This document shows, piece by piece, positions 1 through 64,000 of a stretch of 64,000 bases of DNA. This DNA comes from Mobula hypostoma (lineage: Eukaryota): NCBI RefSeq assembly GCF_963921235.1, contig NC_086109.1, positions 1,364,001 to 1,428,000 on the forward strand, given 5' to 3'. Both the position numbers and the translations under genes were made by a program. The notes under the pieces were generated by a model. It had not been told where the DNA came from, did not search any database, and saw nothing but the letters and a program-made list of their open reading frames with translations. How positions within the stretch are numbered: the first letter of the stretch is position 1; every line of letters starts with the position of its first letter.

Positions 1-130
1 AAGCACCATGTTGTCTCAAATAAACAAAGGAATCTCGGTTATTTTCTCGATTTCTTTCTGTTCTTTAAAAGCTGTCCCAATTACCTGGCTGTCTCAGTTA
101 ACAGACCGCTCAATTATTCGGAATCCACGT
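1..130. mobile_element. Terminal part of a Tc1/mariner (pogo/Tigger-like) non-autonomous DNA element
   Basis: Ends in ...gtcccaattacctggctg...caattattcggaatccac, resembling the repeated CAATTAA subterminal motifs of Tigger-like MITE ends; its first ~40 bp recur at ~1045-1085. Confidence 0.4.
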
Positions 131-214
131 GCCCCTCTCAGTGTCTGATATTTCAGAGAAGATAGTACGTATGCTTTTAATGCTCTTTAATTCTAGTAAC
201 TTGATGTAAAACAT

Positions 215-340
215 TCACCTCTTTCCTGTACTGCGGTGAGTGGAACAGCACAGTTTACTCCAACCGTGGTCTAACCGAAGTGTTTAACAGCTGCAACGTG
301 GCTTGCAACATCTACACTCAACAGCTGACTGGTGAAGGCA
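215..340 (-). mobile_element. Degenerate CR1 LINE RT remnant
   Basis: Reverse complement resembles the CR1 segment LQLYKTLVRPHLEYCVQFWSPHYR. Confidence 0.5.
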
Positions 341-1660
341 ACTATCCCCGATGTCTTCTGCTGTAATCTACTTGTATTGCCGCTTTTCGGGAGCCATGGT
401 CTTGAACCTTAAGATTTCTCCGTACATCGTCCACACTTGCCTTGCTGAAGTTAGTGTCTACTGTGACGTATTCAATCAGGTTCGAAGATAAATCCCTGAA
501 TATTATCCAGTCCGGTGACTCAAAACAGTCCTGTAAGTGCTCCTTCGCAACCCCCGCCCCCAACCATATCTTCTAGTTCCTCACCACTGGTGCTGAGGTC
601 TTTAGTCTCTGTCTATACGCTGGGAGTAGGAGTACAGCCAGGTGATCGAACTTTCCAAAGTGTCGGCGTGAAATGACATGTTAAGGTTCTTGACGGTGGT
701 ATAACAGCGGTCAAATGTGTTGGCTTCTCTGGGCCCACAGGTAATATCTTGGTGGTAGTTGCTCAGAATGTTCTTTAAGCTGGCCTGGTTGAAATCTCCT
801 GCAATGATACGGAAGGTCTTGCGGTGCGCTGTTTCGTGCCTGCAGACTACGGCACCTAGCTCCTCTAGTGCCTGCCTAACGCTAACTTGAGGTGGAATGT
901 ACACCGCTGCTGGGATGATGGCGGAATACTCCTTCGGCAGATAAAATTGTCGCTCGAAGCACGGTGTACTGTGTAATGACCACACAATGTACACGTCACT
1001 GACGCTAGTTAGAAACTGTTCGGCGACAACTTCCTGCTCCAATTAAGCAGCATGTTGTCTGAAATAAACAAAGGAATCTCGGGAATCGCGGCGTAGACGT
1101 TCCAGGTCGGATGAGCAGGACTGAGACAGAACCGGCGTGTCTGTGCACCAGACTGAGTTAATTGTAAGCATACCCCACCTCCTCTTCCTTTAAAAGAATG
1201 ATCTGCCCTCTCTATAAGGTAAATACTGAAGCTATCGAGCAGCAGCGTTGCGTCTGCAATGACGGGGGATAGCCACGTTTCCGCGAAGCAAAGTACACAG
1301 CAGTTCCTGATGTCCCTCTGGTACAGCAATGTTGCTCTAAGGTCTTCATTTTTATTTTCCAGAGACTGTAAATTCACCAGAAGGATACTCAGGAGCAGGG
1401 GCCTAAAGCCTCTGCGTTTCAATCTCGCTTGCAGCACGCTTTCCGTGTTTCCTCCTTCTTAAAGGGAAAGTGCACCACCACCTAACGGCTGCAATCTGGG
1501 ATCCGTCGATTTTGAGTACCGATAGATTTTTCCAGTGTCTTAAAACCATGTTGCTTACTGAAATACCCATGCCGTGACTGTGAATTTCAACTGTAGTAGT
1601 CTTGAGCGGGAATATTTGATGATATTCGGAGTGCACGCAATAACTGGCCCATTATGATGT
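341..1660 (-). mobile_element. Rex1/Babar-type LINE, endonuclease region, frameshifted
   Basis: ORF pieces SILLVNLQSLENKNEDLRATLLYQRDIRNCCVLCFAETWL, FYLPKEYSAIIPAAVYIPPQ, IIAGDFNQASL and LQDCFESPDW match the Rex1 APE domain; same family as the element at 55981-60265. Confidence 0.85.
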
Positions 1661-2189
1661 GGACAAATATGGGTAGGCCGAAACGATCGGTAGCGTGAAG
1701 CAAACACTAGCAGTTGCCAGGCCTCAGAAACCTTTTTCTAGTCGTGTTAAAATATCACCAAATATTCAGTATAACACATAGAAAAAGCTGGAGGAACTTA
1801 GTAGGCCAGGTGACATATATGTAAAAAATAAACAATCGATAAACAATAAATAAAATCTTCAAATGAAAAGTGGGTGTGCATAACAACCCGGAATGGTTGT
1901 CGTCAAGCCGGTGCCTGTCGGTCGGGCTGGACCAGACAGGAAAACTGCAGGGCGGACCGTGAAAAGAACTGCCAGGGCACTAATGGAAGCAATATGACAG
2001 CGGTATTGAAGAGGCGTTTACATGGGAATATGAATACACTGAAATGAGGGACAAGGCTTGCATTTCTAGCCGAAGAGATTTAGTTTAAATTGGCTGCATG
2101 CTCAGCACAGACATTGTGTCTGAAAGGCGTGGTCTCTGCTGTACTGTTGTGTGTTCTCTGATTAGATACGTATATTCGTTTACAGTTTC

Positions 2190-2490
2190 AGCACAGAAAC
2201 AGGTCCTTCCGATCCAAGGAACCCTCGCTGGCCAGTATGACCCGTTCGTCTCTGGAATGTGCGAGAAAACTGGAGCTTAGAAAAATAGAGGGCTATGGGT
2301 AACCACAGTAATTTCTAAGGTAGGGACATGTTCGGCACAACTTTGTGGGCCGAAGGGCCTGTATTGTGCTGTAGGTTTTCTATGTTTCTATGTTTCACCC
2401 AGGGTAAACTCTTTACAGACAGCGGCGGTATTGAACCCACGTCGTTGGTTCAGTGATAACGTTACACTAACCACCACGATAACGCGCCGC
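2190..2490 (-). mobile_element. tRNA-derived SINE remnant interrupted by a short CR1 3' end (~2280-2396, + strand)
   Basis: ggaatgtgcgagaaaactggagc ... acagacagcggcggtattgaacccacgtcg is the reverse complement of a B-box-containing SINE head; the insert ends in the CR1 tail gggcctgtattgtgctgtagg(tttctatg)n. Confidence 0.55.
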
Positions 2491-2849
2491 TCACTAAGGA
2501 GTAATGAAATCCCTTACTCACATGAGGCCGACAGAGTAAACAGTGCAAATAACGGTAATAAATGGAACGACAGGAGCTGAACAGCAGAAAGGTGCAGGTA
2601 TGATGTACTCTGACGTGGGGCAAACAGAAACGCTGAAGTGACCACAATGGAATAACTGGGAGAGCTGAGGTTAAGAGTCCGAGAAAACGCCGGCAGCGAC
2701 GGGAAGGGGATGTGTAGGAGAGATTGGTTCAGATATTCACATATATTCCTACATCAGTCCTGAGCTCTCGCAGCAGATTTTCATTGCACCCTAAAGATAA
2801 ACTTGGAGGAAGTAATGAACCTGAGATGGTCGGAGCAGCGATGCCATTA

Positions 2850-3300
2850 TCTACAGCTCCTGGCGGTCCAGGGCAGAACAGTTGTTATACCAGGCTGAGA
2901 TGCAGCCGGCACAAATAATTTCTATAGCGAGTCAGTGGAAGTTCGGGATCATTCCCGTGGACAAGCCGAATCTTCGTAGTCGCTGAACAAATGACATTTG
3001 CGGATGCGTTTTCTTGATCACCGTCAGTGTGCACAGAGCAGGAGAGGTTGCTGGTGATGGGCATTGCAAAGAATCTGAAGCTGTGCCACATCTCTACCAC
3101 GGCGCAATTGGTGACAGGGTTATCATTATCAAAACCTCTCCTCACCCCTCCATACCTGAAGCATCTCATATACTTGAAAACCCCCTTTGCTCTCTGGAGC
3201 TCTACCTCCTGAACCACCACACGTACAGGCACAGGTGCCGGTCACTCCTGCTCTCATCGTAGGTTGACCAAGAGCCGGCGTGGAAACAGCGGGAACTTCT
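2850..3300 (-). mobile_element. Old Rex1-type RT C-terminal remnant
   Basis: VVEMWHSFRFFAMPITSNLSCSVHTD aligns with VEQVKSFKFLGVNITNDLTWSNQ of the Rex1 copy at 59405-60007. Confidence 0.5.
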
Positions 3301-3419
3301 CAGCTGTAGAATAACTCCGCATCTGTGCGCTTTGAACAAGAGGTCCAAGCTGAGCTACCCTCGATCAGAGGCAAACTGGGCACATACCCGCCAGCGAGGC
3401 GGTAGGGGGAAGGGGGAGA

Positions 3420-5395
3420 GAGCATGTATGAAATTTACAGGAAACAGGGAGTAAATCAGGTGCTTGAGGAGTATAAGAAGTGCAAGAAAATACTTAAGAA
3501 AGTAATCAGGAGGGCTAAAAGAAGACATGAGGTTGCCTTGGCAGTCAAAGTGAAGGATAATCCAAAGAGCTTTTACAAGTATATTAAGAGCAAAAGGATT
3601 GTAAAGGATAAAATTGGTCCTCTTGAAGATCAGAGTGGTGGGCTATGTGCGGAACCAAGGAAATGGGGGAGATCTTATATAGGTTTTTTGCGTCTGTATT
3701 TACTAAGAAAGCTGGCATGAAGTCTATGAAATTGAGGGAATCAAGTAGTGAGATCATGGAAACTGTACAGATTGAAAAGGAGGAGGTGCTTGCTGTCTTG
3801 AGGAAAATTAAAGTGGATAACTCCCCGGGACCTGACAGTGTTCCCTCGGACCTTGAAGGAGACTAGTGTTGAAATTGCGGGGGTCCTGACAGAAATATTT
3901 AAAATGTCGCTGTCTACGGGTGAGGTGCCGGAGGATTGGAAAGTGGCTCATGTTGTTCCGTTGTTTAAAAAAGGATCGAAAAGTAATCCGGGAAATTATA
4001 GGCCGGGAGTTTAACGTCGGTAGTAGGTAAATTATTGGAGGGAGTACTAAGAGGCAGAATCTACAAGCATTTGGATAGACAGGGACTTATTAGGGAGAGT
4101 CAACATGGCTTTGTGCGTGGTAGGTCATGTTTGACCAATCTATTGGAGTTTTTTAAGGAGGTTACCGGGAAAGTGGATGAAGGGAAGGCAGTGGATATTG
4201 TCTACATGGATTTCAGTAAGGCCTTTGACAAGGTCCCGCATGGGAGGTTAGTTAGGAAAATTCAGTCGCTAGGTATACATGGAGAGGTGGTAAATTGGAT
4301 TGGACATTGGCTCGAAGGAAGAAGCCAGAGAGTGGTGGTAGAGAATTGCTTCTCTGAGTGTAGGCCTGTGACTAGTGGTGTGCTACAGGGATCAGTGCTG
4401 GGTCTATTGTTATTTGTCATCTATATCAATGATCTGGATGATAATGTGGTAAATTGGATCAGCAAATTTGCTGCTGATACAAAGATTGGAGGTGTAGTAG
4501 ACAGTGAGGAAGGTTTTCAGAGCCTGCAGAGGGACTTGGACCAGCTGGAAAAATGGGCTGAAAAATGGCAAATGGAGTTTAATACAGACAAGTGTGAGGT
4601 ATTGCACGTTGGAAGGACAAACCAAGGTAGAACATACAGGGTTAATGCTAAGGCACTGAGGAGTGCAGTGGAACAGAGGGATCTGGGAATACAGATACAA
4701 AATTCCCTAAAAGTGGCGTCACAGGTAGATAGGGTCATAAAGAGAGCTTTTGGTACATTGGCCTTTATTAATCAAAGTATTAAGTTTAAGAGCTGGAATG
4801 TTATGATGAGGTTGTATAAGGCATTGGTGAGGCCGAATTTGGAGTATTGTGCTCAGTTTTGGTCACCAAATTACAGGAAGGATATAAATAAGGTTGAAAG
4901 AGTGCAGAGAAGGTTTACAAGGATGTTGCCGGGACTTGAGAAACTCAGTTACAGAGAAAGGTTGAATAGGTTAGGACTTTATTCCCTGAAGCGTAGAAGA
5001 ATGAGGGGAGATTTGATAGAGGTATATAAAATTATGATGGGTATAGATAGAGTGAATGCAAGCAGGCTTTTTCCACTGAGGCAAGGGGAGAAAAAAACCA
5101 GAGGACACGGGTTAAGGGTGAGGGGGGAAAAGTTTAAAGGGAACATTAGGGGGGGCTTCTTCACACAGAGAGTGGTGGGAGTATGGAATGAGCTGCCAGG
5201 CGAGGTGGTAAATGCGGGTTCTTTTTTAACATTTAAGAATAAATTGGACAGATACATGGATGGGAGGTGTATGGAGGGATATGGTTCGTGTGCAGGTCAG
5301 TGGGACTAGGCAGAAAATGGTTCGGCACAGCTAAGAAGGGCCAAAAGGCCTGTTTCTGTGCTGTAGTTTTTCTATAGTTTTCTATGGTTTCACAG
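3420..5395 (+). mobile_element. 5'-truncated CR1 LINE (RT domain)
   Basis: ORF 4035-5309 with [51 protein letters not shown] and FFTQRVVGVWNELP; 3' tail of (tttctat[a/g])n. Confidence 0.95.
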
Positions 5396-5399
5396 GCGA

Positions 5400-6180
5400 G
5401 TGAGAGAGAACGCACAAAAGAGTGGGAATTGGAGTAAAATCAAAAGAGGAATGGAGAATTAAATAACCGTGGGAGCAGAGACACAGAGAGAAAGACAGGG
5501 CGAGAAAGGGGATGAGTAAATCAGCGTGGGGGGGGGGGGAAGAGTACTCGTTAGTCAGTGTGAGAGAGTGAGTCACCGAGAGGCACGTGATTGTGAGGAG
5601 AGAAAGCGTGTGAGACTGAGTGAGTAGACGAAGGAGGGAATAAAGGAATGAGAGAATGAGGGGAAGTGGTTGGCGGGGGGGGGCGGGGGGAGGGAAGGAT
5701 GAAGGAGTTTTTAACCTGGTATCCCAGAAGGGGAGACAACTGCTCCTGGTCTGCCCAAAACTTCCTTCACCGCCCGGCTCCGTGACGCTGACTCCCTCTG
5801 CTCAGCTGTCGTTTCCAGGAAAAGGTGGAGATGGGTTTTCACCAGCAGTATCCAACTCGGAGAAAGAGGCAGCATTCGGTAAAATGAAGGATTACTGCCC
5901 AGTTAGGGCGGGGCAGTGTCTCTGAGACGCCCGCAATGGCACAAGACACAGGGACTGCATTGCTGTCGCCGCTCGGTTCGAGCAGAATCTGTCTATGTGC
6001 GTTTGAATGCCTGTCCCGCGATCTGAGGGCTTTCCTGTTGTTCAACAGTTCGCTGCGGTCGCGGTACCCCGGGAGCTGGGGACTGTTAACCCTTTGTGCT
6101 CTATCGTTGTGCGGGAAGTACTATTGTTATAGTGGACATGCAAGAGCCCAGTACTGGGCTTGGGGAAAGTTTAACTGGTG
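5400..6180 (+). repeat. Upstream block of duplicated unit 1 (paralogous to 33448-34250)
   Basis: Shared strings such as ggagtaaaatcaaaagag, tgagtcaccgagaggcacgtgattgt and cgggag[c/t]tggggactgttaa occur in the same order in both blocks. Confidence 0.85.
5569..5589. promoter_or_regulatory. Candidate AP-1 (TGAGTCA) plus E-box (CACGTG) module, conserved in the paralog at 33605-33625
   Basis: 26-bp TGAGTCACCGAGAGGCACGTGATTGT is identical in both duplicated units; function is inferred. Confidence 0.35.
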
Positions 6181-6429
6181 TTGACAGGTTGAGATCTTCG
6201 TGAGTGTGACCGCAGATTTTGCCGAGGAACGCCCCTGTTTTACTCATCAACCCCATGGATCAAAGCTCCATGATGCATGAAGAGCTTGTCATTCTCAATT
6301 TGAGAATTTCGTTCAAATTCTTGCACAGTCTAGAAAGAAAATTCGAACTATTGTTGAATGCTCTAATTCCCTGACTCCACTTGCGAGATCCGTTTCCACC
6401 TTCAGAATCAGTCACTCATGATCGAGGAT

Positions 6430-8172
6430 ATGTCCACTGTGGGAGTGTGCACACGATGGTGAGAGTGTGACTGGGGTCCGTGTACACAGCACGGGATGGT
6501 GAGAGAGTGAATGGGGTCCGTGTACAGAGCACATGATGGTGAGAGGGTGACTGGGGTCCGTGTACACAGCACATGATGGTGAGAGTGTGACTGGGGTCCG
6601 TGTACACAGCACGGGATGGTGAGAGAGTGAATGGGGTCTGTGTACACAGCACGAGGCAACAGGAACGGTGAAGGAGTCCGTGTACACAGCACGGGATGGT
6701 GAGAGGGTGACTGGGGTCCGTGTACACAGCACAGGATAGTGAGAGGGTGAATGGGGTCTGTGTACACAGCACAGGATAGTGAGAGGGTGACTGGGGTCCG
6801 TGTGCACAGCACAGGATAGTGAGCGGGTGACTGGGGTCCGTGTACACAGCACAGGATGGTGAGAGGGTGACTGGGGTCCGTTTTACACAGCACGGGATGG
6901 TGAGAGGGTGAATGGGGTCCGTGTACACAGCACAGGATGGTGAGAGGGTGACTGGGGTCCGTGTACACAGCACAGGATGGTGAGAGGGTGACTGGGGTCC
7001 GTGTACACAGCACAGGATGGTGAGAGGGTGACTGGGGTCCATGTACACAGCACAGGATAGTGAGAGGGTGACTGGGGTCCATGTACACAGCACAGGATAG
7101 TGAGCGGGTGAATGGGGTCCGTGTACACAGCACAGGATGGTGAGAGGGTGACTGGGGTCCGTGTACACAGCACAGGATGGTGAGAGGGTGACTGGGGTCC
7201 GTGTACACAGCACAGTATGGTGAGAGGGTGACTGGGGTCTGTGTACACAGCACAGTATGGTGAGAGGGTGACTGGGGTCTGTGTACACAGCACAGGATGG
7301 TGAGAGGGTGACTGGGGTCCGTGTACACAGCACAGGATGGTGAGAGGGTGAATGGGGTCCGTGTATACAGCACAGGATGGTGAGAGGGTGAATGGGGTCC
7401 GTGTATACAGCACAGGATGGTGAGAGGGTGAATGGGGTCCGTGTACACAGCACAGGATGGTGAGAGGGTGAATGGGGTCCGTGTACACAGCACAGGATGG
7501 TGAGAGGGTGAATGGGGTCCGTGTATACAGCACAGGATGGTGAGAGGGTGAATGGGGTCCGTGTACACAGCACAGTATGGTGAGAGGGTGACTGGGGTCC
7601 GTGTACACAGCACAGGATGGTGAGAGGGTGAATGGGGTCCGTGTATACAGCACAGGATGGTGAGAGGGTGAATGGGGTCCGTGTACACAGCACAGTATGG
7701 TGAGAGGGTGACTGGGGTCCGTGTATACAGCACAGGATGGTGAGAGGGTGAATGGGGTCCATGTACACAGCACGGGATGGTGAGAGGGTGACTGGGGTCC
7801 GTGTACACAGCACGGGATGGTGAGAGGGTGACTGGGGTCCGTGTATACAGCACAGGATAGTGAGCGGGTGAATGGGGTCCGTGTACACAGCACAGGATGG
7901 TGAGAGGGTGACTGGGGTCCGTGTACACAGCACGGGATGCTGAGAGGGTGACTGGGGTCCGTGTATACAGCACAGGATAGTGAGCGGGTGAATGGGGTCC
8001 GTGTACACAGCACAGGATAGTGAGCGGGTGACTGGGGTCTGTGTACACAGCACAGGATAGTGAGCGGGTGAATGGGGTCCGTGTACACAGCACAGGATGG
8101 TGAGAGGGTGACTGGGGTCTGTGTACACAGCACGAGGCAACAGGAACGGTGAAGGAGTCCGTGTACACAGCT
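6430..8172. repeat. 40-bp minisatellite, ~43 copies
   Basis: Unit GTGTACACAGCACAGGATGGTGAGAGGGTGACTGGGGTCC repeats with period 40. Confidence 0.97.
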
Positions 8173-8179
8173 CTAGTCA

Positions 8180-9140
8180 TGTGGGGAGTCTGAGTGGACT
8201 AGTGAGGAAGGGAAGGGAGCGGTGAGGGTGTGGAGTTGGAGAAGTATAGAAGAGAACAGGGAGGGGTGGCGAGACAGAGCTAGAGGGGATGGTGAGTGAG
8301 GGCTGGAAGGGGTGGAGAGGAAGGACTGGAGGGGCCGGTGAAGGAGGGCTGGAGGGTATGTCACAGGAGGGCTGGAGGGGATAGTGAGGGAGATGCAGTG
8401 AGAGGGAAGATGAGGCAAACTGTGGAGAGGGACAGAGTAACTTAGATGACGAGAGTGTGGATGGTGAGCGGATGGAAAGGGATTTTTGCAGGGTGAGTGC
8501 GGACGGTACCCATGGAAGGAGAAGAGATGGGGAAGTGAGATGGGAGTGGATACAGGGATAGAGACAAAGGGTGACGGAAAAAGAGAGGGGAAGGAGGACA
8601 CTGAGGAGTGGCGGCAGATGGGTCGGGAAGAATGGGAGAGAGGGAAAGAAACGAAATGGGAGGTACAGAAGGAGAAGCAGGGAGATTCGGATGGGAGCGG
8701 CAGGAGAGAGAACTCGGAAGGGGTGGAAAGAGTAGAAGAAATAAGAGGCAAAACACAGGGATAGAGAGTGGCAGAGAGGAGATGGAATTGTGCGGAAGAT
8801 GGAAAATGCGATGCTGGGACTGAAGTCCAGCACAGAGTGTAAACTAGAGAGCTGAGAGAGCAAGAAATGGAGAGGAGCAGCGGGGGGGTAGGGAGGTGAG
8901 AGAGTGAGAGATGGAGAGGAGGAGAGAGTGAGCTGGGGTGAGACGGCAGGAGGAGAGGGTGGGCTGAGGAGGTGAGAGAACAGGAGGCGGAGAGGAGCAG
9001 CAGGGGGTAGGGAAGTGACAGAGTGGGAGATGGAGAGGAGGACAGATTGAGCTGGGGTGAGAGAGCAGGAGGAGAGGGGGAGAAGGTGGGCTTGGGAGGT
9101 GAGAGAGCTGGGATTATAAAGGAGGAGGGAGTGGGTGGAC
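8180..9140. repeat. Purine-rich (GA) low-complexity tract upstream of gene 1 exon 1
   Basis: Strong G/A strand bias; an equivalent tract precedes gene 2 (36600-37780). Confidence 0.85.
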
Positions 9141-9248
9141 AGGTGATTGAATGGGAGCTCAGTGGCTGTAACTGGATGTCTCTTCCCGCTCTTTTCCCAA
9201 ATGCCTCTGGAAATCTCCAAGACTCCAAACAGCCAGAAGAGCTTCAAG

Positions 9249-9315
9249 ATGCGGAAGTTCTCCTTGTGGATGGCTCCTTTCCTGTTTTGTGTTGTGGTCT
9301 GTGCCATCTATGTGG
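9249..9315 (+). CDS. CD2/SLAM-family gene 1, exon 1 (signal peptide MRKFSLWMAPFLFCVVVCAIYV)
   Basis: ATG with A at -3, basic N-terminus plus hydrophobic core, phase-1 donor G|GTAAG at 9316; paralogous to 37883-37949 (79% nt identity). Confidence 0.88.
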
Positions 9316-10589
9316 GTAAGTTCAGAGTTAGGAATTGACAAGGAAATGAGTGTCACACAACAATATCTTCTGAACGACTGTTGTCACTTTGAGACTCTGC
9401 TCTCCCATACTCTGACAGAGGAATCACTGTCCTCTCATTCCCTCACCCCTTTCTCCCCCAGTCCCACTCTTGCTCCCCCCACCCCAGTTCCTCCTACTTC
9501 CTTCCACCACCCTGCTTCTCCTTCCCACTTCTCCCTATCTCTCACCAGTAATTTCCTCCCCGTCATCCATTCTCCCTCTTCCTCCCACATATCCCAATAA
9601 ATGCATTCCCCCTCCTCCTCATGCACCCCCACTCCCTCCCTTCTTCAGCCTTCTGTTCCACCCTCACCCTCTGTCTGTCTCTCTCTTTTTTCCCACTGTC
9701 TTTGGTGAACTCTGGACTCATTCTCTCCTTCCCCATACTTTTTGAATTCAGAACCTTTCCACCCACCCCTCTCCATTTCTTCACTTTCTTTCTCCATCTC
9801 TGCCTCTGCTCCTCAATCCCTCTCTATCCCTCTCTCTATATCTTACTCTATACCCAGAGTCCAGCCCATCTCTCTCCTTGTTGGTATTTGACAGCATTTT
9901 ACTCACCTGTCTCCCTGCGAGAACCACCTCTCCCCATCCTGACACCAGCTCCCCATCATGATGGGTATTCAGATCATCACCTCTCTAAGGGATAATATTA
10001 ACAGACTCCAAATCTTGACATGCTCAGTACCAGGCCGAGACCTCACACACAGACACTCAACACAGTCTGTCTGGCACGGTTTCATAGTCAATGTGTATTA
10101 CAGTGAGTCGATTGACAAGGTCCCATGTCAGGCTGGTGAAGAAAACCCCTTGGGACCCAAGGGAGAGTGGGAGATTGGACCAAACTGAGTTTGGTGGGTG
10201 GGTGTTTGTATGACTGGAGTGGGGTCCACAGTGTCAGTGCCCCGCCCGTCACTCTGTTGTAGACAGCAATGGTTTCAAGCTGAATGTAGAGATATTTGTA
10301 CAGAGGTTGTCTGTGTGGATGCCAGTGAGAGGGTCAGTGTGGCCCAGGGAACTGTTAAACCGGTAATACTGGGTGATTTCATGTTCCTAATTTTCACTGG
10401 AATTCCCACAGTGTTAAGGAATTAAAGAAGGCAGAATTTTTCAGTGTCATCCCCATTTAACTAAACCTATCTGATTGCATCACTTCATTTCTTCTCATAT
10501 TTGTATGGATACCTAGAACAAATGAGCAAATATTGGCTACTGTCCAATGTTCAGCGAATCTCACTTCTGGCTAGAGAGGATATGTGGAC

Positions 10590-13500
10590 CTTTGTGAGGG
10601 TAGAAGCAAAAAGTAGTAAGGAGAAAAGTAAAAGTGGCAGGCCGACAAATCCAGGGCAAGCATCAAAAAGGGCCACTTTTCAACATAATTGTATAAGGGC
10701 TAAGAGAGTTGTAAAAGAGCGCCTGAAGGCTTTGGGTGTCAATGCAAGGAGCATTCGTAACAAGGTGGATGAATTGAAAGTGCAGATTGTTATTAATGAT
10801 TATGATATAGTTGGGATCACAGAGACATGGCTCCAGGGTGACCAGGGATGGGAGCTCAACGTTCAGGGATATTCAATATTCAGGAGGGATAGACATGAAA
10901 GAAAAGGAGGTGGGGTGGCGTTGCTGGTTAAAGAGGAGATTAACACAATAGAAAGGAAGGACATAAGCCGGGAAGATGTGGAATCGATATGGGTAGAGCT
11001 GCATAACACTAAGAGGCAGAAAACGCTGGTGGGAGTTGTGTACAGGCCACCTAACAGTAGTAGTGAGGTCGGGGATGGTACTAAACAGGAAATTAGAAAT
11101 GTGTGCAATAAAGGAACAGCAGTTATAATGGGTGACTTCAATCTACATGTAGAATGGGTGAACCAAATTGGTAAAGGTGCTGAGGAAGAGGATTTCTTGG
11201 AATGTATGCGGGATGGTTTTTTGAACCAACATGTCGAGGAACAAACTAGAGAGCAGGCTATTCTAGACTGGGTTTTGAGCAATGAGGAAGGGTTAATTAG
11301 CAATCTTGTCGTGAGAGGCCCCTTGGGTAAGAGTGACCATAATATGGTGGAATTCTTCATTAAGGTGGGGAGTGACATAGTTAATTCAGAAACAAAGGTT
11401 CTGAACTTAAAGAAGGGTAACTTTGAAGGTATGAGACGTGAATTAGCTAAGATGGACTGGCAAATGACACTTAAAGGATTGACAGAGGATATGCAATGGC
11501 AAGCACTTAAAGATTGCATGGATGAACTACAACAATTGTTCATCCCAGTTTGGCAAAAGAATAAATCAAGGAAGGTAGTGCACCCGTGGCTGACAAGAGA
11601 AATTAGGGATGGTATCAATTCCAAAGAAGAAGCATACAAATTAGCCAGAAAAAGTGGCTCACCTGAGGACTGGGAGAAATTCAGAGTTCAGTAGAGGAGG
11701 ACAAAGGGCTTAATTAGGAAGGGGAAAAAAGATATTGAGAGAAAACTGGCAGGGAACATAAAAACGGACTGTAAAAGCTTTTATAGATATGTAAAAAGGA
11801 AAAGACTGGTAAAGACAAATGTAGGTCCCCTACAGACAGAAACAGGTGAATTGATTATGGGGAGCAAGGACATGGCAGACCAATTGAATAATTACTTTGG
11901 TTCTGTCTTCACTAAGGAGGACATAAATAATCTTCCAGAAATAGTTGGGGACAGAGGGTCCAGCGAGAGGGAGGAACTGAGCGAAATACATGTTAGTAGG
12001 GAAGTGGTGTTAGGTAAATTGAAGGGATTAAAGGCAGATAAATCCCCAGGGTCAGATGGTCTGCATCCCAGAGTGCTTAAGGAAGTAGCCCAAGAAATAG
12101 TGGATGCATTAGTGATAATTTTTCAAAACTCTTTAGATTCTGGACTAGTTCCTGAGGATTGGAGGGTGGCTAATGTCACCCCACTTTTTAAAAAAGGAGG
12201 GAGAGAGAAACCGAGGAATTATAGACCGGTTAGCCTAATGTCGGTGGTGGGGAAACTGCTGGAGTCAGTTATCAAAGATGTGATAACAGCACATTTGGAA
12301 AGCAGTGAAATCATCAGACAAAGTCAGCATGGATTTGTCAAAGGAAAATCATGTCTGATGAATCTCATAGAATTTTTTGAGGATGTAACTAGTAGAGTGG
12401 ATAGGGGAGAACCAGTGGATGTGGTATATTTGGATTTTCAAAAGGCTTTTGACAAGGTCCCACACAGGAGATTAGTGTGCAAACTTAAAGCACATGGTAT
12501 TGGGGGTAAGGTATTGATGTGGATAGAGAATTGGTTAGCAGACAGGAAGCAAAGAGTGGGAATAAACGGGACCTTTTCAGAATGGCAGGCAGTGACCAGT
12601 GGGGTACCGCAAGGCTCAGTGCTGGGACCCCAGTTGTTTACAATATATATTAATGACTTGGATGAGGGAATTAAATGCAGCATCTCCAAGTTTGCGGATG
12701 ACATGAAGCTGGGCAGCAGTGTTAGCTGTGAGGAGGATGCTAAGAGGATGCAGGGTGACTTGGATAGGTTGGGTGAGTGGCCAAATTCATGGCAGATGCA
12801 ATTTAATGTGGATAAATGTGAAGTTATCCACTTTGGTGGTAAAAACAGGAAAGCAGATTATTATCTAAATGGTGGCCGATTAGGAAAAGGGGAGGTGCAA
12901 CGAGACCTGGGTGTCGTTATACACCAGTCATCGAAAGTGGGCATGCAGGTACAGCAGGCGGTGAAAAAGGCAAATGGTATGCTGGCATTCATAGCAAGAG
13001 GATTCGAGTACAGAAGCAGGGAGGTACTACTGCAGTTGTACAAGGCCTTGGTGAGACCACACCTGGAGTATTGTCTGAAGTTTTGGTCCCCTAATCTGAG
13101 GAAAGACATTCTTGCCATAGAGGGAGTACAAAGCAGGTTCATATGAAGAAAGACTGGATGAACTAGGCTTGTGCTCGTTAGAAGAATTTAGAAGATTGAG
13201 GGGAGATCTGATTGAAACGTATAAAATCCTAAAGGGATTGGACAGGCTAGATGCAGGAAGATTGTTCCCGATGTTGGGGAAGTCCAGAACAAGGGGTCAC
13301 AGTTTGAGGATACAGGGGAAGCCTTTTAGGACCGAGATGAGGAAAAACTTCTTCACACAGAGAGTGGTGAATCTGTGGAATTCTCTGCCACAGGAAACAG
13401 TTGAGGCCGGTTCATTGGCTATATTTAAGAGGGAGTTAGATATGGCCCTTGTGGCTAGGGGGATCAGAGGGTATGGAGGGAAGGCTAGTGCAGGGTTCTG

Positions 13501-13592
13501 AGTTGGATGATCAGCCATGATCATAATAAATGGCGGTGCAGGCTCGAAGGGCCAAATGGCCTACTCCTGCACCTATTTTCTATGTTTCTATG
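10590..13592 (+). mobile_element. Young CR1 LINE, near-complete ORF2 (APE endonuclease + RT), in gene 1 intron 1
   Basis: VNARSIRNKVDEL, GITETWL, GVVYRPP, MGDFN, LGKSDH; [26 protein letters not shown]; one premature TAG at 11692, a short deletion near 13145, and a (tttctatg) tail. Confidence 0.96.
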
Positions 13593-14214
13593 TAACATTA
13601 ATCTCCTCTCCTGCCTATATCAACAACCTGTGACAGAACCCACCAGGCCCTGCAGACGTGCATAACTCGGAGTTCCTCAGTACACCCAACTCTTCCACAT
13701 GGCTGAGTGTATTAGCATTCCCCACGTTGATCTCATTGACATTCACATAGAAACCATTCAACCAGGAACATCACTGACATCAGCTGACTCTTGGCATTAA
13801 TTCCTTCTTATGCTTGTGGGCTGATTCTGCCCTCTCCCTTACCACACCCTTGTTTGGAGAGTAAGTATAAAACTACACATATAAAATGTATAAAAGGAGT
13901 GTGTGTGAAGGAGGGAGGAAGAACTTAGAGGGAGTTATTTGTAGGAATAAGTTGGGATATGGATTAAAGTGAAGCAGAAATGTTCAAATTTCAAGAGGGA
14001 TTTTGATGAGGTGCATCACAAAAGGATATATCGATAATAAAATTGCAAGTAACATTTTGGAGTGGATCAATATGAGAATGGCTAACAGGACACAGAGAAA
14101 GGAGTGTAAAGGATTCATTTTCTGGTTGGTGAGATTTAACAAGTGTGTGCAGCATCTGTGAACCATAAAAGCTTAACAACCCTGAGAACAAGTGAAAGGT
14201 GTCAGATCCATACA

Positions 14215-15005
14215 CACTGTCACAGCGTGCACCCCCAGACAATGGATCACACAAAGAGTGCAACTCCCTCTGCAAGGTCCCATTACACATCCCCACAGCA
14301 TGGGTCAGACACAGAATGAAGCTCCCTCTACACCATTCCATCACACACTCACAGGACACGGGTCAGACACACAGCGAAGATCCCTCTAAATCGTCCATCA
14401 CACACTCCCAGGACATGGGTCAGACACAGAGTGAAGCTCCCTCTACACTGTCCCATCACACACTCCCAGTACACGGGTCAGACACAGAGCGAAGCTGCCT
14501 CTACACCGTCCCATCACACACTCCCTCTACACTGTCCCATCACACATTCCCAGGGCAAGGGTCAGACACAGAGTGAAACTCCCTCTACATCGTCCATCAC
14601 ACACTCCCAGGACACGGGTCAGACACAGAATGAAGCTCCCTCTACACTGTCCCATCACACACTCCCAGGTCACGGGTCAGACACAGAGTGAAACTCCCTC
14701 TACACAGTCCCATCACACACTCCCAGGACATGGGTCAGACACAGAGTGAAACTCCCTCTACACTGTCCCATCACACACTCCCAGGACACGGGTCAGACAC
14801 AGAGTGAAACTCCCTCTACACTGTCCCATCACACACTCCCAGGTCACGGGTCAGACACAGAGTGAAACTCCCTCTGCACTGTCCCATCACACACTCCCAG
14901 GACATGGGTCAGACACAGAGTGAAGCCCCCTCTACACTGTCCCATCACACACTTCCAGGACACGGGTCAGACACAGAGTGAAACTCCCTCTACACTGTCC
15001 CATCA
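14215..15005. repeat. 58-bp minisatellite, ~13 copies, in gene 1 intron 1
   Basis: Unit CTGTCCCATCACACACTCCCAGGACACGGGTCAGACACAGAGTGAAGCTCCCTCTACA, same as the array at 43768-52350. Confidence 0.95.
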
Positions 15006-15232
15006 GACTCCCGGGGCATAGTGTGGAGCAGCTTCACTGTGTGTTTAATTTATGTGTTGGGACAGCGTAGATGCACGTACCAAATTATCCTTCTGTAATG
15101 TAGAAATGGGGGCTGGGTCTCACACTGAGGTGGTAGGTGGACAATGGATTGCATGGCCTGTTGCTATTTCTGTGATTTTCCCATCTCTATTCCCTGAGCT
15201 CACTGGCTGACTGCCTCCTCTTGTCTCCACAG

Positions 15233-15553
15233 CTGAGACTACGGCTTCCCATTGTACGGTGAACGGAGTCACTGGTCAGTGGGTTATCTTACCGTCTGAG
15301 TTCCCAGTCACACAGGACATTACTGAGGTCCAGTGGAATCAGAAATCAAACAGTATCAGAATAGTGCGGTACCTGAATGGAAAGTCCAACTTTCCTGATT
15401 CCATTTATAAGCAACGGGTAACGTTTTATTCTGGGAACTTCTCTCTGAAGATCGAGAATCTACGGATCGAGGATGCTGGTGATTATGAGGTGACTTTTAG
15501 AAGAGGGAATTCAGGAACTGAATCTGCAAAAATAATCCGGCTGGAGGTGAACG
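15233..15553 (+). CDS. CD2/SLAM-family gene 1, exon 2 (IgV domain lacking the canonical B-F disulfide)
   Basis: Acceptor ctgactgcctcctcttgtctccacag, donor G|GTGAGT, 321 nt, phase 1-1. Translation has VNGVTGQWVILP, EVQW, FSLKIENLRIEDAGDYEV and IRLEV, i.e. V-set motifs without B/F cysteines, as in CD2-family N-terminal domains. Confidence 0.92.
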
Positions 15554-16899
15554 GTGAGTGGAGGGGCCGAGGTGTCACCAGATCCTGAAACAGCCCCAAT
15601 TAGTGGGTGAGGGGAGATCCTGTATGTTCTCCCATTTACAGCCCCCCATTGACTGCCAGTGGCCAGTGCTCGGCTCAGCCTCCCAGTGTAGAGGGGCTGA
15701 GACAGTGCCAGGTTGGGGGACATGCACACTACATTCACGGAGACTGGACCAGGTCCTGTGAGGGTTAAATGAGGAATCTCAGGGCTCCAAAACAGGGGAA
15801 GATAAGCGCATAGGAGGGGAGAATGGAGAGCCTGTTTGGGGTGTTGGAGTGGGCTGCATGGCTTAGTGACAGAGGAAGAAATTATGAAGGCTGCTCCCTC
15901 AAAGAACTCATGGGACTGAAGGGACCCCATACATCTCTTCCACCGGTTCTCTAGCGTTAATGGGATGCAGTTCAAATATGGAGCTTACTAAGGGGGAATT
16001 GAGCAGAAATCATATTGGAGTTTATTGGGAGAGAGAAACAGGGTTCCAGTGACTTTCAAACAGGCCGAGAACACAGCATCTTGAAATGAGCATTGTGCTA
16101 TAATGGATTCAGCAGGTGAGGCAGCAAATATAAATGGGTCAATGTTTCATTTTGGAGGCCCTGGAGGAGAACTGTCTTGTTATGGATTTCTTCTTGGGAT
16201 TGTTGGCAGATTAACTAACAAGAAAAAGGAAGAGCTGCATTCTGTTTGGAGAAATAAAAGCTGAAGTAATCGAGAGGATACAAGTCTACCAGTGAAAGAG
16301 CTTATGGGCCAGTGCAGAAAGGAGCGAGAGTGCAGTACTGTGCTGAGAAGAGATGGGCTGGATTGCTCCTCCATGGAGCTAGTCTAGATTATGGGCTGAA
16401 TGGCCTTCACTCTGCTGTGATTTCACTGCAGAATGGGCTCTGTCATCTGTGGTCCATAATGAGGACCTGTCTATGCTGGGTCACTCTCAGGTGTATAAGA
16501 GAAAGAATGATGATTCATGGGAGTGACAAAAGACATGGAAACTGAGAGAAGTTTGTGGAGCGATTAATCCCAGAGTCTGCGTCGAATCTGTATCCTCAGA
16601 GAGTGTTGAAGTAGGAATGAGACCGAGATGTTAGTCAGAAGGGCGAGGGCTCACCCAGAGCACTCCTGCCCCACTCTAGCAGCACCGTCTACAGGTGATG
16701 ACAGGCTCAGCTCCCCTTCAGAGTGGGCACGTGTGGCCTCCAGTTTAGGCTGTTCTGGCCTTTATATCTGAACCTCACTACGTGAGTATAGTTTACAATG
16801 TTTCAGAATAATAGTATTCAAAAGATTCTTACAACGATATCTGCATTAGGTCCCACTCATCCCAGGCTCCCAGTAAGACAGTTGTCAGCACATGCTGTC

Positions 16900-18070
16900 T
16901 CTCCGGGAACACACAAGAAATACAACAGCAGTAGGAGATGGCCTGTTCCACCATTCCGGTATAGATCATGGCTAATCTGTACAAGTCACAGCTCCCCTTC
17001 TCTGCCATCTCCCTATCTCCCTCTACCGCTTAATAGGTCAAGCATTTCTCCAGATCCACTTAGAACATAGAACAGTACAGCACAGTACAGGCCCTTCAGC
17101 CCACAATGTTGTGCTGACCCTCAAACCCTGCCTGCCATATAAGCCTCCAACTTAAATTCCTCCATATACCTGTCTAGTAGTCTCTTAAACTTCACTAGTG
17201 TATCTGCCTCCACCACTGACTCAGGCAGTGCATTCCACGCACCAACCACTCTCTGAGTAAAAAACCTTCCTCTAATATCCCTCTTGAACTTCCCACCCCT
17301 TACCTTAAAGCCATGTCCTCTTGTATTGAGCAGTGCTGCCCTGGGGAAGAGGCACTGGCTACCCACACTATCTATTCCTCTTAATACCTCTATCATGTAT
17401 CCTCTCATCCTCCTTCTCTCCAAAGAGTAAAGCACTAGCTCCCTTAATCTCTGATCATAATGCATACTCTCTAAACCAGGCAGCATCCTGGTAAATCTCC
17501 TCTGTACCCTTTCCAATGCTTCCACATCCTTCCTATAGTGAGGCAACCAGAACTGGACACAGTACTCCAAGTGCCTAACCAGAGTTTTATAGAGCTGCAT
17601 CATTACATTGTGACTCCTAAACCCTATCCCTCGACTTATGAAAGCTAACACCCCATAAGCTTTCTTAATTACCCTATCCACCTGCTCCCTTCCTGTTCCT
17701 GAATTCCACTCATATTGACTCAAAAGAGGATCCTGCTACATTACCCACCCTTTCTGTAGCTGTAATAGTATCCCTGACCAGTAATGCTACCCCTCCTCCC
17801 CTTTTTCCACCCTCTCTATCCCTTTTAAAGCACTGAAATCCAGGAATATTGAGAATCCATTCCTGCCCTGGTGCCATCCAAGTCTCTGTAATGGCCACTA
17901 CATCATAATTCCATGTATGTATCCAAGCTCTCAGTTCATCACCTTTGTTCCTGATGCTTCTTGCATTGAGGTACACACATTTCAGCCCTTCTACCTTACT
18001 GTCTTTGCACCGTTTATTCTGCTTCTCTTTCCTCAAAGCCTCTCTGTATGTTAGATCTGGCTTCCACCAC
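16900..18070 (-). mobile_element. CR1 fragments (3' RT end with tails, joined to an endonuclease fragment)
   Basis: ORF 17121-17723 LYKTLVRHLEYCVQFW...FFTQRVVGAWNALP; ORF 17710-18036 YLNARSIRNKGDEL...AITETW. Confidence 0.9.
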
Positions 18071-18181
18071 CCACTGTCTCCAGGAATACCAGATATACAC
18101 TACCTAATGCTAGAATAAATTCCAACATACTGCAATGTTAAATGACCAGCCCCTTAGCTTACAGTTATGTCCCATTGTTCT

Positions 18182-18605
18182 AGCCCTTACATACTATTCA
18201 TATTCTATACCTTCACAGTATGGTCCGGGTCAGTTTTGACCCGGCCCAAGAATCCCCTCATAACAAGTGTCTATACCAAATTTTTGAACCACAGATCTAT
18301 TTAGAATGTATAAGTAGCCTATCTGACATTAATAAATGGGTGATTAATCCTTAATTAATGTTTCAGAAATCTAAAATCCATTTCAATAGATATGGGTCAA
18401 ATTTGACCCGGAACAACCTCAATGTACAAAAATTTGTAGCACCTGTACAAAAGTATAAAATTTTAAAATATTTTCATATTTGCGCATTTTGGGTCACTTT
18501 AGGAATAGTCATCAAATTTCAGCTAAAAAAATGGCACTTAGGATGTCTTTATTGCTGTCAAATGTCAAAACGGGTCAAATTTGACCCAAACATTATGTAT
18601 GGGCT
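18182..18605. mobile_element. piggyBac-like MITE (~420 bp) with imperfect TIRs
   Basis: Left end AGCCCTTACATA versus right end reverse complement AGCCCATACATA; three internal palindromes GGGTCA-N4-TGACCC at ~18227, 18394 and 18572; TTAA target sites are not preserved. Confidence 0.5.
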
Positions 18606-19399
18606 GGAGTCTGTCACTGGTGTAAACAGCACATTAACTCTGTTACAGCCCATTGGAGACATATCAATGAATACACCATCCCTTCTCCTCCTGAACACCC
18701 TGGAATTCAGAAACAAACTACGTAACCACTTTTGGTAGGATGAACCTCTGCAGGAATTACCCAAGTGAATCTCCAGTGGTCCACTGTCACTCTGAGACAA
18801 GTGTGATCTCACCAACACAGAGTACAATTGCAATAAAATTCCTCATTTTTAAACTCCAGTCCATTCACATTCGCCAAAATACAGTTTTCTTTCCTAACTG
18901 TTTGGTGGACCTGTCTGCTGGCACTTTTTAAGGACTCCTGCACTTGAATCACTCAATTGGTCTGCAATTCACTCACTTGCAGTCTCGCTCCATTCAAAGA
19001 TAACCTGCCTTTTCATTCCTCTAACTGGTGCACAGCCTCTCCATTCCCCGTATTATACTCAACTTTGCACTTTGCTCATCTTCTCTGCTCACCTTTCTTT
19101 CTCAATGCCCAAACTCAAAGCCCATGTGAGGTACACACATCATGGTACAGGACATTTTTACTTTTACAAGGCACTCCACAGCAGACGTAATTTGAACATG
19201 GGCCACAATAGCAGTCCAAGTCCAAATGTGTGTAGAGCCCTGAAAAGATATTGATGATCCGTCCTTGCAAAAGCCTTCCCTGCACAACAGATGGAAAATG
19301 AACTGAGAAATTAGACCTCTGGGGTTATGACTCTCCAGTGCCATAAGGTGGTCATCAGCTGTTTAAAAGACTGTAAGACATATGAATACACAGGGTATG

Positions 19400-22310
19400 G
19401 AAGAAAATAGATCTTGTATCAGGTAGGAACAACCTACCAGGGGGAAGCAACAGCAGCCGTGCCTCTGGCACTGAGTCTGGCCCTGTGCCTCAGAAGGGTA
19501 GGGAGCTCAGCAGGATGGCAGCAGTCATGGGGGACTCTATTGTTAGGGGGACAGATAGGCAGTTGGTGGACTCAAAAAAGAATCACAGATGGTAGTTTGC
19601 CTCCCAGGTGCCAGGGTCCACGATGTTTCTGAATGCGTCCGGCATATCCTGAATAGCCGGAGGTAGTGGTACATATTGGTACCAACAACATAGGTAGAAA
19701 AAGGGAGGAAGTCCTGAGGGAGTTAGGAAGGAAGCTAGGAAGCAGGAACTCAAGAGTAGTAATCTCGGGATTGCTGCCTGTGCCACGCGACAGTGAGGAT
19801 AGGAATAGAATGAGACGACAGATAAATGCATGGTTGAAGAATTGGAGCAGTGGGCAGGGATTCAGATTTCTGGATCATTGGAACTTCTTCTGGAGCCGGT
19901 GTGACCTGTACAAAAGGAACGGGTTACACTTGAAACAGAGGGGGACAAATATTCTTGTGGGCAGGTTTACTAGGAGCTGTTGAGGCATGAGAGAGGAGCT
20001 TGCCCAGGCTGACTGGAGGAGGGTACTAGGGGGATGGCGGCAGAGAAGAGCTGGCTGAAGTTTCTGGGAATAGTTCACAAGGCGCAGGACAGATATGTCC
20101 CACAGTAGAAGCAGCTCTGAAATGGCAGGGGTAGGCTGACAAGGGAACTTAAGGACTGCATAAAAGCCGAGGAAAGGGCACTTAAGTTTGAAAAAGTGAG
20201 TGGGAAGTTCGGTGATCACTTTTAAAATCTAACAAAAGGCACCTAAAAAAGCAATAAGAGGGGAAAAGATGAAATCTGAGGACAAACAAGCCAATAATAT
20301 AAAGCAGGAACTAAAAACTTTTACGGTTATATAAAGAATAAAAGGGACTTGAGAGTTGATATTGGGTCAGTGAGTATCAGAGAGCAGGTGTGAGAGCCAT
20401 TGCTATTACAAAGGAAGAAGTGCAGGGCAAGCTCAAGGGTCTTAAAGTGGATAAGCCACCTGGAACAGTTGGACTACATCCCGGAGTCCTGAGAGATGTT
20501 GCTAAAGAGATAAGGGATAGAAACATAGAAACATCGAAAACATACAGCACAATACAGGCCCTTCGGCCCACAAAGCTGTGCTGAACATGTCCCTACCTTA
20601 GAACTACTTAGGCTTTACCCATAGCCCTCTATTTTTCTAAGCTCCATGTACCTATCCAGGGGCCTCTTAAAAGACCCTATCGTATCCACTCCACCACCGT
20701 CACCTGCAGCTCATTCCACACACTCACCACTCTCTGCATAAAAACTTACCCCTGACATCTCCTCTGTACCTACTTCCAGACACTAAAACTTTGCCCTCTC
20801 GTGTTAGCCATTTCAGCCCTGGGTAAGATCCTCTGACTATCCACACGATCAATACCTCTCATTATCTTGAACACCTCTATCAGGTCACCGCTCATCTTCC
20901 GTTGCTCCAAGGAGAAAAGGCCGAGTTCACTCAAACTATTCTCATAAGGCATGCTCCCCAATCCAGGCAACACCCTTGTAAATATCCTCTGCACCCTTTC
21001 TATGGTTTCCACATCTTTCCTGTAGTGAGACTAATGATAAAATATGTCAAAGTCGGCATGGTTTCTATAAGGGAAACCTTGCCTGACAAATCTATTAGAG
21101 TTCTCCAGGGAAATAACAGGCAGGGTGGACAAAGGAGAGGCAGTGGATGTCACTAACTTGGATTTTCAGAAGGTATTTGATAAGGTGCCACACATGAGGC
21201 TGCTTAACAAGATAAAATCCCATGGCCTTACAGGAAAGATACTGGCATGGGTAGAGGAATGGCTGACAGGCAGGAGGCTATAAAGGGGTCTTTTCTGGCT
21301 GGCTGCCTGTGACTAGTGGTGTTCCTCAGGGGTCAGTATTAGGACCGCTACTTTTCACATTGTTTGTCAATGATTTAGATAATGGAATTAATAGCTTTGT
21401 GGTAAAGTTTGTGGATGATACGAAGATAGGTGGAGGGGTAGGCAGTGTTGAGGAGGCAATGAGATTGCAGCAGGACTTAGACAAATTGGAAGAATGGGCA
21501 ATAAAGTGGAAGATGGAATACAGTGTTGGGAAATGTATGATAATGCATTTTGGTAACAGGAACAATAGTGCAGCTTTTATTTAAATGGGGAGAAAATTCA
21601 AACATCAGAGGTGAAAAGTGAATAAGGAGTCCTCGTGTAAGACTCCCAGAAGGTTAATTTACAGGTTGAGTCTGTGGTAAAGAAGGCAAATGCAATGTTG
21701 GCATTTATTTCAAGGGGAATAGAATATAAAAGCGAGGAGATAATGCTGAGCCTTTGTAAGACACTAGTCAAACCGCACTTGGAATATTGTCGACAGTTTT
21801 GTGCTTCATATCTCAGGAAGGATGTATTGTCATTGGAGAGAGTCCAGAGGAGGTTCACGAGGATAATTCCAGGAAGGACGGGGCTAATATATAAGGAGAG
21901 TTTGGCAGCTTTGGGTCTGTACTCTCTGGAATTTAGAAGAATATGTGAGGATCTAATTGAAACCTACCGAATGTTGAAAGCACTAGATACGGTGGATGTG
22001 AAGAGGATGTTTCCTAAGGTGAGGGTGTCCAGAACTAGAGTCCGCAGCCTTAAATTGAGGGGTGACCCTTATAACAGAGTTAAGGAGGAATTTTTTAGCC
22101 ATAGGGTAGTAAATCTGTGGAACGACTGCAGCCAAATCCATGGGTATATTTAATGCGGAAGTCGATAGTTTCCTGATTGGTCAGGGTATCAAAGGATATG
22201 GCAATGAGGCAGGAGTCTGGGGTTGAGTGTGATCCAGGATCAGCCACGATGGAATGGCGAAGCAGACTCGATGGGCTGAATGGCCTAATTTGGCTCCTAT
22301 GTCTTATGGT
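19400..22310 (+). mobile_element. Decayed CR1 LINE (ORF1 esterase + ORF2 RT) with a nested minus-strand CR1 3' end at ~20518-21030
   Basis: ORF1 SGNH-esterase motifs GDSIVRG, CLPGARV, VHIGTNNIG, GLHL; [21 protein letters not shown]; the insert begins with the inverted tail gatagaaacatagaaac. Confidence 0.88.
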
Positions 22311-22374
22311 CCTCTGGAGAACGGATTTAAGTTAATTCAGAGATACTGGAGATTATGGAGGTATTGGAAATTTT

Positions 22375-22790
22375 GAGCAACAGATACAAACTGCTGCAGG
22401 AATTCAGCAGGTCAGGCAGGGGAATAAACACTCGACATTTTAGGCAAAGACTCTTAATGAGGACTGGAAATGAAGGAGTCAGAGGTCCGATAAAAAGATC
22501 GGGAGAGGGAAAGGAGTACAAGCTGGCTGGTGATTGGTGAGACTAGGTGAGAGGGACAATAGGTTGGTAAGGAACATGGGGGTTAGGGGAATGATCTAAG
22601 GAGGTGTGGTGTGAGAGTTGTAAGACGGACAGGGGTGAAGAATAAATGGAACGGGTAAGAGCTGATGGGAAGGACCAGATGGAATATGACACGTTGCTTC
22701 TCCAACAAGGGTTTTACCTCATTGTGCCAGTGGACACCATGGAATATCTTGTCGGTGTGGGAACTGGAAGTCTGCGATGGGTTAATTAAT
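22375..22790 (-). mobile_element. Old Penelope-like element 3' remnant
   Basis: LLEKQRVIFHL resembles the GIY-YIG end LEEQHLIFHL; the terminal repeat resembles that at 31161-31257. Confidence 0.55.
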
Positions 22791-23143
22791 TCAGCATTGT
22801 GTTTGGTGCACATATTGTGATCTGAAGGGTTTGGTACTGTGCTGTACTGTTCCATGTGTGGTGTAGACAAAGATTTACACAGGTCTCACCTAAGTCCTGT
22901 CTCTCCTGTGCAGCAGAGTTGTACTGGATGGAGCAGAGTCTGTAAGGGGTGACCAGAGGGGTCTAAGTGGTATTGGAAGGAAAGCGATGTCGGAGAGTGA
23001 TAGAAGGTGTGATTTGAGGGGACTGACGCACTGAGTTGGTGTGATAGGGAGATTACTCCAGCCTGAGGTGGGATGGATACGTTAATTCCATTTCTCGGGG
23101 AGCGTGAGGACGGTATTAATCACGGAATCTTCTCTCGTTCCAG

Positions 23144-23343
23144 ATACAGTACCTGATAAAATAACAACACCATGCACAGCAGCACACAGTACAACGAAAA
23201 CAGATGGGAAAATAAATAATATGTCAGGAGACGGTTCAAAGGAAAAAATGCGGAATACAGCAATCCCATTGGTACCTCAGAAAATGAGTCTACTGTTCGG
23301 ACTGGCAGTGATGGTAACCCTCCTGATTTCCCTCTCGCTGTGA
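23144..23343 (+). CDS. Candidate terminal exon of gene 1: Ser/Thr-rich stalk + C-terminal GPI-anchor signal
   Basis: Acceptor tattaat...tcttctctcgttccag, phase 1 matching exon 2; 66 open codons DTVPDKITTPCTAAHSTTKT...MRNTAIPLVPQKMSLLFGLAVMVTLLISLSL then TGA, i.e. a hydrophobic tail ending directly at the stop. Confidence 0.72.
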
Positions 23344-23891
23344 TTAGCTTCATCCTGCAGAGGAAAGAAGAGCTGCAGGAAGGGAACCGTCTTCAGGCAC
23401 CGAAGATGACTAGATCTGACACACAGTCCGTGTGGGTGGTGGTTGGTGGAGGGCAGGAGACGGGTGGGGCAGGGTAGGAGTAGAAGGATGGTTATATCGG
23501 GGAATGGAGGGAGGGTTTAGATAGGGATCTGATTAGGGAACGATTTATAACTTTTGCATAAGGCTGCAAATAGTTGTTTCTCTTGCCTTTAATTTTGTTG
23601 CTCAGCTTTCTTTGCACTTGCTTTCTTTTTGTAAAATCTCCTGTTAGTTTGTAAACTTTTAGTAACCTAGTATATTTGGTGTTTACTTCAGTGGTATCTC
23701 TATAAAGCTGAAATGAGCTCAGTCAGCATGTGGCCACAGGTTGTTATGAGTATATTCCCTTATCGAAGCTGTGAGACCAATTTGCAGTACAAAGAGACAT
23801 CATCAGGACCTGTTCCTTTGTTATTTTGTTCTCCTTGCCTTGCTTGCTGCCATGGGCTGAACTTGTCTGACAAGTACGACAATGAACGTCT

Positions 23892-23897
23892 AATAAA
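23892..23897 (+). terminator. Candidate polyadenylation signal (AATAAA) for gene 1
   Basis: First AATAAA I found after the stop (~550 nt downstream), with a U-rich stretch following; not verified. Confidence 0.35.
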
Positions 23898-24941
23898 GTT
23901 ACAGTAACCAGAGAATTTCCCCTTATTCTTGACTTCTTTTCTGGACATACCTAACAACTCGCCTGACAGCAGGATTGTTGACAGGATTTCCGCTGGAATC
24001 TTGTTCCACGCTCTGAGAGAAGAATTTCTTTCTCACAATTTTATCTTTCAAACTTAACACATGACCTCTAGTGAGCTTTTGAGTCCTCACAGACTCCATC
24101 TTTCTCCCTCCTGCCTTCACTGGAAACCCCCTCTCTCCCCTCTCCTCAGACCCTGCCAACACGCTTCCCAGCTCTGATCGCTGCTCTCATCTGTGCCAGG
24201 TCTTCACAATTCCTTCCGACCTTTCCCTTTCTGAGCCAAAACATCCTGTTCTCACTAAGGGCTTCATCTTTGTACCCCTGTGCCCACACCTCAGTAAGTT
24301 CCGCGCCCGTCATGACACCAAGCTCTTCCACTGCCGCCTCTGTCTCCAAGCCTACTTCTTTGGCAAGGACTCCCCACCCTGCACCGATGACCCCTTCTCC
24401 CATCTTCAACCCTCCTCCTCTTCCTGGGCACCCACTCTGGTCTTCTGCCTGCTCTGGACCTTTTCATTGCTAATTGCCAATGAGATATCAACCGTCTCAA
24501 CTTTGCCCCTCTCCAATTCTAACCTCACTCCTTCCGAACGCACTGCTCTCCACTCTCTCCGCACTAATCTGAAACTCACCATCAAACCCTCAGGTAAGGG
24601 GGGTGTTTCTGTAGTCTGGTGGACTGACTTCTACCTTGCTGAGGCCAGGTAACAACTCTCAGACACAGCCTCTTGCTTACCCCTTGAAAAGGACCTCACT
24701 AAGAAGTACCTAGCCATCGTCACCCGCATAATCACTGACCTTATACACTGCCAACCTCATAGTCCCTTTACCCCACGCCTTCCATTTCTACCTCCTACCC
24801 AAGTCCATAAACTGCCTGTCCAGCAAGACCCATTGTTTCTGCCCGTCCTGCCCCACCGAACATATATCTACAGGCCTCGATTCCATCCCTTCCTACCTAC
24901 ATCTATGGCACCTCACATGCTCTGGATCTTTTCAATGATTT

Positions 24942-27272
24942 ATAACCATATAATCATATGTAAAGGGATTTCGACTTTTATGTTACTGCGGAGACTAATT
25001 AAAATGGCGTCTTTGTTATGTTAATCTGGGGAATGCAGCTTTGTTGTGTTAAATGCTGAGAAAGTTTGCGCTAGCAGCTTGTTTCTGTTTAGAGGGTGAT
25101 AAGAGGATGCTGTTAACCGATTGGGATAGTTGTTATGGTTTTTTGGTGTATTTGAAGATACTGTATGCGCGGGGTTTTGGGGCAGAAGACGGGAGAGCGA
25201 GACAGAGGATGGACGAGGCGCTGTGATGTCCGCTAACGGGGTCGGACCCCGAGGAGGGCATTCGGCGAGGAGACGGAGACGGACTCATGTGGAGCGTCTG
25301 GTCGACCACCGTTGTTGGTCCCAGGCGGCCGGTCGAGGTGGTCCGAGGGGTCGCAGGGTGAAGAAGAAGGTCCTTGAGCTTCAACTGTTTTGTGCACGAA
25401 AAGATTGAACTTCGATAAGTGTGGCGCCTTTTATTTTCCTTTTATATTTTATTCTCTCTTAATTATATAGTTCCAGTAATATCTATAAACTGTAAATCAG
25501 TTAATTGCATCTGGTGTATTGTCTGTTATTTGGGCGGTGTGGGGTACATCACACAGCATCCACACAAACAAATTATCCAGTTTGGCGGGGCCGAAGCTGT
25601 TTCCCTAGACGACAGCGAGCTGAGCGACCCTGAGGGTGGCCGGGGGGGGCTACACATATAACAATTACAGCACAGAAACAGGTCATCTCGGTACTTCTAG
25701 TCTGTATCGAACAATTACTCTCACCTAGTCCCACCAACTTGCACTCAGCCCATAACCCTCCATTCCTTTCCTGTCCATATATCTATCCAATTTGACTTTA
25801 AACGACAACATCGAACCTGCCTCAACCACTTCTGCCGGAAGCTCGTTCCACATAGCTACCACTCTCTGAGTAAAGAAGTTCCCCCTCATGTTACCCCTAA
25901 ACTTTTGCCCTTTAACTCTCAACTCATGTCCTCTTGTTTGAACCTCCCCCACTCTCAATGGAAAAGGTCTATCCACGTCAACTCTATCAATCCCCCTCAT
26001 AATTTTAAACACCTCTATTAAGTCCCCCCTCAGCCTTCTACGCTCCAAAGAATAAAGACCCAACTTGTTCAACCTTTTTCTGTAACTTAGGAGATGAAAC
26101 CCAGGTAACATTTTAGTAAACCTTCTCTGTACTCTCTCAATTTTATTGACATCTTTCCTATAATTCGGTGACCAGAACTGTACACAACACTCCAAATTTG
26201 GCCTTACCAATGCTTTGTACAATTTCAACATTACGTCCCAACTCCTATACTCAATGCTCTGATTTTTAAAGACCAGCATACCAAAAGCTTTCTTCACCAC
26301 TCTATCCACATGAGATTCCACCTTCAGGGAACTAAGCACCATTATTCCTAGATCCCTCTGTTCTACTGCATTCTTCAATGCCCTACCATTTACCATGTAT
26401 GTCCTATTTTGATTAGTCCTACCAAAATGTAGCACCTCACATTTATCAGCATTAAACTCCATCTGCAATCTTTCAGCTGACTCTTCTAACTGGCCTAAAT
26501 CTCTCTGCAAGCTTAGAAAACCTACTTCATTATCCACAACTCCATCCATCTTAGTATCATCTGCATACTTACTAATTCAATTTATCACCCCATCATCCAG
26601 ATCATTAATATATATGACAAACAACATTGGACCCAGTACAGATCCCTGAGGCACACCACTAGACACCGGCCTCCAATCTGACAAACAGTTATCCACCACT
26701 ACTCTCTGGCGTCTCCCATCCAGCCACTGCTGAATCCATTTTACTACTTCCATATTAATGCCTAATGATTGAACCTTCCTAACTAACCTTCCATGTGGAA
26801 CCTTGTCAATATACTTACTGAAGTCCATATAGACAACATCCACCGCTTTACCCTCGTCAACTTTCCTAGTAACCTCATCAAAAAATTCAGTAAGATTTGT
26901 CTAACGTGACCTTCCACGCACAAATCCATGTTGACTGTTCCTAATCAGACCCTGTCTATCCAGCTGATTATAAATACCGTCTCTAAGAATACTTTCCATC
27001 AATTTACCCACCACTGACATCAAACTCACAGGCCGATAATTGCTAAGTTTACTCTTAGAACCCTTTTTAAACAATGGAACAACATGAGCAATACGCCAAT
27101 CCTCCAGCACCATCCCCGTTTGTAATGATATTTGAAATACTTCTGTCAGAGCCCCTGCTATTTCCACACTAACTTCCCTCAAGGTCCTAGGGAATATCCT
27201 GTCAGGACCCAGAGACTTATCCACTTTTATATTCCTTAAAAGTGCCAGTACTTCCTCTTCTTTAATCATCAA
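24942..27272 (-). mobile_element. 5'-truncated CR1 LINE inserted in the Penelope element; its tail is interrupted by a solo LTR
   Basis: ORFs 26901-27272, 26577-26843 and 25725-26549 give a continuous CR1 RT; the tail sequence ataaccatataa/catataacaattacagc flanks the LTR. Confidence 0.92.
24959..25654. mobile_element. Solo LTR (696 bp), Gypsy/ERV type
   Basis: TGTA...TACA termini and a 4-bp target-site duplication CATA (24955-24958 and 25655-25658). Confidence 0.85.
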
Positions 27273-28156
27273 TCAATTTTAAGTTCCCTGACCCCAGTCG
27301 TCTCATTTTCACCATGGCTGCCCAGTCCCTATACAATTCTATCTTCCATCAAGAGGGCCTTAAAGCTCTCCACTTCTTTCTAGGCATGAGACCAAACCAG
27401 TTTCCCTCCACCGTCACTCTCCTCAGTCTGGAGGAACTGGTCCTCACTCTCAATAATTTCTTTTTCAGCTACTCCCACTACCTTCAAACAAAGGTTGTAT
27501 CAATGGGCACCCGCATGGGTCCCAGCTTTACCTGACTTTTTGCCAGCTATGTGGAACAGTCTATGTTCCTAGCCTACACTGGCATTGCTCCCCAACTCTT
27601 CCTGCGCTACATCAACAACCGCATTGGGGCTGCTTCCTGTACCCATGCTGAGCTCATCGACTTCATCAGCTTTGCCTCCAACTTCCACCCTACCCTCAAA
27701 TTTACCTGGTCCATTTCCGATTCCTCCCTCCCCTTTCTCGATCTCCCTGTCTCTTTCTCTGGAGATAGGCTATCTACTGATATCATTTATAAACCTACCC
27801 ATTCTCGCAACTACCTGGACTATACCTCTTCCCAACCTGTCACTTGTAAAGATGCTATCCCTTTCTCTCAGTTCCTCCACCTTTGTTGCATCTGCTCTCA
27901 AGATGAGGCTTTTCATTCTAAAACAAATGAGATGTCCTCCTTCTTCAAAGAAAGGGGCTTTTCTTCCTCCACCATCAATGCTGTCCTCAACTGCGTCTCT
28001 TCCATTTCGTGCACATCTGCCCTCACTCCATCCTCTGCCACCTTACCAGGGATAGGGTTCTTCTTATCCTCACCTAACACCCCACCAGCCTCCGCATCTA
28101 GCACATAATTCTTCATAACTTCCTCCATCTCCAGTGGGATCCTACCACCAAGCACA

Positions 28157-28862
28157 GAAGATCTGGTTTGTTCATCGAGTGCTTTCCAAGGAACACCACC
28201 ACTGTTGACACGTTTGTCTGCTGTAGTGGCTCTGGAACAAGACTGACCATGGCCCCAGTCATGGTTAATTACATCACAACAAAACACATTATTCTCTTCA
28301 TGTTGAATTAAACCTGTAACAAGCAAGGGTAATTTTTTCTCTTATTTCCAGTTTAAATCTTAAATTATTTTAAGTCCGTATTTTCTATTTGTTTTTCTAG
28401 TCCATCCAATCCAAACTCCTAAATGTCTTTGGGCTCAAGGCGTCCATTTTTCCTCATCCAGTTTTGTTTTGGGTTAGGAGAAACAAGCGCTGCCATATTT
28501 TCCTTTTCCTTTGATTTATTTTTTGACAAAAACTCCTCTGGTTCTCAGGATGAGGGAACTGAAAATTACCCCCTTGAAAGGATCTGTCCCCATCTTCTTG
28601 GAATAGTTCTTCCATCGTCAAGTCTCCCAAATCAGGGCCATCATGTACATCAATTGTTATGTGCCAATGGCGATAACATTCCTGTTTCTTCCCCATCAAT
28701 TCCAGCTGGTTGATATCGTAACACATACTTTTATCTTGAAAAGTCAGCATTTTGTACACTGAAGGGCTTGCTTTGTTTATAATTTTATAGGGCTCCGCAA
28801 ACCTTGGATTTAAAAATGAGGTGGGTTGGTGTATTCTAATCATCACTCTGACAGAACATCTT
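28157..28862 (-). mobile_element. LTR-retroelement/ERV remnant: integrase C-terminus (GPY/F-like) and downstream region
   Basis: VMIRIHQPTSFLNPRFAEPYKIINKASPSVYKM...YDINQL resembles the GPY/F module of Gypsy/retroviral integrases. Confidence 0.6.
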
Positions 28863-29760
28863 GTCAGGTCCTGCAGATTCATCCATGATAATTTGCCCTA
28901 AGATAGCAAGCACCTCCTCCTCTGTAATCTGTATAGGGCCTATGACCTTGCTGCTGTTTGCCTCAGTTCCTAGACTCTGTGTCCTTCTCTTGAAAAATGC
29001 AGAAGCAATAAATTATCTACTTAAGTTTTCCCCCATGTCTTTTGTATTCATACATAGGTGACCATGCTGATCTTCAAAAGGACCAATTTTGACTCTTATG
29101 ATCCTTTAGCTCTTCATGTGCCTGTAGATGTCCTTTGGGATTTTCCTTCCCCTTGATTGCAACTTATACCTTTTTTTTGTCCTCCTGATTTCCCTCTTGC
29201 AATTCTTATCATTCTGAAGTAGGTGATTTGTGCCTTGTTGCCTATACCTGCTATACAACAACTTCTTCCTCAACCAAGTCTTCAATATCTCTGAAAAAAA
29301 AACAAGGTTCCCTGCACCTGTATACCTTGTGATTTACTCTGACAGGAACATACAAGCCCTGTCCTCTCGAAATATCAGTTTTGAACACCACCCAATTAGC
29401 AAGCACATCATTGCCAGAAAGCAACCTGTCACATTTCACTTGTGGCCTTTCTCCAGTATAGAATCTCAGCCAGGTTAGCAGGACTATCTCTCACCATGAT
29501 TATTTTGCTTCATCATGGACATCTCTTTTTTTTCTTCCGTTTCCCCCATGTTGTTGAAGTGGACAAGCTAACCAGTCTGTCCGGTTCGTGCACATCAATG
29601 AGATTTTCTGGACTAGTAATGCCACCACTTCCACTTCCAGCATGTCTGAATTAGTGCCACCCCGAACCTTGGAGTGCCTGTCCTGCCACATCTGACTAAC
29701 GGCTACAATGTCATATTCTCACATGCTGAACTATTGCATTCACTTTTATTCCCTGTGACC
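28863..29760 (-). mobile_element. Decayed CR1 endonuclease/linker remnant
   Basis: Fragments such as IEDLVEEEVVV and VLAILGQIIMDESAGPD on the minus strand. Confidence 0.6.
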
Positions 29761-29799
29761 TGAAATATGTCAGTAAAGTTTATCCCGCCCTATCACTTT

Positions 29800-30150
29800 T
29801 ATGAGTACTATTCCCCTTTCTCAGTACCTCCATTTCCATCACAGTTCCTGCCAGGATCCCCCTGCTACATCCATCTTTTCTCCTATGCTCCACTCTTCTC
29901 TTGTATTCGATTCCTTCTTCTTTAGCCCTTACCTTTACCACCTCCCAGCTTCTCGTTTCACCAACCACCAGCCCCCCCAGCCCACCTGCCTTCAGCTATC
30001 ACTCTCCAGTTTTGTACACCTTCCACTCCACCCCACCTCCAACTTCTTATTCTGGCATCTTCCCCCTTCCTTTCCAGTCCCGATGAAGAGTCCCGGAACA
30101 CCAACTATTTATTCCTTTCCATACATGCTGCCTGACCTGCTGAGCTCCTC
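29800..30150 (+). mobile_element. Old Penelope-like remnant with decayed terminal repeat
   Basis: IPFSQ-like coding remnant, pyrimidine-rich 3' region and ccagtcccgatgaagagtcccgg, a degenerate version of the terminal hammerhead-type motif. Confidence 0.5.
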
Positions 30151-30626
30151 TAGATTTAAGTATGTGTTATCAAACTGTACAGAGTGCGGAAATAGTTTAC
30201 CAGACTGTTTCAGCACTTGAGGAACTGAGCTATATGGAGAGGTTGGACTAGAGAACATAATGCCATTAGTTTCAAGGTAATTATGGAAATGTTTCAGCAT
30301 GTTCCTCAGGTTGAGATTATTAATTGGAGAAATGATCTGGAAAGTATAGATTGGGACAAGTTGTTTTCTGGCAAAGGGTGTACAAGGCTTGTATGTGCCT
30401 GTCAGAATAAAAGGCAAAAAAAAAAGCATTAGGGAACTTGGTTTTCAAGTCAGAAGACTCGAAGGAAAGAGGTGCATAACAGGTCTAGGCAGGTAGGATT
30501 AAATAAGATACTTCAGGAGTATCCGAAATGCAAGAGAACACGTAAGAACTTGATCTGGGGACTAAAAGAAGGCATGAGATTGCTCTAGCAGGCAAGGTGA
30601 CAGAGAAACCATAGGCCTTCTACAGA

Positions 30627-30830
30627 TACTTGCTTACTTACTCCCCATTACACCGCCAGTGTTAAAGGCAGCAAGGAGGGCCTTCTATTTTGGCGGTGTT
30701 CAGGGCTTCTTTCATCGCTGTCAGTAGCTGCCTTTCAGATTTCACTACTGTGAGTCATGCAAGTCCCAGGTGGACGCTCAGGAATACCGTCACACTCAGA
30801 TGTACTGTTGGGGGATTCATCATTGCTGTT
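30627..30830 (-). mobile_element. RTE-clade-like 3' end / RTE-related SINE remnant
   Basis: The reverse complement ends ...LLAAFNTGGVMGSK* followed by (taag)n, similar to RTE C-termini; weak. Confidence 0.35.
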
Positions 30831-30849
30831 TCATGTCTAACCAGCTACA

Positions 30850-31540
30850 GATTTTTTTGAGGGTATTACCAGGAAAATTGATGAAGCTTAGTCAGTGAAA
30901 GTTGTCTATGTGGACTTGTCAAGGTCCCGTATGGGTTGTCCTGAATGATAATGTGGTTAACTAGATTGACAACTTTGAGGAAAAATTAGGGGTGTACTTT
31001 GAACTTTCAACTTCTGAAAATGTTGACACAAGTACACAGGGAGGTGAAGGAGGTGTTTGACATATGCTGGCCTTCATCAGTCCGAGAATTGAGTAGAGGA
31101 GATGGGACATCATGTTACAGCTGTACAAGATGTTGGTGTGACCGCACTTGGAGAACTGTGCAACACACACAAAATGCTGGAGGAACTCAGCAGGCCAGGC
31201 AGCATCTATGGAAAAGAGTACAATTGATGTTTCGGGCCGAGATCCTTCATCAGGATAGAGAACTGTGTGCAGTTCTGTACAAAAGAAGGATGCCATTAAG
31301 CAAGTAAGGGCATAGAAAAGATTCATGAGGATGCTACCGGGACTGAATTATAAGGAGCGGTTGCGACTATCTTACTCAGAGTGCAGCAAGCTGAGGGGTG
31401 GGCTTCGAGATCATGAAGGTCATAGATAAAGTTGACCAAGGTAGTGTAATCGAACACTAGAGGGCATAGGTTCAAAGTCCGAAGGAAGAAGATTCAGGGA
31501 GGCCTGAGGAACAGCCAATATGTTTACAGACAGAGCCCTC
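30850..31540 (+). mobile_element. Decayed CR1 RT, interrupted at 31161-31257
   Basis: MLQLYKMLV..HLENCV resumes as ENCVQF after the insertion. Confidence 0.7.
31161..31257 (-). mobile_element. 97-bp Penelope terminal-repeat insertion carrying a hammerhead-like motif
   Basis: Flanked by a 10-bp direct repeat GAGAACTGTG (31151-31160, 31258-31267); the minus strand reads CTGATGA-AGGATCTCGGCCC-GAAAC-ATC. Confidence 0.8.
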
Positions 31541-31784
31541 TATGATAGATACCATAACATCTGTTATGCTCCTGGCACTAACACACCTAGAAAACAAAGA
31601 CAGAATGTCAGAATGCTGCAGTTCTGTAGTTCAGGTCGGCATTCAGCACCATTGTCCCTCTGATCTTGATGAACAACCTCCTACTTCTTGGCCTAAAGCC
31701 AGCACTGTGCATGTGGGTGTTGTTCCTAACTGACAGAGCTCAGCATGGGCACATCTTCCCCTCCCAACCAGTGCCCACGGTGCT

Positions 31785-31985
31785 GTGTGTGAGCTCACAC
31801 CTGTACACTCTGCTCACACACTGTGAGCTCACACCTGTACACTCTGCTCACACATTGTGAGCTCACACTTGTGCACCCTGCTCACACCTGTACACCCTGC
31901 TCACACACTGTGAACTCACACTTGTACACGCTGCTCACACTTGTACACAATGTGAACTCACACCTGTACGCTCTGCTCACACGAT
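31785..31985. repeat. Short ~33-34-bp tandem repeat (~6 copies)
   Basis: cacacctgtacactctgctcacacactgtgagct variants. Confidence 0.8.
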
Positions 31986-32973
31986 GTAATTTCCCGATGA
32001 CACTACAGTGGCGCTGCTCATCACCAACAGGGGTTGCAGGAACTCGAGGCCTGGTGCCAGGAAAATAACCTCTTTCTCAACAAAGCGATGGAGATGATTA
32101 GAGCTTGCCCCACTCGCCCCATCCTTCCCTTTACACTGCTGACAAAACAGCAGAAACTGTGAACAGTTTCAAACCTCTGAAAATGTACTTCACACGCAGC
32201 CTCTCATTGACGATAAGTCAGTTTTGACTTTGATCTGCAGTTTAGATTCAAAATCAGCTTCTGTATGGAAGAGCGAGGGCTGAGGTGGAAGGGTGTTTTC
32301 TGGGTGAATGTAACTGACATAGAAGGCATTGAGCCCATCATTCAGAGATGTGACATTGAGATTTGTCCCAATTTTGGTTGATATCCTAGAGTGGCATTCA
32401 TTCCCAGCCACAGTCACTGTGCACCGTCCATTCTCTACACATCACTCACCCCACCGTGATTCAGCTCACGCGTGGCTTTTATCTTATGCCTTGAATCTGC
32501 GGGATTTTGGGAATTAAACTGTCCCAGGGGGCTGGGGAAGTCCCATCACGCAGAACACATGGAATGGTGCGATGTCAGAAGGTGGAGAGGAAACAGCTAT
32601 TTGATCTCCCCACATTCTACCCATTGATCAAGGTCCCAGCTGCACTTCTACTTCAGGGCTAATTCCCGCCGCTATCCCCAGACCCCTTCCTTCCCTCAAC
32701 ATTCCTTTTAGTCTTGGCACATCCCTCAAACCCTCTTTGCTTCCCTGTCAGAATCTTCTGGAATTCTACCTATTGCACCACCACACTTCCAGGCAGAGAT
32801 GCTGGTCATTCCTGGTCTGATCGCGTGTTGGCCAGGAACCTGAGACAGCCAGTGGTGGAACGGCAACTTTTCAGGTGTAGAGTAACTCCTGTGAACTTTG
32901 AGCTGAGCTTCCCCCGGCCAGAGGGTAACTAATAATTATCTGCCAGGCAGAGGGGAAGGGGATTAGGAGAGAG

Positions 32974-33447
32974 NNNNNNNNNNNNNNNNNNNNNNNNNNN
33001 NNNNNNNNNNNNNNNNNNNNNNNNNNNNNNNNNNNNNNNNNNNNNNNNNNNNNNNNNNNNNNNNNNNNNNNNNNNNNNNNNNNNNNNNNNNNNNNNNNNN
33101 NNNNNNNNNNNNNNNNNNNNNNNNNNNNNNNNNNNNNNNNNNNNNNNNNNNNNNNNNNNNNNNNNNNNNNNNNNNNNNNNNNNNNNNNNNNNNNNNNNNN
33201 NNNNNNNNNNNNNNNNNNNNNNNNNNNNNNNNNNNNNNNNNNNNNNNNNNNNNNNNNNNNNNNNNNNNNNNNNNNNNNNNNNNNNNNNNNNNNNNNNNNN
33301 NNNNNNNNNNNNNNNNNNNNNNNNNNNNNNNNNNNNNNNNNNNNNNNNNNNNNNNNNNNNNNNNNNNNNNNNNNNNNNNNNNNNNNNNNNNNNNNNNNNN
33401 NNNNNNNNNNNNNNNNNNNNNNNNNNNNNNNNNNNNNNNNNNNNNNN
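32974..33447. other. Assembly gap (474 N)
   Basis: Run of N. Confidence 1.
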
Positions 33448-34250
33448 AGGGGCAGAGTAGGAATCGGAGTAAAATCAAAAGAGAAAAGGCAAACAAAACT
33501 AACTGGGAGCAGAGACGAGGAAGAAAGAAAGGGCGAGAAGGGGGTGAGTAAATTAGCGTGTCAGAGAGAGAGAGAGAAAGTATGTGTCAGTCAGTGTGTG
33601 AGAATGAGTCACCGAGAGGCACGTGATTGTGTGGAGAGAAAGCGTGTGAGATTGAGTGAGTATGCGACTGAGGGAATGAGAGAGAGTGGATGAGGGAGGG
33701 AGTGAAAGAGTGAGGCATTTCCCCTCCTGATCGTGCGATAAATTCACAGCGCGGTCCAGGGACGCCGGTAATCTCTGCTTCGACAGTCGTTTGCAGGTAA
33801 GGGTGGGGATCGTTTTTTTTTAACCACTCGTGGCCCACTCTGAGACCCTCTAGACCCGGTAAAAAGAGGCGGTGTGGTTGAAGTGGAGGGTCACTGACAG
33901 ATTAGGATGGGACAGGGTCTCTGAAACGCCCAGATCCAGAGAAGACTCAGTCACTACTCCTGGTATCCGTTCCCCAGTTTCTGAGTTGAAGTTATATCGG
34001 GAGCTAACATGTTTCACGGGCACGCCTGAAGAGGGAAAGCTCAGTCCTGGTGTTTGATGATTCCCCTGATTTAATCACATTGCCCCTTTCTCTGCCCTTC
34101 CCTTTGTCGGTTGGAGCCGTTTCTGTTCGTTCCGCGCCCCTTCAATCTGCCGTTTGTTCAACATTTAACTGAGGTCGCGCTAACCCGGGAGTTGGGGACT
34201 GTTAAAACCTTTGTGATCTGGCGTTGTGGAAGGGGATAATTTTTGAATGT
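33448..34250 (+). repeat. Upstream block of duplicated unit 2 (paralogous to 5400-6180)
   Basis: Collinear shared strings with 5400-6180, starting immediately after the gap. Confidence 0.85.
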
Positions 34251-34547
34251 GGACACACACATAGGGATCGTGGTTTACGCCTCTGGTGGCGTGTGGGCGC
34301 AAGCCTGGGTAGGAAGATTTGAAGAACCGGCTGTTGTCCCTGCATCGGGTTCCCCGTCTCCGCGTCACTGATATAGTCCGAGCGCCGATACAGCTTGGAA
34401 CCAGGGTCGTAGCAGAGGTCACCAGAGTGAAATTGTAAACAACATCAAACCGGCTCCGGATTTCTTCCTCGGATTTTGCTCCCGAAGCCTTTCCCATGGG
34501 TGGGTATGGCTCCAAGGCAGCGGAGGTTTAAAATCAGAGCAACGCTC

Positions 34548-35850
34548 ACAAAGTCAGCATGGATTTGTGAAAGGAAAATCATGTCTGACGAATCTCATAG
34601 AATTTTTTGAGGATGTAACTAGTAGAGTGGATAGGGGAGAACCAGTGGATGTGGTATATTTGGATTTTCAAAAGGCTTTTGACAAGGTCCCACACAGGAG
34701 ATTAGTGTGCAAACTTAAAGCACACGGTATTGGGGGTAAGGTATTGGTGTGGGTGGAGAATTGGTTAGCAGACAGGAAGCAAAGAGTGGGAATAAACGGG
34801 ACCTTTTCAGAATGACAGGCGTTGACTAGTGGGGTACCGCAAGGCTCAGTGCTGGGACCCCAGTTGTTTACAATATATATTAATGACTTGGATGAGGGAA
34901 TTAAATGCAGCATCTCCAAGTTTACGGATGACATGAAGCTGGGTGGCAGTGTTAGCTGTGAGGAGGATGCTAAGAGGATGCAGGGTGACTTGGATAGGTT
35001 GGGTGAGTGGCCAAATTCATGGCAGATGCAATTTAATGTGGATAAATGTGAAGTTATCCACTTTGGTGGCAAAAATAGGAAAACAGATTATTATCTGAAT
35101 GGTGGCCGATTAGGAAAAGGGGAGGTGCAACGAGACCTGGGTGTCATTATACACCAGTCATTGAAAGTGGGCATGCAGGTACAGCAGGCGGTGAAAAAGG
35201 TGAATGGTATTCTGGCATTCATAGCAAGAGGATTCGAGTACAGGAGCAGGGAGGTACTACTGCAGTTGTACAAGGCCTTGGTGAGACCACACCTGGAGTA
35301 TTGTGTGCAGTTCTGGTCCCCTAATCTGAGGAAAGACATTTTTGCCATAGAGGGAGTACAAAGAAGGTTCACCAGATTGATTCCTGGGATGGCAGGACTT
35401 TCATATGATGAAATACTGGATCAACTAAGCTTATACTCTGGAATTTAGAAGATTGAGGGGGGATCTTATTGAAACGTATAAAATCGTAAAGGGATTGGAC
35501 AGGCTAGATGCAGGAAGATTGCTCCCGATGTTGGGGAAGTCCAGAACGAGGGGTCACAGTTCGAGGATAAAGTGGAAGCCTTTTACGACCGAGATTAGGA
35601 AAAACTTCTTCACACAGAGAGTGGTGAATCTGTGGAATTCTCTGCCACAGGAAACAGTTGAGGCCAGTTCATTGGCTATATTTAAGAGGGAGTTAGATAT
35701 GGCCCTTGTGGCTAAAGGGATCAGGGGGTATGGAGGGAAGGCTGGTACAGGGTTCTGAGTTGGATGATCAGCCATGATCATACTGAATGGTGGTGCAGGC
35801 TCGAGGGGCCGAATGGCCTACTCCTGGACCTATTTTCGATGTTTCTGTGT
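34548..35850 (+). mobile_element. 5'-truncated young CR1, nearly identical to 12317-13590
   Basis: Long identical runs with the intron-1 copy (e.g. aatctcatagaattttttgaggatgtaactagtagagtggataggggagaaccagtggat); RT ORFs 34567-34815, 34822-35448 and 35453-35758. Confidence 0.95.
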
Positions 35851-36575
35851 TCCTAAAATGCTGGTGAACGCAGCAGGCTAGGCAGCATCTATAGGAAGAG
35901 GTATAGTTGATGTTTCGGGCCGAGACCCTTCGTCAAGACTAACTGAAAGAGGAGATAGTAAGAGATTTGAAAGTGGGAGGGGGAGGGGAGACCCGAAATG
36001 ATAGGAGAAGGCAGGTGGGGGAGGGATGGAGCTAAGAGCTGGGAAGTTGATTGGCAAAAGGGATACGAGGCAGGAGAAAGGAGAGGATCACGGGACGGGA
36101 GGCCAAAAGAGAAAGAAAGGGGGAGGGGAGCACCAGAGGAAGATGGAGAACAGGTAAGGAGTTATTGTGAGAGGGTAGGAGAGAGAGATAAATAAATAAA
36201 TAAACAGATAGATAGATAGATAAATAAACAAACAAACAAACAAATAAATAAATAAGGGATGGGGTAAGAAGGGGAGGTGGGGCATAAGCGGAAGTTAGAG
36301 AAGTCAATGTTCATGCCATCAGGTTGGAGGCTACCCAGATGGAATATAAGGTGTTGTTCCTCCAACCTGAGTGTGGCTTCATCTTTACAGTAGAGGAGGC
36401 CGTGGATAGACATGTCAGAATGGGAATGGGATGTGGAATTAAAATGTGTGGCCACTGGGAGATCCTGCTTTCTCTGGCGGACAGAGCATAGGTGTTCAGC
36501 AAAACGGTCTCCCAGCCTGCGTCGGGTCTCGCCAATATATAGAAGGCCGCATCGGGAGCACCGGAGACACAGCAC
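35851..36575 (-). mobile_element. Penelope-like element 3' part: GIY-YIG endonuclease + terminal repeat
   Basis: CLRCSRCGLLYIGETRRRLGDRFAEHL...VATHFN...LEEQHLIFHLGSLQPDGMNIDFSNFR; contains a compound (ATAA/GATA/CAAA)n microsatellite at ~36185-36255. Confidence 0.9.
35904..35941 (-). ncRNA. Degenerate minimal type-I hammerhead ribozyme motif of the Penelope terminal repeat
   Basis: Minus strand TAGTC-TTGACGA-A-GGG-TCTCGG-CCC-GAAA-C-ATC-AACTA: core CUGANGA/GAAA with C3->U, stem II GGG/CCC, imperfect stem I; probably inactive. Confidence 0.6.
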
Positions 36576-36599
36576 GGGACAGTGGGGAGGGTGAAGGGG

Positions 36600-37780
36600 T
36601 CAGTGTACTCACCTCCAGAGAATGGAGGAAGATAGCATATAGGGAGAGAGCGGAGATAGCAGATGGAGAGAGAGTGGAGGGAGAGAGTGCAGCGGCGAAA
36701 GAGTGGAGGGAGAGAGTGTAGTGGAGAGAGAGTGGAGGGAGAGAGTGTAGCGGAGATAGAGTGGAGGGAGAGAGTGTAGCGGCGAGAGCAGGAGAAAGAG
36801 GAGGTGGTGAACGGATGGGAAAGATGGGGAAGGAAGGATGGGTAAGAGAGAAGGTGAGAAGACGGGTGTATATGGAAGGAGAAAGAATATTCTGAAATGT
36901 AGAGGGATCAAAAGCGTGGAGAGAGCAGGGGGTGGAGATTAAATATGGAAGAAATAGGAGGGGAAAGGCAGGCAAGGAGGAAGGGGAGACGAGGGGAAAG
37001 AGGGGGTAAGCGATGGGGAGTTTGGAATTGAGTGGGACAGATAGATGAAAGAGAATTGGTAAATGGGATAGAGGAGGCTGAAAGAGGTGGACAAGAGAAA
37101 GGGAGGGAAGCAGACAGTGATGGCCTGGAGATGGAGGGGAAGGAGTAGAGAGGGGGGCATGGAGAGGGCTGGAGATAGTGGGAGGGAGAGACAGAGAGAA
37201 GGAAGATGGGGGGATAGAGGAAAGCAGAGGGAGAGGTAGTGGAAAGAGATAGGATAGAAGTTGTGAAGGGAGAAAGGATGAAAATGGAGAGTAGCCATGC
37301 TGAGAGATGAGATGAAGAAGTGGGATAGAGAGGAGTGGTGATGAGCAGTGAAAGACCAAGAGGAACGGGAGTCAGATGGGTTGGAGAGATGGAGCAGAGA
37401 GAGTGAAAGAGAGGAAGTGAGATGGGAACAGAGAACTGAGTAGGAGGTAGGAGAGATAGAGAGGAGGAGGGAGGTTTGTAATGGAGTGGGAGGAAGACAG
37501 TAGAGGAAGAAGGGAAGAGTGTGGAGGAGAGCAGGCTAGAAAGTAGAGTTGGAGAAATAAGAGGGAAGAATACCAGGATAGAGTGTGGCAGAGAGAAGAT
37601 GGGAGGGTGAGCAAGATGAAGAAGGGAGGTGGATAACCGGATAGAGAGAGAGAGGCTGATGAAGGTATGTTGGAGTGGGGTCATACTGTGGGGCAGGCAG
37701 TGTGGTACAGCAGAGAGGGTGGCCTTTGGGGGTTGAGAGAGCGGGAGATGTAGATGAGGAGGGAGTGAGTGGCGAGGTGA
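36600..37780. repeat. Purine-rich (GA) low-complexity tract upstream of gene 2 exon 1
   Basis: G/A strand bias with local gagagtggagggagagagtgtag repeats. Confidence 0.85.
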
Positions 37781-37882
37781 CAGAACGGGAGCTGGGTGGC
37801 TATCATGGGAATTCTCTTCCTGCTCATTTCCTGACTCTTTCCAATAATATCTAAGCCTCCAGACTGCCAGAAGAGCTTCAAG

Positions 37883-37949
37883 ATGTGGAAGTTCTCCATT
37901 AGGATGGTCCCCTCCCTACTTAGTGTTGTCATCTGCGCCATCTATGTGG
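37883..37949 (+). CDS. CD2/SLAM-family gene 2, exon 1 (signal peptide MWKFSIRMVPSLLSVVICAIYV)
   Basis: ATG in AAGATG context, hydrophobic core, phase-1 donor G|GTAAG at 37950; same length as gene 1 exon 1. Confidence 0.88.
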
Positions 37950-38743
37950 GTAAGTTCAGACTATGAGGATTAACAGGGATACATGTGTGAGGCTCCTCTG
38001 GGGCTTGGTTCACACAAATGTCTTCCAAACAACTGTTGTCACTATTTGACTCTGCGAGAGAAATTACTGTCCTCTCCATTCCTCCCTCCTCCATCAATCC
38101 CACTCTAGCTCCTTCTCTTCCTCCATTCAACACACTCCCTTCCATCAAATGTTTCACTCACCCCTCACCCTTTGAGACCCACCTCACTGCACCCTGACAC
38201 CAGCTCCCCAAACCACAGGGTCTCTGAGTGTTCAGACACATCAGCCCTCTGAGGGATAAAATTAAAATTAACTGCAATTCCCATTTGTGCTCAGGATGAG
38301 ACACGACACTCACAACAGTCCACTTAGCACAGTTTGAAAGTACTTGTGGGTTACAGTGAAGTGATGGACTCGGTCCCATGTCAGGCTGGTGAAGAAAGTA
38401 AAGCCCCCTGGGACCGAGGGGTAGGGAGATTGGACAAACGGGGTTGGGTGGATGGGTGTTTGTATGACTGGAGAGGGGTCTACAGTGTTGAGCCCCATCA
38501 GTCACCTGTTGCAGACAGCAATGGTTTAGAGCTGAATGTGGAGATGTTTGCTCAGAACTTGTCTCTGTGCATGGCAGTGAGCAGGTGAGAGTTGCCCAGG
38601 TAGCAGAGAGATGGAATGGAGATGGTGTGGTCAGGTAGTCAAGGAAACGAGGGGAACCTGCACTACTCCCCTGTCCCTGCTGCTCTTATTGATCCCCGTG
38701 AGAGAGTGGTGAGTTTGGGCCATGCTACAGGAGTAGTCTGGGT

Positions 38744-38940
38744 GAGTAACTGAGTTTGTGATTGACTGTCGGAGAAGACGGGATGAGTAACTCAGTTTGT
38801 GATTGGCTGTCGGAGTAGACGGGATGAGTAAGAGTTTGTGATTGGTTGTCGGAGTAGCCAGGGTGAGTAACTTAGTTTGTGATTGGCTGTCGGAGAAGAT
38901 GGGATGATTAACTCAGTTTGTGATGGGCTGTCGGTGTAGT
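38744..38940. repeat. 41-bp tandem repeat, 5 copies
   Basis: gagtaactcagtttgtgattggctgtcggagtagacgggat; units start at 38744, 38785, 38826, 38865 and 38906. Confidence 0.9.
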
Positions 38941-38949
38941 TGTTTTGTA

Positions 38950-39640
38950 GATGGTGCACACTGTGTGGGCCTGATATTTTATCTATTACTGAAATATGCC
39001 TGAAAGACGAGCAAGACTGGAAGCTCAATGTTCTGGAGTACAGGGACTTCCAGCATGGTCAAAGAGGGGACAAGAGAAGAGTGGGTGTTACAGTACCGTT
39101 GTGGGAGAACACCACAGCAGTACTTAAAGAGGATATTCCAGGAGACCATCCACCAAGGCTGTATGGATCAATTTTAGAAATGAGAAGCAGTTAATTGCTC
39201 AGCAGGGATTATACTGTGTGATAGGTCCCCTTACAGTCAGCAGGAATTAGAGGACCAAATAGGTAGGGAGACTGTAGGTACAATAGCTGCAACACCAGTA
39301 TTAATGGGCGATTTAATCTTCTCTAATTTTGACTGGGAATGCCACAGCAGTAAGAAATTAAAAGGAGCAGAATTTGTTAATGGGAAGGTTAATTAGCAAA
39401 GACTTTTAGTGAGCGTGCGGTTGTCTGGCAAGTAAGAGACTGTTAACAGGAGACAGGGGGTGTTCAGGGCCAACATGTTCCTGTTCTACTGAAAGGCAAG
39501 TCTTGCAGGATTAAAGAATCCTGGAGAGATATGGGGACTCAGCTCAGGGACGAGTGTATGCCAAGTGTAAGCAACTGGGATCAAACAGTCCCCCGATTAG
39601 TGCAGGGCAAGTCCAAATTCACAAAAGCACAAGGAAAATA
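38950..39640 (+). mobile_element. Decayed CR1 endonuclease remnant
   Basis: DILSITEICLKDEQDWKLNV and MGDFN-like segments. Confidence 0.6.
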
Positions 39641-39644
39641 TTTC

Positions 39645-41830
39645 ACAAGACCATAAGACATAGGAGCGGAATTAGGCCATTGCCCATCAAGTCTCTCTGC
39701 CATTCAATCATGCTGATCCATTTTCCTTCTCAGCCCCAATCTACTGAGTTCTCCCCGTATCCCTTCACGCCCTAACCAACCAAGAATGTATCCACCTCTG
39801 CCTTAAATAAACACACAGAAATGGCCTCCACAGCTGCCTGTGGCAACAAATTCCACAGGTTCCCACTCTCTGGCTAAAGGAATTCCTCCTCACCTGATTC
39901 TAAAAGGACGCCCCTCTGAGGCTGTGTCCTCTGGTCTTAGACTCTCCCACCATAGAAAACATCCTCTCCACATCCACTCTGTCAAGGCCTTTCACCATTC
40001 GACAGGTTTCAACGAGGTCACCCCTCATTCTTCTGAATTCTAGTGAATACAGGCCCAGAGCCATCAAGCACCACTCATCAGACAGACTGTTCAAACCTGG
40101 AATCATTTTTGTGAATCTCCTTTGAACCCGCTCCAGTTTCAGCACATCCTTTCGAAGATAAGGAGCCCAAAACTGCTCACAGTACTCCAAGTGAGGCATC
40201 ACCAGTACTTTATAAAGCCTCAACAATACATCCTTGCTTTTACAATATATTCTTGTCTTCTTGAAATGAATGCTAACCACATTTGCCTTCCACACCACAG
40301 ACACAACTTGCAAATTAACCTTTAGGGAATCCTGCACAAACACTCCTAGGTCCTTTTGCACCACAGTTTTTTGTATTTTCTCTCCATTTAGAAAATAGTC
40401 AACCATAAGACCATAAGATATAGGAGCAGAAGTAGGCCATTCAGCTCATCAGTCTGCTCCACCATTCAATCATGGGCTGATCTAATTCTTCCAGTCATCT
40501 CTATTCTCCTGTTTTCACCCCATACCCTTTGATGCCCTGGCTAATCAAGAACCTACCTATCTCGGTCTTAAATACACCTAGATGACTTGGCCTCCACAGC
40601 CACTCGTGGCAAAAAATTCCACAGATTTACCACCCTCTGACTAAAGTAATTTTTCCGCATCTCAGTTCTAAGAGGACGTCCTTCAACCCTGAAGTCGTGT
40701 CCTCTTGTCCTAGAATCCCCTACCGTGGGAAATAACTTTGCCATATCTAATCTGTTCAGGCCTTTTAACATTTGGAATGTCTCTATGAGATTCCCCCCTC
40801 ATTCTCCTGAACTTCAAGGAATACAGCCCAGGAGATGCCAGATGTTCCTCATATGGTAACCCTTTCATTCCCAGGATCATTCTTGTGAATCTTCTCTGAA
40901 CCCTCTCCAATGTCAGTATATCCCTTCTAAAATAAGGAGCCCAAAACTGCACACAGTACTCCAAGTGTGGTCACACGAGTGCCTTATAGAGCCTCAACAT
41001 CACATTCCTGCTCTTATATTCTATCCCTCTAGAAATAAATGCCAACATTGCATTTGCCTTCTTCATAAGCGACTCAACCTAGAGGTTAACCTTTAGGGTA
41101 TCCTGCACAAGGACTCCCAAGTCCCTTTGAATCTCTGCATTTTCAATTCCCTCCCCATCCAAATAATAGTCTGCCCATTTATTTCTTCCACCAAAATGCA
41201 TGATCATACATTTTCCAACATTGTATTTCATTTGCCACATCTTTGCCCATTCCCCTAAACTATCTAAGTCTCTCTGTTTCCTCAACACTACCCACTCCTC
41301 CACCTATCTTTGTATCATCAGCAAATTTAGCCACAAGTCCATTAAACCCATAGTCCAAATCATTGACATACATCGAAAAAAACAGCAGTCCCAACACCAA
41401 CCCCTGTGGAACTCCACTGGCAACCAGCAGCCAGCCAGAATAGGATCCCTTTATTCCCACTCTCTGTTTTCTGCCAACCAGCCAATGCTCCACCCACGCT
41501 AGTAACTTCCCTGTAATTCCATGTGCTCTTATCTTGCTAAGCAGCCTCATGTGCAGCACCTTGTCAAAGCCTTCTGAAAATTCAAGTACACCACATCTAC
41601 TGCATCTCCTTTGTCTACCCTGCTTGTAATTTCCTCAAAGAATTGCAGTAGGTTAGTCAGACAGGAGTTTCCTTTCTGGAAACCATACTGGCTTCAGCCT
41701 ATTCTGTCATGTGTCTCCAGGTACGCCATAATCTCATCCCAAACAATCGATTCCAACAACTTCACAACCGCTGATGTCAGGCTCACAGGTCTATAGTTTC
41801 CTTTCTGCTGCCTCCTACCCTTTAATTTCT
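39645..41830 (-). mobile_element. Two adjacent minus-strand CR1 RT fragments (tails at ~39650 and ~40405)
   Basis: ORFs 39900-40406, 40568-40771, 40710-40964, 41079-41303 and 41260-41559 are CR1 RT; two (accataag)n tails. Confidence 0.9.
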
Positions 41831-42079
41831 TCTACTAGGGTGCATGACCATACGCTTCCTGACACTGTATTCCATCTGCCTCTTCCTAATCTGTTTAGAT
41901 CCTTCTGTAGGTCTAGTGAAGTGAAGAGCTAGTACACATACAATGTTGAAATAACAATTGGAGCAGTAAATCAATAGGGCAGGTTTAGAGTGACTTGGGA
42001 TGCCATGGACACATGCCTCCTGCTTAAACAGCGACCATACTCAACAGCGTTCCAGCAGAGGTCTGACACTGTGATCCAT

Positions 42080-43440
42080 TGAAGTCAGAATCAGAATTGG
42101 GTTTATTGTCACCGGCATGTGACGGGAAATTTGTTAACTTAGGAGCAGCAGTTCAATGCACTACATAATCTAGCAGAGAGAGAAAATAATAATAATAATA
42201 ATAAAATAAAACATAATAAATAAACAAGTAAATCAATTAAGTATATTGAATAGATTTTTTTAAATGTGCAAAAACAGAAATACCGTATATTAAAAAAGCT
42301 TCGATGTCCATTTAGGAATTGGATGGCAGAGAGGAAGAAGCTGTTCCTGAATCACTGAGTGTGTGCCTTCAGGCTTCTGTACCTCCCACCTGATGGTAAC
42401 AGTGAGAAAAGGGCATGCCCTGGGTGCTGGAGGTCCTTAATAATGGACACTGCCTTTCTGAGACACCGCTCCCTGAAGATGTCCTGGGTACTTTGTACCC
42501 AAGATGGAGCTGACTAGATTTACAACCATCTGCAGCTTCTTTCGGTCCTGTGCAGTGGCCCCTCCATACCAGACAGTGATGCAGCCTGTCAGAATGCTCT
42601 CCACGGTACAACTATAAAAGATTTTGAGTGTATTTGTTGACATGCCAAATGTCTTCAAACTCCTTTTCTTTTCCAATATCTTTTATTGATTTCTATGTTG
42701 AAGAACACAGAGTCCAAGAGAATACATATTATAAAACAAAAGAAAAAATATAATACCGATTACAGTATAATGAATTAAATTAATGAACTCCTTACTCTAA
42801 ATTCATATAGATTAGATTAATTTGTGTATTAGAATATAAACAATTTTATTTAAAAAAAAAAGAGATCTACACACACTGCCAAAGTCAAAGCTGTTTGGGA
42901 AAAAAAACTTATCAGATAATAAAATATGCTATTAACCAACTTCTGTATTTTAACAAGAAGTCAAAGAGCATGAAAATAATTTAAAAACAGCCCTCACAAA
43001 TTTTGCAAATCTTGGTTAGATTCAGAAATTGAACAATTTCTAAATTTAGGCATGCCATAACATCCCGTAACCACTGAGCATGATTAGGCGGAACAGCACC
43101 CTTCCATTTAAACAAAAGCGTCCTCCTAGCCATAACAGAGATAAAAGACAGAATGTGCAGATGAGATTCTTCAAAATGATATCTTCCCTTCCAACAATAC
43201 CAAATAGGGCAGTCAAAGGATCAGGATTAAAATTTACTTTGAATAGTACAGAAAAAGTTTGGACTACTTCCTTCCAATATTTTCCCAATAAAATACTAAT
43301 AAAGTTTTGCCGCTGTCTTGCCTTCTTTATGACTAGATCAATATGTTGGGACCAGATTAGATCCTCAGAGATCTTGATGCCCTGGAACTTGAAGCTGCTC
43401 ACTCTCTCCACTTCTGATCCCTCTATGAGGATTGGTCAGT
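42080..43440 (-). mobile_element. Rex1-type RT 3' end interrupted by an L1/Tx1-like 3' fragment (~42662-43295)
   Basis: ERVSSFKFQGIKISEDLIWSQHID...KKARQR resumes as TLKIFYSCTVESILTGCITVWYG; the insert encodes MARRTLLFKWKGAVPPNHAQWLRDVMAC with an A-rich tail. Confidence 0.75.
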
Positions 43441-43767
43441 CTGCTTCATGGCACAGCAACAGTGTTTCACTGATTTATTGGAGTCCGTTGTACAAGTAAC
43501 ATGGCAACAGTTAAAGAAGGACCAGAAATGACGACGTTTCTAGAGGGCCTGTTACAAGGAGAATCATCAAAGTTTATTGTTGAAAAAAAGCACATAACAC
43601 AGATGTATCATGTTGGTGTGGATCAATGTTTGGTTGGTGAACAGGAAACAGAGAAGTACTGTAGGTGTAAATAGGGTGCTCCGGGCCGGTGAGATGTAGC
43701 CTGTGCAGTGCAATAGCTGAAAAGCCCAAAACCTCAACTATCCTGAAAAACAAGGACTAAGTGTCAC

Positions 43768-46700
43768 TGCCTCTACACTGTCCCATCACACACTCCCTCT
43801 ACACTGTCCCATCACACACTCCCTCTACACTGTCCCATCACACCCTCCCTCTACACTGTCCCGTCACACACTACCAGGACACGGGTCAGACACAGAGTGA
43901 AGCTCCCTCTACAGTGTCCCATCACACACTCCCAGGACACGGGTCAGACACAGAGTGAAGCTCCCTCTACACTGTCCCATCACACACTCCCAGGACACGG
44001 GTCAGACACAGAGTGAAGCTCCCTCTACACTGTCCCATCACACACTCCCAGGACACGGGACAGACACAGAGTGAAACTCCCTCTACATTGTCCCATCACA
44101 CACTCCCAGGAAACGGGTCAGACACAGAGTGAAACTCCCTCTACATTGTCCCATCACACACTCCCAGGAAACGGGTCAGACACAGAATGAAGCTCCCTCT
44201 ACACTGTCCCATCACACACTCCCAGGACAGGGGTCAGACGCAGAGTGAAGCTCCCGCTACACTGTCCCATCACACACTCCCAGGACACGGGACAGACACA
44301 GAGTGAAGCTCCCTCTACACTGACCCATCACACACTCCCAGGGCACGGGTCAGACACAGAGCGAAGCTCCCTCTACACTGTCCCATCACACACTCCAAGG
44401 ACACGGGTCAGACACAGAGTGAAGCTCCCTCTACACTGTCCCATCACACACTCCCAGGGCACGGGTCAGACACAGAGTGAAGCTCCCTCTACACTGTCCG
44501 ATCACACACTGCAAGGACACGGGTCAGGCACAGAGTGAAACTCCCTCTACAGTGTCCTATCACACATTCCCAGGGTACTGGTCAGACACAGAGTGAAACT
44601 CCCTCTACACTGTCCCATCACACACTCCCAGGACACGGGTCAGACACAGAGTGAAGCTCCATCTACACTGCCCAATCACACACTCCCAGGACACGGGTCA
44701 GACACACAGTGAAGCTCCCATAACACGGTCCCATCACACACTCCCAGGACACGGGTCAGACACAGAGTGAAACTCCCTCTATACTGTCCCATCACAGACT
44801 CCCAGGACACGGGTCAGACGCAGAGTGAAACTCCCTCTAGACTCTCCCATCACACACTCCCAGGGTCAGACACAGAATGAAACTCCCTCTACACTATCTC
44901 ATCACACACTCCCAGGACACGGGTCAGACACAGAGTGAAGCTCCCACTGCACTGTCCCATCACACACTCCCAGGACACGGGTCAGACACAGAGTGAAACT
45001 CCCTCTACATTGTCCAATCACACACTCCCAGGAAACGGGTCAGACACAGAGTGAAACTCCCTCTACATTGTCCCATCACACACTCCCAGGAAACGGGTCA
45101 GACACAGAGAGAAGCTCCCCCTACAGTGTCCCATCACACACTCCCAGGACATGGGTCAGAGACAGAGTGAAACTCCCTCTACACTGTCCCATCACACACT
45201 CCCAGGACACGGGTCAGACACAGAGTGAAGCTCGCTCTACACTGTCCTATCACACACTCCCAGGACACGGGTCAGACACAGAATGAAGCTCCCTCTACAC
45301 TGTCCCATCACACACTCCCAGGACACGGGTCAGACACAGAGTGAAACTCCCTCTACATTGTCCCATCACACACTCCCAGGAAACGGGTCAGACACAGAGT
45401 GAAACTCCCTCTACATTGTCCCATCACACACTCCCAGGAAACGGGTCAGACACAGAGCGAAGCTCCCTCTACAGTGTCCCATCACACACTCCCAGGACAC
45501 GGGTCAGACACAGAGTGAAACTCCCTCTACACTGTCCCATCACACACTCCCAGGACACGGGTCAGACACAGAGTGAAACTCCCTCTACATTGTCCCATCA
45601 CACACTCCCAGGAAACGGGTCAGACACAGAGTGAAACTCCCTCTACATTGTCCCATCACACACTCCCAGGAAACGGGTCAGACACAGAGTGAAACTCCCT
45701 CTACATTGTCCCATCACACACTCCCAGGAAACGGGTCAGACACAGAGCGAAGCTCCCTCTACAGTGTCCCATCACACACTCCCAGGACACGGGACAGACA
45801 CAGAGTGAAGCTCCCTCTACACTGACCCATCACACACTCCCAGGGCACGGGTCAGACACAGAGCGAAGCTCCCTCTACACTGTCCCATCACACACTCCAA
45901 GGACACGGGTCAGACACAGAGTGAAGCTCCCTCTACACTGTCCCATCACACACTCCCAGGGCACGGGTCAGACACAGAGCGAAGCTCCCTCTACACTGTC
46001 CCATCACACACTCCCAGGACGCGGGTCAGACACAGAGTGAAGCTCCCTCTACACTGCCCAATCACACACTCCCAGGACACGGGTCAGACACACAGTGAAG
46101 CTCCCATAACACGGTCCCATCACACACTCCCAGGACACGGGTCAGACACAGAGTGAAACTCCCTCTATACTGTCCCATCACAGACTCCCAGGACACGGGT
46201 CAGACGCAGAGTGAAACTCCGTCTAGACTCTCCCATCACACACTCCCAGGGTCAGACACAGAATGAAACTCCCTCTACACTATCTCATCACACACTCCCA
46301 GGACACGGGTCAGACACAGAGTGAAGCTCCCACTGCACTGTCCCATCACACACTCCCAGGACACGGGTCAGACACAGAGTGAAACTCCCTCTACATTGTC
46401 CCATCACACACTCCCAGGAAACGGGTCAGACACAGAGTGAAACTCCCTCTACATTGTCCCATCACACACTCCCAGGAAACGGGTCAGACACAGAGCGAAG
46501 CTCCCTCTACAGTGTCCCATCACACACTCCCAGGACACGGGTCAGACACAGAGTGAAGCTCGCTCTACACTGTCCCATCACACACTCCCAGGACACGGGT
46601 CAGACACAGAGTGAAGCTCGCTCTACACTGTCCTATCACACACTCCCAGGACACGGGTCAGACACAGAATGAAGCTCCCTCTACACTGTCCCATCACACA

Positions 46701-49700
46701 CTCCCAGGACAGGGGTCAGACGCAGAGTGAAGCTCCCGCTACACTGTCCCATCACACACTCCCAGGACACGGGACAGACACAGAGTGAAGCTCCCTCTAC
46801 ACTGTCCCATCACACACTCCAAGGACACGGGTCAGACACAGAGTGAAGCTCCCTCTACACTGTCCCATCACACACTCCCAGGGCACGGGTCAGACACAGA
46901 GCGAAGCTCCCTCTACACTGTCCCATCACACACTCCCAGGACGCGGGTCAGACACAGAGTGAAGCTCCCTCTACACTGTCCGATCACACACTGCAAGGAC
47001 ACGGGTCAGGCACAGAGTGAAACTCCCTCTACAGTGTCCTATCACACATTCCCAGGGTACGGGTCAGACACAGAGTGAAACACCCTCTACACTGTCCCAT
47101 CACACACTCCCAGGACACAGGTCAGACACAGAGTGAAGCTCCATCTACACTGCCCAATCACACACTCCCAGGACACGGGTCAGACACACAGTGAAGCTCC
47201 CATAACACGGTCCCATCACACACTCCCAGGACACGGGTCAGACACAGAGTGAAACTCCCTCTATACTGTCCCATCACAGACTCCCAGGACACGGGTCAGA
47301 CGCAGAGTGAAACTCCCTCTAGACTCTCCCATCACACACTCCCAGGGTCAGACACAGAATGAAACTCCCTCTACACTATCTCATCACACACTCCCAGGAC
47401 ATGGGTCAGACACAGAGTGAAGCTCCCACTGCACTGTCCCATCACACACTCCCAGGACACGGGTCAGACACAGAGTGAAACTCCCTCTACATTGTCCCAT
47501 CACACACTCCCAGGAAATGGGTCAGACACAGAGTGAAACTCCCTCCACATTGTCCCATCACACACTCCCAGGAAACGGGTCAGACACAGAGAGAAGCTCC
47601 CCCTACAGTGTCCCATCACACACTCCCAGGACATGGGTCAGACACAGAGTGAAACTCCCTCTACACTGTCCCATCACACACTCCCAGGACACGGGTGAGA
47701 CACAGAGTGAAGCTCGCTCTACACTGTCCTATCACACACTCCCAGGACACGGGTCAGACACAGAATGAAGCTCCCTCTACACTGTCCCATCACACACTCC
47801 CAGGACACGGGTCAGACACAGAGTGAAACTCCCTCTACATTGTCCCATCACACACTCCCAGGAAACGGGTCAGACACAGAGTGAAACTCCCTCTACATTG
47901 TCCCATCACACACTCCCAGGAAACGGGTCAGACACAGAGCGAAGCTCCCTCTACAGTGTCCCATCAGACACTCCCAGGACACGGGTCAGACACAGAGTGA
48001 AGCTCCCTCTACACTGTCCCATCACACACTCCCAGGACACGGGTCAGACACAGAGTGAAGCTCCCTCTACACTGTCCCATCACACACTCCCAGGACACGG
48101 GTCAGACACAGAGTGAAACTCCCTCTACATTGTCCCATCACACACTCCCAGGAAACGGGTCAGACACAGAGTGAAACTCCCTCTACATTGTCCCATCACA
48201 CACTCCCAGGAAACGGGTCAGACACACAGTGAAGCTCCCATAACACGGTCCCATCACACACTCCCAGGACACGGGTCAGACACAGAGTGAAACTCCCTCT
48301 ATACTGTCCCATCACAGACTCCCAGGACACGGGTCAGACACAGAGTGAAACTCCCTCTAGACTCTCCCATCACACACTCCCAGGGTCAGACACAGAATGA
48401 AACTCCCTCTACACTATCTCATCACACACTCCCAGGACACGGGTCAGACACAGAGTGAAGCTCCCTCTGCACTGTCCCATCACACACTCCCAGGACACGG
48501 GTCAGACACAGAGTGAAACTCCCCCTACATTGTCCCATCACACACTCCCAGGAAACGGGTCAGACACAGAGTGAAACTCCCTCTACATTGTCCCATCACA
48601 CACTCCCAGGAAACGGGTCAGACACAGAGTGAAACTCCCTCTACATTGTCCCATCACACACTCCCAGGAAACGGGTGAGACACAGAGCGAAGCTCCCCCT
48701 ACAGTGTCCCATCACACACTCCCAGGACATGGGTCAGACACAGAGTGAAACTCCCTCTACACTGTCCCATCACACACTCCCAGGACACGGGTCAGACACA
48801 GAGTGAAGCTCGCTCTACACTGTCCTATCACACACTCCCAGGACACGGGTCAGACACAGAATGAAGCTCCCTCTACACTGTCCCATCACACACTCCCAGG
48901 ACACGGGTTAGACACAGAGTAAAACTCCCTCTACATTGTCCCATCACACACTCCCAGGAAACGGGTCAGACACAGAGTGAAACTCCCTCTACATTGTCCC
49001 ATCACACACTCCCAGGAAACGGGTCAGACACAGAGCGAAGCTCCCTCTACAGTGTCCCATCACACACTCCCAGGACACGGGTCAGACACAGAGTGAAGCT
49101 CGCTCTACACTGTCCCATCACACACTCCCAGGACACGGGTCAGACACAGAGTGAAGCTCGCTCTACACTGTCCTATCACACACTCCCAGGACACGGGTCA
49201 GACACAGAAAGAAGCTCCCTCTACACTGTCCCATCACACACTCCCAGGACAGGGGTCAGACGCAGAGTGAAGCTCCCGCTACACTGTCCCATCACACACT
49301 CCCAGGACACGGGACAGACACAGAGTGAAGCTCCCTCTACACTGACCCATCACACACTCCCAGGGCACGGGTCAGACACAGAGCGAAGCTCCCTCTACAC
49401 TGTCCCATCACAGACTCCCAGGACACGGGTCAGACACAGAGTGAAACTCCCTCAAGACTCTCCCATCACACACTCCCAGGGTCAGACACAGAATGAAACT
49501 CCCTCTACACTATCGCATCACACACTCCCAGGACACGGGTCAGACACAGAGTGAAGCTCCCTCTGCACTGTCCCATCACACACTCCCAGGACACGGGTCA
49601 GACACAGAGTGAAACTCCCTCTACATTCTCCCATCACACACTCCCAGGAAACGGGTCAGACACAGAGTGAAACTCCCTCTACATTGTCCCATCACACACT

Positions 49701-52350
49701 CCCAGGAAACGGGTCAGACACAGAGTGAAACTCCCTCTACATTGTCCCATCACACACTCCCAGGAAACGGGTGAGACACAGAGCGAAGCTCCCCCTACAG
49801 TGTCCCATCACACACTCCCAGGACATGGGTCAGACACAGAGTGAAACTCCCTCTACACTGTCCCATCACACACTCCCAGGACACGGGTCAGACACAGAGT
49901 GAAGCTCGCTCTACACTGTCCTATCACACACTCCCAGGACACGGGTCAGACACAGAATGAAGCTCCCTCTACACTGTCCCATCACACACTCCCAGGACAC
50001 GGGTTAGACACAGAGTAAAACTCCCTCTACATTGTCCCATCACACACTCCCAGGAAACGGGTCAGACACAGAGTGAAACTCCCTCTACATTGTCCCATCA
50101 CACACTCCCAGGAAACGGGTCAGACACAGAGCGAAGCTCCCTCGACAGTGTCCCATCACACACTCCCAGGACACGGGTCAGACACAGAGTGAAGCTCGCT
50201 CTACACTGTCCCATCACACACTCCCAGGACACGGGTCAGACACAGAGTGAAGCTCGCTCTACACTGTCCTATCACACACTCCCAGGACACGGGTCAGACA
50301 CAGAATGAAGCTCCCTCTACACTGTCCCATCACACACTCCCAGGACAGGGGTCAGACGCAGAGTGAAGCTCCCGCTACACTGTCCCATCACACACTCCCA
50401 GGACACGGGACAGACACAGAGTGAAGCTCCCTCTACACTGACCCATCACACACTCCCAGGGCACGGGTCAGACACAGAGCGAAGCTCCCTCTACACTGTC
50501 CCATCACACACTCCAAGGACACGGGTCAGACACAGAGTGAAGCTCCCTCTACACTGTCCCATCACACACTCCCAGGGCACGGGTCAGACACAGAGCGAAG
50601 CTCCCTCTGCACTGTCCCATCACACACTCCCAGGACGCGGGTCAGACACAGAGTGAAGCTCCCTCTACACTGTCCGATCACACACTGCAAGGACACGGGT
50701 CAGGCACAGAGTGAAACTCCCTCTACAGTGTCCTATCACACATTCCCAGGGTACGGGTCAGACACAGAGTGAAACTCCCTCCACACTGTCCCATCACACA
50801 CTCCCAGGACACGGGTCAGACACAGAGTGAAGCTCCATCTACACTGCCCAATCACACACTCCCAGGACACGGGTCAGACACACAGTGAAGCTCCCATAAC
50901 ACGGTCCCATCACACACTCCCAGGACACGGGTCAGACACAGAGTGAAACTCCCTCTATACTGTCCCATCACAGACTCCCAGGACACGGGTCAGACGCAGA
51001 GTGAAACTCCCTCTAGACTCTCCCATCACACACTCCCAGGGTCAGACACAGAATGAAACTCCCTCTACACTATCTCATCACACACTCCCGGGACACGGGT
51101 CAGACACAGAGTGAAACTCCCTCTACATTGTCCCATCACACACTCCCAGGAAACGGGTCAGACACAGAGAGAAGCTCCCCCTACAGTGTCCCATCACACA
51201 CTCCCAGGACACGGGTCAGACATAGAATGAAGCTCCCTTTACACTGTCCCATCACACACTCCCAGGACACAGGTCAGACACAGAGTGAAACTCCCTCTAC
51301 AGTGTCCCATCACACACTCCCAGGACATGGGTCAGACACAGAGTGAAACTCCCTTTTAACTGTCAGATCACACACTGCAAGGACACGGGTCAGACACAGA
51401 GTGAAACTCCCTCTACATTGTCCCATCACACACTCCCAGGAAACGGGTCAGACACAGAATGAAGCTCCCTCTACACTCTCCCATCACACACTCCCAGGAC
51501 AGGGGTCAGACGCAGAGTGAAGCTCCCGCTACACTGTCCCATCACACACTCCCAGGACACGGGACAGACACAGAGTGAAGCTCCCTCTACACTGACCCAT
51601 CACACACTCCCAGGGCACGGGTCAGACACAGAGCGAAGCTCCCTCTACACTGTCCCATCACACACTCCAAGGACACGGGTCAGACACAGAGTGAAGCTCC
51701 CTCTACACTGTCCCATCACACACTCCCAGGGCACGGGTCAGACACAGAGCGAAGCTCCCTCTACACTGTCCCATCACACACTCCCAGGACGCGGGTCAGA
51801 CACAGAGTGAAACTCCCTCTATACTGTCCCATCACAGACTCCCAGGACACGGGTCAGACACAGAGTGAAACTCCCTCTAGACTCTCCCATCACACACTCC
51901 CAGGGTCAGACACAGAATGAAACTCCCTCTCCACTATCTCATCACACACTCCCAGGACACGGGTCAGACACAGAGTGAAGCTCCCTCTGCACTGTCCCAT
52001 CACACACTCGCAGGACACGGGTTAGAAACAGAGTGAAGTTCCCTCTACACTGTCCCATCACACACTCCCAGGACACGGGTCAGATACAGAGTGAAACTCC
52101 CTCTACACTGTCCCATCACACACTCCCAGGACACGGGTCAGACACAGAGTGAAATTCCCTCTACACTGTCCCATCACACACTCGCAGGACACGGGTTAGA
52201 AACAGAGTGAAGTTCCCTCTACAGTGGCCTATCATACACTGCCAGGGCAGAGGTTAGATCAGAGTGAAGCTCCCTCTGCATTGACCCACTACATTTTCCC
52301 AAGGCACGGTTTAGACACAGAGTGAAGCTCTCTCTACACTGTCCCCTCAC
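43768..52350. repeat. 58-bp minisatellite, ~148 copies (8.6 kb), with higher-order structure, in gene 2 intron 1
   Basis: Same unit as 14215-15005; recurring variant cassettes and 52-bp deletion units; 26-bp partial units at the left edge. Confidence 0.98.
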
Positions 52351-52705
52351 ACCCCCATGACATGGTTCAGAGCAGCTTCATTATGTGTGTAATCTGCATG
52401 GTGGGACTATGTAGATGCAGCTACCTTGTCTTCCCTCACCATGTTCACCCTCCCCGTCTCAGACTTGTCCACCGAAATCTGGTTGCAGACTTCAACTTCC
52501 GTCTTCGGAGACGGCTACAGATAGTAAACAGTCTGTTCACCCTTGGCCTCGCTGTGTGATTTAGGAACTGAGAGCTGGATCTCTCAAATGGGTAGAGTTC
52601 AGACAATGGGCCGCATGGCGTGCTGTGTGTCTGTGACTCTCTGAGCTCCGATACTTCCTCTGGTCACTGAGCTCACCTGCTGACTGTCTCGTCTTGTCTC
52701 CTCAG

Positions 52706-53026
52706 CTGGGACTGGGGCTTCCGGTACCACTGTGTACACAATCCCTGGGAAACGTGTCACCTTGCTGTCTGGGATCACAGCCGGACCGCACATTGCTGAG
52801 GTTGAGTGGAAACGGTCATCGCCCAGAACCACGTTAGTGCGATACTCGAAAACCAACACTAAATATTTTGAATCCATTTACACGGGACGGATTAAGCTTA
52901 ATCTCAGTAACTTCAATCTGGAAATCCTGGATCTATGGAAAAATGATACTGGTGATTTTGAGGTTATTTTTACAAAAGATAATTCAGGACTTGAAAACAG
53001 AAAGCTAATCCGACTGGAGGTGTACG
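52706..53026 (+). CDS. CD2/SLAM-family gene 2, exon 2 (cysteine-less IgV domain)
   Basis: Acceptor ctgactgtctcgtcttgtctcctcag, donor G|GTAAGT, 321 nt, phase 1-1; GKRVTLLS, EVEW, FNLEILDLWKNDTGDFEV, IRLEVY; gap-free alignment to gene 1 IgV. Confidence 0.93.
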
Positions 53027-53599
53027 GTAAGTGAGACATCGCCAACAGGCCTGGGTTTCACCCGTTCCTGAAACTTCCCTAAATCATGAGTGAGGGCAGA
53101 TCCTGTAAGTTTCCCTGTTTGCTGAAACACACAGACTGCCTGTGTCGAGAGCTGAGCTCAGGTTCCTGATGCAGTGAGGCTGAAGCAGTAGGAGGCAGGT
53201 AAATACGTCTACCACATCCCCAGGGTCTGGGCTACAGGCTGAGAAACATCAACATTGCTCCAAGGCCTGAGGAGCTGAGCTCACAGGAGACTGGGATGAA
53301 GGGATAGCTCGATGGGTTGGGTGAAGCCAGTGTGGCTGGCCGCATGGTTTATATCTGTGGGTGACAGAGGAAGGCTTGCTGAAGACTGTTCCTAGAAATT
53401 CAAGTGGGACTGTGAAGACCTGGATTGCTGTTCTCCTGGCTCTCTACTATTAATGGGGTGATTAACAGGAGCCACAGATTAAAAGTGAGGCAGGAAAGCA
53501 CGAACCAGTGAGGTAAAATGGAGCCAAAATCAGTGGTGAATTTAAAGGGAGAAGGAAACATTAGCTTGCTGAGTTTAAACTGAGAGGGGAACGTATTTG

Positions 53600-54490
53600 T
53601 GGTGAGATTAAACAGAGTGGGAATGGGGTTCAAGTGAGATTAAAGGGATTGGGAAATGGGGTTTCATGAGATTAAAGGGAGCAGACAATGGGATTCGGGT
53701 GAGATTAAAGGGAGTGGGCAACGGGTTCAGGTAAAATTAAACGGAGTGGGCATTAGGGTTTGGGTAAGATTAAATGGAGTGGACAACGCGGTTCAGGTGA
53801 GATTAAAGGCAGTGGGCAGCAGGGTTTGGGTGAGATTAAAGGGAGTGGGTAATGGGATTCAGATGAGATTAAAGGGAGTGGGCAACGGGGTTCGGCTAAG
53901 ATGAAATGGAGCAGGCAATAGGGCTGAGTAAGATTAAAGGGAGCGGGCAAACAGAGTTCAGGTAAAATGAAATGAAATGGGTAATGGGGTCAGGTAAGAT
54001 TAAATGAAACGGGTAATAGGGTTGAGGTGGGGTAAAAGGGAGTGGGCAGCAGGATTTGGGTGAGGTTAAAGGGAGTGGGTAATGTGGTTCAGGTGAGATT
54101 AAAGGGAGTGGATAATGGGGTTCAAGAGAGATTAAAGGGAGCGGGTAATGGAGTTCCGGTGAGATGAAAGGGAGTTGTTAATAAGGTTCAGGAGAGATTA
54201 AAGGGAGTGGGCAATGGGTTTCAGGTGAGGTTAAGGGAAGGGGTAATGGGGTTCAGGTAAGATTAAATGAAATGGGTAATGGGGTTCAGGTAAGATGAAA
54301 GGGAGTGGGCAATGGGGTTCAAGTGTGATTAAAGGGAGTGGGCAATGGGGTTGAGATGAGATTAAACGGAGTGAGTAATAGGGTTCCAATAAGATTAAAG
54401 GGAGTGGGCAATAGGTTTCAGGTGAGATTAAAGGGAGCAGACAATGGGGTTCAGGAGAGATTAAATGGAGTGCGCAATAGGGCGGTGAGA
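53600..54490. repeat. 33-bp G-rich minisatellite, ~27 copies, in gene 2 intron 2
   Basis: Unit gagattaaagggagtgggcaatggggttcaggt, period 33. Confidence 0.92.
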
Positions 54491-54769
54491 AGAGATGCAT
54501 TCAGTTTGGCGGAATAAGAGATGACATAATTGTGAGGGTAGGTCTGTGTGGAGAATAAGGGACAGGGCAATGGGATGGATTTCTCCTTCGTAGACCCAGT
54601 CCAGCCGATGGGCTGAATGGCCTTCCTGCTGTGACCACACTATAATATTCCGCACAGTTCTGGGATCATCTGATACTGTGAGAGTGTGACATTTCAGTCG
54701 ACTGCGTGGGGTCTCGGTGGAAGGTGTGGTCTGGTCTGATAATTGATCTTCAAAGAAAGATGGTTGGAA

Positions 54770-55330
54770 GCCAAAGGCACAGAGGCTAGAGTGGGAGTGG
54801 GATGGAGAATTAAAGTCAGAGCGTCTGCGTTGTCAGGTTGATCCTAGCACCTTAATGGAAGTGTTCTGCAAGGTGTTCATTTTATCAATGTCTGGTTTCT
54901 CCAGTGAGGAGGTAACCCGATGTGGTTACCCAGGCTGGAAGAGGGCGATTGAATCAGTGCTTCACCTGATAGGACCCCTGTCCCTGCATTTAGGGGAAGG
55001 AAGAGGTGAAAAGTCAGGTGTTGCCCCTCTTGTGGTTACAGGAGAAGGTGGTGTAGGAGCAGTGTGGGGGTGGAGACGGAGGAGTGGAGCACTGTACTCC
55101 CAGACTGCTCGGAAAGGGAAGATGGTCCTGGTTCATCAAACAGCAGAGCTTAAGGACGTTGGTACGAGTGTGAAGTCAGATGTGTTCAGTGATGGGACCT
55201 CGTTGATGTTAGTGGAGTTGTCAGGGTACGATCCAGTGGACGTGGTGGTTGGTGGGGTGAAACCGTGAAATTATCCCCTTCTTCTGGTGGGGAACGGTTG
55301 GTGGCGGTAAGGGCAGAGGTGGGAGAAATG
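54770..55330 (-). mobile_element. Old Penelope-like remnant
   Basis: Weak similarity of minus-strand translations to the PLE RT/GIY-YIG linker. Confidence 0.35.
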
Positions 55331-55369
55331 GAACATGCAGAGATTAAAGTTGCATCTTCTCCGTCTCAG

Positions 55370-55660
55370 AGCTGGTGTCAGGAGCAAACATCGTGGTTCA
55401 GAACTGCACTGGGACTTGTAACCTTAAGCTGACCTGCTCCGTGACTTCGGGCGACGCCATCAGCTTCACGTGGCAGAGGGAAGGAGAAATTGTGGGGAAT
55501 GACAGCACCCATCAGCTCGGGGGACTCGGAGAGACGCTACTGGTTCGTCAGACAGCAGAGGCTAAGGACGTTCCGTACAACTGTGAGGTCGGAAACCCTC
55601 TCAACACAGTGGTGGCAGGTATCAAACTGGAGCGGCACGCCTGTAAACTGCGCTCATCCG
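55370..55660 (+). CDS. CD2/SLAM-family gene 2, exon 3 (IgC2 domain)
   Basis: Acceptor catcttctccgtctcag, donor G|GTGAGT, 291 nt, phase 1-1; NCTGTCNLKLTCSV...FTW...YNCEVGNP...HAC matches the SLAM/CD2 C2 pattern (TC...LTC...W...YxC...NP...C). Confidence 0.92.
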
Positions 55661-55980
55661 GTGAGTGTCAGAGCAACAAGTGCGACGCACAGATTGTGGC
55701 AGTCCCCTTGCCCCAGCAGAGTTTTAGACGCAGCTATACTCTGGTTTGATTCTGTGCCTGGGACAATCTGTCAGCGGGAGTGAGACTGCAGTGAGTGGTA
55801 GTTAGGTGGGTGACGGTTCACCAAGGGTCCTCCCGCACTGCGATTAGCAACACCATCCCTGCAGATTCCGCAACCACTCCGCAGCGGGGATGGGAGAGCT
55901 CCTGTTTGGGCGGGTCTCATTTCCCTCTTCCCCTCGACTGGTCAAATATTTATCCAGCTCTACTTTAATCGTTTCCATTA

Positions 55981-58900
55981 AAGATGGTGCCGGTAACTGG
56001 CGACTTTGCGTGTGCTGTCCCGAGCACACTGTCCTCTCCACTATCCTAAACCCGAGAAACCCTTCTAAACCTCCAATCTAGCAAGATCAAGATCAACAAC
56101 ATCCCGGCGAAGCTACTGACCCAGCTGGAGACCACCGCGCCAGAACTGCTTCTTAAACTCTGGACCGCACCAGGACCCGACCAGCGAGGCCCACCACGTT
56201 CCCGGAGACCCGCGGCCTGCTACCGTGCCAGAACGCTTGGAGACACAGCCCATTCCGACCAGCACCTCTCCGGAGCAGACGGCCACACTGAAGTGACGGC
56301 GGAGACCTCAAGGTGCCCCAGACGCTTCCCTGGAGCGACCACCGTAAAGCCCCGTTGGTGGCCATCCACAGCTGCCGGAAGTGAGGCCTCCGCCACCGAC
56401 CTCAGAAATCGAGCCCGAGGCTCGGCTGGAGCGGAGGCCTCCGCAACCATGACTTGGCTTACGGACTTGTTTCAGCCAGGAGCCCTCCGGGATTCAGTGT
56501 CAGCTTCGGGGTCCGACCCAATCGACAGCCCGGGCCCCCGGCAGCTGGAAGTGGCAGCGGAGCCTCCCCTGTTACTCGGCCCGACCCAGAGCGTCCGACG
56601 ACGCGACCGGCTGATCGATCCCCACGGGATGCGTCCACCAACCTCAAAGAGCTGACAACAACACACTGCATCGATGGAAACCTGGAAAGATGCACTATTT
56701 ACCGAGGAAACGTGGGAAAAGAGCTAATAAATTGACAGTTTTGTTTGTTATAATTCCCCAATATATTCACGGTATTTCTATATCAGACCAAATTGCATTT
56801 GTCACATTATTGGCTAGAAGGGCTATTTTATTAAAACGGAAAGATGCCTCTGCTTCCACTTTGATACAGTGGTTCTCTCAGGTGATGTTATGTCTTAGTT
56901 TGGAAAAAATTAGAAGTCGAACTTCTGATCCTAAATTTGACGGAGAAAAGGTGGGGTTCTTTTGCCGTTATTATCATTTGACTTGAGTTAATAAAGATGG
57001 TCCTTTTCTGATGCTTGGGTATATGGATTTGGTTGGCGGATCAATGTCTTTTTTTTATGGAAGCTTGTATGCGCATAGTTCCGGGTTTGTGCTCCAAATG
57101 GGGGTTTTTCCCGTTTTTTTTTAGTTCTTAGGGGTTTTCTCTGTTTTAGTTAGTAGCGGTTCTTTCTTCCCAATTTCCATTAAAAAAAAGCTTTAATACT
57201 TTGTTTTTAGATTATTATTGATAGACTGTTCAGCCTGGTTGATAGTTTAACTTTTACTCTACATATGGATATGTTGTCTTGATTATTTTGATGTATTTTT
57301 GTCATTTGTTGATTTTCAATAATAATTAATAAAAAGATTTAAAAAGAAAGGAAAAGAGCTGGGCTGATGGTCAGATTGAAGCTGAGGGGCTTCAGGGTCC
57401 CTATGCCCACCATCCTACTAGCTAATATGCAAACCATAGAGAACAAGGTGGATGATCTTAAAGGGAGACTCCCTACTGCAGGGAGATGCAGAACTGCTGT
57501 GTATTCTGTTTCACCGAGACCTGACTCTCCTCTGCCACCCCCGACTGTGCCATCCGACCGGAGGGATTTTCGATCCATCAGATGGACCGCACGGCGTCTT
57601 CAGGCAAGACGAGGGGAGGTGCTGTCTGCCTGCTACTACGTGGTGCTCGGACACGGTGGCACTGACAAGCTCCTGCAGCCCGAACCTGGAACACCTGTCG
57701 GTGAAGTGTCGTCCCTACTATCTGCCACGGGAATTCACCTGGGTCATACTGACAGCAGTCTACATTCCCCCCCAGGTGGACGTGTAGTGTGCCCTGAACA
57801 TACTGTATGCCAACATCAGTGAACTTGAGACCAGGCAGCCGGAGGCTTTGCTCATTACAGCCGGGGACTTTAACCGGGCCAACCTCAGAAAGGCGCTGCC
57901 AAAGTTATACCAACATGTCTCCTGCCCCCACTAGAGGCCCGAATATACTTGACCATTGCTACACAGCAGTCAAGGATGCCTACCGTTCCATCCCACAACC
58001 TCACTTCGGAAAATTGGACCATCAGGCCGTACTCCTCCTCCCGGCTTACAAACAGAAACTGAAGCGGGAGGTCACGGTGATAAAAGTAGTGTCGCGTTGG
58101 ACAGAGAAAACGGATGAGGTCCTCCGTGACTGCTTTGAATCGGTGGACTGGTTAGTATTCAAGGACTCAGCAGCTAACCTCGATGAGTATGCCTCAGCTG
58201 TCACGGACTTTATTTGGAAATGCACGGAGGACTGTGTGTCTCGCAAGACGATCCGGGTATTCGCTAACGGGAAACCTTGGATGAATTGTGAGGTCAAGTC
58301 CCTTTTAAAGGCTAGAGCTGAGGCTTTTAGGTCCGGGGATACTAGTCACTACACGGAATCCAGGCGTGAACTCCGGAAAGCCATTAAGGGCGCCAAGAGG
58401 CAATATCGAGCCAAGTTGGAAACCCAGGCTAACCAGAGGGATGCCAGTAGACTATGGCAGGGTCTAAATGAGATCACTGGGCGCAGAGGAAAGGCTGGGA
58501 ATATCAATAACTGTGGCGCTTCTCTTCCTGATGAACTTCACATATTCTACGCAAGATTCAAACAAAAGAGGAGCGTCCTGCTCCCTCCGGATGAACCGGA
58601 CCTGGTGGCATTAAGATTCATCATCACCGAGGAGGACGTTAAAAGGGCCCTCCTGAAGATAAATCCAAGGAAGGCGACGGGCCCAGATGGCGTCCCGGGA
58701 CGGGTTCTCTGGGCCTGTGCAGGCGATCTAGCTGGAGTGTTTGCTGACATCTTCAACTGCTCCTTGCTTTAGTCTAAGATCCCCTCATGTTTTAAGAAGG
58801 CAACGATTATCCCAGTGCCGAAGAAGAGCAAGGTGGCATGCCTGAATGACTATCGACCTGTGGCTCTGACATCAATTGCTATGAAGTGCTTCGAGAGATT

Positions 58901-60265
58901 GGTTAATGCACACATCAACCACAGCCTACCGGTCAACCTCGACGCTTTGCAATTCACCAACCGGAGCAACAGGTCAATGGCAGATGCCATCTCTCTGGCC
59001 CTACATTCCTCCTTAGAACACCTGGAGAATAAAGATGCAGACGTAAGGCTCCTTTTCATTGACTACAGCTCTGCCTTTAATACCATCATTCCAAATAAAC
59101 TGATTCCTAAGCTCTGGAACCTGAGTCTTAGCACTCAGATCTGCAGCTGGATCTTCAACTTCCTCACAGACAGGACCCAGGCTGTAAAAAAAAAAAAGGG
59201 GACAAGCTCTCCTCTACAATCACTCTGAGCACCGGTGCCCCACAAGGCTGTGTACTCAGCCCCCTGCTGTACTCACTGTACACCCATGATTGTGCAGCCA
59301 AGTTTCCATCAAACTCAATATATAAGTTTGCTGATGCCACAACAATTGTAGGCCGTATCTCGGGTAATGATGAGTTTGAGTACAGAGAGGAAATTAAGAA
59401 CCTGGTGGCATGGTGCGAAGACAATAACCTATCCCTCAACGTCAGCAAGACGAAGGAATTGGTTGTTGACTTCAGAAGGAGTCGCGGACCACAAGACCCA
59501 ATTTACATCGGTGGTGCGCAAGTGGAACAGGTCAAAAGCTTTAAGTTCCTCGGGGTTAATATCACAAATGACCTGACTTGGTCCAACCAAGCAGAGTTCA
59601 CTGCCAAGAAGGCCCACCAGCACCTTTACTTCCTGAGAAAATTAAAGAAATTTGGCCTGTCCCCTAAAACCCTCACTAATTTTTATAGATGCACCGTAGA
59701 AAGCATTCTTTCAGGGTGCATCACAACCTGGTATGGAAGTTGTCCTGTCCAAGACGGAAAGAAGCTGCAGAAGATTGTGAACACAGCACAGCACATCACA
59801 GAAACCAATCTTCTGTCCTTGGACTCACTTTACACCGCACGCTGTCAGAGCAGGGCTGCCAGGATAATCGAGGACATGACCCATCCAGCCAACACACTTT
59901 TCGTCCCTCTTCACTCCGGGAGAAGGCTCAAGAGCTTGAAGACTCATATGGCCAGATGTGGGAACAGCTTCTTTCCAACTGTGATAAGACTGCTGAACAG
60001 ATCCTGACCTGGATCTGGGCCATACCCTCCAAATACCTGGACCTGCCTCTCGGTTTTTTTTTGCGCTACCTTACTTTCCATTCTTCTATTTTCTATTTAT
60101 GATTTATAAGTTACATTTTTAATATTTACTAGTTTTTACTAATTTTAATATCTTTAATATTTTAATATTTGTAATCCAGGGAGTGGGAAGCACAGAATCA
60201 AATATCGCTGTGATAATTGTACGTTCTACTATCAATAGTTTGGCGACAATAAAGTATAAAGTATA
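55981..60265 (+). mobile_element. Apparently full-length Rex1/Babar-type LINE (frameshifted)
   Basis: Starts AAGATGGTGCC, ends (aaagtat)n; ATTA repeated at 55977-55980 and 60266-60269 within a split CR1 remnant; APE (PTILLANMQTIENK, AVYIPPQ) and RT ([32 protein letters not shown]). Confidence 0.92.
56726..57349 (+). mobile_element. L1/Tx1-like 3' fragment nested in the Rex1 5' region
   Basis: 11-bp TSD GGAAAAGAGCT (56715-56725, 57350-57360); encodes FVTLLARRAILLKRKD...QWFSQVMLCLSLEKIR; AATAAA plus A-rich tail. Confidence 0.85.
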
Positions 60266-60339
60266 ATTACTTCCACCATGCACCGGGAGAGAGAATTCCC
60301 GAGATTCACCATCTTCTACCAGAAGATATTTCAACACCT

Positions 60340-61377
60340 CAACAAGCGTTTAATTAGAGTAAGGGGAAATATGAGGCTATTAGGCAGGAACTTGGAAGGA
60401 TAAATTGGAACAGATGTTCTCAGGCAAATGTATGGCAGAAATGTGGCAAATGTTCAGGGGATATTTGTGTGGAGTTCTGCATAGGTACGTTCCAATGAGA
60501 CACTGAATGGATGATAGGGTACAGGAACCGTGATGTACAAAGGCTGTTGTAAATATAGCCAAGAAGAAAAGAAAAGCTTACGAAAGGTTCAAAAAACTAG
60601 TTAATGATAGAGATCTAGAAGATTATAAGGCTAGCAGCAAGGAGCTTAAGAAAGAAATTAGGAGAGCCAGAAGGGGCCATGAGAAGGCCATTGGGAGCAG
60701 GATTAAAGAAAATCCCAAGGCATTCTACAAGTATGTGAAAAGCAAGAGGATAAAATGTGAGAGAATAGGACCAATCAAGTGTGACAGTGGAAAAGTGTGT
60801 ATGGAACCGGAGGAGACAGCAGAGGTATTAATGAGTACTTTGCTTCAGTATTCACTATGCAAAACGATCTTGGCGATTGAAGAGATGATTTACAGCAGAC
60901 TGAAAAACTTGAACGTACAGATATTAAGAAAAAAGATGTATTGGAGCTTTTGGAAAGCATTAAGTTGGATAAGTCACCAGGACAGGATGAAATGTACCCC
61001 ACTCTACTGTGGGAGGTGAGGGAGGAGATTACTGAGCCTCTGGCGATGATCTTTGAATCATCAATGGGGACAGGAGAGGTTCCAGAGGACTGGAGGTTTG
61101 CAGATGTTGTTCCCCTAATCAAGGAAGGGAGCAGAGGTAGCCCAGGAAATTATAGACCAGTGAGTCTTAATTCAGTGGTTAGTAAGTTGATGGAAAACAT
61201 CCTGAGAGGCAGGATTTATGAACATTTGGAGAGGTATGATATGATTAGGACTAGTTAGCATGGCTTTGTCAAAGGCAGGTCGTGCCTTATGAGCCTGATT
61301 GAATTTTTTGAGGATGTGACTAGACACATTGATGAAAGTAGAGCAGCAGGTGTAGTGCATATAGATTTCAGCAAGGC
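60340..61377 (+). mobile_element. CR1 EN-RT linker/RT fragment, interrupted by another CR1
   Basis: NPKAFYKYVKSKR, DKSPGQD, NYRPVSLNSV, HIDFSKA. Confidence 0.88.
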
Positions 61378-64000
61378 AGCATCGTTTGTGGGCTGCGGAG
61401 TGAGCCGGGAGCAGAGTGAAGGCTTAAGGGTTTTGGCTGAACGGGCTCAGGTGGAAATGAGTGAGGTGAAGTAGGTTTGGCTTTCATTTTTTCCTGTTAT
61501 TTGAGGTGAGGGGGAAGTATGAGTGTGACAGCAGCTTGTTGTTCTCGGTGCTGGATGTGGGAGGTCCTGGAGTCTCCAGGCCTCCCAGATGTCCACATCT
61601 GCGCCAGGTGCGCCGAGATGCAGCTCCTAAGGGACTGCGTTAGGGAACTAGAGCTGCAGCTCGATGACCTTCGTCTGGTCAGGGAGAGTGAGGAGTTGAT
61701 AGAGAGGAGTTACAGGCAGGTGGTCGCACCGGGGCCACGGGAGGCAGACAAGTGGGTCACGGTTAGGAGGGGGAAGGGGAAGAGCCAGGTAATAGAGAGT
61801 ACCCCTGTGGCTGTGCCCCTTGACAACAGGTACTCCTGTTTGAGTACTGTTGGGGGGTACAGCTTACCTGGGGAGAGCGACAGTGGCCGTGCCTCCGGCA
61901 CAGAGTCTGGCCCTGTAGCTCAGAAGGGTAGGGAAAGGAAGAGGAGGGCAGTTGTGATAGGGGACTCGATAGTAAGGGGGTCAGATAGGCGATTCTGTGG
62001 ACGCAGTCCAGAGACCCAGATGGTAGTTTGCCTCCCTGGTGCCAGGGTCCGGGATGTTTCTGATCGCGTCCAAGATATCCTGAAGTGGGAGGGAGAGGGG
62101 CCAGAGGTCGTGGTACATATAGGTACCAATGACATATGTAGGAAAGGGAAGAGGTCCTGAAAGGACAATATAGGGAGTTGAGAAAAAGAACCATAAAGGT
62201 AGTAATCTCGGGATTACTGCCTGTGCCACGCGACAGTGAGAGTAGGAACGCAATGAGCTGGAGGATAAATGCGTGACTGAGGGATTGGAGTGGGGGCAGG
62301 GATTCAAGTTTTTGGATCATTGGGACTTCTTTTGGCGCAGGTGTGACCTGTACAAAAACGATGGGTTGCACTTGAATCCTAGGGGGAACAAACATCCTGG
62401 CAGGGAGATTTGCGAAGGCTACTGAGGTGACTTTAAACTAGAATGGTTGGGGGGTGGGAATCAAATTGAAGAGATTAGGTGGGAGGAGGTTAGTTCCCAA
62501 ATAGAGAAAGCTAGAAGACAGTGTGTGAGGGAGCATAGGCAGGGGACAGAGATCGGGAGCATTCAGACCGAAGATATAGGGGAGAAGGAAGAAAAAGATA
62601 ACAAAGTTGTTTGCTCCATTAAGGACAAACAGAGAGTAAGAGGTGGAAGGTTTCTTAAATGCATCTATTTTAATGCTAGGAGCATTGTAAGAAAGGTGGA
62701 TGAGCTTAGAGCATGGATTAATACCTGGAAATATGATGTTGTAGCTATTAGTGAAACATGGTTGCAGGAGGGGTGTGATTGGTGACTAAATATTCCTGGA
62801 TTTCGTTGCTTCAGGTGTGATAGAACAGGAGGGGCAAGAGGAGGAGGTGTTGCATTGCTTGTCAGAGAATATATAACAGCGGTGCTCTGGCAAGATAGAT
62901 TAGTGGACTTGTCCAGGGAGACTATTTGGGTGGAATTGAGGAATGGGAAAGGTGTAGTGATGCTTATAGGGGTGTATTATAGACCACCTAATGGCGAGCG
63001 AGAATTGGAGGAGCAAGTTTGTAAGGAGATAGCAGATATTTGTGGTAAGGACAAGGTTGTGATTGTGGGAGATTTTAATTTTCCACGCATTGACTGGGAA
63101 GCCCATTCTGTAAAAGGGCTGGATCATTTGGAGTTTGTCAAATGTGTGCAAGATAGTTTTTTGCAGCAATACATAGAGGTACCAACTAGAGAAGGGACAG
63201 TGTTGGATCTCCTGTTAGGGAATGAGATAGGGCAGGTGACGGAGGTATGTGTTGGAGATCACTTCGGGTCCAGTGATCACAGTGCCATTAGTTTCAATAT
63301 AATTATGGAGAAGGATAGGATTGGACCCACGGTTGAGATTTCTGATTGGGGAAAGGCTATCTTTGAGGAGATGCGAAAGGATTTAGAAGGAGTGGATTGG
63401 GACAATTTGTTTTATGGGAAGGATGTAGTAGAGAAATGGAGGTCATTTAAAGGTGAAATTTTGAGGGTACAGGATCTTTATGTTCCTGTTAGGTTGAAAG
63501 GAAAGGTTAGAAGTTTGACAGAGCCATGGTTTTGAAGGAATACTGGAAACTTAGTTTGGAAAAAGAGAGGGATTTACAATAAATATAGGCAGCATGGAGT
63601 AAATGTGGTGTTTGAGGAAAATAAAGAATGTAAAAAGAATCTTAAATAAATTAGAAAAGCTAAAAGAAGATATGAGGCTGCTTTAGCAAGCAAGGGGAAA
63701 ATAAATCCAAAGGGTTTCTACTGTTATATTAATAGCAAAAGGATAGTGAGGGATAGTGAGGGTCCCTTAGAGAATCAGAGTGGACGGCTATGTGCAGAGT
63801 GGGGGAGATTTTGAACAATTTCTTTTCTTCGGGATTCACTAAGGAGAAGGATACTGAATTGTGTAAGGTAAGGGAAACAAGAAGGGTAGTTATGGAAAGT
63901 ATGATGATTAAAGAAGAGAAAGTACTGGCACTTTTAAGAAATATAAAAGTGGATAAGTCTCTGGGTCCAGACAAGATATTCCCCAGGACCTTGAGGGAAG
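61378..64000 (+). mobile_element. CR1 LINE 5' portion: 5' UTR, ORF1 (Zn-finger/coiled-coil/SGNH esterase) and ORF2 endonuclease
   Basis: ORF1 CSRCWMW...ICARC...ELELQL...GDSIVRG...CLPGARV...HIGTND; ORF2 YFNARSIVRKVDEL, AISETWL, GVYYRPP, GDFNFP, SSDH; runs off the window. Confidence 0.93.

What the first reader, a model, noticed from the sequence alone, without database searches (positions are those of the whole stretch)
9249..23343. Gene 1 predicts a single-IgV, GPI-anchored CD2-family protein with no C2 domain
Joining exons 9249-9315, 15233-15553 and 23144-23343 gives an uninterrupted 195-aa ORF: signal peptide, IgV, Thr/Ser-rich stalk, then N-T-A (candidate omega site) and a 17-residue hydrophobic tail ending at the stop. 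I found no C2 exon in the gap-free 15.5-23.1 kb interval, whereas the paralog has one. Mammalian GPI-linked members (CD48, GPI-CD58) are V+C2, so a V-only GPI form with a stalk replacing C2 would be an unusual architecture, possibly a ligand or decoy.
Basis: partly seen in the sequence, partly recalled or inferred. Interest (0 to 1): 0.8.

Follow-up and report, generated by a model that had tools for sequence, protein, structure and literature searches.

The report
Tail-less single-domain SLAM/CD2-like ray gene
The predicted three-exon gene is really in the devil-ray sequence: an immune-receptor relative with one binding domain whose membrane anchor was cut short by an old frameshift, so it probably hangs on a lipid (GPI) anchor, but no transcript or public gene model was found for it.

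Summary
Exons 9249-9315, 15233-15553 and 23144-23343 have canonical splice sites and compatible phases, and they join to a 195-aa ORF. The window is Mobula hypostoma. The V domain is CD2/SLAM-type by Pfam, PDB sequence search and predicted fold.

No C2 exon exists in gene 1: a 30-domain C2 profile hits only gene 2 (55370-55660).

The main new result is that the hydrophobic tail is the front half of an ancestral transmembrane helix. Just past the stop, other reading frames still encode the rest of the helix and a decayed cytoplasmic tail whose signalling tyrosine is lost.

Gene 2 is annotated (XP_062922442.1, V+C2) and ends at the same stop. RNA-like contigs that translate exactly to its C-terminus start at the exon-3 acceptor.

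The conversion copies the documented origin of GPI-anchored CEACAMs, so GPI anchoring is plausible (N167-T-A, 7-residue spacer, 19-residue tail). I could not test it.

C2-less relatives with transmembrane and tyrosine-motif tails are already annotated in rays, including a C2-skipping isoform, so V-only is not unusual there.

Gene 1 has no protein model that I could find and no gene-1-specific RNA. I rate it a modestly interesting new variant. Another first-reader note flags a single-IgV gene 1.25 Mb away.

The parts
9249..9315 (+). Gene 1 exon 1: start codon and signal peptide (22 codons + 1 nt), donor GTAAGT
   Evidence: It is homologous to gene-2 exon 1 (14/66 nt differ; dN 0.20, dS 0.46). 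The flanks are about 70-76% identical to the gene-2 flanks.
15233..15553 (+). Gene 1 exon 2: CD2/SLAM-type IgV domain, 321 nt, phase 1-1, no B/F-strand cysteines
   Evidence: Pfam V-set and 2B4. PDB sequence search is led by SLAMF6, SLAMF5 and CD48/CD2. The exon keeps all 9 invariant and 12 near-invariant family columns. The AF2 model has pLDDT 86.8 and its best fold match is 2B4, TM 0.86-0.88.
15554..23143 (+). Gene 1 intron 2: gap-free, filled with LINE/reverse-transcriptase fragments, no C2 exon or remnant
   Evidence: The only collinear piece with gene 2 is 16353-16420, which matches 54570-54634.
23144..23343 (+). Gene 1 exon 3: 47-residue stalk (one Cys; N-glycosylation sites at the V/stalk junction and in the stalk), candidate omega site N167-T-A, 19-residue hydrophobic tail, TGA stop
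   Evidence: It differs at 6 nt (5 residues) from the last exon of the annotated paralog P0073.
23272..23340 (+). Front half of an ancestral transmembrane helix, homologous to the TM of ray relatives and closed by a stop after a shift of frame
   Evidence: Local alignments to P0038, P0035, P0043 and P0032.
23366..23446 (+). Decayed remnant of the juxtamembrane and first tyrosine-motif region, in the +1 frame relative to the ORF, with two stops and the tyrosine replaced; now 3' flank
   Evidence: It is 55.6% identical over 27 residues to the P0035 tail and 12/14 to P0038. The same remnant is present in the gene-2-type copy.
23892..23897 (+). First AATAAA after the stop (possible poly(A) signal)
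   Evidence: Sequence only; it is not supported by RNA.
37883..37949 (+). Gene 2 (XP_062922442.1) exon 1, signal peptide
52706..53026 (+). Gene 2 IgV exon (321 nt, the same length as in gene 1)
   Evidence: 100% to P0073 residues 23-129. It is 40% aa and 66.7% nt identical to the gene-1 V exon.
55370..55660 (+). Gene 2 C2 exon (291 nt, phase 1-1). The last exon of gene 2 lies beyond the window.
   Evidence: The gene spans 37.2 kb.

Best explanation
Gene 1 is a lineage-specific paralog, lacking the C2 domain, of the annotated Mobula hypostoma SLAM/CD2-family gene that lies next to it (gene 2).

Shown here:
- Gene 1 has an intact signal-peptide exon and an intact CD2/SLAM-type V exon.
- It has no C2 exon.
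- Its last exon encodes a stalk and then only the front half of what used to be a transmembrane helix.
- A shift of frame inside the TM-coding stretch runs into a stop three codons later.
- The former cytoplasmic tail with its tyrosine switch motif lies decayed in the 3' flank.
- Gene 2 carries the same truncation and is transcribed, so the truncation predates the two copies of this exon or was spread between them.

Inferred:
- If the 195-aa product is made, it enters the ER and its signal peptide is removed near Ala23.
- The last 28 residues then act as a GPI attachment signal, with cleavage at about Asn167.
- The result would be a single glycosylated V domain on a roughly 40-residue stalk in the outer leaflet, with no signalling tail.
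- It would then act as a ligand or decoy for tyrosine-motif SLAM-like receptors of the same ray family, as CD48 does for 2B4.
For: - The ORF and splice sites are as described.
- The V domain belongs to the family by Pfam, PDB sequence search, alignment and fold.
- C2 is absent.
- The TM front half lies in the ORF frame, and the tail remnant lies in the +1 frame with two stops and a lost Tyr.
- P0073 (XP_062922442.1) ends at the identical residues.
- An RNA-like contig in run X9 (depth 32.8) starts at the exon-3 acceptor, has no gaps over 23143-23432, and translates exactly to the P0073 C-terminus.
- The GPI-signal layout is N-T-A, a 7-residue spacer and a 19-residue tail with mean Kyte-Doolittle score 2.34 and no charge. 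N-T-A is conserved in gene 2.
- The ORF has survived about 30% flank divergence from gene 2. The simulated chance of having no stop is 0.05 at d=0.15.
Against: - No protein model for gene 1 was found. Searches covered 69-218 aa with the V exon and 160-511 aa with the tail.
- No RNA-like run holds the gene-1 V exon.
- Every RNA-like letter at the six discriminating coding positions is the gene-2 variant.
- V-exon dN/dS of about 1.25 fits relaxed constraint as well as diversifying selection.
- No GPI predictor or wet test was available.
- A recent silencing (d about 0.03) would leave the ORF intact half the time.
Confidence: 0.5

Rival explanations
1. Gene 1 is a silent or dying duplicate, an unprocessed pseudogene in the making. 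It lost its C2 exon by deletion or LINE insertion and is no longer transcribed, and its ORF is still open only because the silencing is recent.
For: No protein model was found. No RNA-like run holds its V exon. The only RNA seen on exon 3 carries gene-2 letters. V-exon dN/dS is about 1.25, and all 6 exon-3 differences from gene 2 are non-synonymous. Intron 2 is full of LINE fragments where a C2 exon would be expected.
Against: All three exons, all four splice sites and the start codon are intact. The V domain keeps every invariant and near-invariant family column. Under neutrality at half the flank divergence, only about 5% of simulated copies keep an open frame, before counting indels. RNA sampling is tiny: a few runs of 86-241 million letters from unknown tissues, kept as contigs that drop rare variants.
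Confidence: 0.3
2. The protein is made but is not GPI-anchored. In this case the 19-residue tail would act as a bare transmembrane anchor without a cytoplasmic tail, or the protein would be secreted or retained and degraded.
For: The tail is by descent a TM helix. The omega site is only a rule-based guess. No predictor or experiment was run.
Against: A 19-residue uncharged hydrophobic C-terminus with nothing behind it, preceded at the usual distance by small residues (N-T-A), has the classical GPI-signal layout (established knowledge). The same kind of truncation produced GPI-anchored CEACAMs (PMC2832619). N-T-A and the tail are kept in both paralogs while the residues around them changed.
Confidence: 0.12
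3. The three-exon model is wrong. In this case the V exon would splice to exons not recognised here, either a divergent membrane-proximal domain or a read-through into gene 2 that gives a multi-V protein like some ray relatives.
For: Ray relatives include V-V, V-V-V and V-C2-V models. All domain exons are phase 1-1, so they can be combined freely.
Against: Profiles of the family V and C2 domains find only two V exons and one C2 exon in the 64 kb. tblastn with family tails finds nothing between 23.4 and 37.9 kb except the remnant that abuts exon 3. Gene 2 has its own leader exon and is annotated as starting there. The exon-3 acceptor is strong and is used in the paralog.
Confidence: 0.06
4. The stop and frameshift are assembly errors, and the real gene encodes a full TM plus cytoplasmic tail.
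For: The inferred ancestral frame changes sit at short homopolymer runs (read from the sequence).
Against: The same frame and stop occur in the independent paralogous copy. They also occur in an RNA-like contig without gaps and in the annotated protein. DNA contigs show no indel there. The downstream remnant carries two further stops and a lost tyrosine.
Confidence: 0.02

Closest known systems
CD48 (SLAMF2) and the GPI isoform of CD58, mammalian CD2/SLAM family
   Same: It shares the disulfide-less CD2/SLAM-type V domain; CD48, CD2 and 2B4 are among the best PDB sequence and fold matches. It has no cytoplasmic signalling tail, and its C-terminus is laid out like a GPI signal.
   Different: CD48 and CD58 are V+C2 (own knowledge; CD48 as a GPI-anchored molecule with a two-Ig-domain extracellular region: PMC7472110). 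Gene 1 has V only, on a 47-residue stalk. Identity to the mammalian V domains is only about 25-30%, so it is not an orthologue. Its tail is visibly a recently truncated TM exon.
XP_062922442.1 (P0073), 'T-lymphocyte surface antigen Ly-9-like', Mobula hypostoma: gene 2 of this window
   Same: The leader is homologous and the exon phases are the same. The stalk and tail exon is near-identical (6 nt differ) and has the same stop and the same decayed remnant.
   Different: Gene 2 has a C2 exon (55370-55660). Its V domain is only 40% identical to that of gene 1. It is annotated and RNA-supported, and gene 1 is neither.
Annotated V-only SLAM-like proteins of rays: XP_062922449.1 (M. hypostoma), XP_072133953.1 and XP_072133959.1 (M. 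birostris), XP_072909027.1 (Hemitrygon akajei, the C2-skip isoform of XP_072909026.1)
   Same: They have a single family V domain (38-50% identical) joined directly or by a Thr-rich stalk to the membrane anchor, with no C2.
   Different: They keep a full TM helix and a 48-117-residue cytoplasmic tail with T-x-Y-x-x-V/I motifs. Gene 1 ends inside the helix.
GPI-anchored CEACAM5-8 of primates and a swine CEACAM
   Same: The route is the same: a small deletion in the TM exon of an ITIM/ITSM-type IgSF receptor, directly followed by a stop, turns the helix into a GPI signal. This has happened repeatedly and independently (PMC2832619).
   Different: It is a different IgSF family. Those proteins carry IgC-like domains under the N domain, and their GPI anchoring is experimentally established.
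Thy-1 (CD90) and CD160: single-Ig-domain GPI-anchored proteins
   Same: They show that one Ig domain on a GPI anchor is a workable architecture (own knowledge, not tested here).
   Different: They are unrelated Ig subfamilies and did not appear among the sequence or fold matches listed.

Membership tests
CD2/SLAM family (IgSF) | N-terminal V-set domain that lacks the canonical B-F disulfide | tested here: met
   There is no Cys at the B or F strand positions (the F strand reads Y-E-V-T-F), as in all 20 aligned family members. The V-set match has E=1.2e-9.
CD2/SLAM family (IgSF) | Specific sequence and fold similarity of the V domain to SLAM/CD2 members rather than to other V-set families | tested here: met
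   Pfam Receptor_2B4 scores 24.8 bits against a cut-off of 21. The PDB sequence search is led by SLAMF6 (1.6e-6), SLAMF5 and CD48/CD2. Foldseek is led by 2B4 (TM 0.86-0.88), then CD2, CD84, CD48 and NTB-A. NCBI names relatives SLAMF5/8/9-like, Ly-9-like or CD48-like.
CD2/SLAM family (IgSF) | Membrane-proximal C2 domain with conserved cysteines (V+C2 ectodomain unit) | tested here: not met
   Gene 1 has no C2 exon or remnant. Gene 2 has one. The feature is also absent from several annotated ray relatives and from one C2-skip isoform.
SLAM receptors proper (SLAMF1, 3-7) | Cytoplasmic tail with T-x-Y-x-x-V/I switch motifs | tested here: not met
   The ORF stops inside the TM. The former motif lies out of frame beyond the stop, with the Tyr replaced and two stops.
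GPI-anchored CD2-family members (CD48 type) | C-terminal GPI signal: small omega and omega+2 residues, a 5-10-residue spacer, a 15-20-residue hydrophobic end, and no cytoplasmic residues | tested here: inconclusive
   The layout fits by rule: N167-T-A, a 7-residue spacer and a 19-residue tail. No trained predictor was available.
GPI-anchored CD2-family members (CD48 type) | Actual lipid anchoring (PI-PLC release, dependence on GPI transamidase) | not testable with these tools
   This needs expression experiments.
Expressed protein-coding gene | Spliced transcript that joins the three exons | tested here: inconclusive
   No run holds the V exon. RNA-like contigs on exon 3 carry gene-2 letters. 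Sampling is very thin.

The most novel reading that the evidence does not exclude
In the devil-ray lineage, tyrosine-motif SLAM-like receptors were converted into GPI-anchored ligands or decoys by a frameshift in the TM exon, in convergence with primate CEACAM5-8. Gene 1 would then be the first CD2/SLAM-family protein that is both C2-less and GPI-anchored: an expressed, selected single-V decoy whose V domain is diversifying against its neighbour's.
Probability: 0.3. Interest if true: 0.5.

Novelty: new variant of a known kind. Interest (0 to 1): 0.35.

Why it matters
If gene 1 is expressed and lipid-anchored, it would show three things. First, the V+C2 unit thought to define CD2/SLAM ectodomains is dispensable. 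Second, cartilaginous fish reinvented a CD48-like tail-less ligand on their own. Third, the "frameshift in the TM exon" route to a GPI anchor, so far documented for CEACAMs, recurs in another immune receptor family. It would also give a simple pair, V-only and V+C2 on the same anchor, for asking what the C2 domain contributes to receptor spacing at cell contacts. If gene 1 is silent, the finding reduces to one more decaying duplicate in a fast-turnover immune gene cluster.

Tried and rejected
- **DNA of gene 2's last exon and of a M. birostris V-only relative.** The look-up of encoding contigs returned gene spans but no DNA because the files were too large. The indels could therefore not be mapped on a DNA alignment. 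The frame history rests on protein-to-frame alignments.
- **An annotated gene-1 protein.** The 125-aa open stretch around the V exon found nothing in the 69-218 aa range. The P0073 tail region found only P0073 in the 160-511 aa range. A model longer than 218 aa with a different 3' end would have been missed.
- **Orthologues.** The nearest relative of gene 2 is 54% identical, and the best for the gene-1 V domain is 50%. The truncation could not be dated by comparing species.
- **RNA.** It cannot show the exon 2 to exon 3 junction, which is 7.6 kb apart against a 6-kb limit.
- **The X9 contig end.** The contig stops one unmatched letter beyond the acceptor. That could mean several upstream contexts, but I do not count it as evidence.
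- **Assembly error.** I considered it and rejected it (see rivals).
- **A weak C2-like tblastn match at 15939-16037.** With E=1.0, I rejected it as chance; the C2 profile listed no piece on that strand overlapping the site up to E=100.
- **Word search of earlier findings.** It returned nothing.
Full report
**1. Observation**

The three intervals are bounded by canonical sites: AG before 15233 and 23144, GTAAGT after 9315, GTGAGT after 15553. Their lengths are 67, 321 and 200 nt, in phases 1/1. They join to 588 nt, a 195-aa ORF that ends in TGA at 23341-23343. The only N run in the window is 32974-33447.

**2. What the gene is**

The V exon matches Pfam V-set (1.2e-9) and passes the Receptor_2B4 cut-off. 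A search of 1.84 billion representative proteins gave 294 hits. The best are 45-50% identical and come from rays and a sawfish, under the names SLAMF5/8/9-like, Ly-9-like or CD48-like.

One hit, P0073 (XP_062922442.1, Mobula hypostoma, 292 aa), is 100% identical to the second V exon of the window. It is also 97% identical over the C2 exon in an alignment that runs into the upstream intron. The window is therefore M. hypostoma, and "gene 2" is an annotated gene spanning 37.2 kb, whose last exon lies beyond the window.

The gene-1 V domain keeps all 9 invariant and 12 near-invariant columns of a 20-member family alignment. It lacks the B/F cysteines, as the whole family does. Its closest solved relatives by sequence are SLAMF6, SLAMF5 and a CD48/CD2 chimera. 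An AlphaFold model (pLDDT 86.8) superposes best on 2B4/CD244 (TM 0.86-0.88), followed by CD2, CD84, CD48 and NTB-A.

**3. No C2**

The gene-2 C2 exon is 55370-55660 (291 nt, phase 1-1). Three searches found no C2 in gene 1:
- tblastn with the gene-2 C2 domain gave a best E of 1.0 inside 15554-23143.
- tblastn with 150 family proteins found nothing.
- A profile built from 30 family C2 domains, run on all six frames, gave one significant hit in the whole window, gene 2 itself at E=1.7e-37.

A V-domain profile finds only the two V exons. Intron 2 is largely LINE and reverse-transcriptase debris. One 68-bp collinear piece (16353-16420, matching 54570-54634) places the expected C2 position where LINE fragments now sit. 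The C2 exon is genuinely gone.

**4. Origin of the hydrophobic tail (the main new result)**

The ORF frame aligns to the first half of the TM helix of ray relatives, up to about 23331. Three codons later it stops.

Immediately downstream, the +1 frame (23366-23446) reads a stretch that is 12/14 identical to the juxtamembrane region of P0038. It is 55.6% identical over 27 residues to P0035, running through that protein's first T-x-Y-x-x-I motif. The stretch has two stops, and the tyrosine is replaced.

The third frame is open across the gap and reads a hydrophobic stretch followed by basic residues, like the second half of the helix. This suggests two successive one-base frame changes. That detail is inference from reading the frames.

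So the "GPI tail" is a truncated TM exon, and the old signalling tail is rotting in the 3' flank.

**5. The paralog shares the truncation and is expressed**

P0073 ends at the same residues as gene 1.

Two small RNA-like runs of the same species (X8 and X9) cover exon 3 from exactly 23143/23144. They have no depth in the intron just upstream (22868-23135; only isolated repeat-type matches farther up at 22667-22867), and the coverage is gapless to 23432. At all six discriminating coding positions (23243, 23246, 23248, 23249, 23265, 23296) they carry the other letters. Applying those letters to the window sequence gives exactly the P0073 C-terminus. It also gives the same stop and the same downstream remnant.

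This has three consequences:
- It validates the exon-3 acceptor.
- It rules out an assembly error.
- It shows that the truncated form is the transcribed, annotated state of gene 2.

It gives no support for transcription of gene 1. No run holds the gene-1 V exon. No protein model containing its V exon (69-218 aa) or its tail (160-511 aa) was found.

**6. Integrity and selection**

| Comparison, gene 1 vs gene 2 | Result |
|---|---|
| V exons | 40% aa, 66.7% nt identity; dN 0.46, dS 0.37 |
| Introns flanking the V exons | about 70% identical |
| Exon 1 | dN/dS about 0.43 |
| Exon 3 coding | 6 nt differ, all non-synonymous |
| Intron just upstream of exon 3 | about 10% different |

The 3' end was therefore duplicated or homogenised later than the rest of the gene.

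A simple neutral simulation leaves the ORF free of stops in 5% of trials at d=0.15, but in 52% at d=0.03. The open frame and the conserved core of the V domain argue for long-term maintenance. They cannot exclude recent silencing.

**7. Is the architecture unusual?**

Among close relatives of up to 520 aa, several annotated models are V + stalk or linker + TM + tyrosine-motif tail, without C2:
- M. hypostoma XP_062922449.1, on the same chromosome
- M. birostris XP_072133953.1 and XP_072133959.1
- Hemitrygon akajei XP_072889590.1 and XP_072886340.1

H. akajei XP_072909027.1 is an exact C2-exon-skip isoform of XP_072909026.1. C2-less members are thus normal in this batoid expansion.

What is special is the tail-less end. 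Among ray relatives it was seen only in P0073 and in gene 1.

**8. Mechanism**

By the classical rules, a GPI signal has small omega and omega+2 residues, a short polar spacer, an uncharged hydrophobic end of 15-20 residues, and nothing cytoplasmic. This is established knowledge.

The last 28 residues fit that layout: N167-T-A, a 7-residue spacer, and 19 hydrophobic residues with mean Kyte-Doolittle score 2.34. N-T-A is conserved in gene 2, while the residues on both sides of it changed.

The route has a documented precedent. GPI-anchored CEACAMs arose repeatedly from ITIM/ITSM-type ancestors through small deletions in the TM exon followed directly by a stop (PMC2832619).

I therefore take GPI anchoring as the most likely fate of the gene-2 product, and of the gene-1 product if it is made. 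Lacking any tail, either protein can only act as a ligand or decoy, as CD48 does for 2B4 (PMC7472110). All of this paragraph is inference; no predictor or experiment was available.

**9. Verdict**

The gene is a new variant within a known family. It is not a new kind of system, and its expression is unproven.

Other first-reader notes on this genome concern the same family:
- s1-142158: a single-IgV gene 1.25 Mb beyond the end of the window
- s1-143249: V-domain diversification in these two paralogs
- s1-141813: CD2/SLAM-like V domains on a five-pass membrane anchor

I tested only s1-143249, and only partly (dN/dS of about 1.25, which is ambiguous).

Noticed in passing
window 14230-15005 and 43845-52371: The same 58-bp minisatellite sits in intron 1 of both genes and ends about 230-330 bp upstream of each V exon. 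Gene 1 has about 13 copies and gene 2 about 148 copies (8.5 kb, 90% matches).
   Followed up: partly
window 23237-23420 (run X8, contig 18): One low-depth RNA-like contig has the gene-2 letters at the six coding positions but the gene-1 letters at 23352 and 23362. It could be an allele, a third copy of this exon, or a chimeric contig.
   Followed up: no
window 55116-55160: A 15-residue stretch about 210 bp upstream of the gene-2 C2 exon resembles part of that exon (10/15 identical). It is possibly a remnant of a partial C2 duplication.
   Followed up: no
window 15253-15255 (Cys30) and 23170-23172 (Cys140): Mature gene 1 has exactly two cysteines, one at the start of the V domain and one in the stalk. 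Gene 2 lacks the first but has a fifth cysteine at the end of C2 that could pair with the stalk cysteine. The gene-1 V-domain cysteine may compensate for the lost C2 partner, or it may allow dimerisation.
   Followed up: no
window 17121-18036, 19666-22153, 25725-27272, 34567-35758, 57367-63535: Many LINE/reverse-transcriptase fragments of the type common in shark and ray genomes fill the introns and the intergenic space. One protein hit (P0137) is itself a fusion of such an element with an Ig domain.
   Followed up: no
window 22845-23167 versus the second DNA copy in run X4: Similarity between the two copies of the last exon extends about 300 bp into the upstream intron at roughly 90%. The V-exon flanks are only about 70% alike. 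The 3' ends of the two genes were duplicated or converted more recently than the 5' parts.
   Followed up: partly

Follow-up and report, generated by a model that had tools for sequence, protein, structure and literature searches.

The family pairs CD2/CD58 and 2B4/CD48 are thought to have been born by duplication, and the partners of each pair bind each other via their IgV faces. Mammalian CD48 (SLAMF2) is GPI-linked (PMC4892432). In cartilaginous fishes, elasmobranch SLAM-family genes have been mentioned, and slamf genes were placed on the elasmobranch MHC chromosome (PMC10751288). Here, we analyzed a window of 64,000 nucleotides from the lesser devil ray Mobula hypostoma (contig NC_086109.1, positions 1,364,001 to 1,428,000), which contains two tandem same-strand CD2/SLAM-family paralogues (i.e., genes A and B) with transposons around them. 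Besides A and B, we found no other non-transposon gene in the window. Our analysis demonstrates the exons, the duplication, the family to which the domains belong, and that gene B equals a RefSeq model. As an overall reading, it is probable that the window harbors two tandem cartilaginous-fish CD2/SLAM paralogues, namely a CD48-like gene B and its duplicate gene A, which is devoid of a C2 domain.

Exon structure of genes A and B

The original prediction had proposed two same-strand genes with equal exon sizes of 67 and 321 nt, and we could locate these exons in both copies (Table 1). Both leader exons begin with AAGATG and end with ATGTGG, followed directly by the intronic gtaagttc. Both IgV exons exhibit an open frame between an AG acceptor and a GT donor, together with a polypyrimidine tract and a gctgactg branch-point-like motif; this motif and the phase 1-1 IgV exons of A and B agree with the phase-1 junctions and common branch points that had been proposed.

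Table 1 Features of the two paralogues and of the assembly gap between them
Feature	Positions	Strand	Details
Gene A 5' flank, part of duplicated unit	5419..9248	+	Patches homologous to 33454-37882; interrupted by a 40-bp minisatellite at 6449-8171 (self-BLAST, TRF)
Gene A exon 1, start codon and signal peptide, 67 nt, phase-1 end	9249..9315	+	AAGATG context, gtaagt donor, 79% nucleotide identity to gene B exon 1
Gene A intron-1 58-bp minisatellite, ~13 units	14230..15019		TRF; collinear with the gene B array
Gene A exon 2, IgV without canonical disulfide, 321 nt, phase 1-1	15233..15553	+	Pfam, PDB profile and fold matches
Gene A terminal exon, Ser/Thr-rich stalk, C-terminal hydrophobic segment and stop codon, probably a GPI-anchor signal	23144..23343	+	Phase-1 acceptor ttctctcgttccag
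Assembly gap, 474 N, intergenic	32974..33447		4.4 kb upstream of the gene B ATG
Gene B 5' flank	33454..37882	+	Homologous to 5419-9248; LINE inserted at 34548-35850 (self-BLAST)
Gene B exon 1, signal peptide, 67 nt	37883..37949	+	Residues 1-22 of XP_062922442.1
Gene B intron-1 58-bp minisatellite, ~148 units, 8.6 kb	43765..52375		TRF, self-BLAST
Gene B exon 2, cysteine-free IgV, 321 nt, phase 1-1	52706..53026	+	100% match to XP_062922442.1 residues 23-129
Gene B exon 3, C2-type Ig domain, 291 nt, phase 1-1	55370..55660	+	Pfam Ig_3, Ig_2, I-set
Gene B last intron, start, full of LINE fragments	55661..64000	+	RT and endonuclease ORFs present

Exons 1-3 of gene B correspond letter for letter to XP_062922442.1 ('Ly-9-like', 292 aa, assembly GCA_963921235.1), including the C2 exon, where each of the 96 whole codons (55372-55659) agrees with residues 131-226 (100% identity). 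As this exon structure is exactly that of the RefSeq model, gene B is already annotated. Its terminal exon resides ~11 kb past the window end, and the gene ranges over 37,182 bp counted from the start codon. The encoded protein consists of a signal peptide, an IgV domain without the canonical disulfide, a C2 domain, a Ser/Thr-rich stalk and a C-terminal hydrophobic segment, in this order and with no cytoplasmic tail.

In gene A, no C2-like sequence could be detected between positions 15554 and 33000, lenient thresholds included. All junctions are in phase 1, and the reading frame thus survives the loss of C2. The codon at the terminal-exon junction is GAT (Asp), the same as in the gene B model, and an AATAAA is found at 23892, downstream of the terminal exon. 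The predicted product would be an IgV-stalk-anchor protein of 195 residues. This product is absent from a collection of 5.8 billion proteins, which indicates that gene A was never called by any pipeline. Of the two genes originally described as hidden, this description therefore suits gene A, which is apparently unannotated, but not gene B, which is part of the public annotation. With regard to such clusters being poorly described in cartilaginous fishes, elasmobranch SLAM-family genes have already been annotated in bulk.

Family assignment and membrane anchor

The family of these domains was determined with Pfam, with profile searches of the PDB, with fold comparisons and from homologues in batoids, and all four agree. 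Their placement within the CD2/SLAM family, and not within another IgSF family, is thus supported, as the original prediction had it. IgV A passes the Pfam gathering scores of V-set (38.8 bits, cut-off 26) and Receptor_2B4 (24.8 bits, cut-off 21); IgV B reaches 21.8 bits for V-set, which is under the cut-off of 26, and Ig_3 matches XP_062922442.1 with 38.3 bits. The best PDB matches were SLAMF6, SLAMF5 and CD48/CD2 for IgV A, and CD48 and CD2 for IgV B. A profile built from 27 ray and shark IgV domains (A and B included) gave full-domain matches to CD48 (1.6e-13) and SLAMF5 (1.6e-11), and also to SLAMF6, CD2, 2B4 and CD58. Matches of this profile to pIgR and CEACAM were partial or summed. An AlphaFold model of IgV A (pLDDT 86.7) found SLAMF5, SLAMF8, CD48 (twice), 2B4 and CD2 (twice) as its seven best Swiss-Prot fold matches, with TM-scores by query of 0.80-0.90. 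The 14 best fold matches of the XP_062922442.1 model were all CD2, Ly-9, CD48, SLAMF5, SLAMF1, SLAMF8 or 2B4, and the top Atlas cluster was 'CD48 antigen' (score 0.96).

A closer inspection of the cysteines shows that the first hallmark of the family, a V-set domain without the B-F inter-sheet disulfide, is present in both IgV A and IgV B. IgV B contains no cysteine at all. IgV A has a single non-canonical one at residue 7, near the N-terminus, and carries Leu and Glu-Val at the positions of the B- and F-strand cysteines. The second hallmark, a C2-set domain with two disulfides (i.e., four conserved cysteines), is found in gene B only; here, the four positions are conserved across the ray relatives, and one extra cysteine is present. 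The combination of a Cys-less IgV with a C2 domain that had been proposed for the pair thus applies to gene B, but not to gene A with its one IgV cysteine and missing C2 exon.

The SLAM-type combination of a transmembrane segment with a following ITSM tail, TxYxx(V/I), is absent in A and B, and both products end at the hydrophobic segment. Lacking a signalling tail, A and B are closer in build to CD48-type ligands than to SLAM-type signalling receptors. Both C-termini consist of small residues, a polar spacer and a hydrophobic end of 18-19 residues with no tail, and both proteins are probably attached by a GPI anchor. The AlphaFold model of gene B displays a disordered stalk (residues 223-271), after which a terminal helix (residues 273-291) runs to the C-terminus. 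In the Atlas, the language-model neighbours closest to the terminal exon are fungal GPI wall proteins (score 0.85), which we regard as a lead only. With its 19 residues, the modelled helix would also suit a tail-less transmembrane anchor, the protein then signalling via a partner chain or serving adhesion only, and the Atlas match to GPI wall proteins indeed scores below 0.9. We consider such an anchor rather unlikely, given that not a single residue follows the hydrophobic stretch and no charged residue lies inside it. Moreover, the small residues (N-T-A, with S/G/D further upstream) ahead of the short polar spacer look like a GPI signal, as judged from the sequence, and the tail-less mammalian members CD48 and one CD58 isoform are GPI-linked.

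One duplication and the status of gene A

Self-BLAST revealed collinear homology between the two copies, pairing 5419-5662 with 33454-33696, 6038-6111 with 34154-34228, 8729-8801 with 37545-37618, 9080-9476 with 37713-38112, 9897-10348 with 38152-38600, ~15100-15706 with 52573-53189 and 16353-16420 with 54570-54634. The collinear introns are 69-82% identical, and the consensus sequences of the 58-bp minisatellites differ at 2 of 58 positions; the common intronic flanks and intronic minisatellite of the original prediction are thereby recovered. The terminal exon of gene A shows 92% amino-acid identity to residues 228-292 of XP_062922442.1, and such a stalk-plus-tail exon occurs in A and B only (0 of 195 fetched relatives). 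In an AU test, the tree constrained to A and B as sisters had a log-likelihood 9.8 above that of the free tree (p-AU 0.76). Collinear intron homology, the unique common terminal exon and the AU test together support an origin of A and B from one duplication. This duplication had been proposed to stretch from at least 5400/33448 to beyond the IgV exon. Its extent is larger and reaches the terminal exon (23144-23343 in A, outside the window in B). Position 33448 is merely the first base after the assembly gap, and the gap conceals where the duplication begins on its 5' side.

That A and B are physical neighbours in this orientation depends on the scaffold join at 32974-33447, an N run of estimated length between the gene A stop (23343) and the gene B ATG (37883) that no exon or reading frame of the genes crosses. 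If this join were wrong, the tandem pair would be an assembly artefact setting two dispersed paralogues side by side. We judge this very improbable: homology to copy A restarts 6 nt past the gap, and both gap flanks are purine-rich, as is the homologous spot 5392-5412 in copy A, which weakly favours continuity. A minus-strand ORF at 32963-33496 runs through the N run and was dismissed as an artefact.

The IgV exons of A and B are 40% identical, with a dN of 0.46, a dS of 0.37 and a dN/dS of ~1.2; the dS is close to the A/B intron distances of 0.20-0.40. Relaxed constraint would also account for a dN/dS near 1 over the whole domain. Despite the divergence, the copies have kept their reading frames, splice sites and anchor exon. 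Could gene A nonetheless be a silent or decaying relic, a duplicate that was deprived of its C2 exon and has ceased to be expressed, leaving gene B as the working copy? This is a minority reading, albeit one of some weight. Gene A lacks the C2 exon and has a protein model in none of the searched collections, its IgV dN/dS is compatible with neutrality, and the terminal branch of IgV A is the second longest of the family tree, with 1.09 changes per site where the median is 0.12. Against a relic, each of the three exons has an open frame and canonical splice sites, and the IgV exons differ by no indel in 321 nt, although ~5.6 would be expected from the intron rate (P = 0.004; ~1 indel per 57 nt in the flanking introns). 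A stop-free IgV frame is expected in 2.6-12% of neutral simulations, and none of 20,000 reached the 92% identity of the terminal exon. This identity could, however, reflect gene conversion rather than purifying selection, since the terminal exon of B is known from the protein only. Furthermore, IgV A keeps every invariant residue of the family, scores above B for the Pfam V-set and yields the AlphaFold model described above, and the annotations of other rays include V-only SLAM-like proteins (e.g. P0017, P0035 and P0038).

At the other end, the IgV dN/dS above 1 next to a nearly frozen anchor exon might suggest that A and B form a lineage-specific pair of lipid-anchored CD48-like ligands, whose binding domains were driven apart by positive selection, with the V-only A being a functional minimal ligand and not a relic. 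We regard this as speculative and improbable. If true, one option would be a pathogen-driven arms race; another would be that A and B are evolving into a decoy and a ligand, or are becoming a new heterophilic pair, for the ITSM-bearing SLAM receptors of the same megabase-scale ray cluster.

In the history that we favour, one duplication would have generated A and B in tandem, after which gene A would have lost its C2 exon with the reading frame intact. Both proteins may act as lipid-anchored cell-surface ligands or adhesion partners, whose IgV faces would bind ITSM-tailed receptors of the SLAM/CD2 type from other genes of this chromosomal cluster, and their binding domains appear to have changed rapidly, with the anchor being retained. 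Gene A would thus be an unannotated V-only, probably lipid-anchored addition to the expanded SLAM/CD2 cluster of the ray. The pair offers a clean example of tandem duplication and subsequent exon loss, and a case of fast divergence of a binding domain with a retained membrane anchor. It is of use for the annotation of elasmobranch immune loci and for questions on the diversification of CD48-type ligands and SLAM-type receptors in the oldest jawed vertebrates. Our knowledge of the CD2/SLAM family is left unchanged, and the result is a sound but rather ordinary extension of a known gene family.

Comparison with known relatives

The nearest relatives of A and B are batoid RefSeq proteins, whose IgV domains are 45-56% and whose C2 domains are 55-60% identical. 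They are named SLAM family member 5/8/9-like, Ly-9-like or CD48 antigen-like and come from species including Hemitrygon akajei, Pristis pectinata, Mobula birostris and Amblyraja radiata. These relatives and A/B have motifs in common, e.g. GNFSLEI..L...D.G.YEV; the relatives possess a C2 domain with four cysteines, and V-only members exist among them. In contrast to A and B, most of them carry a transmembrane segment and TxYxx(V/I) tails, and the branches of IgV A and B are much longer than theirs.

Like CD2/CD58 and 2B4/CD48, A and B are duplicates with strongly diverged IgV domains, a likeness of origin that does not imply binding to each other or to another partner. Unlike CD2 and 2B4, both A and B are devoid of signalling tails. 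CD48 ranks first among the PDB matches both for IgV B and for the family profile, and it is among the top fold matches. Compared to CD48, gene B inserts a long Ser/Thr-rich stalk exon between C2 and anchor, gene A has no C2 domain, and the GPI linkage of both is a prediction. The sequence identity of mammalian CD48 to the ray genes amounts to ~20-30%, and the likeness is one of build: CD48 and gene B both comprise a signal peptide, an IgV domain without the inter-sheet disulfide, a C2 domain and a hydrophobic C-terminus with no cytoplasmic tail.

Gene structures and the duplicated unit

We scanned the window mechanically for exons of 321 nt that are bounded by AG and GT and whose frame is open in phase 1; LINE ORFs aside, this search yielded two Ig-like exons, which are the IgV exons of an upstream gene (gene A) and a downstream gene (gene B). 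Both acceptors carry a polypyrimidine tract and the same branch-point-like motif, gctgactg. Self-comparison revealed a series of collinear A/B matches, 69-82% identical, running from 5419/33454 to 16420/54634. All the elements listed in the original prediction of a tandem pair, i.e., exon sizes, phase-1 junctions, branch points, flanks and minisatellite, were found in the window. Among the promoter motifs sought in the conserved 5' flanks (ISRE, GAS, ETS and TATA), none was common to both copies.

Exons, minisatellites and further features of the gene A and gene B region (window coordinates)
Feature	Copy A	Copy B	Properties
Leader exon	9249-9315	37883-37949	67 nt; AAGATG context, hydrophobic signal peptide and donor ATGTGG/gtaagttc in both
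IgV exon	15233-15553	52706-53026	321 nt
C2-type exon		55370-55660	291 nt, phase 1-1
Terminal exon	23144-23343		phase 1, acceptor ttctctcgttccag, TGA at 23341-23343, AATAAA at 23892
58-bp minisatellite	intron 1, position equivalent to the array of B	43765-52375	~13 units in A; ~148 units in B, 90% matches, 8.6 kb, much of intron 1
40-bp minisatellite	6449-8171		5' flank of gene A; ~42 units, 92% matches; no counterpart in copy B
33-bp minisatellite		53601-54482	intron 2 of gene B; ~27 units, 75% matches; no counterpart in copy A
LINE reverse-transcriptase segment	12318-13593	34548-35850	intron 1 of A, 5' flank of B (non-homologous locations)

Three exons of gene B match exactly the protein model XP_062922442.1 (P0073), a 292-residue RefSeq entry from Mobula hypostoma (GCA_963921235.1) named 'T-lymphocyte surface antigen Ly-9-like', and the borders predicted earlier for exons 1-3 agree with it. 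This match identifies the window as DNA of the lesser devil ray, in keeping with the cartilaginous fish suspected originally. P0073 adds a fourth exon outside the window; counted from its start codon, the called gene measures 37,182 bp, which puts the end of this exon ~11 kb past the window. Consistent with this, a search of the window for transmembrane exons or exons carrying the ITSM, the TxYxx(V/I) tail motif of SLAM receptors, gave no convincing hydrophobic exon 3' of 55660. The protein consists of a signal peptide, an IgV and a C2 domain, followed by a Ser/Thr-rich stalk; its C-terminus is hydrophobic, and a cytoplasmic tail is absent. An AlphaFold model, calculated with 19 relatives, shows two confident Ig domains, a disordered region (residues 223-271) and a helix at the very end of the protein (273-291). 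An ORF within intron 2 (54747-55265) was dropped as an exon, as it had neither a Pfam match nor a homologue.

For gene A, the translation of 23146-23340 in its terminal exon is 92% identical to residues 228-292 of P0073. Joining the IgV exon of gene A to this terminal exon creates the junction codon GAT (Asp), the residue that also connects C2 and stalk in P0073. No C2 exon of gene A was detected between 15554 and 23143 by tblastn with eight queries (the C2 of gene B and seven two-domain relatives) at E-values up to 5, nor did sensitive blastn of 15554-24500 against 53027-64000 reveal C2-like sequence. The final collinear match (16353-16420/54570-54634) ends ~740 bp upstream of the C2 exon of gene B, and past this point copy A contains a LINE fragment. 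The predicted product of gene A comprises 195 residues with a signal peptide, an IgV domain, a stalk and a hydrophobic end. The protein collections searched hold no annotated product of gene A (no match above 50% identity), and no protein other than P0073 carries its IgV or its terminal exon; gene A thus appears to be unannotated. A single cysteine (TTPCTAA) is kept in both stalk exons, one further cysteine is unpaired in the IgV domain of gene A, and the C2 domain of gene B holds a fifth. Such free cysteines could allow disulfide-linked dimers.

G+C makes up 48% of the window, the CpG observed/expected ratio is 0.36, and there is a single N run (32974-33447). Rfam and tRNA scans gave no matches. 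This vertebrate DNA is dense in LINE fragments, and their reverse-transcriptase and endonuclease ORFs were confirmed by Pfam. The two LINE segments listed in the table are 92.6% identical, compared with only ~75% for the duplicated host DNA; from this high identity and their non-homologous sites, we conclude that a younger LINE family inserted independently at each of the two places once the duplication had occurred. In a further LINE-rich stretch, the ORF 59405-60004 matches the Pfam family ALKBH8_N (8e-12), a domain that probably belongs to that LINE family and not to a host gene. The 40-bp minisatellite gives rise to long ORFs on the minus strand (up to 590 aa), all of them spurious. The 58-bp consensus units of A and B differ at 2 of 58 positions, both being CpG-to-TpG changes.

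Family assignment

The original prediction had assigned both genes to the CD2/SLAM family, and the comparisons made here support this call. In Pfam, the IgV domain of gene A scored 38.8 bits for V-set and 24.8 bits for Receptor_2B4 (cut-off 21), passing both cut-offs; the IgV of gene B reached a lower V-set score of 21.8 bits. Among solved structures, the former first matched SLAMF6 (1.6e-6), SLAMF5 and a CD48/CD2 chimera, and the latter CD48 and CD2; the C2 exon alone gave generic, non-discriminating matches. An IgV profile built from 27 ray and shark domains, including those of A and B, matched CD48 (1.6e-13), SLAMF5 (1.6e-11), SLAMF6, CD2, 2B4 and CD58 over the full domain. Structure models agree: the best seven Swiss-Prot fold matches of the gene A IgV model (pLDDT 86.7) are SLAMF5, SLAMF8, CD48, 2B4 and CD2 proteins, and 14 CD2/SLAM proteins head the fold matches of P0073. 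In the Atlas, P0073 neighbours a cluster named 'CD48 antigen', with a score of 0.96, and another named 'SLAM family member 5'. RefSeq models called SLAM family 5/8/9-like, Ly-9-like or CD48-like are the closest sequences; they come from Hemitrygon, Hypanus, Pristis, Mobula birostris, skates and sharks. Many of these batoid and shark relatives possess a transmembrane segment and tail motifs of the ITSM pattern.

Divergence and history of the pair

DNA identity between the two IgV exons is 67% and protein identity 40%, with dN of 0.46 and dS of 0.37 (ratio ~1.2). As this dS is close to the values for the flanking introns (Jukes-Cantor distance 0.20-0.40), the IgV exon is as old as its surroundings, the excess lying in amino-acid changes. 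A dN/dS near 1 could be compatible with neutrality, and that no annotation pipeline has called a product of gene A in the protein collections searched would fit a silent relic, which we consider unlikely. Neutrality is disfavoured by several observations. The IgV exons differ by no indel, although the introns, with 22 gap events in 1259 nt, would predict 5.6 (P = 0.004), and a stop-free frame survived in only 2.6% of neutral simulations with all change on one lineage, or 12% with half. Moreover, all seven invariant family residues are kept in both domains. In the anchor exon, 46-64% protein identity would remain if change were neutral and as frequent as in the introns, and the observed 92% was reached in none of 20,000 simulations. 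As an alternative to selection, gene conversion at the 3' end might account for the anchor identity, the last exon of gene B being known as protein alone. We read the overall pattern as a binding domain changing fast, possibly adaptively, on a conserved anchor. Counted by strand on the gene A IgV model, the differences show no obvious concentration on one sheet, two sequences being too few for a test.

The origin of the pair was examined with 51 IgV domains by maximum likelihood, and the free tree search left A and B unjoined. Their end branches measure 1.09 and 0.80 (median 0.12). A tree constrained to join them reached a log-likelihood 9.8 above the free tree (p-AU 0.76), though long-branch pull may play a part. 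Among 195 relatives fetched, only A and B have the stalk-plus-anchor terminal exon. Together with the genomic collinearity, these comparisons are most simply read as a single duplication that dates to the lineage of the devil ray or to its recent ancestors, after which gene A would have lost its C2 exon, LINEs would have inserted and the minisatellite of gene B would have expanded 11-fold.

The assembly gap (the N run) lies between the stop codon of gene A (23343) and the start codon of gene B (37883). No exon of either gene reaches it, and frame continuity is therefore unaffected. The adjacency of A and B does depend on the scaffold join at this gap, which also conceals where the duplicated unit ends on its 5' side: A/B homology restarts 6 nt past it, and the homologous point in copy A (5392) lies directly 3' of a LINE insertion tail. 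Purine content is 65% over the 35 nt that precede the gap and 83% after it (flanks 32938-32973 and 33448-33560), and likewise high (79%) at the corresponding site of copy A (5392-5500). This composition hints, as weak evidence of continuity, at a gap inside a single GA-rich tract and suggests that sequencing dropped out over low-complexity DNA, rather than that unrelated contigs were joined. A minus-strand 'ORF' (32963-33496) was discarded, as it merely spans the N run.

Proposed role within the CD2/SLAM family

The products of both genes would be small and glycosylated, with a tether to the outer leaflet of the membrane. We propose the tether because the C-terminal hydrophobic stretch lacks a tail and is preceded by small residues and a polar spacer, features that point to a putative GPI anchor on both products. 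The language-model neighbours nearest to the terminal exon are fungal GPI wall proteins (score 0.85), which we take as a lead only.

A 2023 paper mentions in passing that the MHC chromosome of sharks carries slamf genes (PMC10751288), and SLAM-family genes are already annotated in bulk across elasmobranch genomes; in the literature searched, we found no paper with the CD2 family of elasmobranchs as its subject. Our result is the annotation of one listed (B) and one unlisted (A) member of a known family. On the model of CD48 and CD58, the two proteins might serve as ligands or adhesion partners of ITSM-bearing family members, gene A then representing a minimal one-domain version. In their tail-less build, A and B resemble CD48 and differ from the signalling SLAM receptors.

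What the first reader, a model, noticed from the sequence alone, without database searches (positions are those of the whole stretch)
15233..15553. IgV domains of the two paralogs look to be under diversifying selection
The 107-aa domains align without gaps at 43/107 (40%) identity. Among the 32 conserved codons in the last 76 positions, only 7 differ synonymously. The signal exons are 79% identical in nucleotides. Residues 36-56 (C-C'-C'' region, part of the GFCC'C'' ligand face in CD2/SLAM proteins) share only 4/21 residues. This points to changed ligand specificity or pathogen-driven selection.
Basis: partly seen in the sequence, partly recalled or inferred. Interest (0 to 1): 0.7.

Follow-up and report, generated by a model that had tools for sequence, protein, structure and literature searches.

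The report
Fast-diverging devil-ray SLAM/CD48-like V domains
Two neighbouring immune-surface genes of the CD2/SLAM family in a devil ray have kept their outer binding domain intact while changing its amino acids at least as fast as silent sites change. That fits adaptive divergence but does not prove it, and it is a familiar pattern for this gene family.

Summary
Window 15233-15553 and 52706-53026 are two 321-nt phase-1 IgV exons.

The genome is Mobula hypostoma. Copy B is RefSeq XP_062922442.1 ("Ly-9-like"): signal, V, C2 and a GPI-like tail. Copy A is in none of the protein collections searched and has signal, V and tail only.

Profile and fold searches place the V domains nearest to CD48, CD84, 2B4 and CD2.

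Pairwise dN/dS over the whole domain is 1.25 (NG86) to 1.6 (codon ML). This is not significantly above 1 (p 0.12-0.22), but values below 0.5 are excluded. Sites that vary across 39 other ray and sawfish V domains give omega 2.3-4.6 (p 0.024 and 0.008). Family-conserved sites give about 0.7.

Both exons have no stop codon and no indel, where 5.6 indels are expected at the intron rate. The changes are split evenly between the two copies. Simple pseudogene decay is therefore unlikely.

Measured against the adjacent introns (K about 0.5), the excess nearly disappears.

Verdict: fast, probably partly adaptive divergence, at about even odds. Multi-species tests could not be run because no orthologue DNA was obtainable. 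This is a new member of a known kind. The scan noted a similar V-only gene 1.25 Mb away.

The parts
9249..9315 (+). Gene A, exon 1: ATG plus signal peptide (MRKFSLWMAPFLFCVVVCAIYV), phase-1 donor G|GTAAGT
   Evidence: Alignment with the copy B leader. Coordinates and 53/67 identity come.
15233..15553 (+). Gene A, IgV exon (the finding): 321 nt, phase 1/1. It encodes a 106-residue V-set domain without the canonical B-F cysteine pair.
   Evidence: Pfam V-set E=1.2e-9 and Receptor_2B4 E=2.7e-5. AF2 model pLDDT 87.7. Nearest solved folds are 2B4, CD84, CD2 and CD48.
23144..23343 (+). Gene A, last exon: phase-1 acceptor, Thr/Pro-rich stalk, then a 19-residue hydrophobic C-terminus that ends at the stop codon. 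This is a GPI-signal-like tail with no cytoplasmic part.
   Evidence: It is 61/66 residues identical to the tail of the annotated copy B protein P0004. GPI attachment itself is inferred, not tested.
37883..37949 (+). Gene B, exon 1: signal peptide of XP_062922442.1
   Evidence: It matches residues 1-22 of P0004.
52706..53026 (+). Gene B, IgV exon: the paralogue of 15233-15553, with the same length and phases
   Evidence: It equals residues 23-129 of P0004. Pfam V-set E=2.3e-4.
55370..55660 (+). Gene B, C2-set Ig exon (phase 1/1, with extra cysteine pairs as in SLAM-family C2 domains). Gene A has no counterpart.
   Evidence: A family C2 profile hits only this exon in the window (E=1.4e-39) and nothing in the gene A locus.
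14230..15005 (+). 58-bp satellite at the 3' end of intron 1 of gene A, shared with gene B
   Evidence: Tandem Repeats Finder and blastn between the two loci.
43845..52371 (+). The same 58-bp satellite, expanded to about 148 copies (8.5 kb), in intron 1 of gene B

Best explanation
A and B are sister tandem duplicates of a CD48-like gene. That is, a SLAM/CD2-family gene with a GPI-type tail and no signalling motifs, within a large and fast-evolving ray multigene family.

Since the duplication, both V exons have stayed under selection for an intact, folded V-set domain. Their amino acids have nevertheless been replaced at 1.2-1.6 times the synonymous rate. The excess falls on positions that are free to vary across the family. 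Copy A changed mainly in the BC loop and the C-C'-C'' region. Copy B changed mainly in A', D, E-F and F.

The most likely reading is positive (diversifying) selection on part of the domain surface, which gave the two paralogues different binding specificities. Purifying selection preserved the core and the G strand.

Shown here: the gene models, family membership, the rates, the intactness of both exons, and the even split of changes. Inferred: that the excess is adaptive, that it changes ligand specificity, GPI anchoring, and that copy A is expressed.
For: - Whole-domain omega is 1.25 (NG86) and 1.55-1.60 (ML). Omega<0.5 is excluded. NG86 reads low at this transition bias: its median is 0.85 when the true omega is 1.
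- At family-variable sites, defined without using A or B, omega is 2.35 (p=0.024) and 4.64 (p=0.008). Simulation gives P=0.019 and 0.014.
- Constraint persisted. A and B are identical at 23/35 family-conserved sites against 19/71 other sites (p=2.6e-4).
- Neither exon has a stop codon. The chance of that is 0.03-0.2 per neutrally evolving lineage, depending on its share of the divergence.
- There is no indel in 321 nt, where 5.6 are expected at the flanking-intron rate (P=0.004).
- Both copies changed: 23 A-derived, 20 B-derived and 21 double changes. Seven shared-derived residues mark them as sisters.
- Within the family's main clade of 32 V domains, both have the longest paths from the clade's common ancestor: 1.04 and 0.96 against a median of 0.50.
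- The signal exon has omega of about 0.4, and the tail is 61/66 identical. The acceleration is therefore specific to the V domain.
- SLAM-family receptors are known pathogen targets (PMC4718992). Positively selected residues are reported in the Ig domains of SLAMF6 and SLAMF7 (bioRxiv 10.64898/2026.09.21.753075).
Against: - The whole-domain test does not reject omega=1 (p 0.12-0.22).
- The significant results rest on 36-71 codons, two thresholds and one sequence pair at high divergence (t about 2 substitutions per codon).
- dS inside the exon (0.37) is lower than K in the adjacent introns (0.49-0.52). Against that yardstick, dN is about neutral.
- Omega at family-conserved sites is 0.65-0.74, which is weak constraint and fits general relaxation.
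- Divergence is not confined to the ligand-binding face.
- There is no evidence that copy A is expressed, and it is absent from the protein collections.
- There are no orthologue or population data.
Confidence: 0.45

Rival explanations
1. Relaxed constraint without adaptation. After duplication in a redundant multigene family, surface sites of both V domains drift at the neutral rate (omega about 1). Only the fold-determining core and the reading frame are kept. Apparent omega>1 is sampling noise plus a slightly low dS.
For: - The whole-domain omega cannot be distinguished from 1.
- dN (0.46-0.52) equals the adjacent-intron K (0.49-0.52).
- Mid-exon dS is 0.52 against dN 0.50-0.55.
- Conserved-site omega is as high as 0.65-0.74.
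- The whole family is variable at the same positions.
Against: Family-variable classes give omega 2.3-4.6 with p 0.008-0.024, and simulations under omega=1 reach the observed values in only 1-2% of runs. Neutral drift cannot raise dN above the neutral rate.
Confidence: 0.33
2. Mosaic ancestry or gene conversion. The two V exons descend from older, different V lineages of the family. Leader, introns and tail were homogenised later by unequal crossing-over or conversion. On this reading the 40% identity reflects age, not speed.
For: - The tail is 61/66 identical and the signal exon 79% identical, against 40% for V.
- Non-coding divergence is uneven: 0.29-0.30 near the leader against 0.49-0.52 beside the V exon.
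- The ML tree places A and B in different subclades.
- Each is closer to stingray or sawfish V domains (50% and 57%) than to the other (40%).
- The ends of V exon B match about 20 other genomic contigs at 90-95%.
Against: - dS of the V exons is only 0.37, no higher than the flanking introns. The introns align right up to the exon, including the shared 58-bp satellite.
- Seven shared-derived residues unite A and B.
- The AU test does not reject an A+B clade (p=0.42), and both are long branches.
Confidence: 0.14
3. Copy A is a decaying truncated duplicate. It lost its C2 exon, is not annotated, and may be silent. The high dN/dS would simply be its neutral decay compared with a conserved copy B.
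For: - Gene A has no C2 exon or remnant.
- No protein containing A's V domain is in the collections.
- No listed RNA run holds it.
- The scan found another unannotated V-only relative 1.25 Mb away with no sign of expression (s1-142158; not tested here).
Against: - Changes are shared equally: 23 A-derived against 20 B-derived. A keeps 27/35 family-conserved residues and B keeps 26/35.
- All three A exons are open with canonical splice sites.
- There are no stops or indels in the V exon.
- The RNA-like runs also lack the annotated copy B, so they say nothing about A.
Confidence: 0.08

Closest known systems
CD48 (SLAMF2), the GPI-anchored member of the mammalian SLAM/CD2 family
   Same: - It is the best sequence-profile match among solved structures (2edo, E=3.9e-14; 2ptt).
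- The fold match has TM 0.82-0.88.
- The V domain lacks the intersheet disulfide.
- Copy B has the V + C2 + hydrophobic C-terminal tail architecture without ITSM motifs.
   Different: - Identity to mammalian CD48 V domains is only 22-32%. Orthology is not shown, and RefSeq names copy B 'Ly-9-like'.
- Copy A has no C2 domain at all.
- GPI anchoring is inferred from sequence only.
SLAM-family receptors with positively selected or pathogen-targeted V domains (SLAMF1 as morbillivirus receptor; SLAMF6 and SLAMF7)
   Same: Same family and same domain type. Pathogens are documented to use the V-domain face (PMC4718992). Positively selected residues are reported in these Ig domains (bioRxiv 10.64898/2026.09.21.753075).
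   Different: Those cases rest on multi-species codon models and known ligands. Here there is one paralogue pair, no known ligand, and no ITSM tail.
Expanded ray and sawfish SLAM-like multigene family (RefSeq 'SLAM family member 5/8/9-like', 'Ly-9-like', 'CD48 antigen-like' of Hemitrygon akajei, Hypanus sabinus, Pristis pectinata, Mobula birostris)
   Same: V domains are 37-57% identical to A and B, with the same exon length and motifs (GNFSLEI, DxGDYEV, RLEVY). Many members carry TxYxx[VI] tails and C2 domains.
   Different: Within the family's main clade, A and B have the longest paths from the common ancestor, about twice the median. They carry a GPI-like tail instead of a transmembrane and ITSM tail.

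Membership tests
CD2/SLAM family (IgV domain) | N-terminal V-set Ig domain that lacks the canonical B-F intersheet disulfide | tested here: met
   Pfam V-set hits: A at E=1.2e-9, B at E=2.3e-4. Neither copy has a Cys at the B-strand or F-strand positions: V17-x-L19, and Y/F84-E-V86 instead of Y-x-C. The AF2 model shows strands A'BCC'C''DEFG.
CD2/SLAM family (IgV domain) | Closest sequence and fold relatives are CD48, CD84, 2B4, NTB-A, CD2 and CD58 | tested here: met
   Profile search against PDB: CD48 3.9e-14, CD84 8.1e-12, CD2 1.3e-9, SLAMF6 1.3e-9, 2B4 3.8e-7. The Foldseek top ranks are 2B4, CD84, CD2 and CD48, with TM 0.79-0.88.
CD2/SLAM family (ectodomain architecture) | Membrane-proximal C2-set domain after the V domain | tested here: not met
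   This is met for copy B (exon 55370-55660; family C2 profile E=1.4e-39). It is not met for copy A, the copy in the finding: no C2 exon or remnant lies between 15553 and 23144 or elsewhere in its locus.
SLAM family proper (signalling members) | Cytoplasmic ITSM motifs (TxYxxV/I) that recruit SAP/EAT-2 | tested here: not met
   Both tails end in a hydrophobic stretch at the stop codon with no cytoplasmic residues. The same is true of CD48. Other family members from rays do carry TIYANV, TVYANI, TIYAEV or TLYDTV.
CD48-like GPI-anchored subgroup | GPI attachment: small omega-site residues, a polar spacer, and a C-terminal hydrophobic signal that is removed | not testable with these tools
   The sequence is compatible...RNTAIPLVPQK followed by 19 hydrophobic residues to the stop codon. 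No GPI predictor or experiment was available.
Genes under positive (diversifying) selection | dN/dS significantly above 1 over the domain | tested here: inconclusive
   Omega is 1.25-1.60. Fisher p=0.22, LRT p=0.12, simulation P=0.08. There is no excess over adjacent-intron divergence.
Genes under positive (diversifying) selection | A class of sites with omega>1 while the rest is constrained | tested here: met
   Met only nominally. Sites variable in 39 other family V domains give omega 2.35 (p=0.024) and 4.64 (p=0.008). Family-conserved sites give 0.74. This rests on one sequence pair, with thresholds chosen here.
Genes under positive (diversifying) selection | Support from multi-species site or branch-site models, or from polymorphism (MK test) | not testable with these tools
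   Orthologue DNA could not be fetched: the assemblies are too large or hold no record. Only the source individual's DNA runs hold the locus.

The most novel reading that the evidence does not exclude
The locus holds a pair of GPI-anchored, signalling-dead SLAM-family ligand or decoy molecules. One is reduced to a single V domain. Their V exons are being driven apart by an arms race, with a pathogen adhesin or with rapidly evolving paired receptors of the same ray family. Meanwhile the stalk and GPI tail are kept near-identical by gene conversion. The V exon would thus be actively shielded from the homogenisation that acts on the rest of the gene.
Probability: 0.15. Interest if true: 0.55.

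Novelty: new member of a known kind. Interest (0 to 1): 0.35.

Why it matters
Almost nothing is known about SLAM/CD2-family biology in cartilaginous fishes. A full-text search for the family together with cartilaginous fish found only incidental mentions.

If the adaptive reading holds, this tandem pair would be a compact example of specificity divergence in the oldest jawed-vertebrate lineage. It includes an unusual V-only, GPI-tailed form. It would also give concrete candidate residues for binding studies.

As it stands, this is an ordinary example of a fast-evolving immune-receptor paralogue pair. The rate signal is clean but statistically modest.

Tried and rejected
- Searches for A's V domain among proteins of similar length found nothing. 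A search with copy B's protein found only 4 distant relatives and no Mobula orthologue.
- Fetching coding DNA of copy B's full gene, of the nearest stingray relative and of a Mobula birostris relative failed. The files were too large or there was no record. I therefore ran no multi-species codon model, no dS for the tail exon and no conversion test.
- Expression could not be assessed. No listed run holds A's exon. The three RNA-like runs of the species also lack the annotated copy B, so absence means nothing.
- The conserved block at 19380-20020 against 61810-62460 looked like a shared exon but is a transposon fragment. The block at 5400-5700 against 33448-33740 is non-coding purine-rich sequence.
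- A weak C2-like match upstream of B's C2 exon (55116-55160, E 0.2-1.4) is not credible.
- Biopython YN00 failed on the V exon pair.
- Solvent exposure could not be computed because model coordinates are not exposed. I used family conservation as the independent site partition instead.
- No complex prediction was run, because no binding claim is made.
- The N run at 32974-33447 was left untouched.

Full report
**What is at the coordinates**

Window 15233-15553 is a 321-nt exon on the + strand. It has an AG acceptor, a GT donor and phase 1 at both ends. It encodes a 106-residue Ig V-set domain plus split codons. tblastn of that domain against the window finds exactly one other copy, at 52706-53026. 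That copy has the same length and phases, 40% identity and E=5.5e-19.

- 42/106 whole codons are identical, plus the shared split Ala codon, giving 43/107.
- Of the 32 conserved codons in the last 76 positions, 7 differ synonymously.
- The signal exons are 53/67 (79%) identical.
- Residues 36-56 share 4/21 residues.

**Gene models and organism**

Each V exon is preceded by its own leader exon: 9249-9315 for A and 37883-37949 for B.

Copy B has a C2-set exon at 55370-55660. It is identical to RefSeq XP_062922442.1, "T-lymphocyte surface antigen Ly-9-like" of Mobula hypostoma, 292 aa. Its gene spans 37.2 kb, so its last exon lies beyond the window.

Copy A splices in phase to a last exon at 23144-23343. 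That exon encodes a Thr/Pro-rich stalk and a 19-residue hydrophobic C-terminus that runs to the stop codon. It is 61/66 identical to copy B's tail.

Copy A has no C2 exon or remnant. No protein containing its V domain is in the collections.

Both genes carry the same 58-bp satellite in intron 1. There are about 13 copies in A and about 148 copies in B.

**Family**

- Pfam gives V-set and, for A, Receptor_2B4.
- A profile of 41 V domains hits CD48, CD84, CD2, SLAMF6, 2B4 and CD58 first among solved structures.
- A confident AF2 model (pLDDT 87.7, pTM 0.80) is closest to 2B4, CD84, CD2 and CD48, with TM 0.79-0.88.
- An exhaustive HMMER search finds 577 relatives. The best are SLAM-like proteins of stingrays, sawfish and manta, many with C2 domains and TxYxx[VI] motifs.

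A and B are therefore CD48-like members of a large ray SLAM/CD2 family, with a GPI-type tail and no ITSM. Copy A is reduced to V only.

**Are A and B sisters?**

Each is more similar to V domains of other species (50% and 57%) than to the other (40%). The ML tree puts them in different subclades. Both are long branches, however, and an A+B clade is not rejected (AU p=0.42).

Several lines point to a tandem duplication:
- The flanking introns align up to the exon.
- Seven residues are shared by A and B against the family consensus: S21, I29, V44, I57, F88, N92, I101.
- dS is moderate, at 0.37.

Within the family's main clade of 32 V domains, A and B have the longest paths from the common ancestor: 1.04 and 0.96 against a median of 0.50.

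**Rates**

| Measure | Result |
|---|---|
| NG86, whole domain | dN 0.464, dS 0.372, omega 1.25 |
| Bootstrap 95% interval | 0.74-2.17 |
| P(omega<0.5) | 0.0002 |
| Fisher test for omega>1 | p=0.22 |
| Codon ML (GY94, F3x4) | omega 1.60, kappa 2.3 |
| LRT against omega=1 | p=0.12 |
| Simulation under omega=1 | NG86 reads low (median 0.85); observed value reached in 8% of runs |
| Signal exon | omega about 0.4 |

Strong or moderate purifying selection on the V domain is excluded. A whole-domain excess over neutrality is not established.

**Is it just decay?**

Three observations argue against decay:
- A neutral lineage carrying half or all of the divergence would keep the exon free of stops with probability about 0.10 or about 0.035.
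- At the indel rate of the flanking introns, 5.6 indels are expected in 321 nt, and none is seen (P=0.004).
- I classified sites by conservation in 39 other family V domains. A and B are identical at 23/35 conserved sites but at only 19/71 others (p=2.6e-4).

Polarising on the family consensus gives 23 A-derived, 20 B-derived and 21 double changes. A keeps 27/35 conserved residues and B keeps 26/35. Both copies have therefore been maintained as folded domains, and both have changed.

**Is there a class with omega>1?**

| Site class (by family conservation) | Codons | Omega (ML) | p vs omega=1 |
|---|---|---|---|
| Conserved (>=0.8) | 35 | 0.74 | not significant |
| Variable (<0.8) | 71 | 2.35 | 0.024 |
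| Most variable (<0.6) | 36 | 4.64 | 0.008 |

NG86 gives 0.65, 1.62 and 2.48 for the same classes. Simulations under omega=1 reach the observed values in 1.9% and 1.4% of runs.

This is the main support for positive selection. Its caveats:
- I tried two thresholds.
- Only one sequence pair is available.
- Few synonymous changes fall in each class.
- Divergence is high.

**A second neutral yardstick weakens the case**

Aligned non-coding sequence has K80 of 0.29-0.30 near the leader but 0.49-0.52 immediately beside the V exon. Mid-exon dS is also about 0.5.

Against the adjacent introns, nonsynonymous change is not elevated overall (p=0.64). It is only marginally elevated at the most variable sites (p=0.039). 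Against all aligned introns the same comparisons give p=0.055 and p=0.0009.

**Where the changes lie**

By the model's strands, identity is 0/4 in the BC loop, 0/8 across C'-C'', and 0/4 in strand D, which is on the opposite sheet. It is 5/9 in F and 7/11 in G.

A-derived changes cluster in the BC, C, CC' and C'' region. B-derived changes cluster in A', D, E-F and F.

It is also the region that varies family-wide, and the centre of the GFCC'C'' face is conserved. The ligand-face argument is therefore only weakly supported.

**Other evidence**

- Only the source individual's DNA runs hold the locus. Three RNA-like runs of the species hold neither A nor the annotated B, so expression is unknown.
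- In the DNA contigs, the first ~35 and last ~50 nt of B's V exon match about 20 other contigs at 90-95%. This shows a large gene family with conserved exon ends.
- The tail is 92% identical at the protein level while V is 40%. This suggests either conversion of the 3' part or a mosaic history. I could not test that without copy B's tail DNA.

**Comparison with what is known**

SLAM-family V domains are documented pathogen targets. Examples are SLAMF1 with the measles virus H protein, GPI-anchored CD48 with FimH, and cytomegalovirus SLAMF-like decoys (PMC4718992). Positively selected residues are reported in the Ig domains of SLAMF6 and SLAMF7 (bioRxiv 10.64898/2026.09.21.753075).

Fast V-domain evolution in a SLAM-family paralogue pair is thus a known kind of thing. 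What is new is the lineage (a devil ray) and the V-only GPI-tailed form. The scan noted a similar V-only gene 1.25 Mb away (s1-142158; not tested here).

**Verdict**

The V domains evolve at or somewhat above the neutral rate while clearly being maintained.

| Reading | Odds |
|---|---|
| Genuine positive selection on a subset of sites | about 0.45 |
| Neutral drift of unconstrained surface sites | about 0.33 |
| Mosaic ancestry or gene conversion | about 0.14 |
| Decay of copy A | about 0.08 |

The decisive multi-species and population tests need DNA that these tools could not fetch.

Noticed in passing
window 23144-23343 and protein P0004:227-292: The stalk and GPI-like tail exons of the two paralogues are 61/66 residues identical, while their V domains are 40% identical. 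This suggests gene conversion or a younger origin of the 3' part. Copy B's tail DNA lies beyond the window.
   Followed up: partly
window 9249-23343 (gene A): An intact three-exon V-only gene (signal, V, GPI-like tail) has no C2 exon or remnant. It is absent from the protein collections, so it is apparently unannotated.
   Followed up: yes
window 14230-15005 and 43845-52371: The same 58-bp satellite (CTCCCTCTACACTGTCCCATCACACACTCCCAGGACACGGGTCAGACACAGAGTGAAG) sits just upstream of both V exons. It has about 13 copies in gene A and about 148 copies (8.5 kb, 90% matches) in gene B.
   Followed up: no
window 52655-52741 and 52976-53053: In the source individual's DNA contigs, the acceptor region plus first codons and the last codons plus donor of V exon B match about 20 further contigs at 90-95%. 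The exon ends are conserved at nucleotide level across a large gene family in this genome.
   Followed up: partly
window 6449-8133: A 40-bp tandem repeat with 42 copies and 92% matches lies upstream of the gene A leader.
   Followed up: no
window 53601-54482: A degenerate 33-bp tandem repeat (about 27 copies, 75% matches) lies in gene B's intron between the V and C2 exons.
   Followed up: no
window 3424-5297, 10723-13600, 19386-22150, 27536-28105, 34534-35860, 57343-64000: Retrotransposon ORFs (reverse-transcriptase and endonuclease-like) fill much of the introns and spacers. One pair (12304-13600 against 34534-35860) is 92% identical. The block at 19380-20020 against 61810-62460 is a shared transposon, not an exon.
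   Followed up: partly
window 32974-33447: A run of 474 N lies between the two genes.
   Followed up: no
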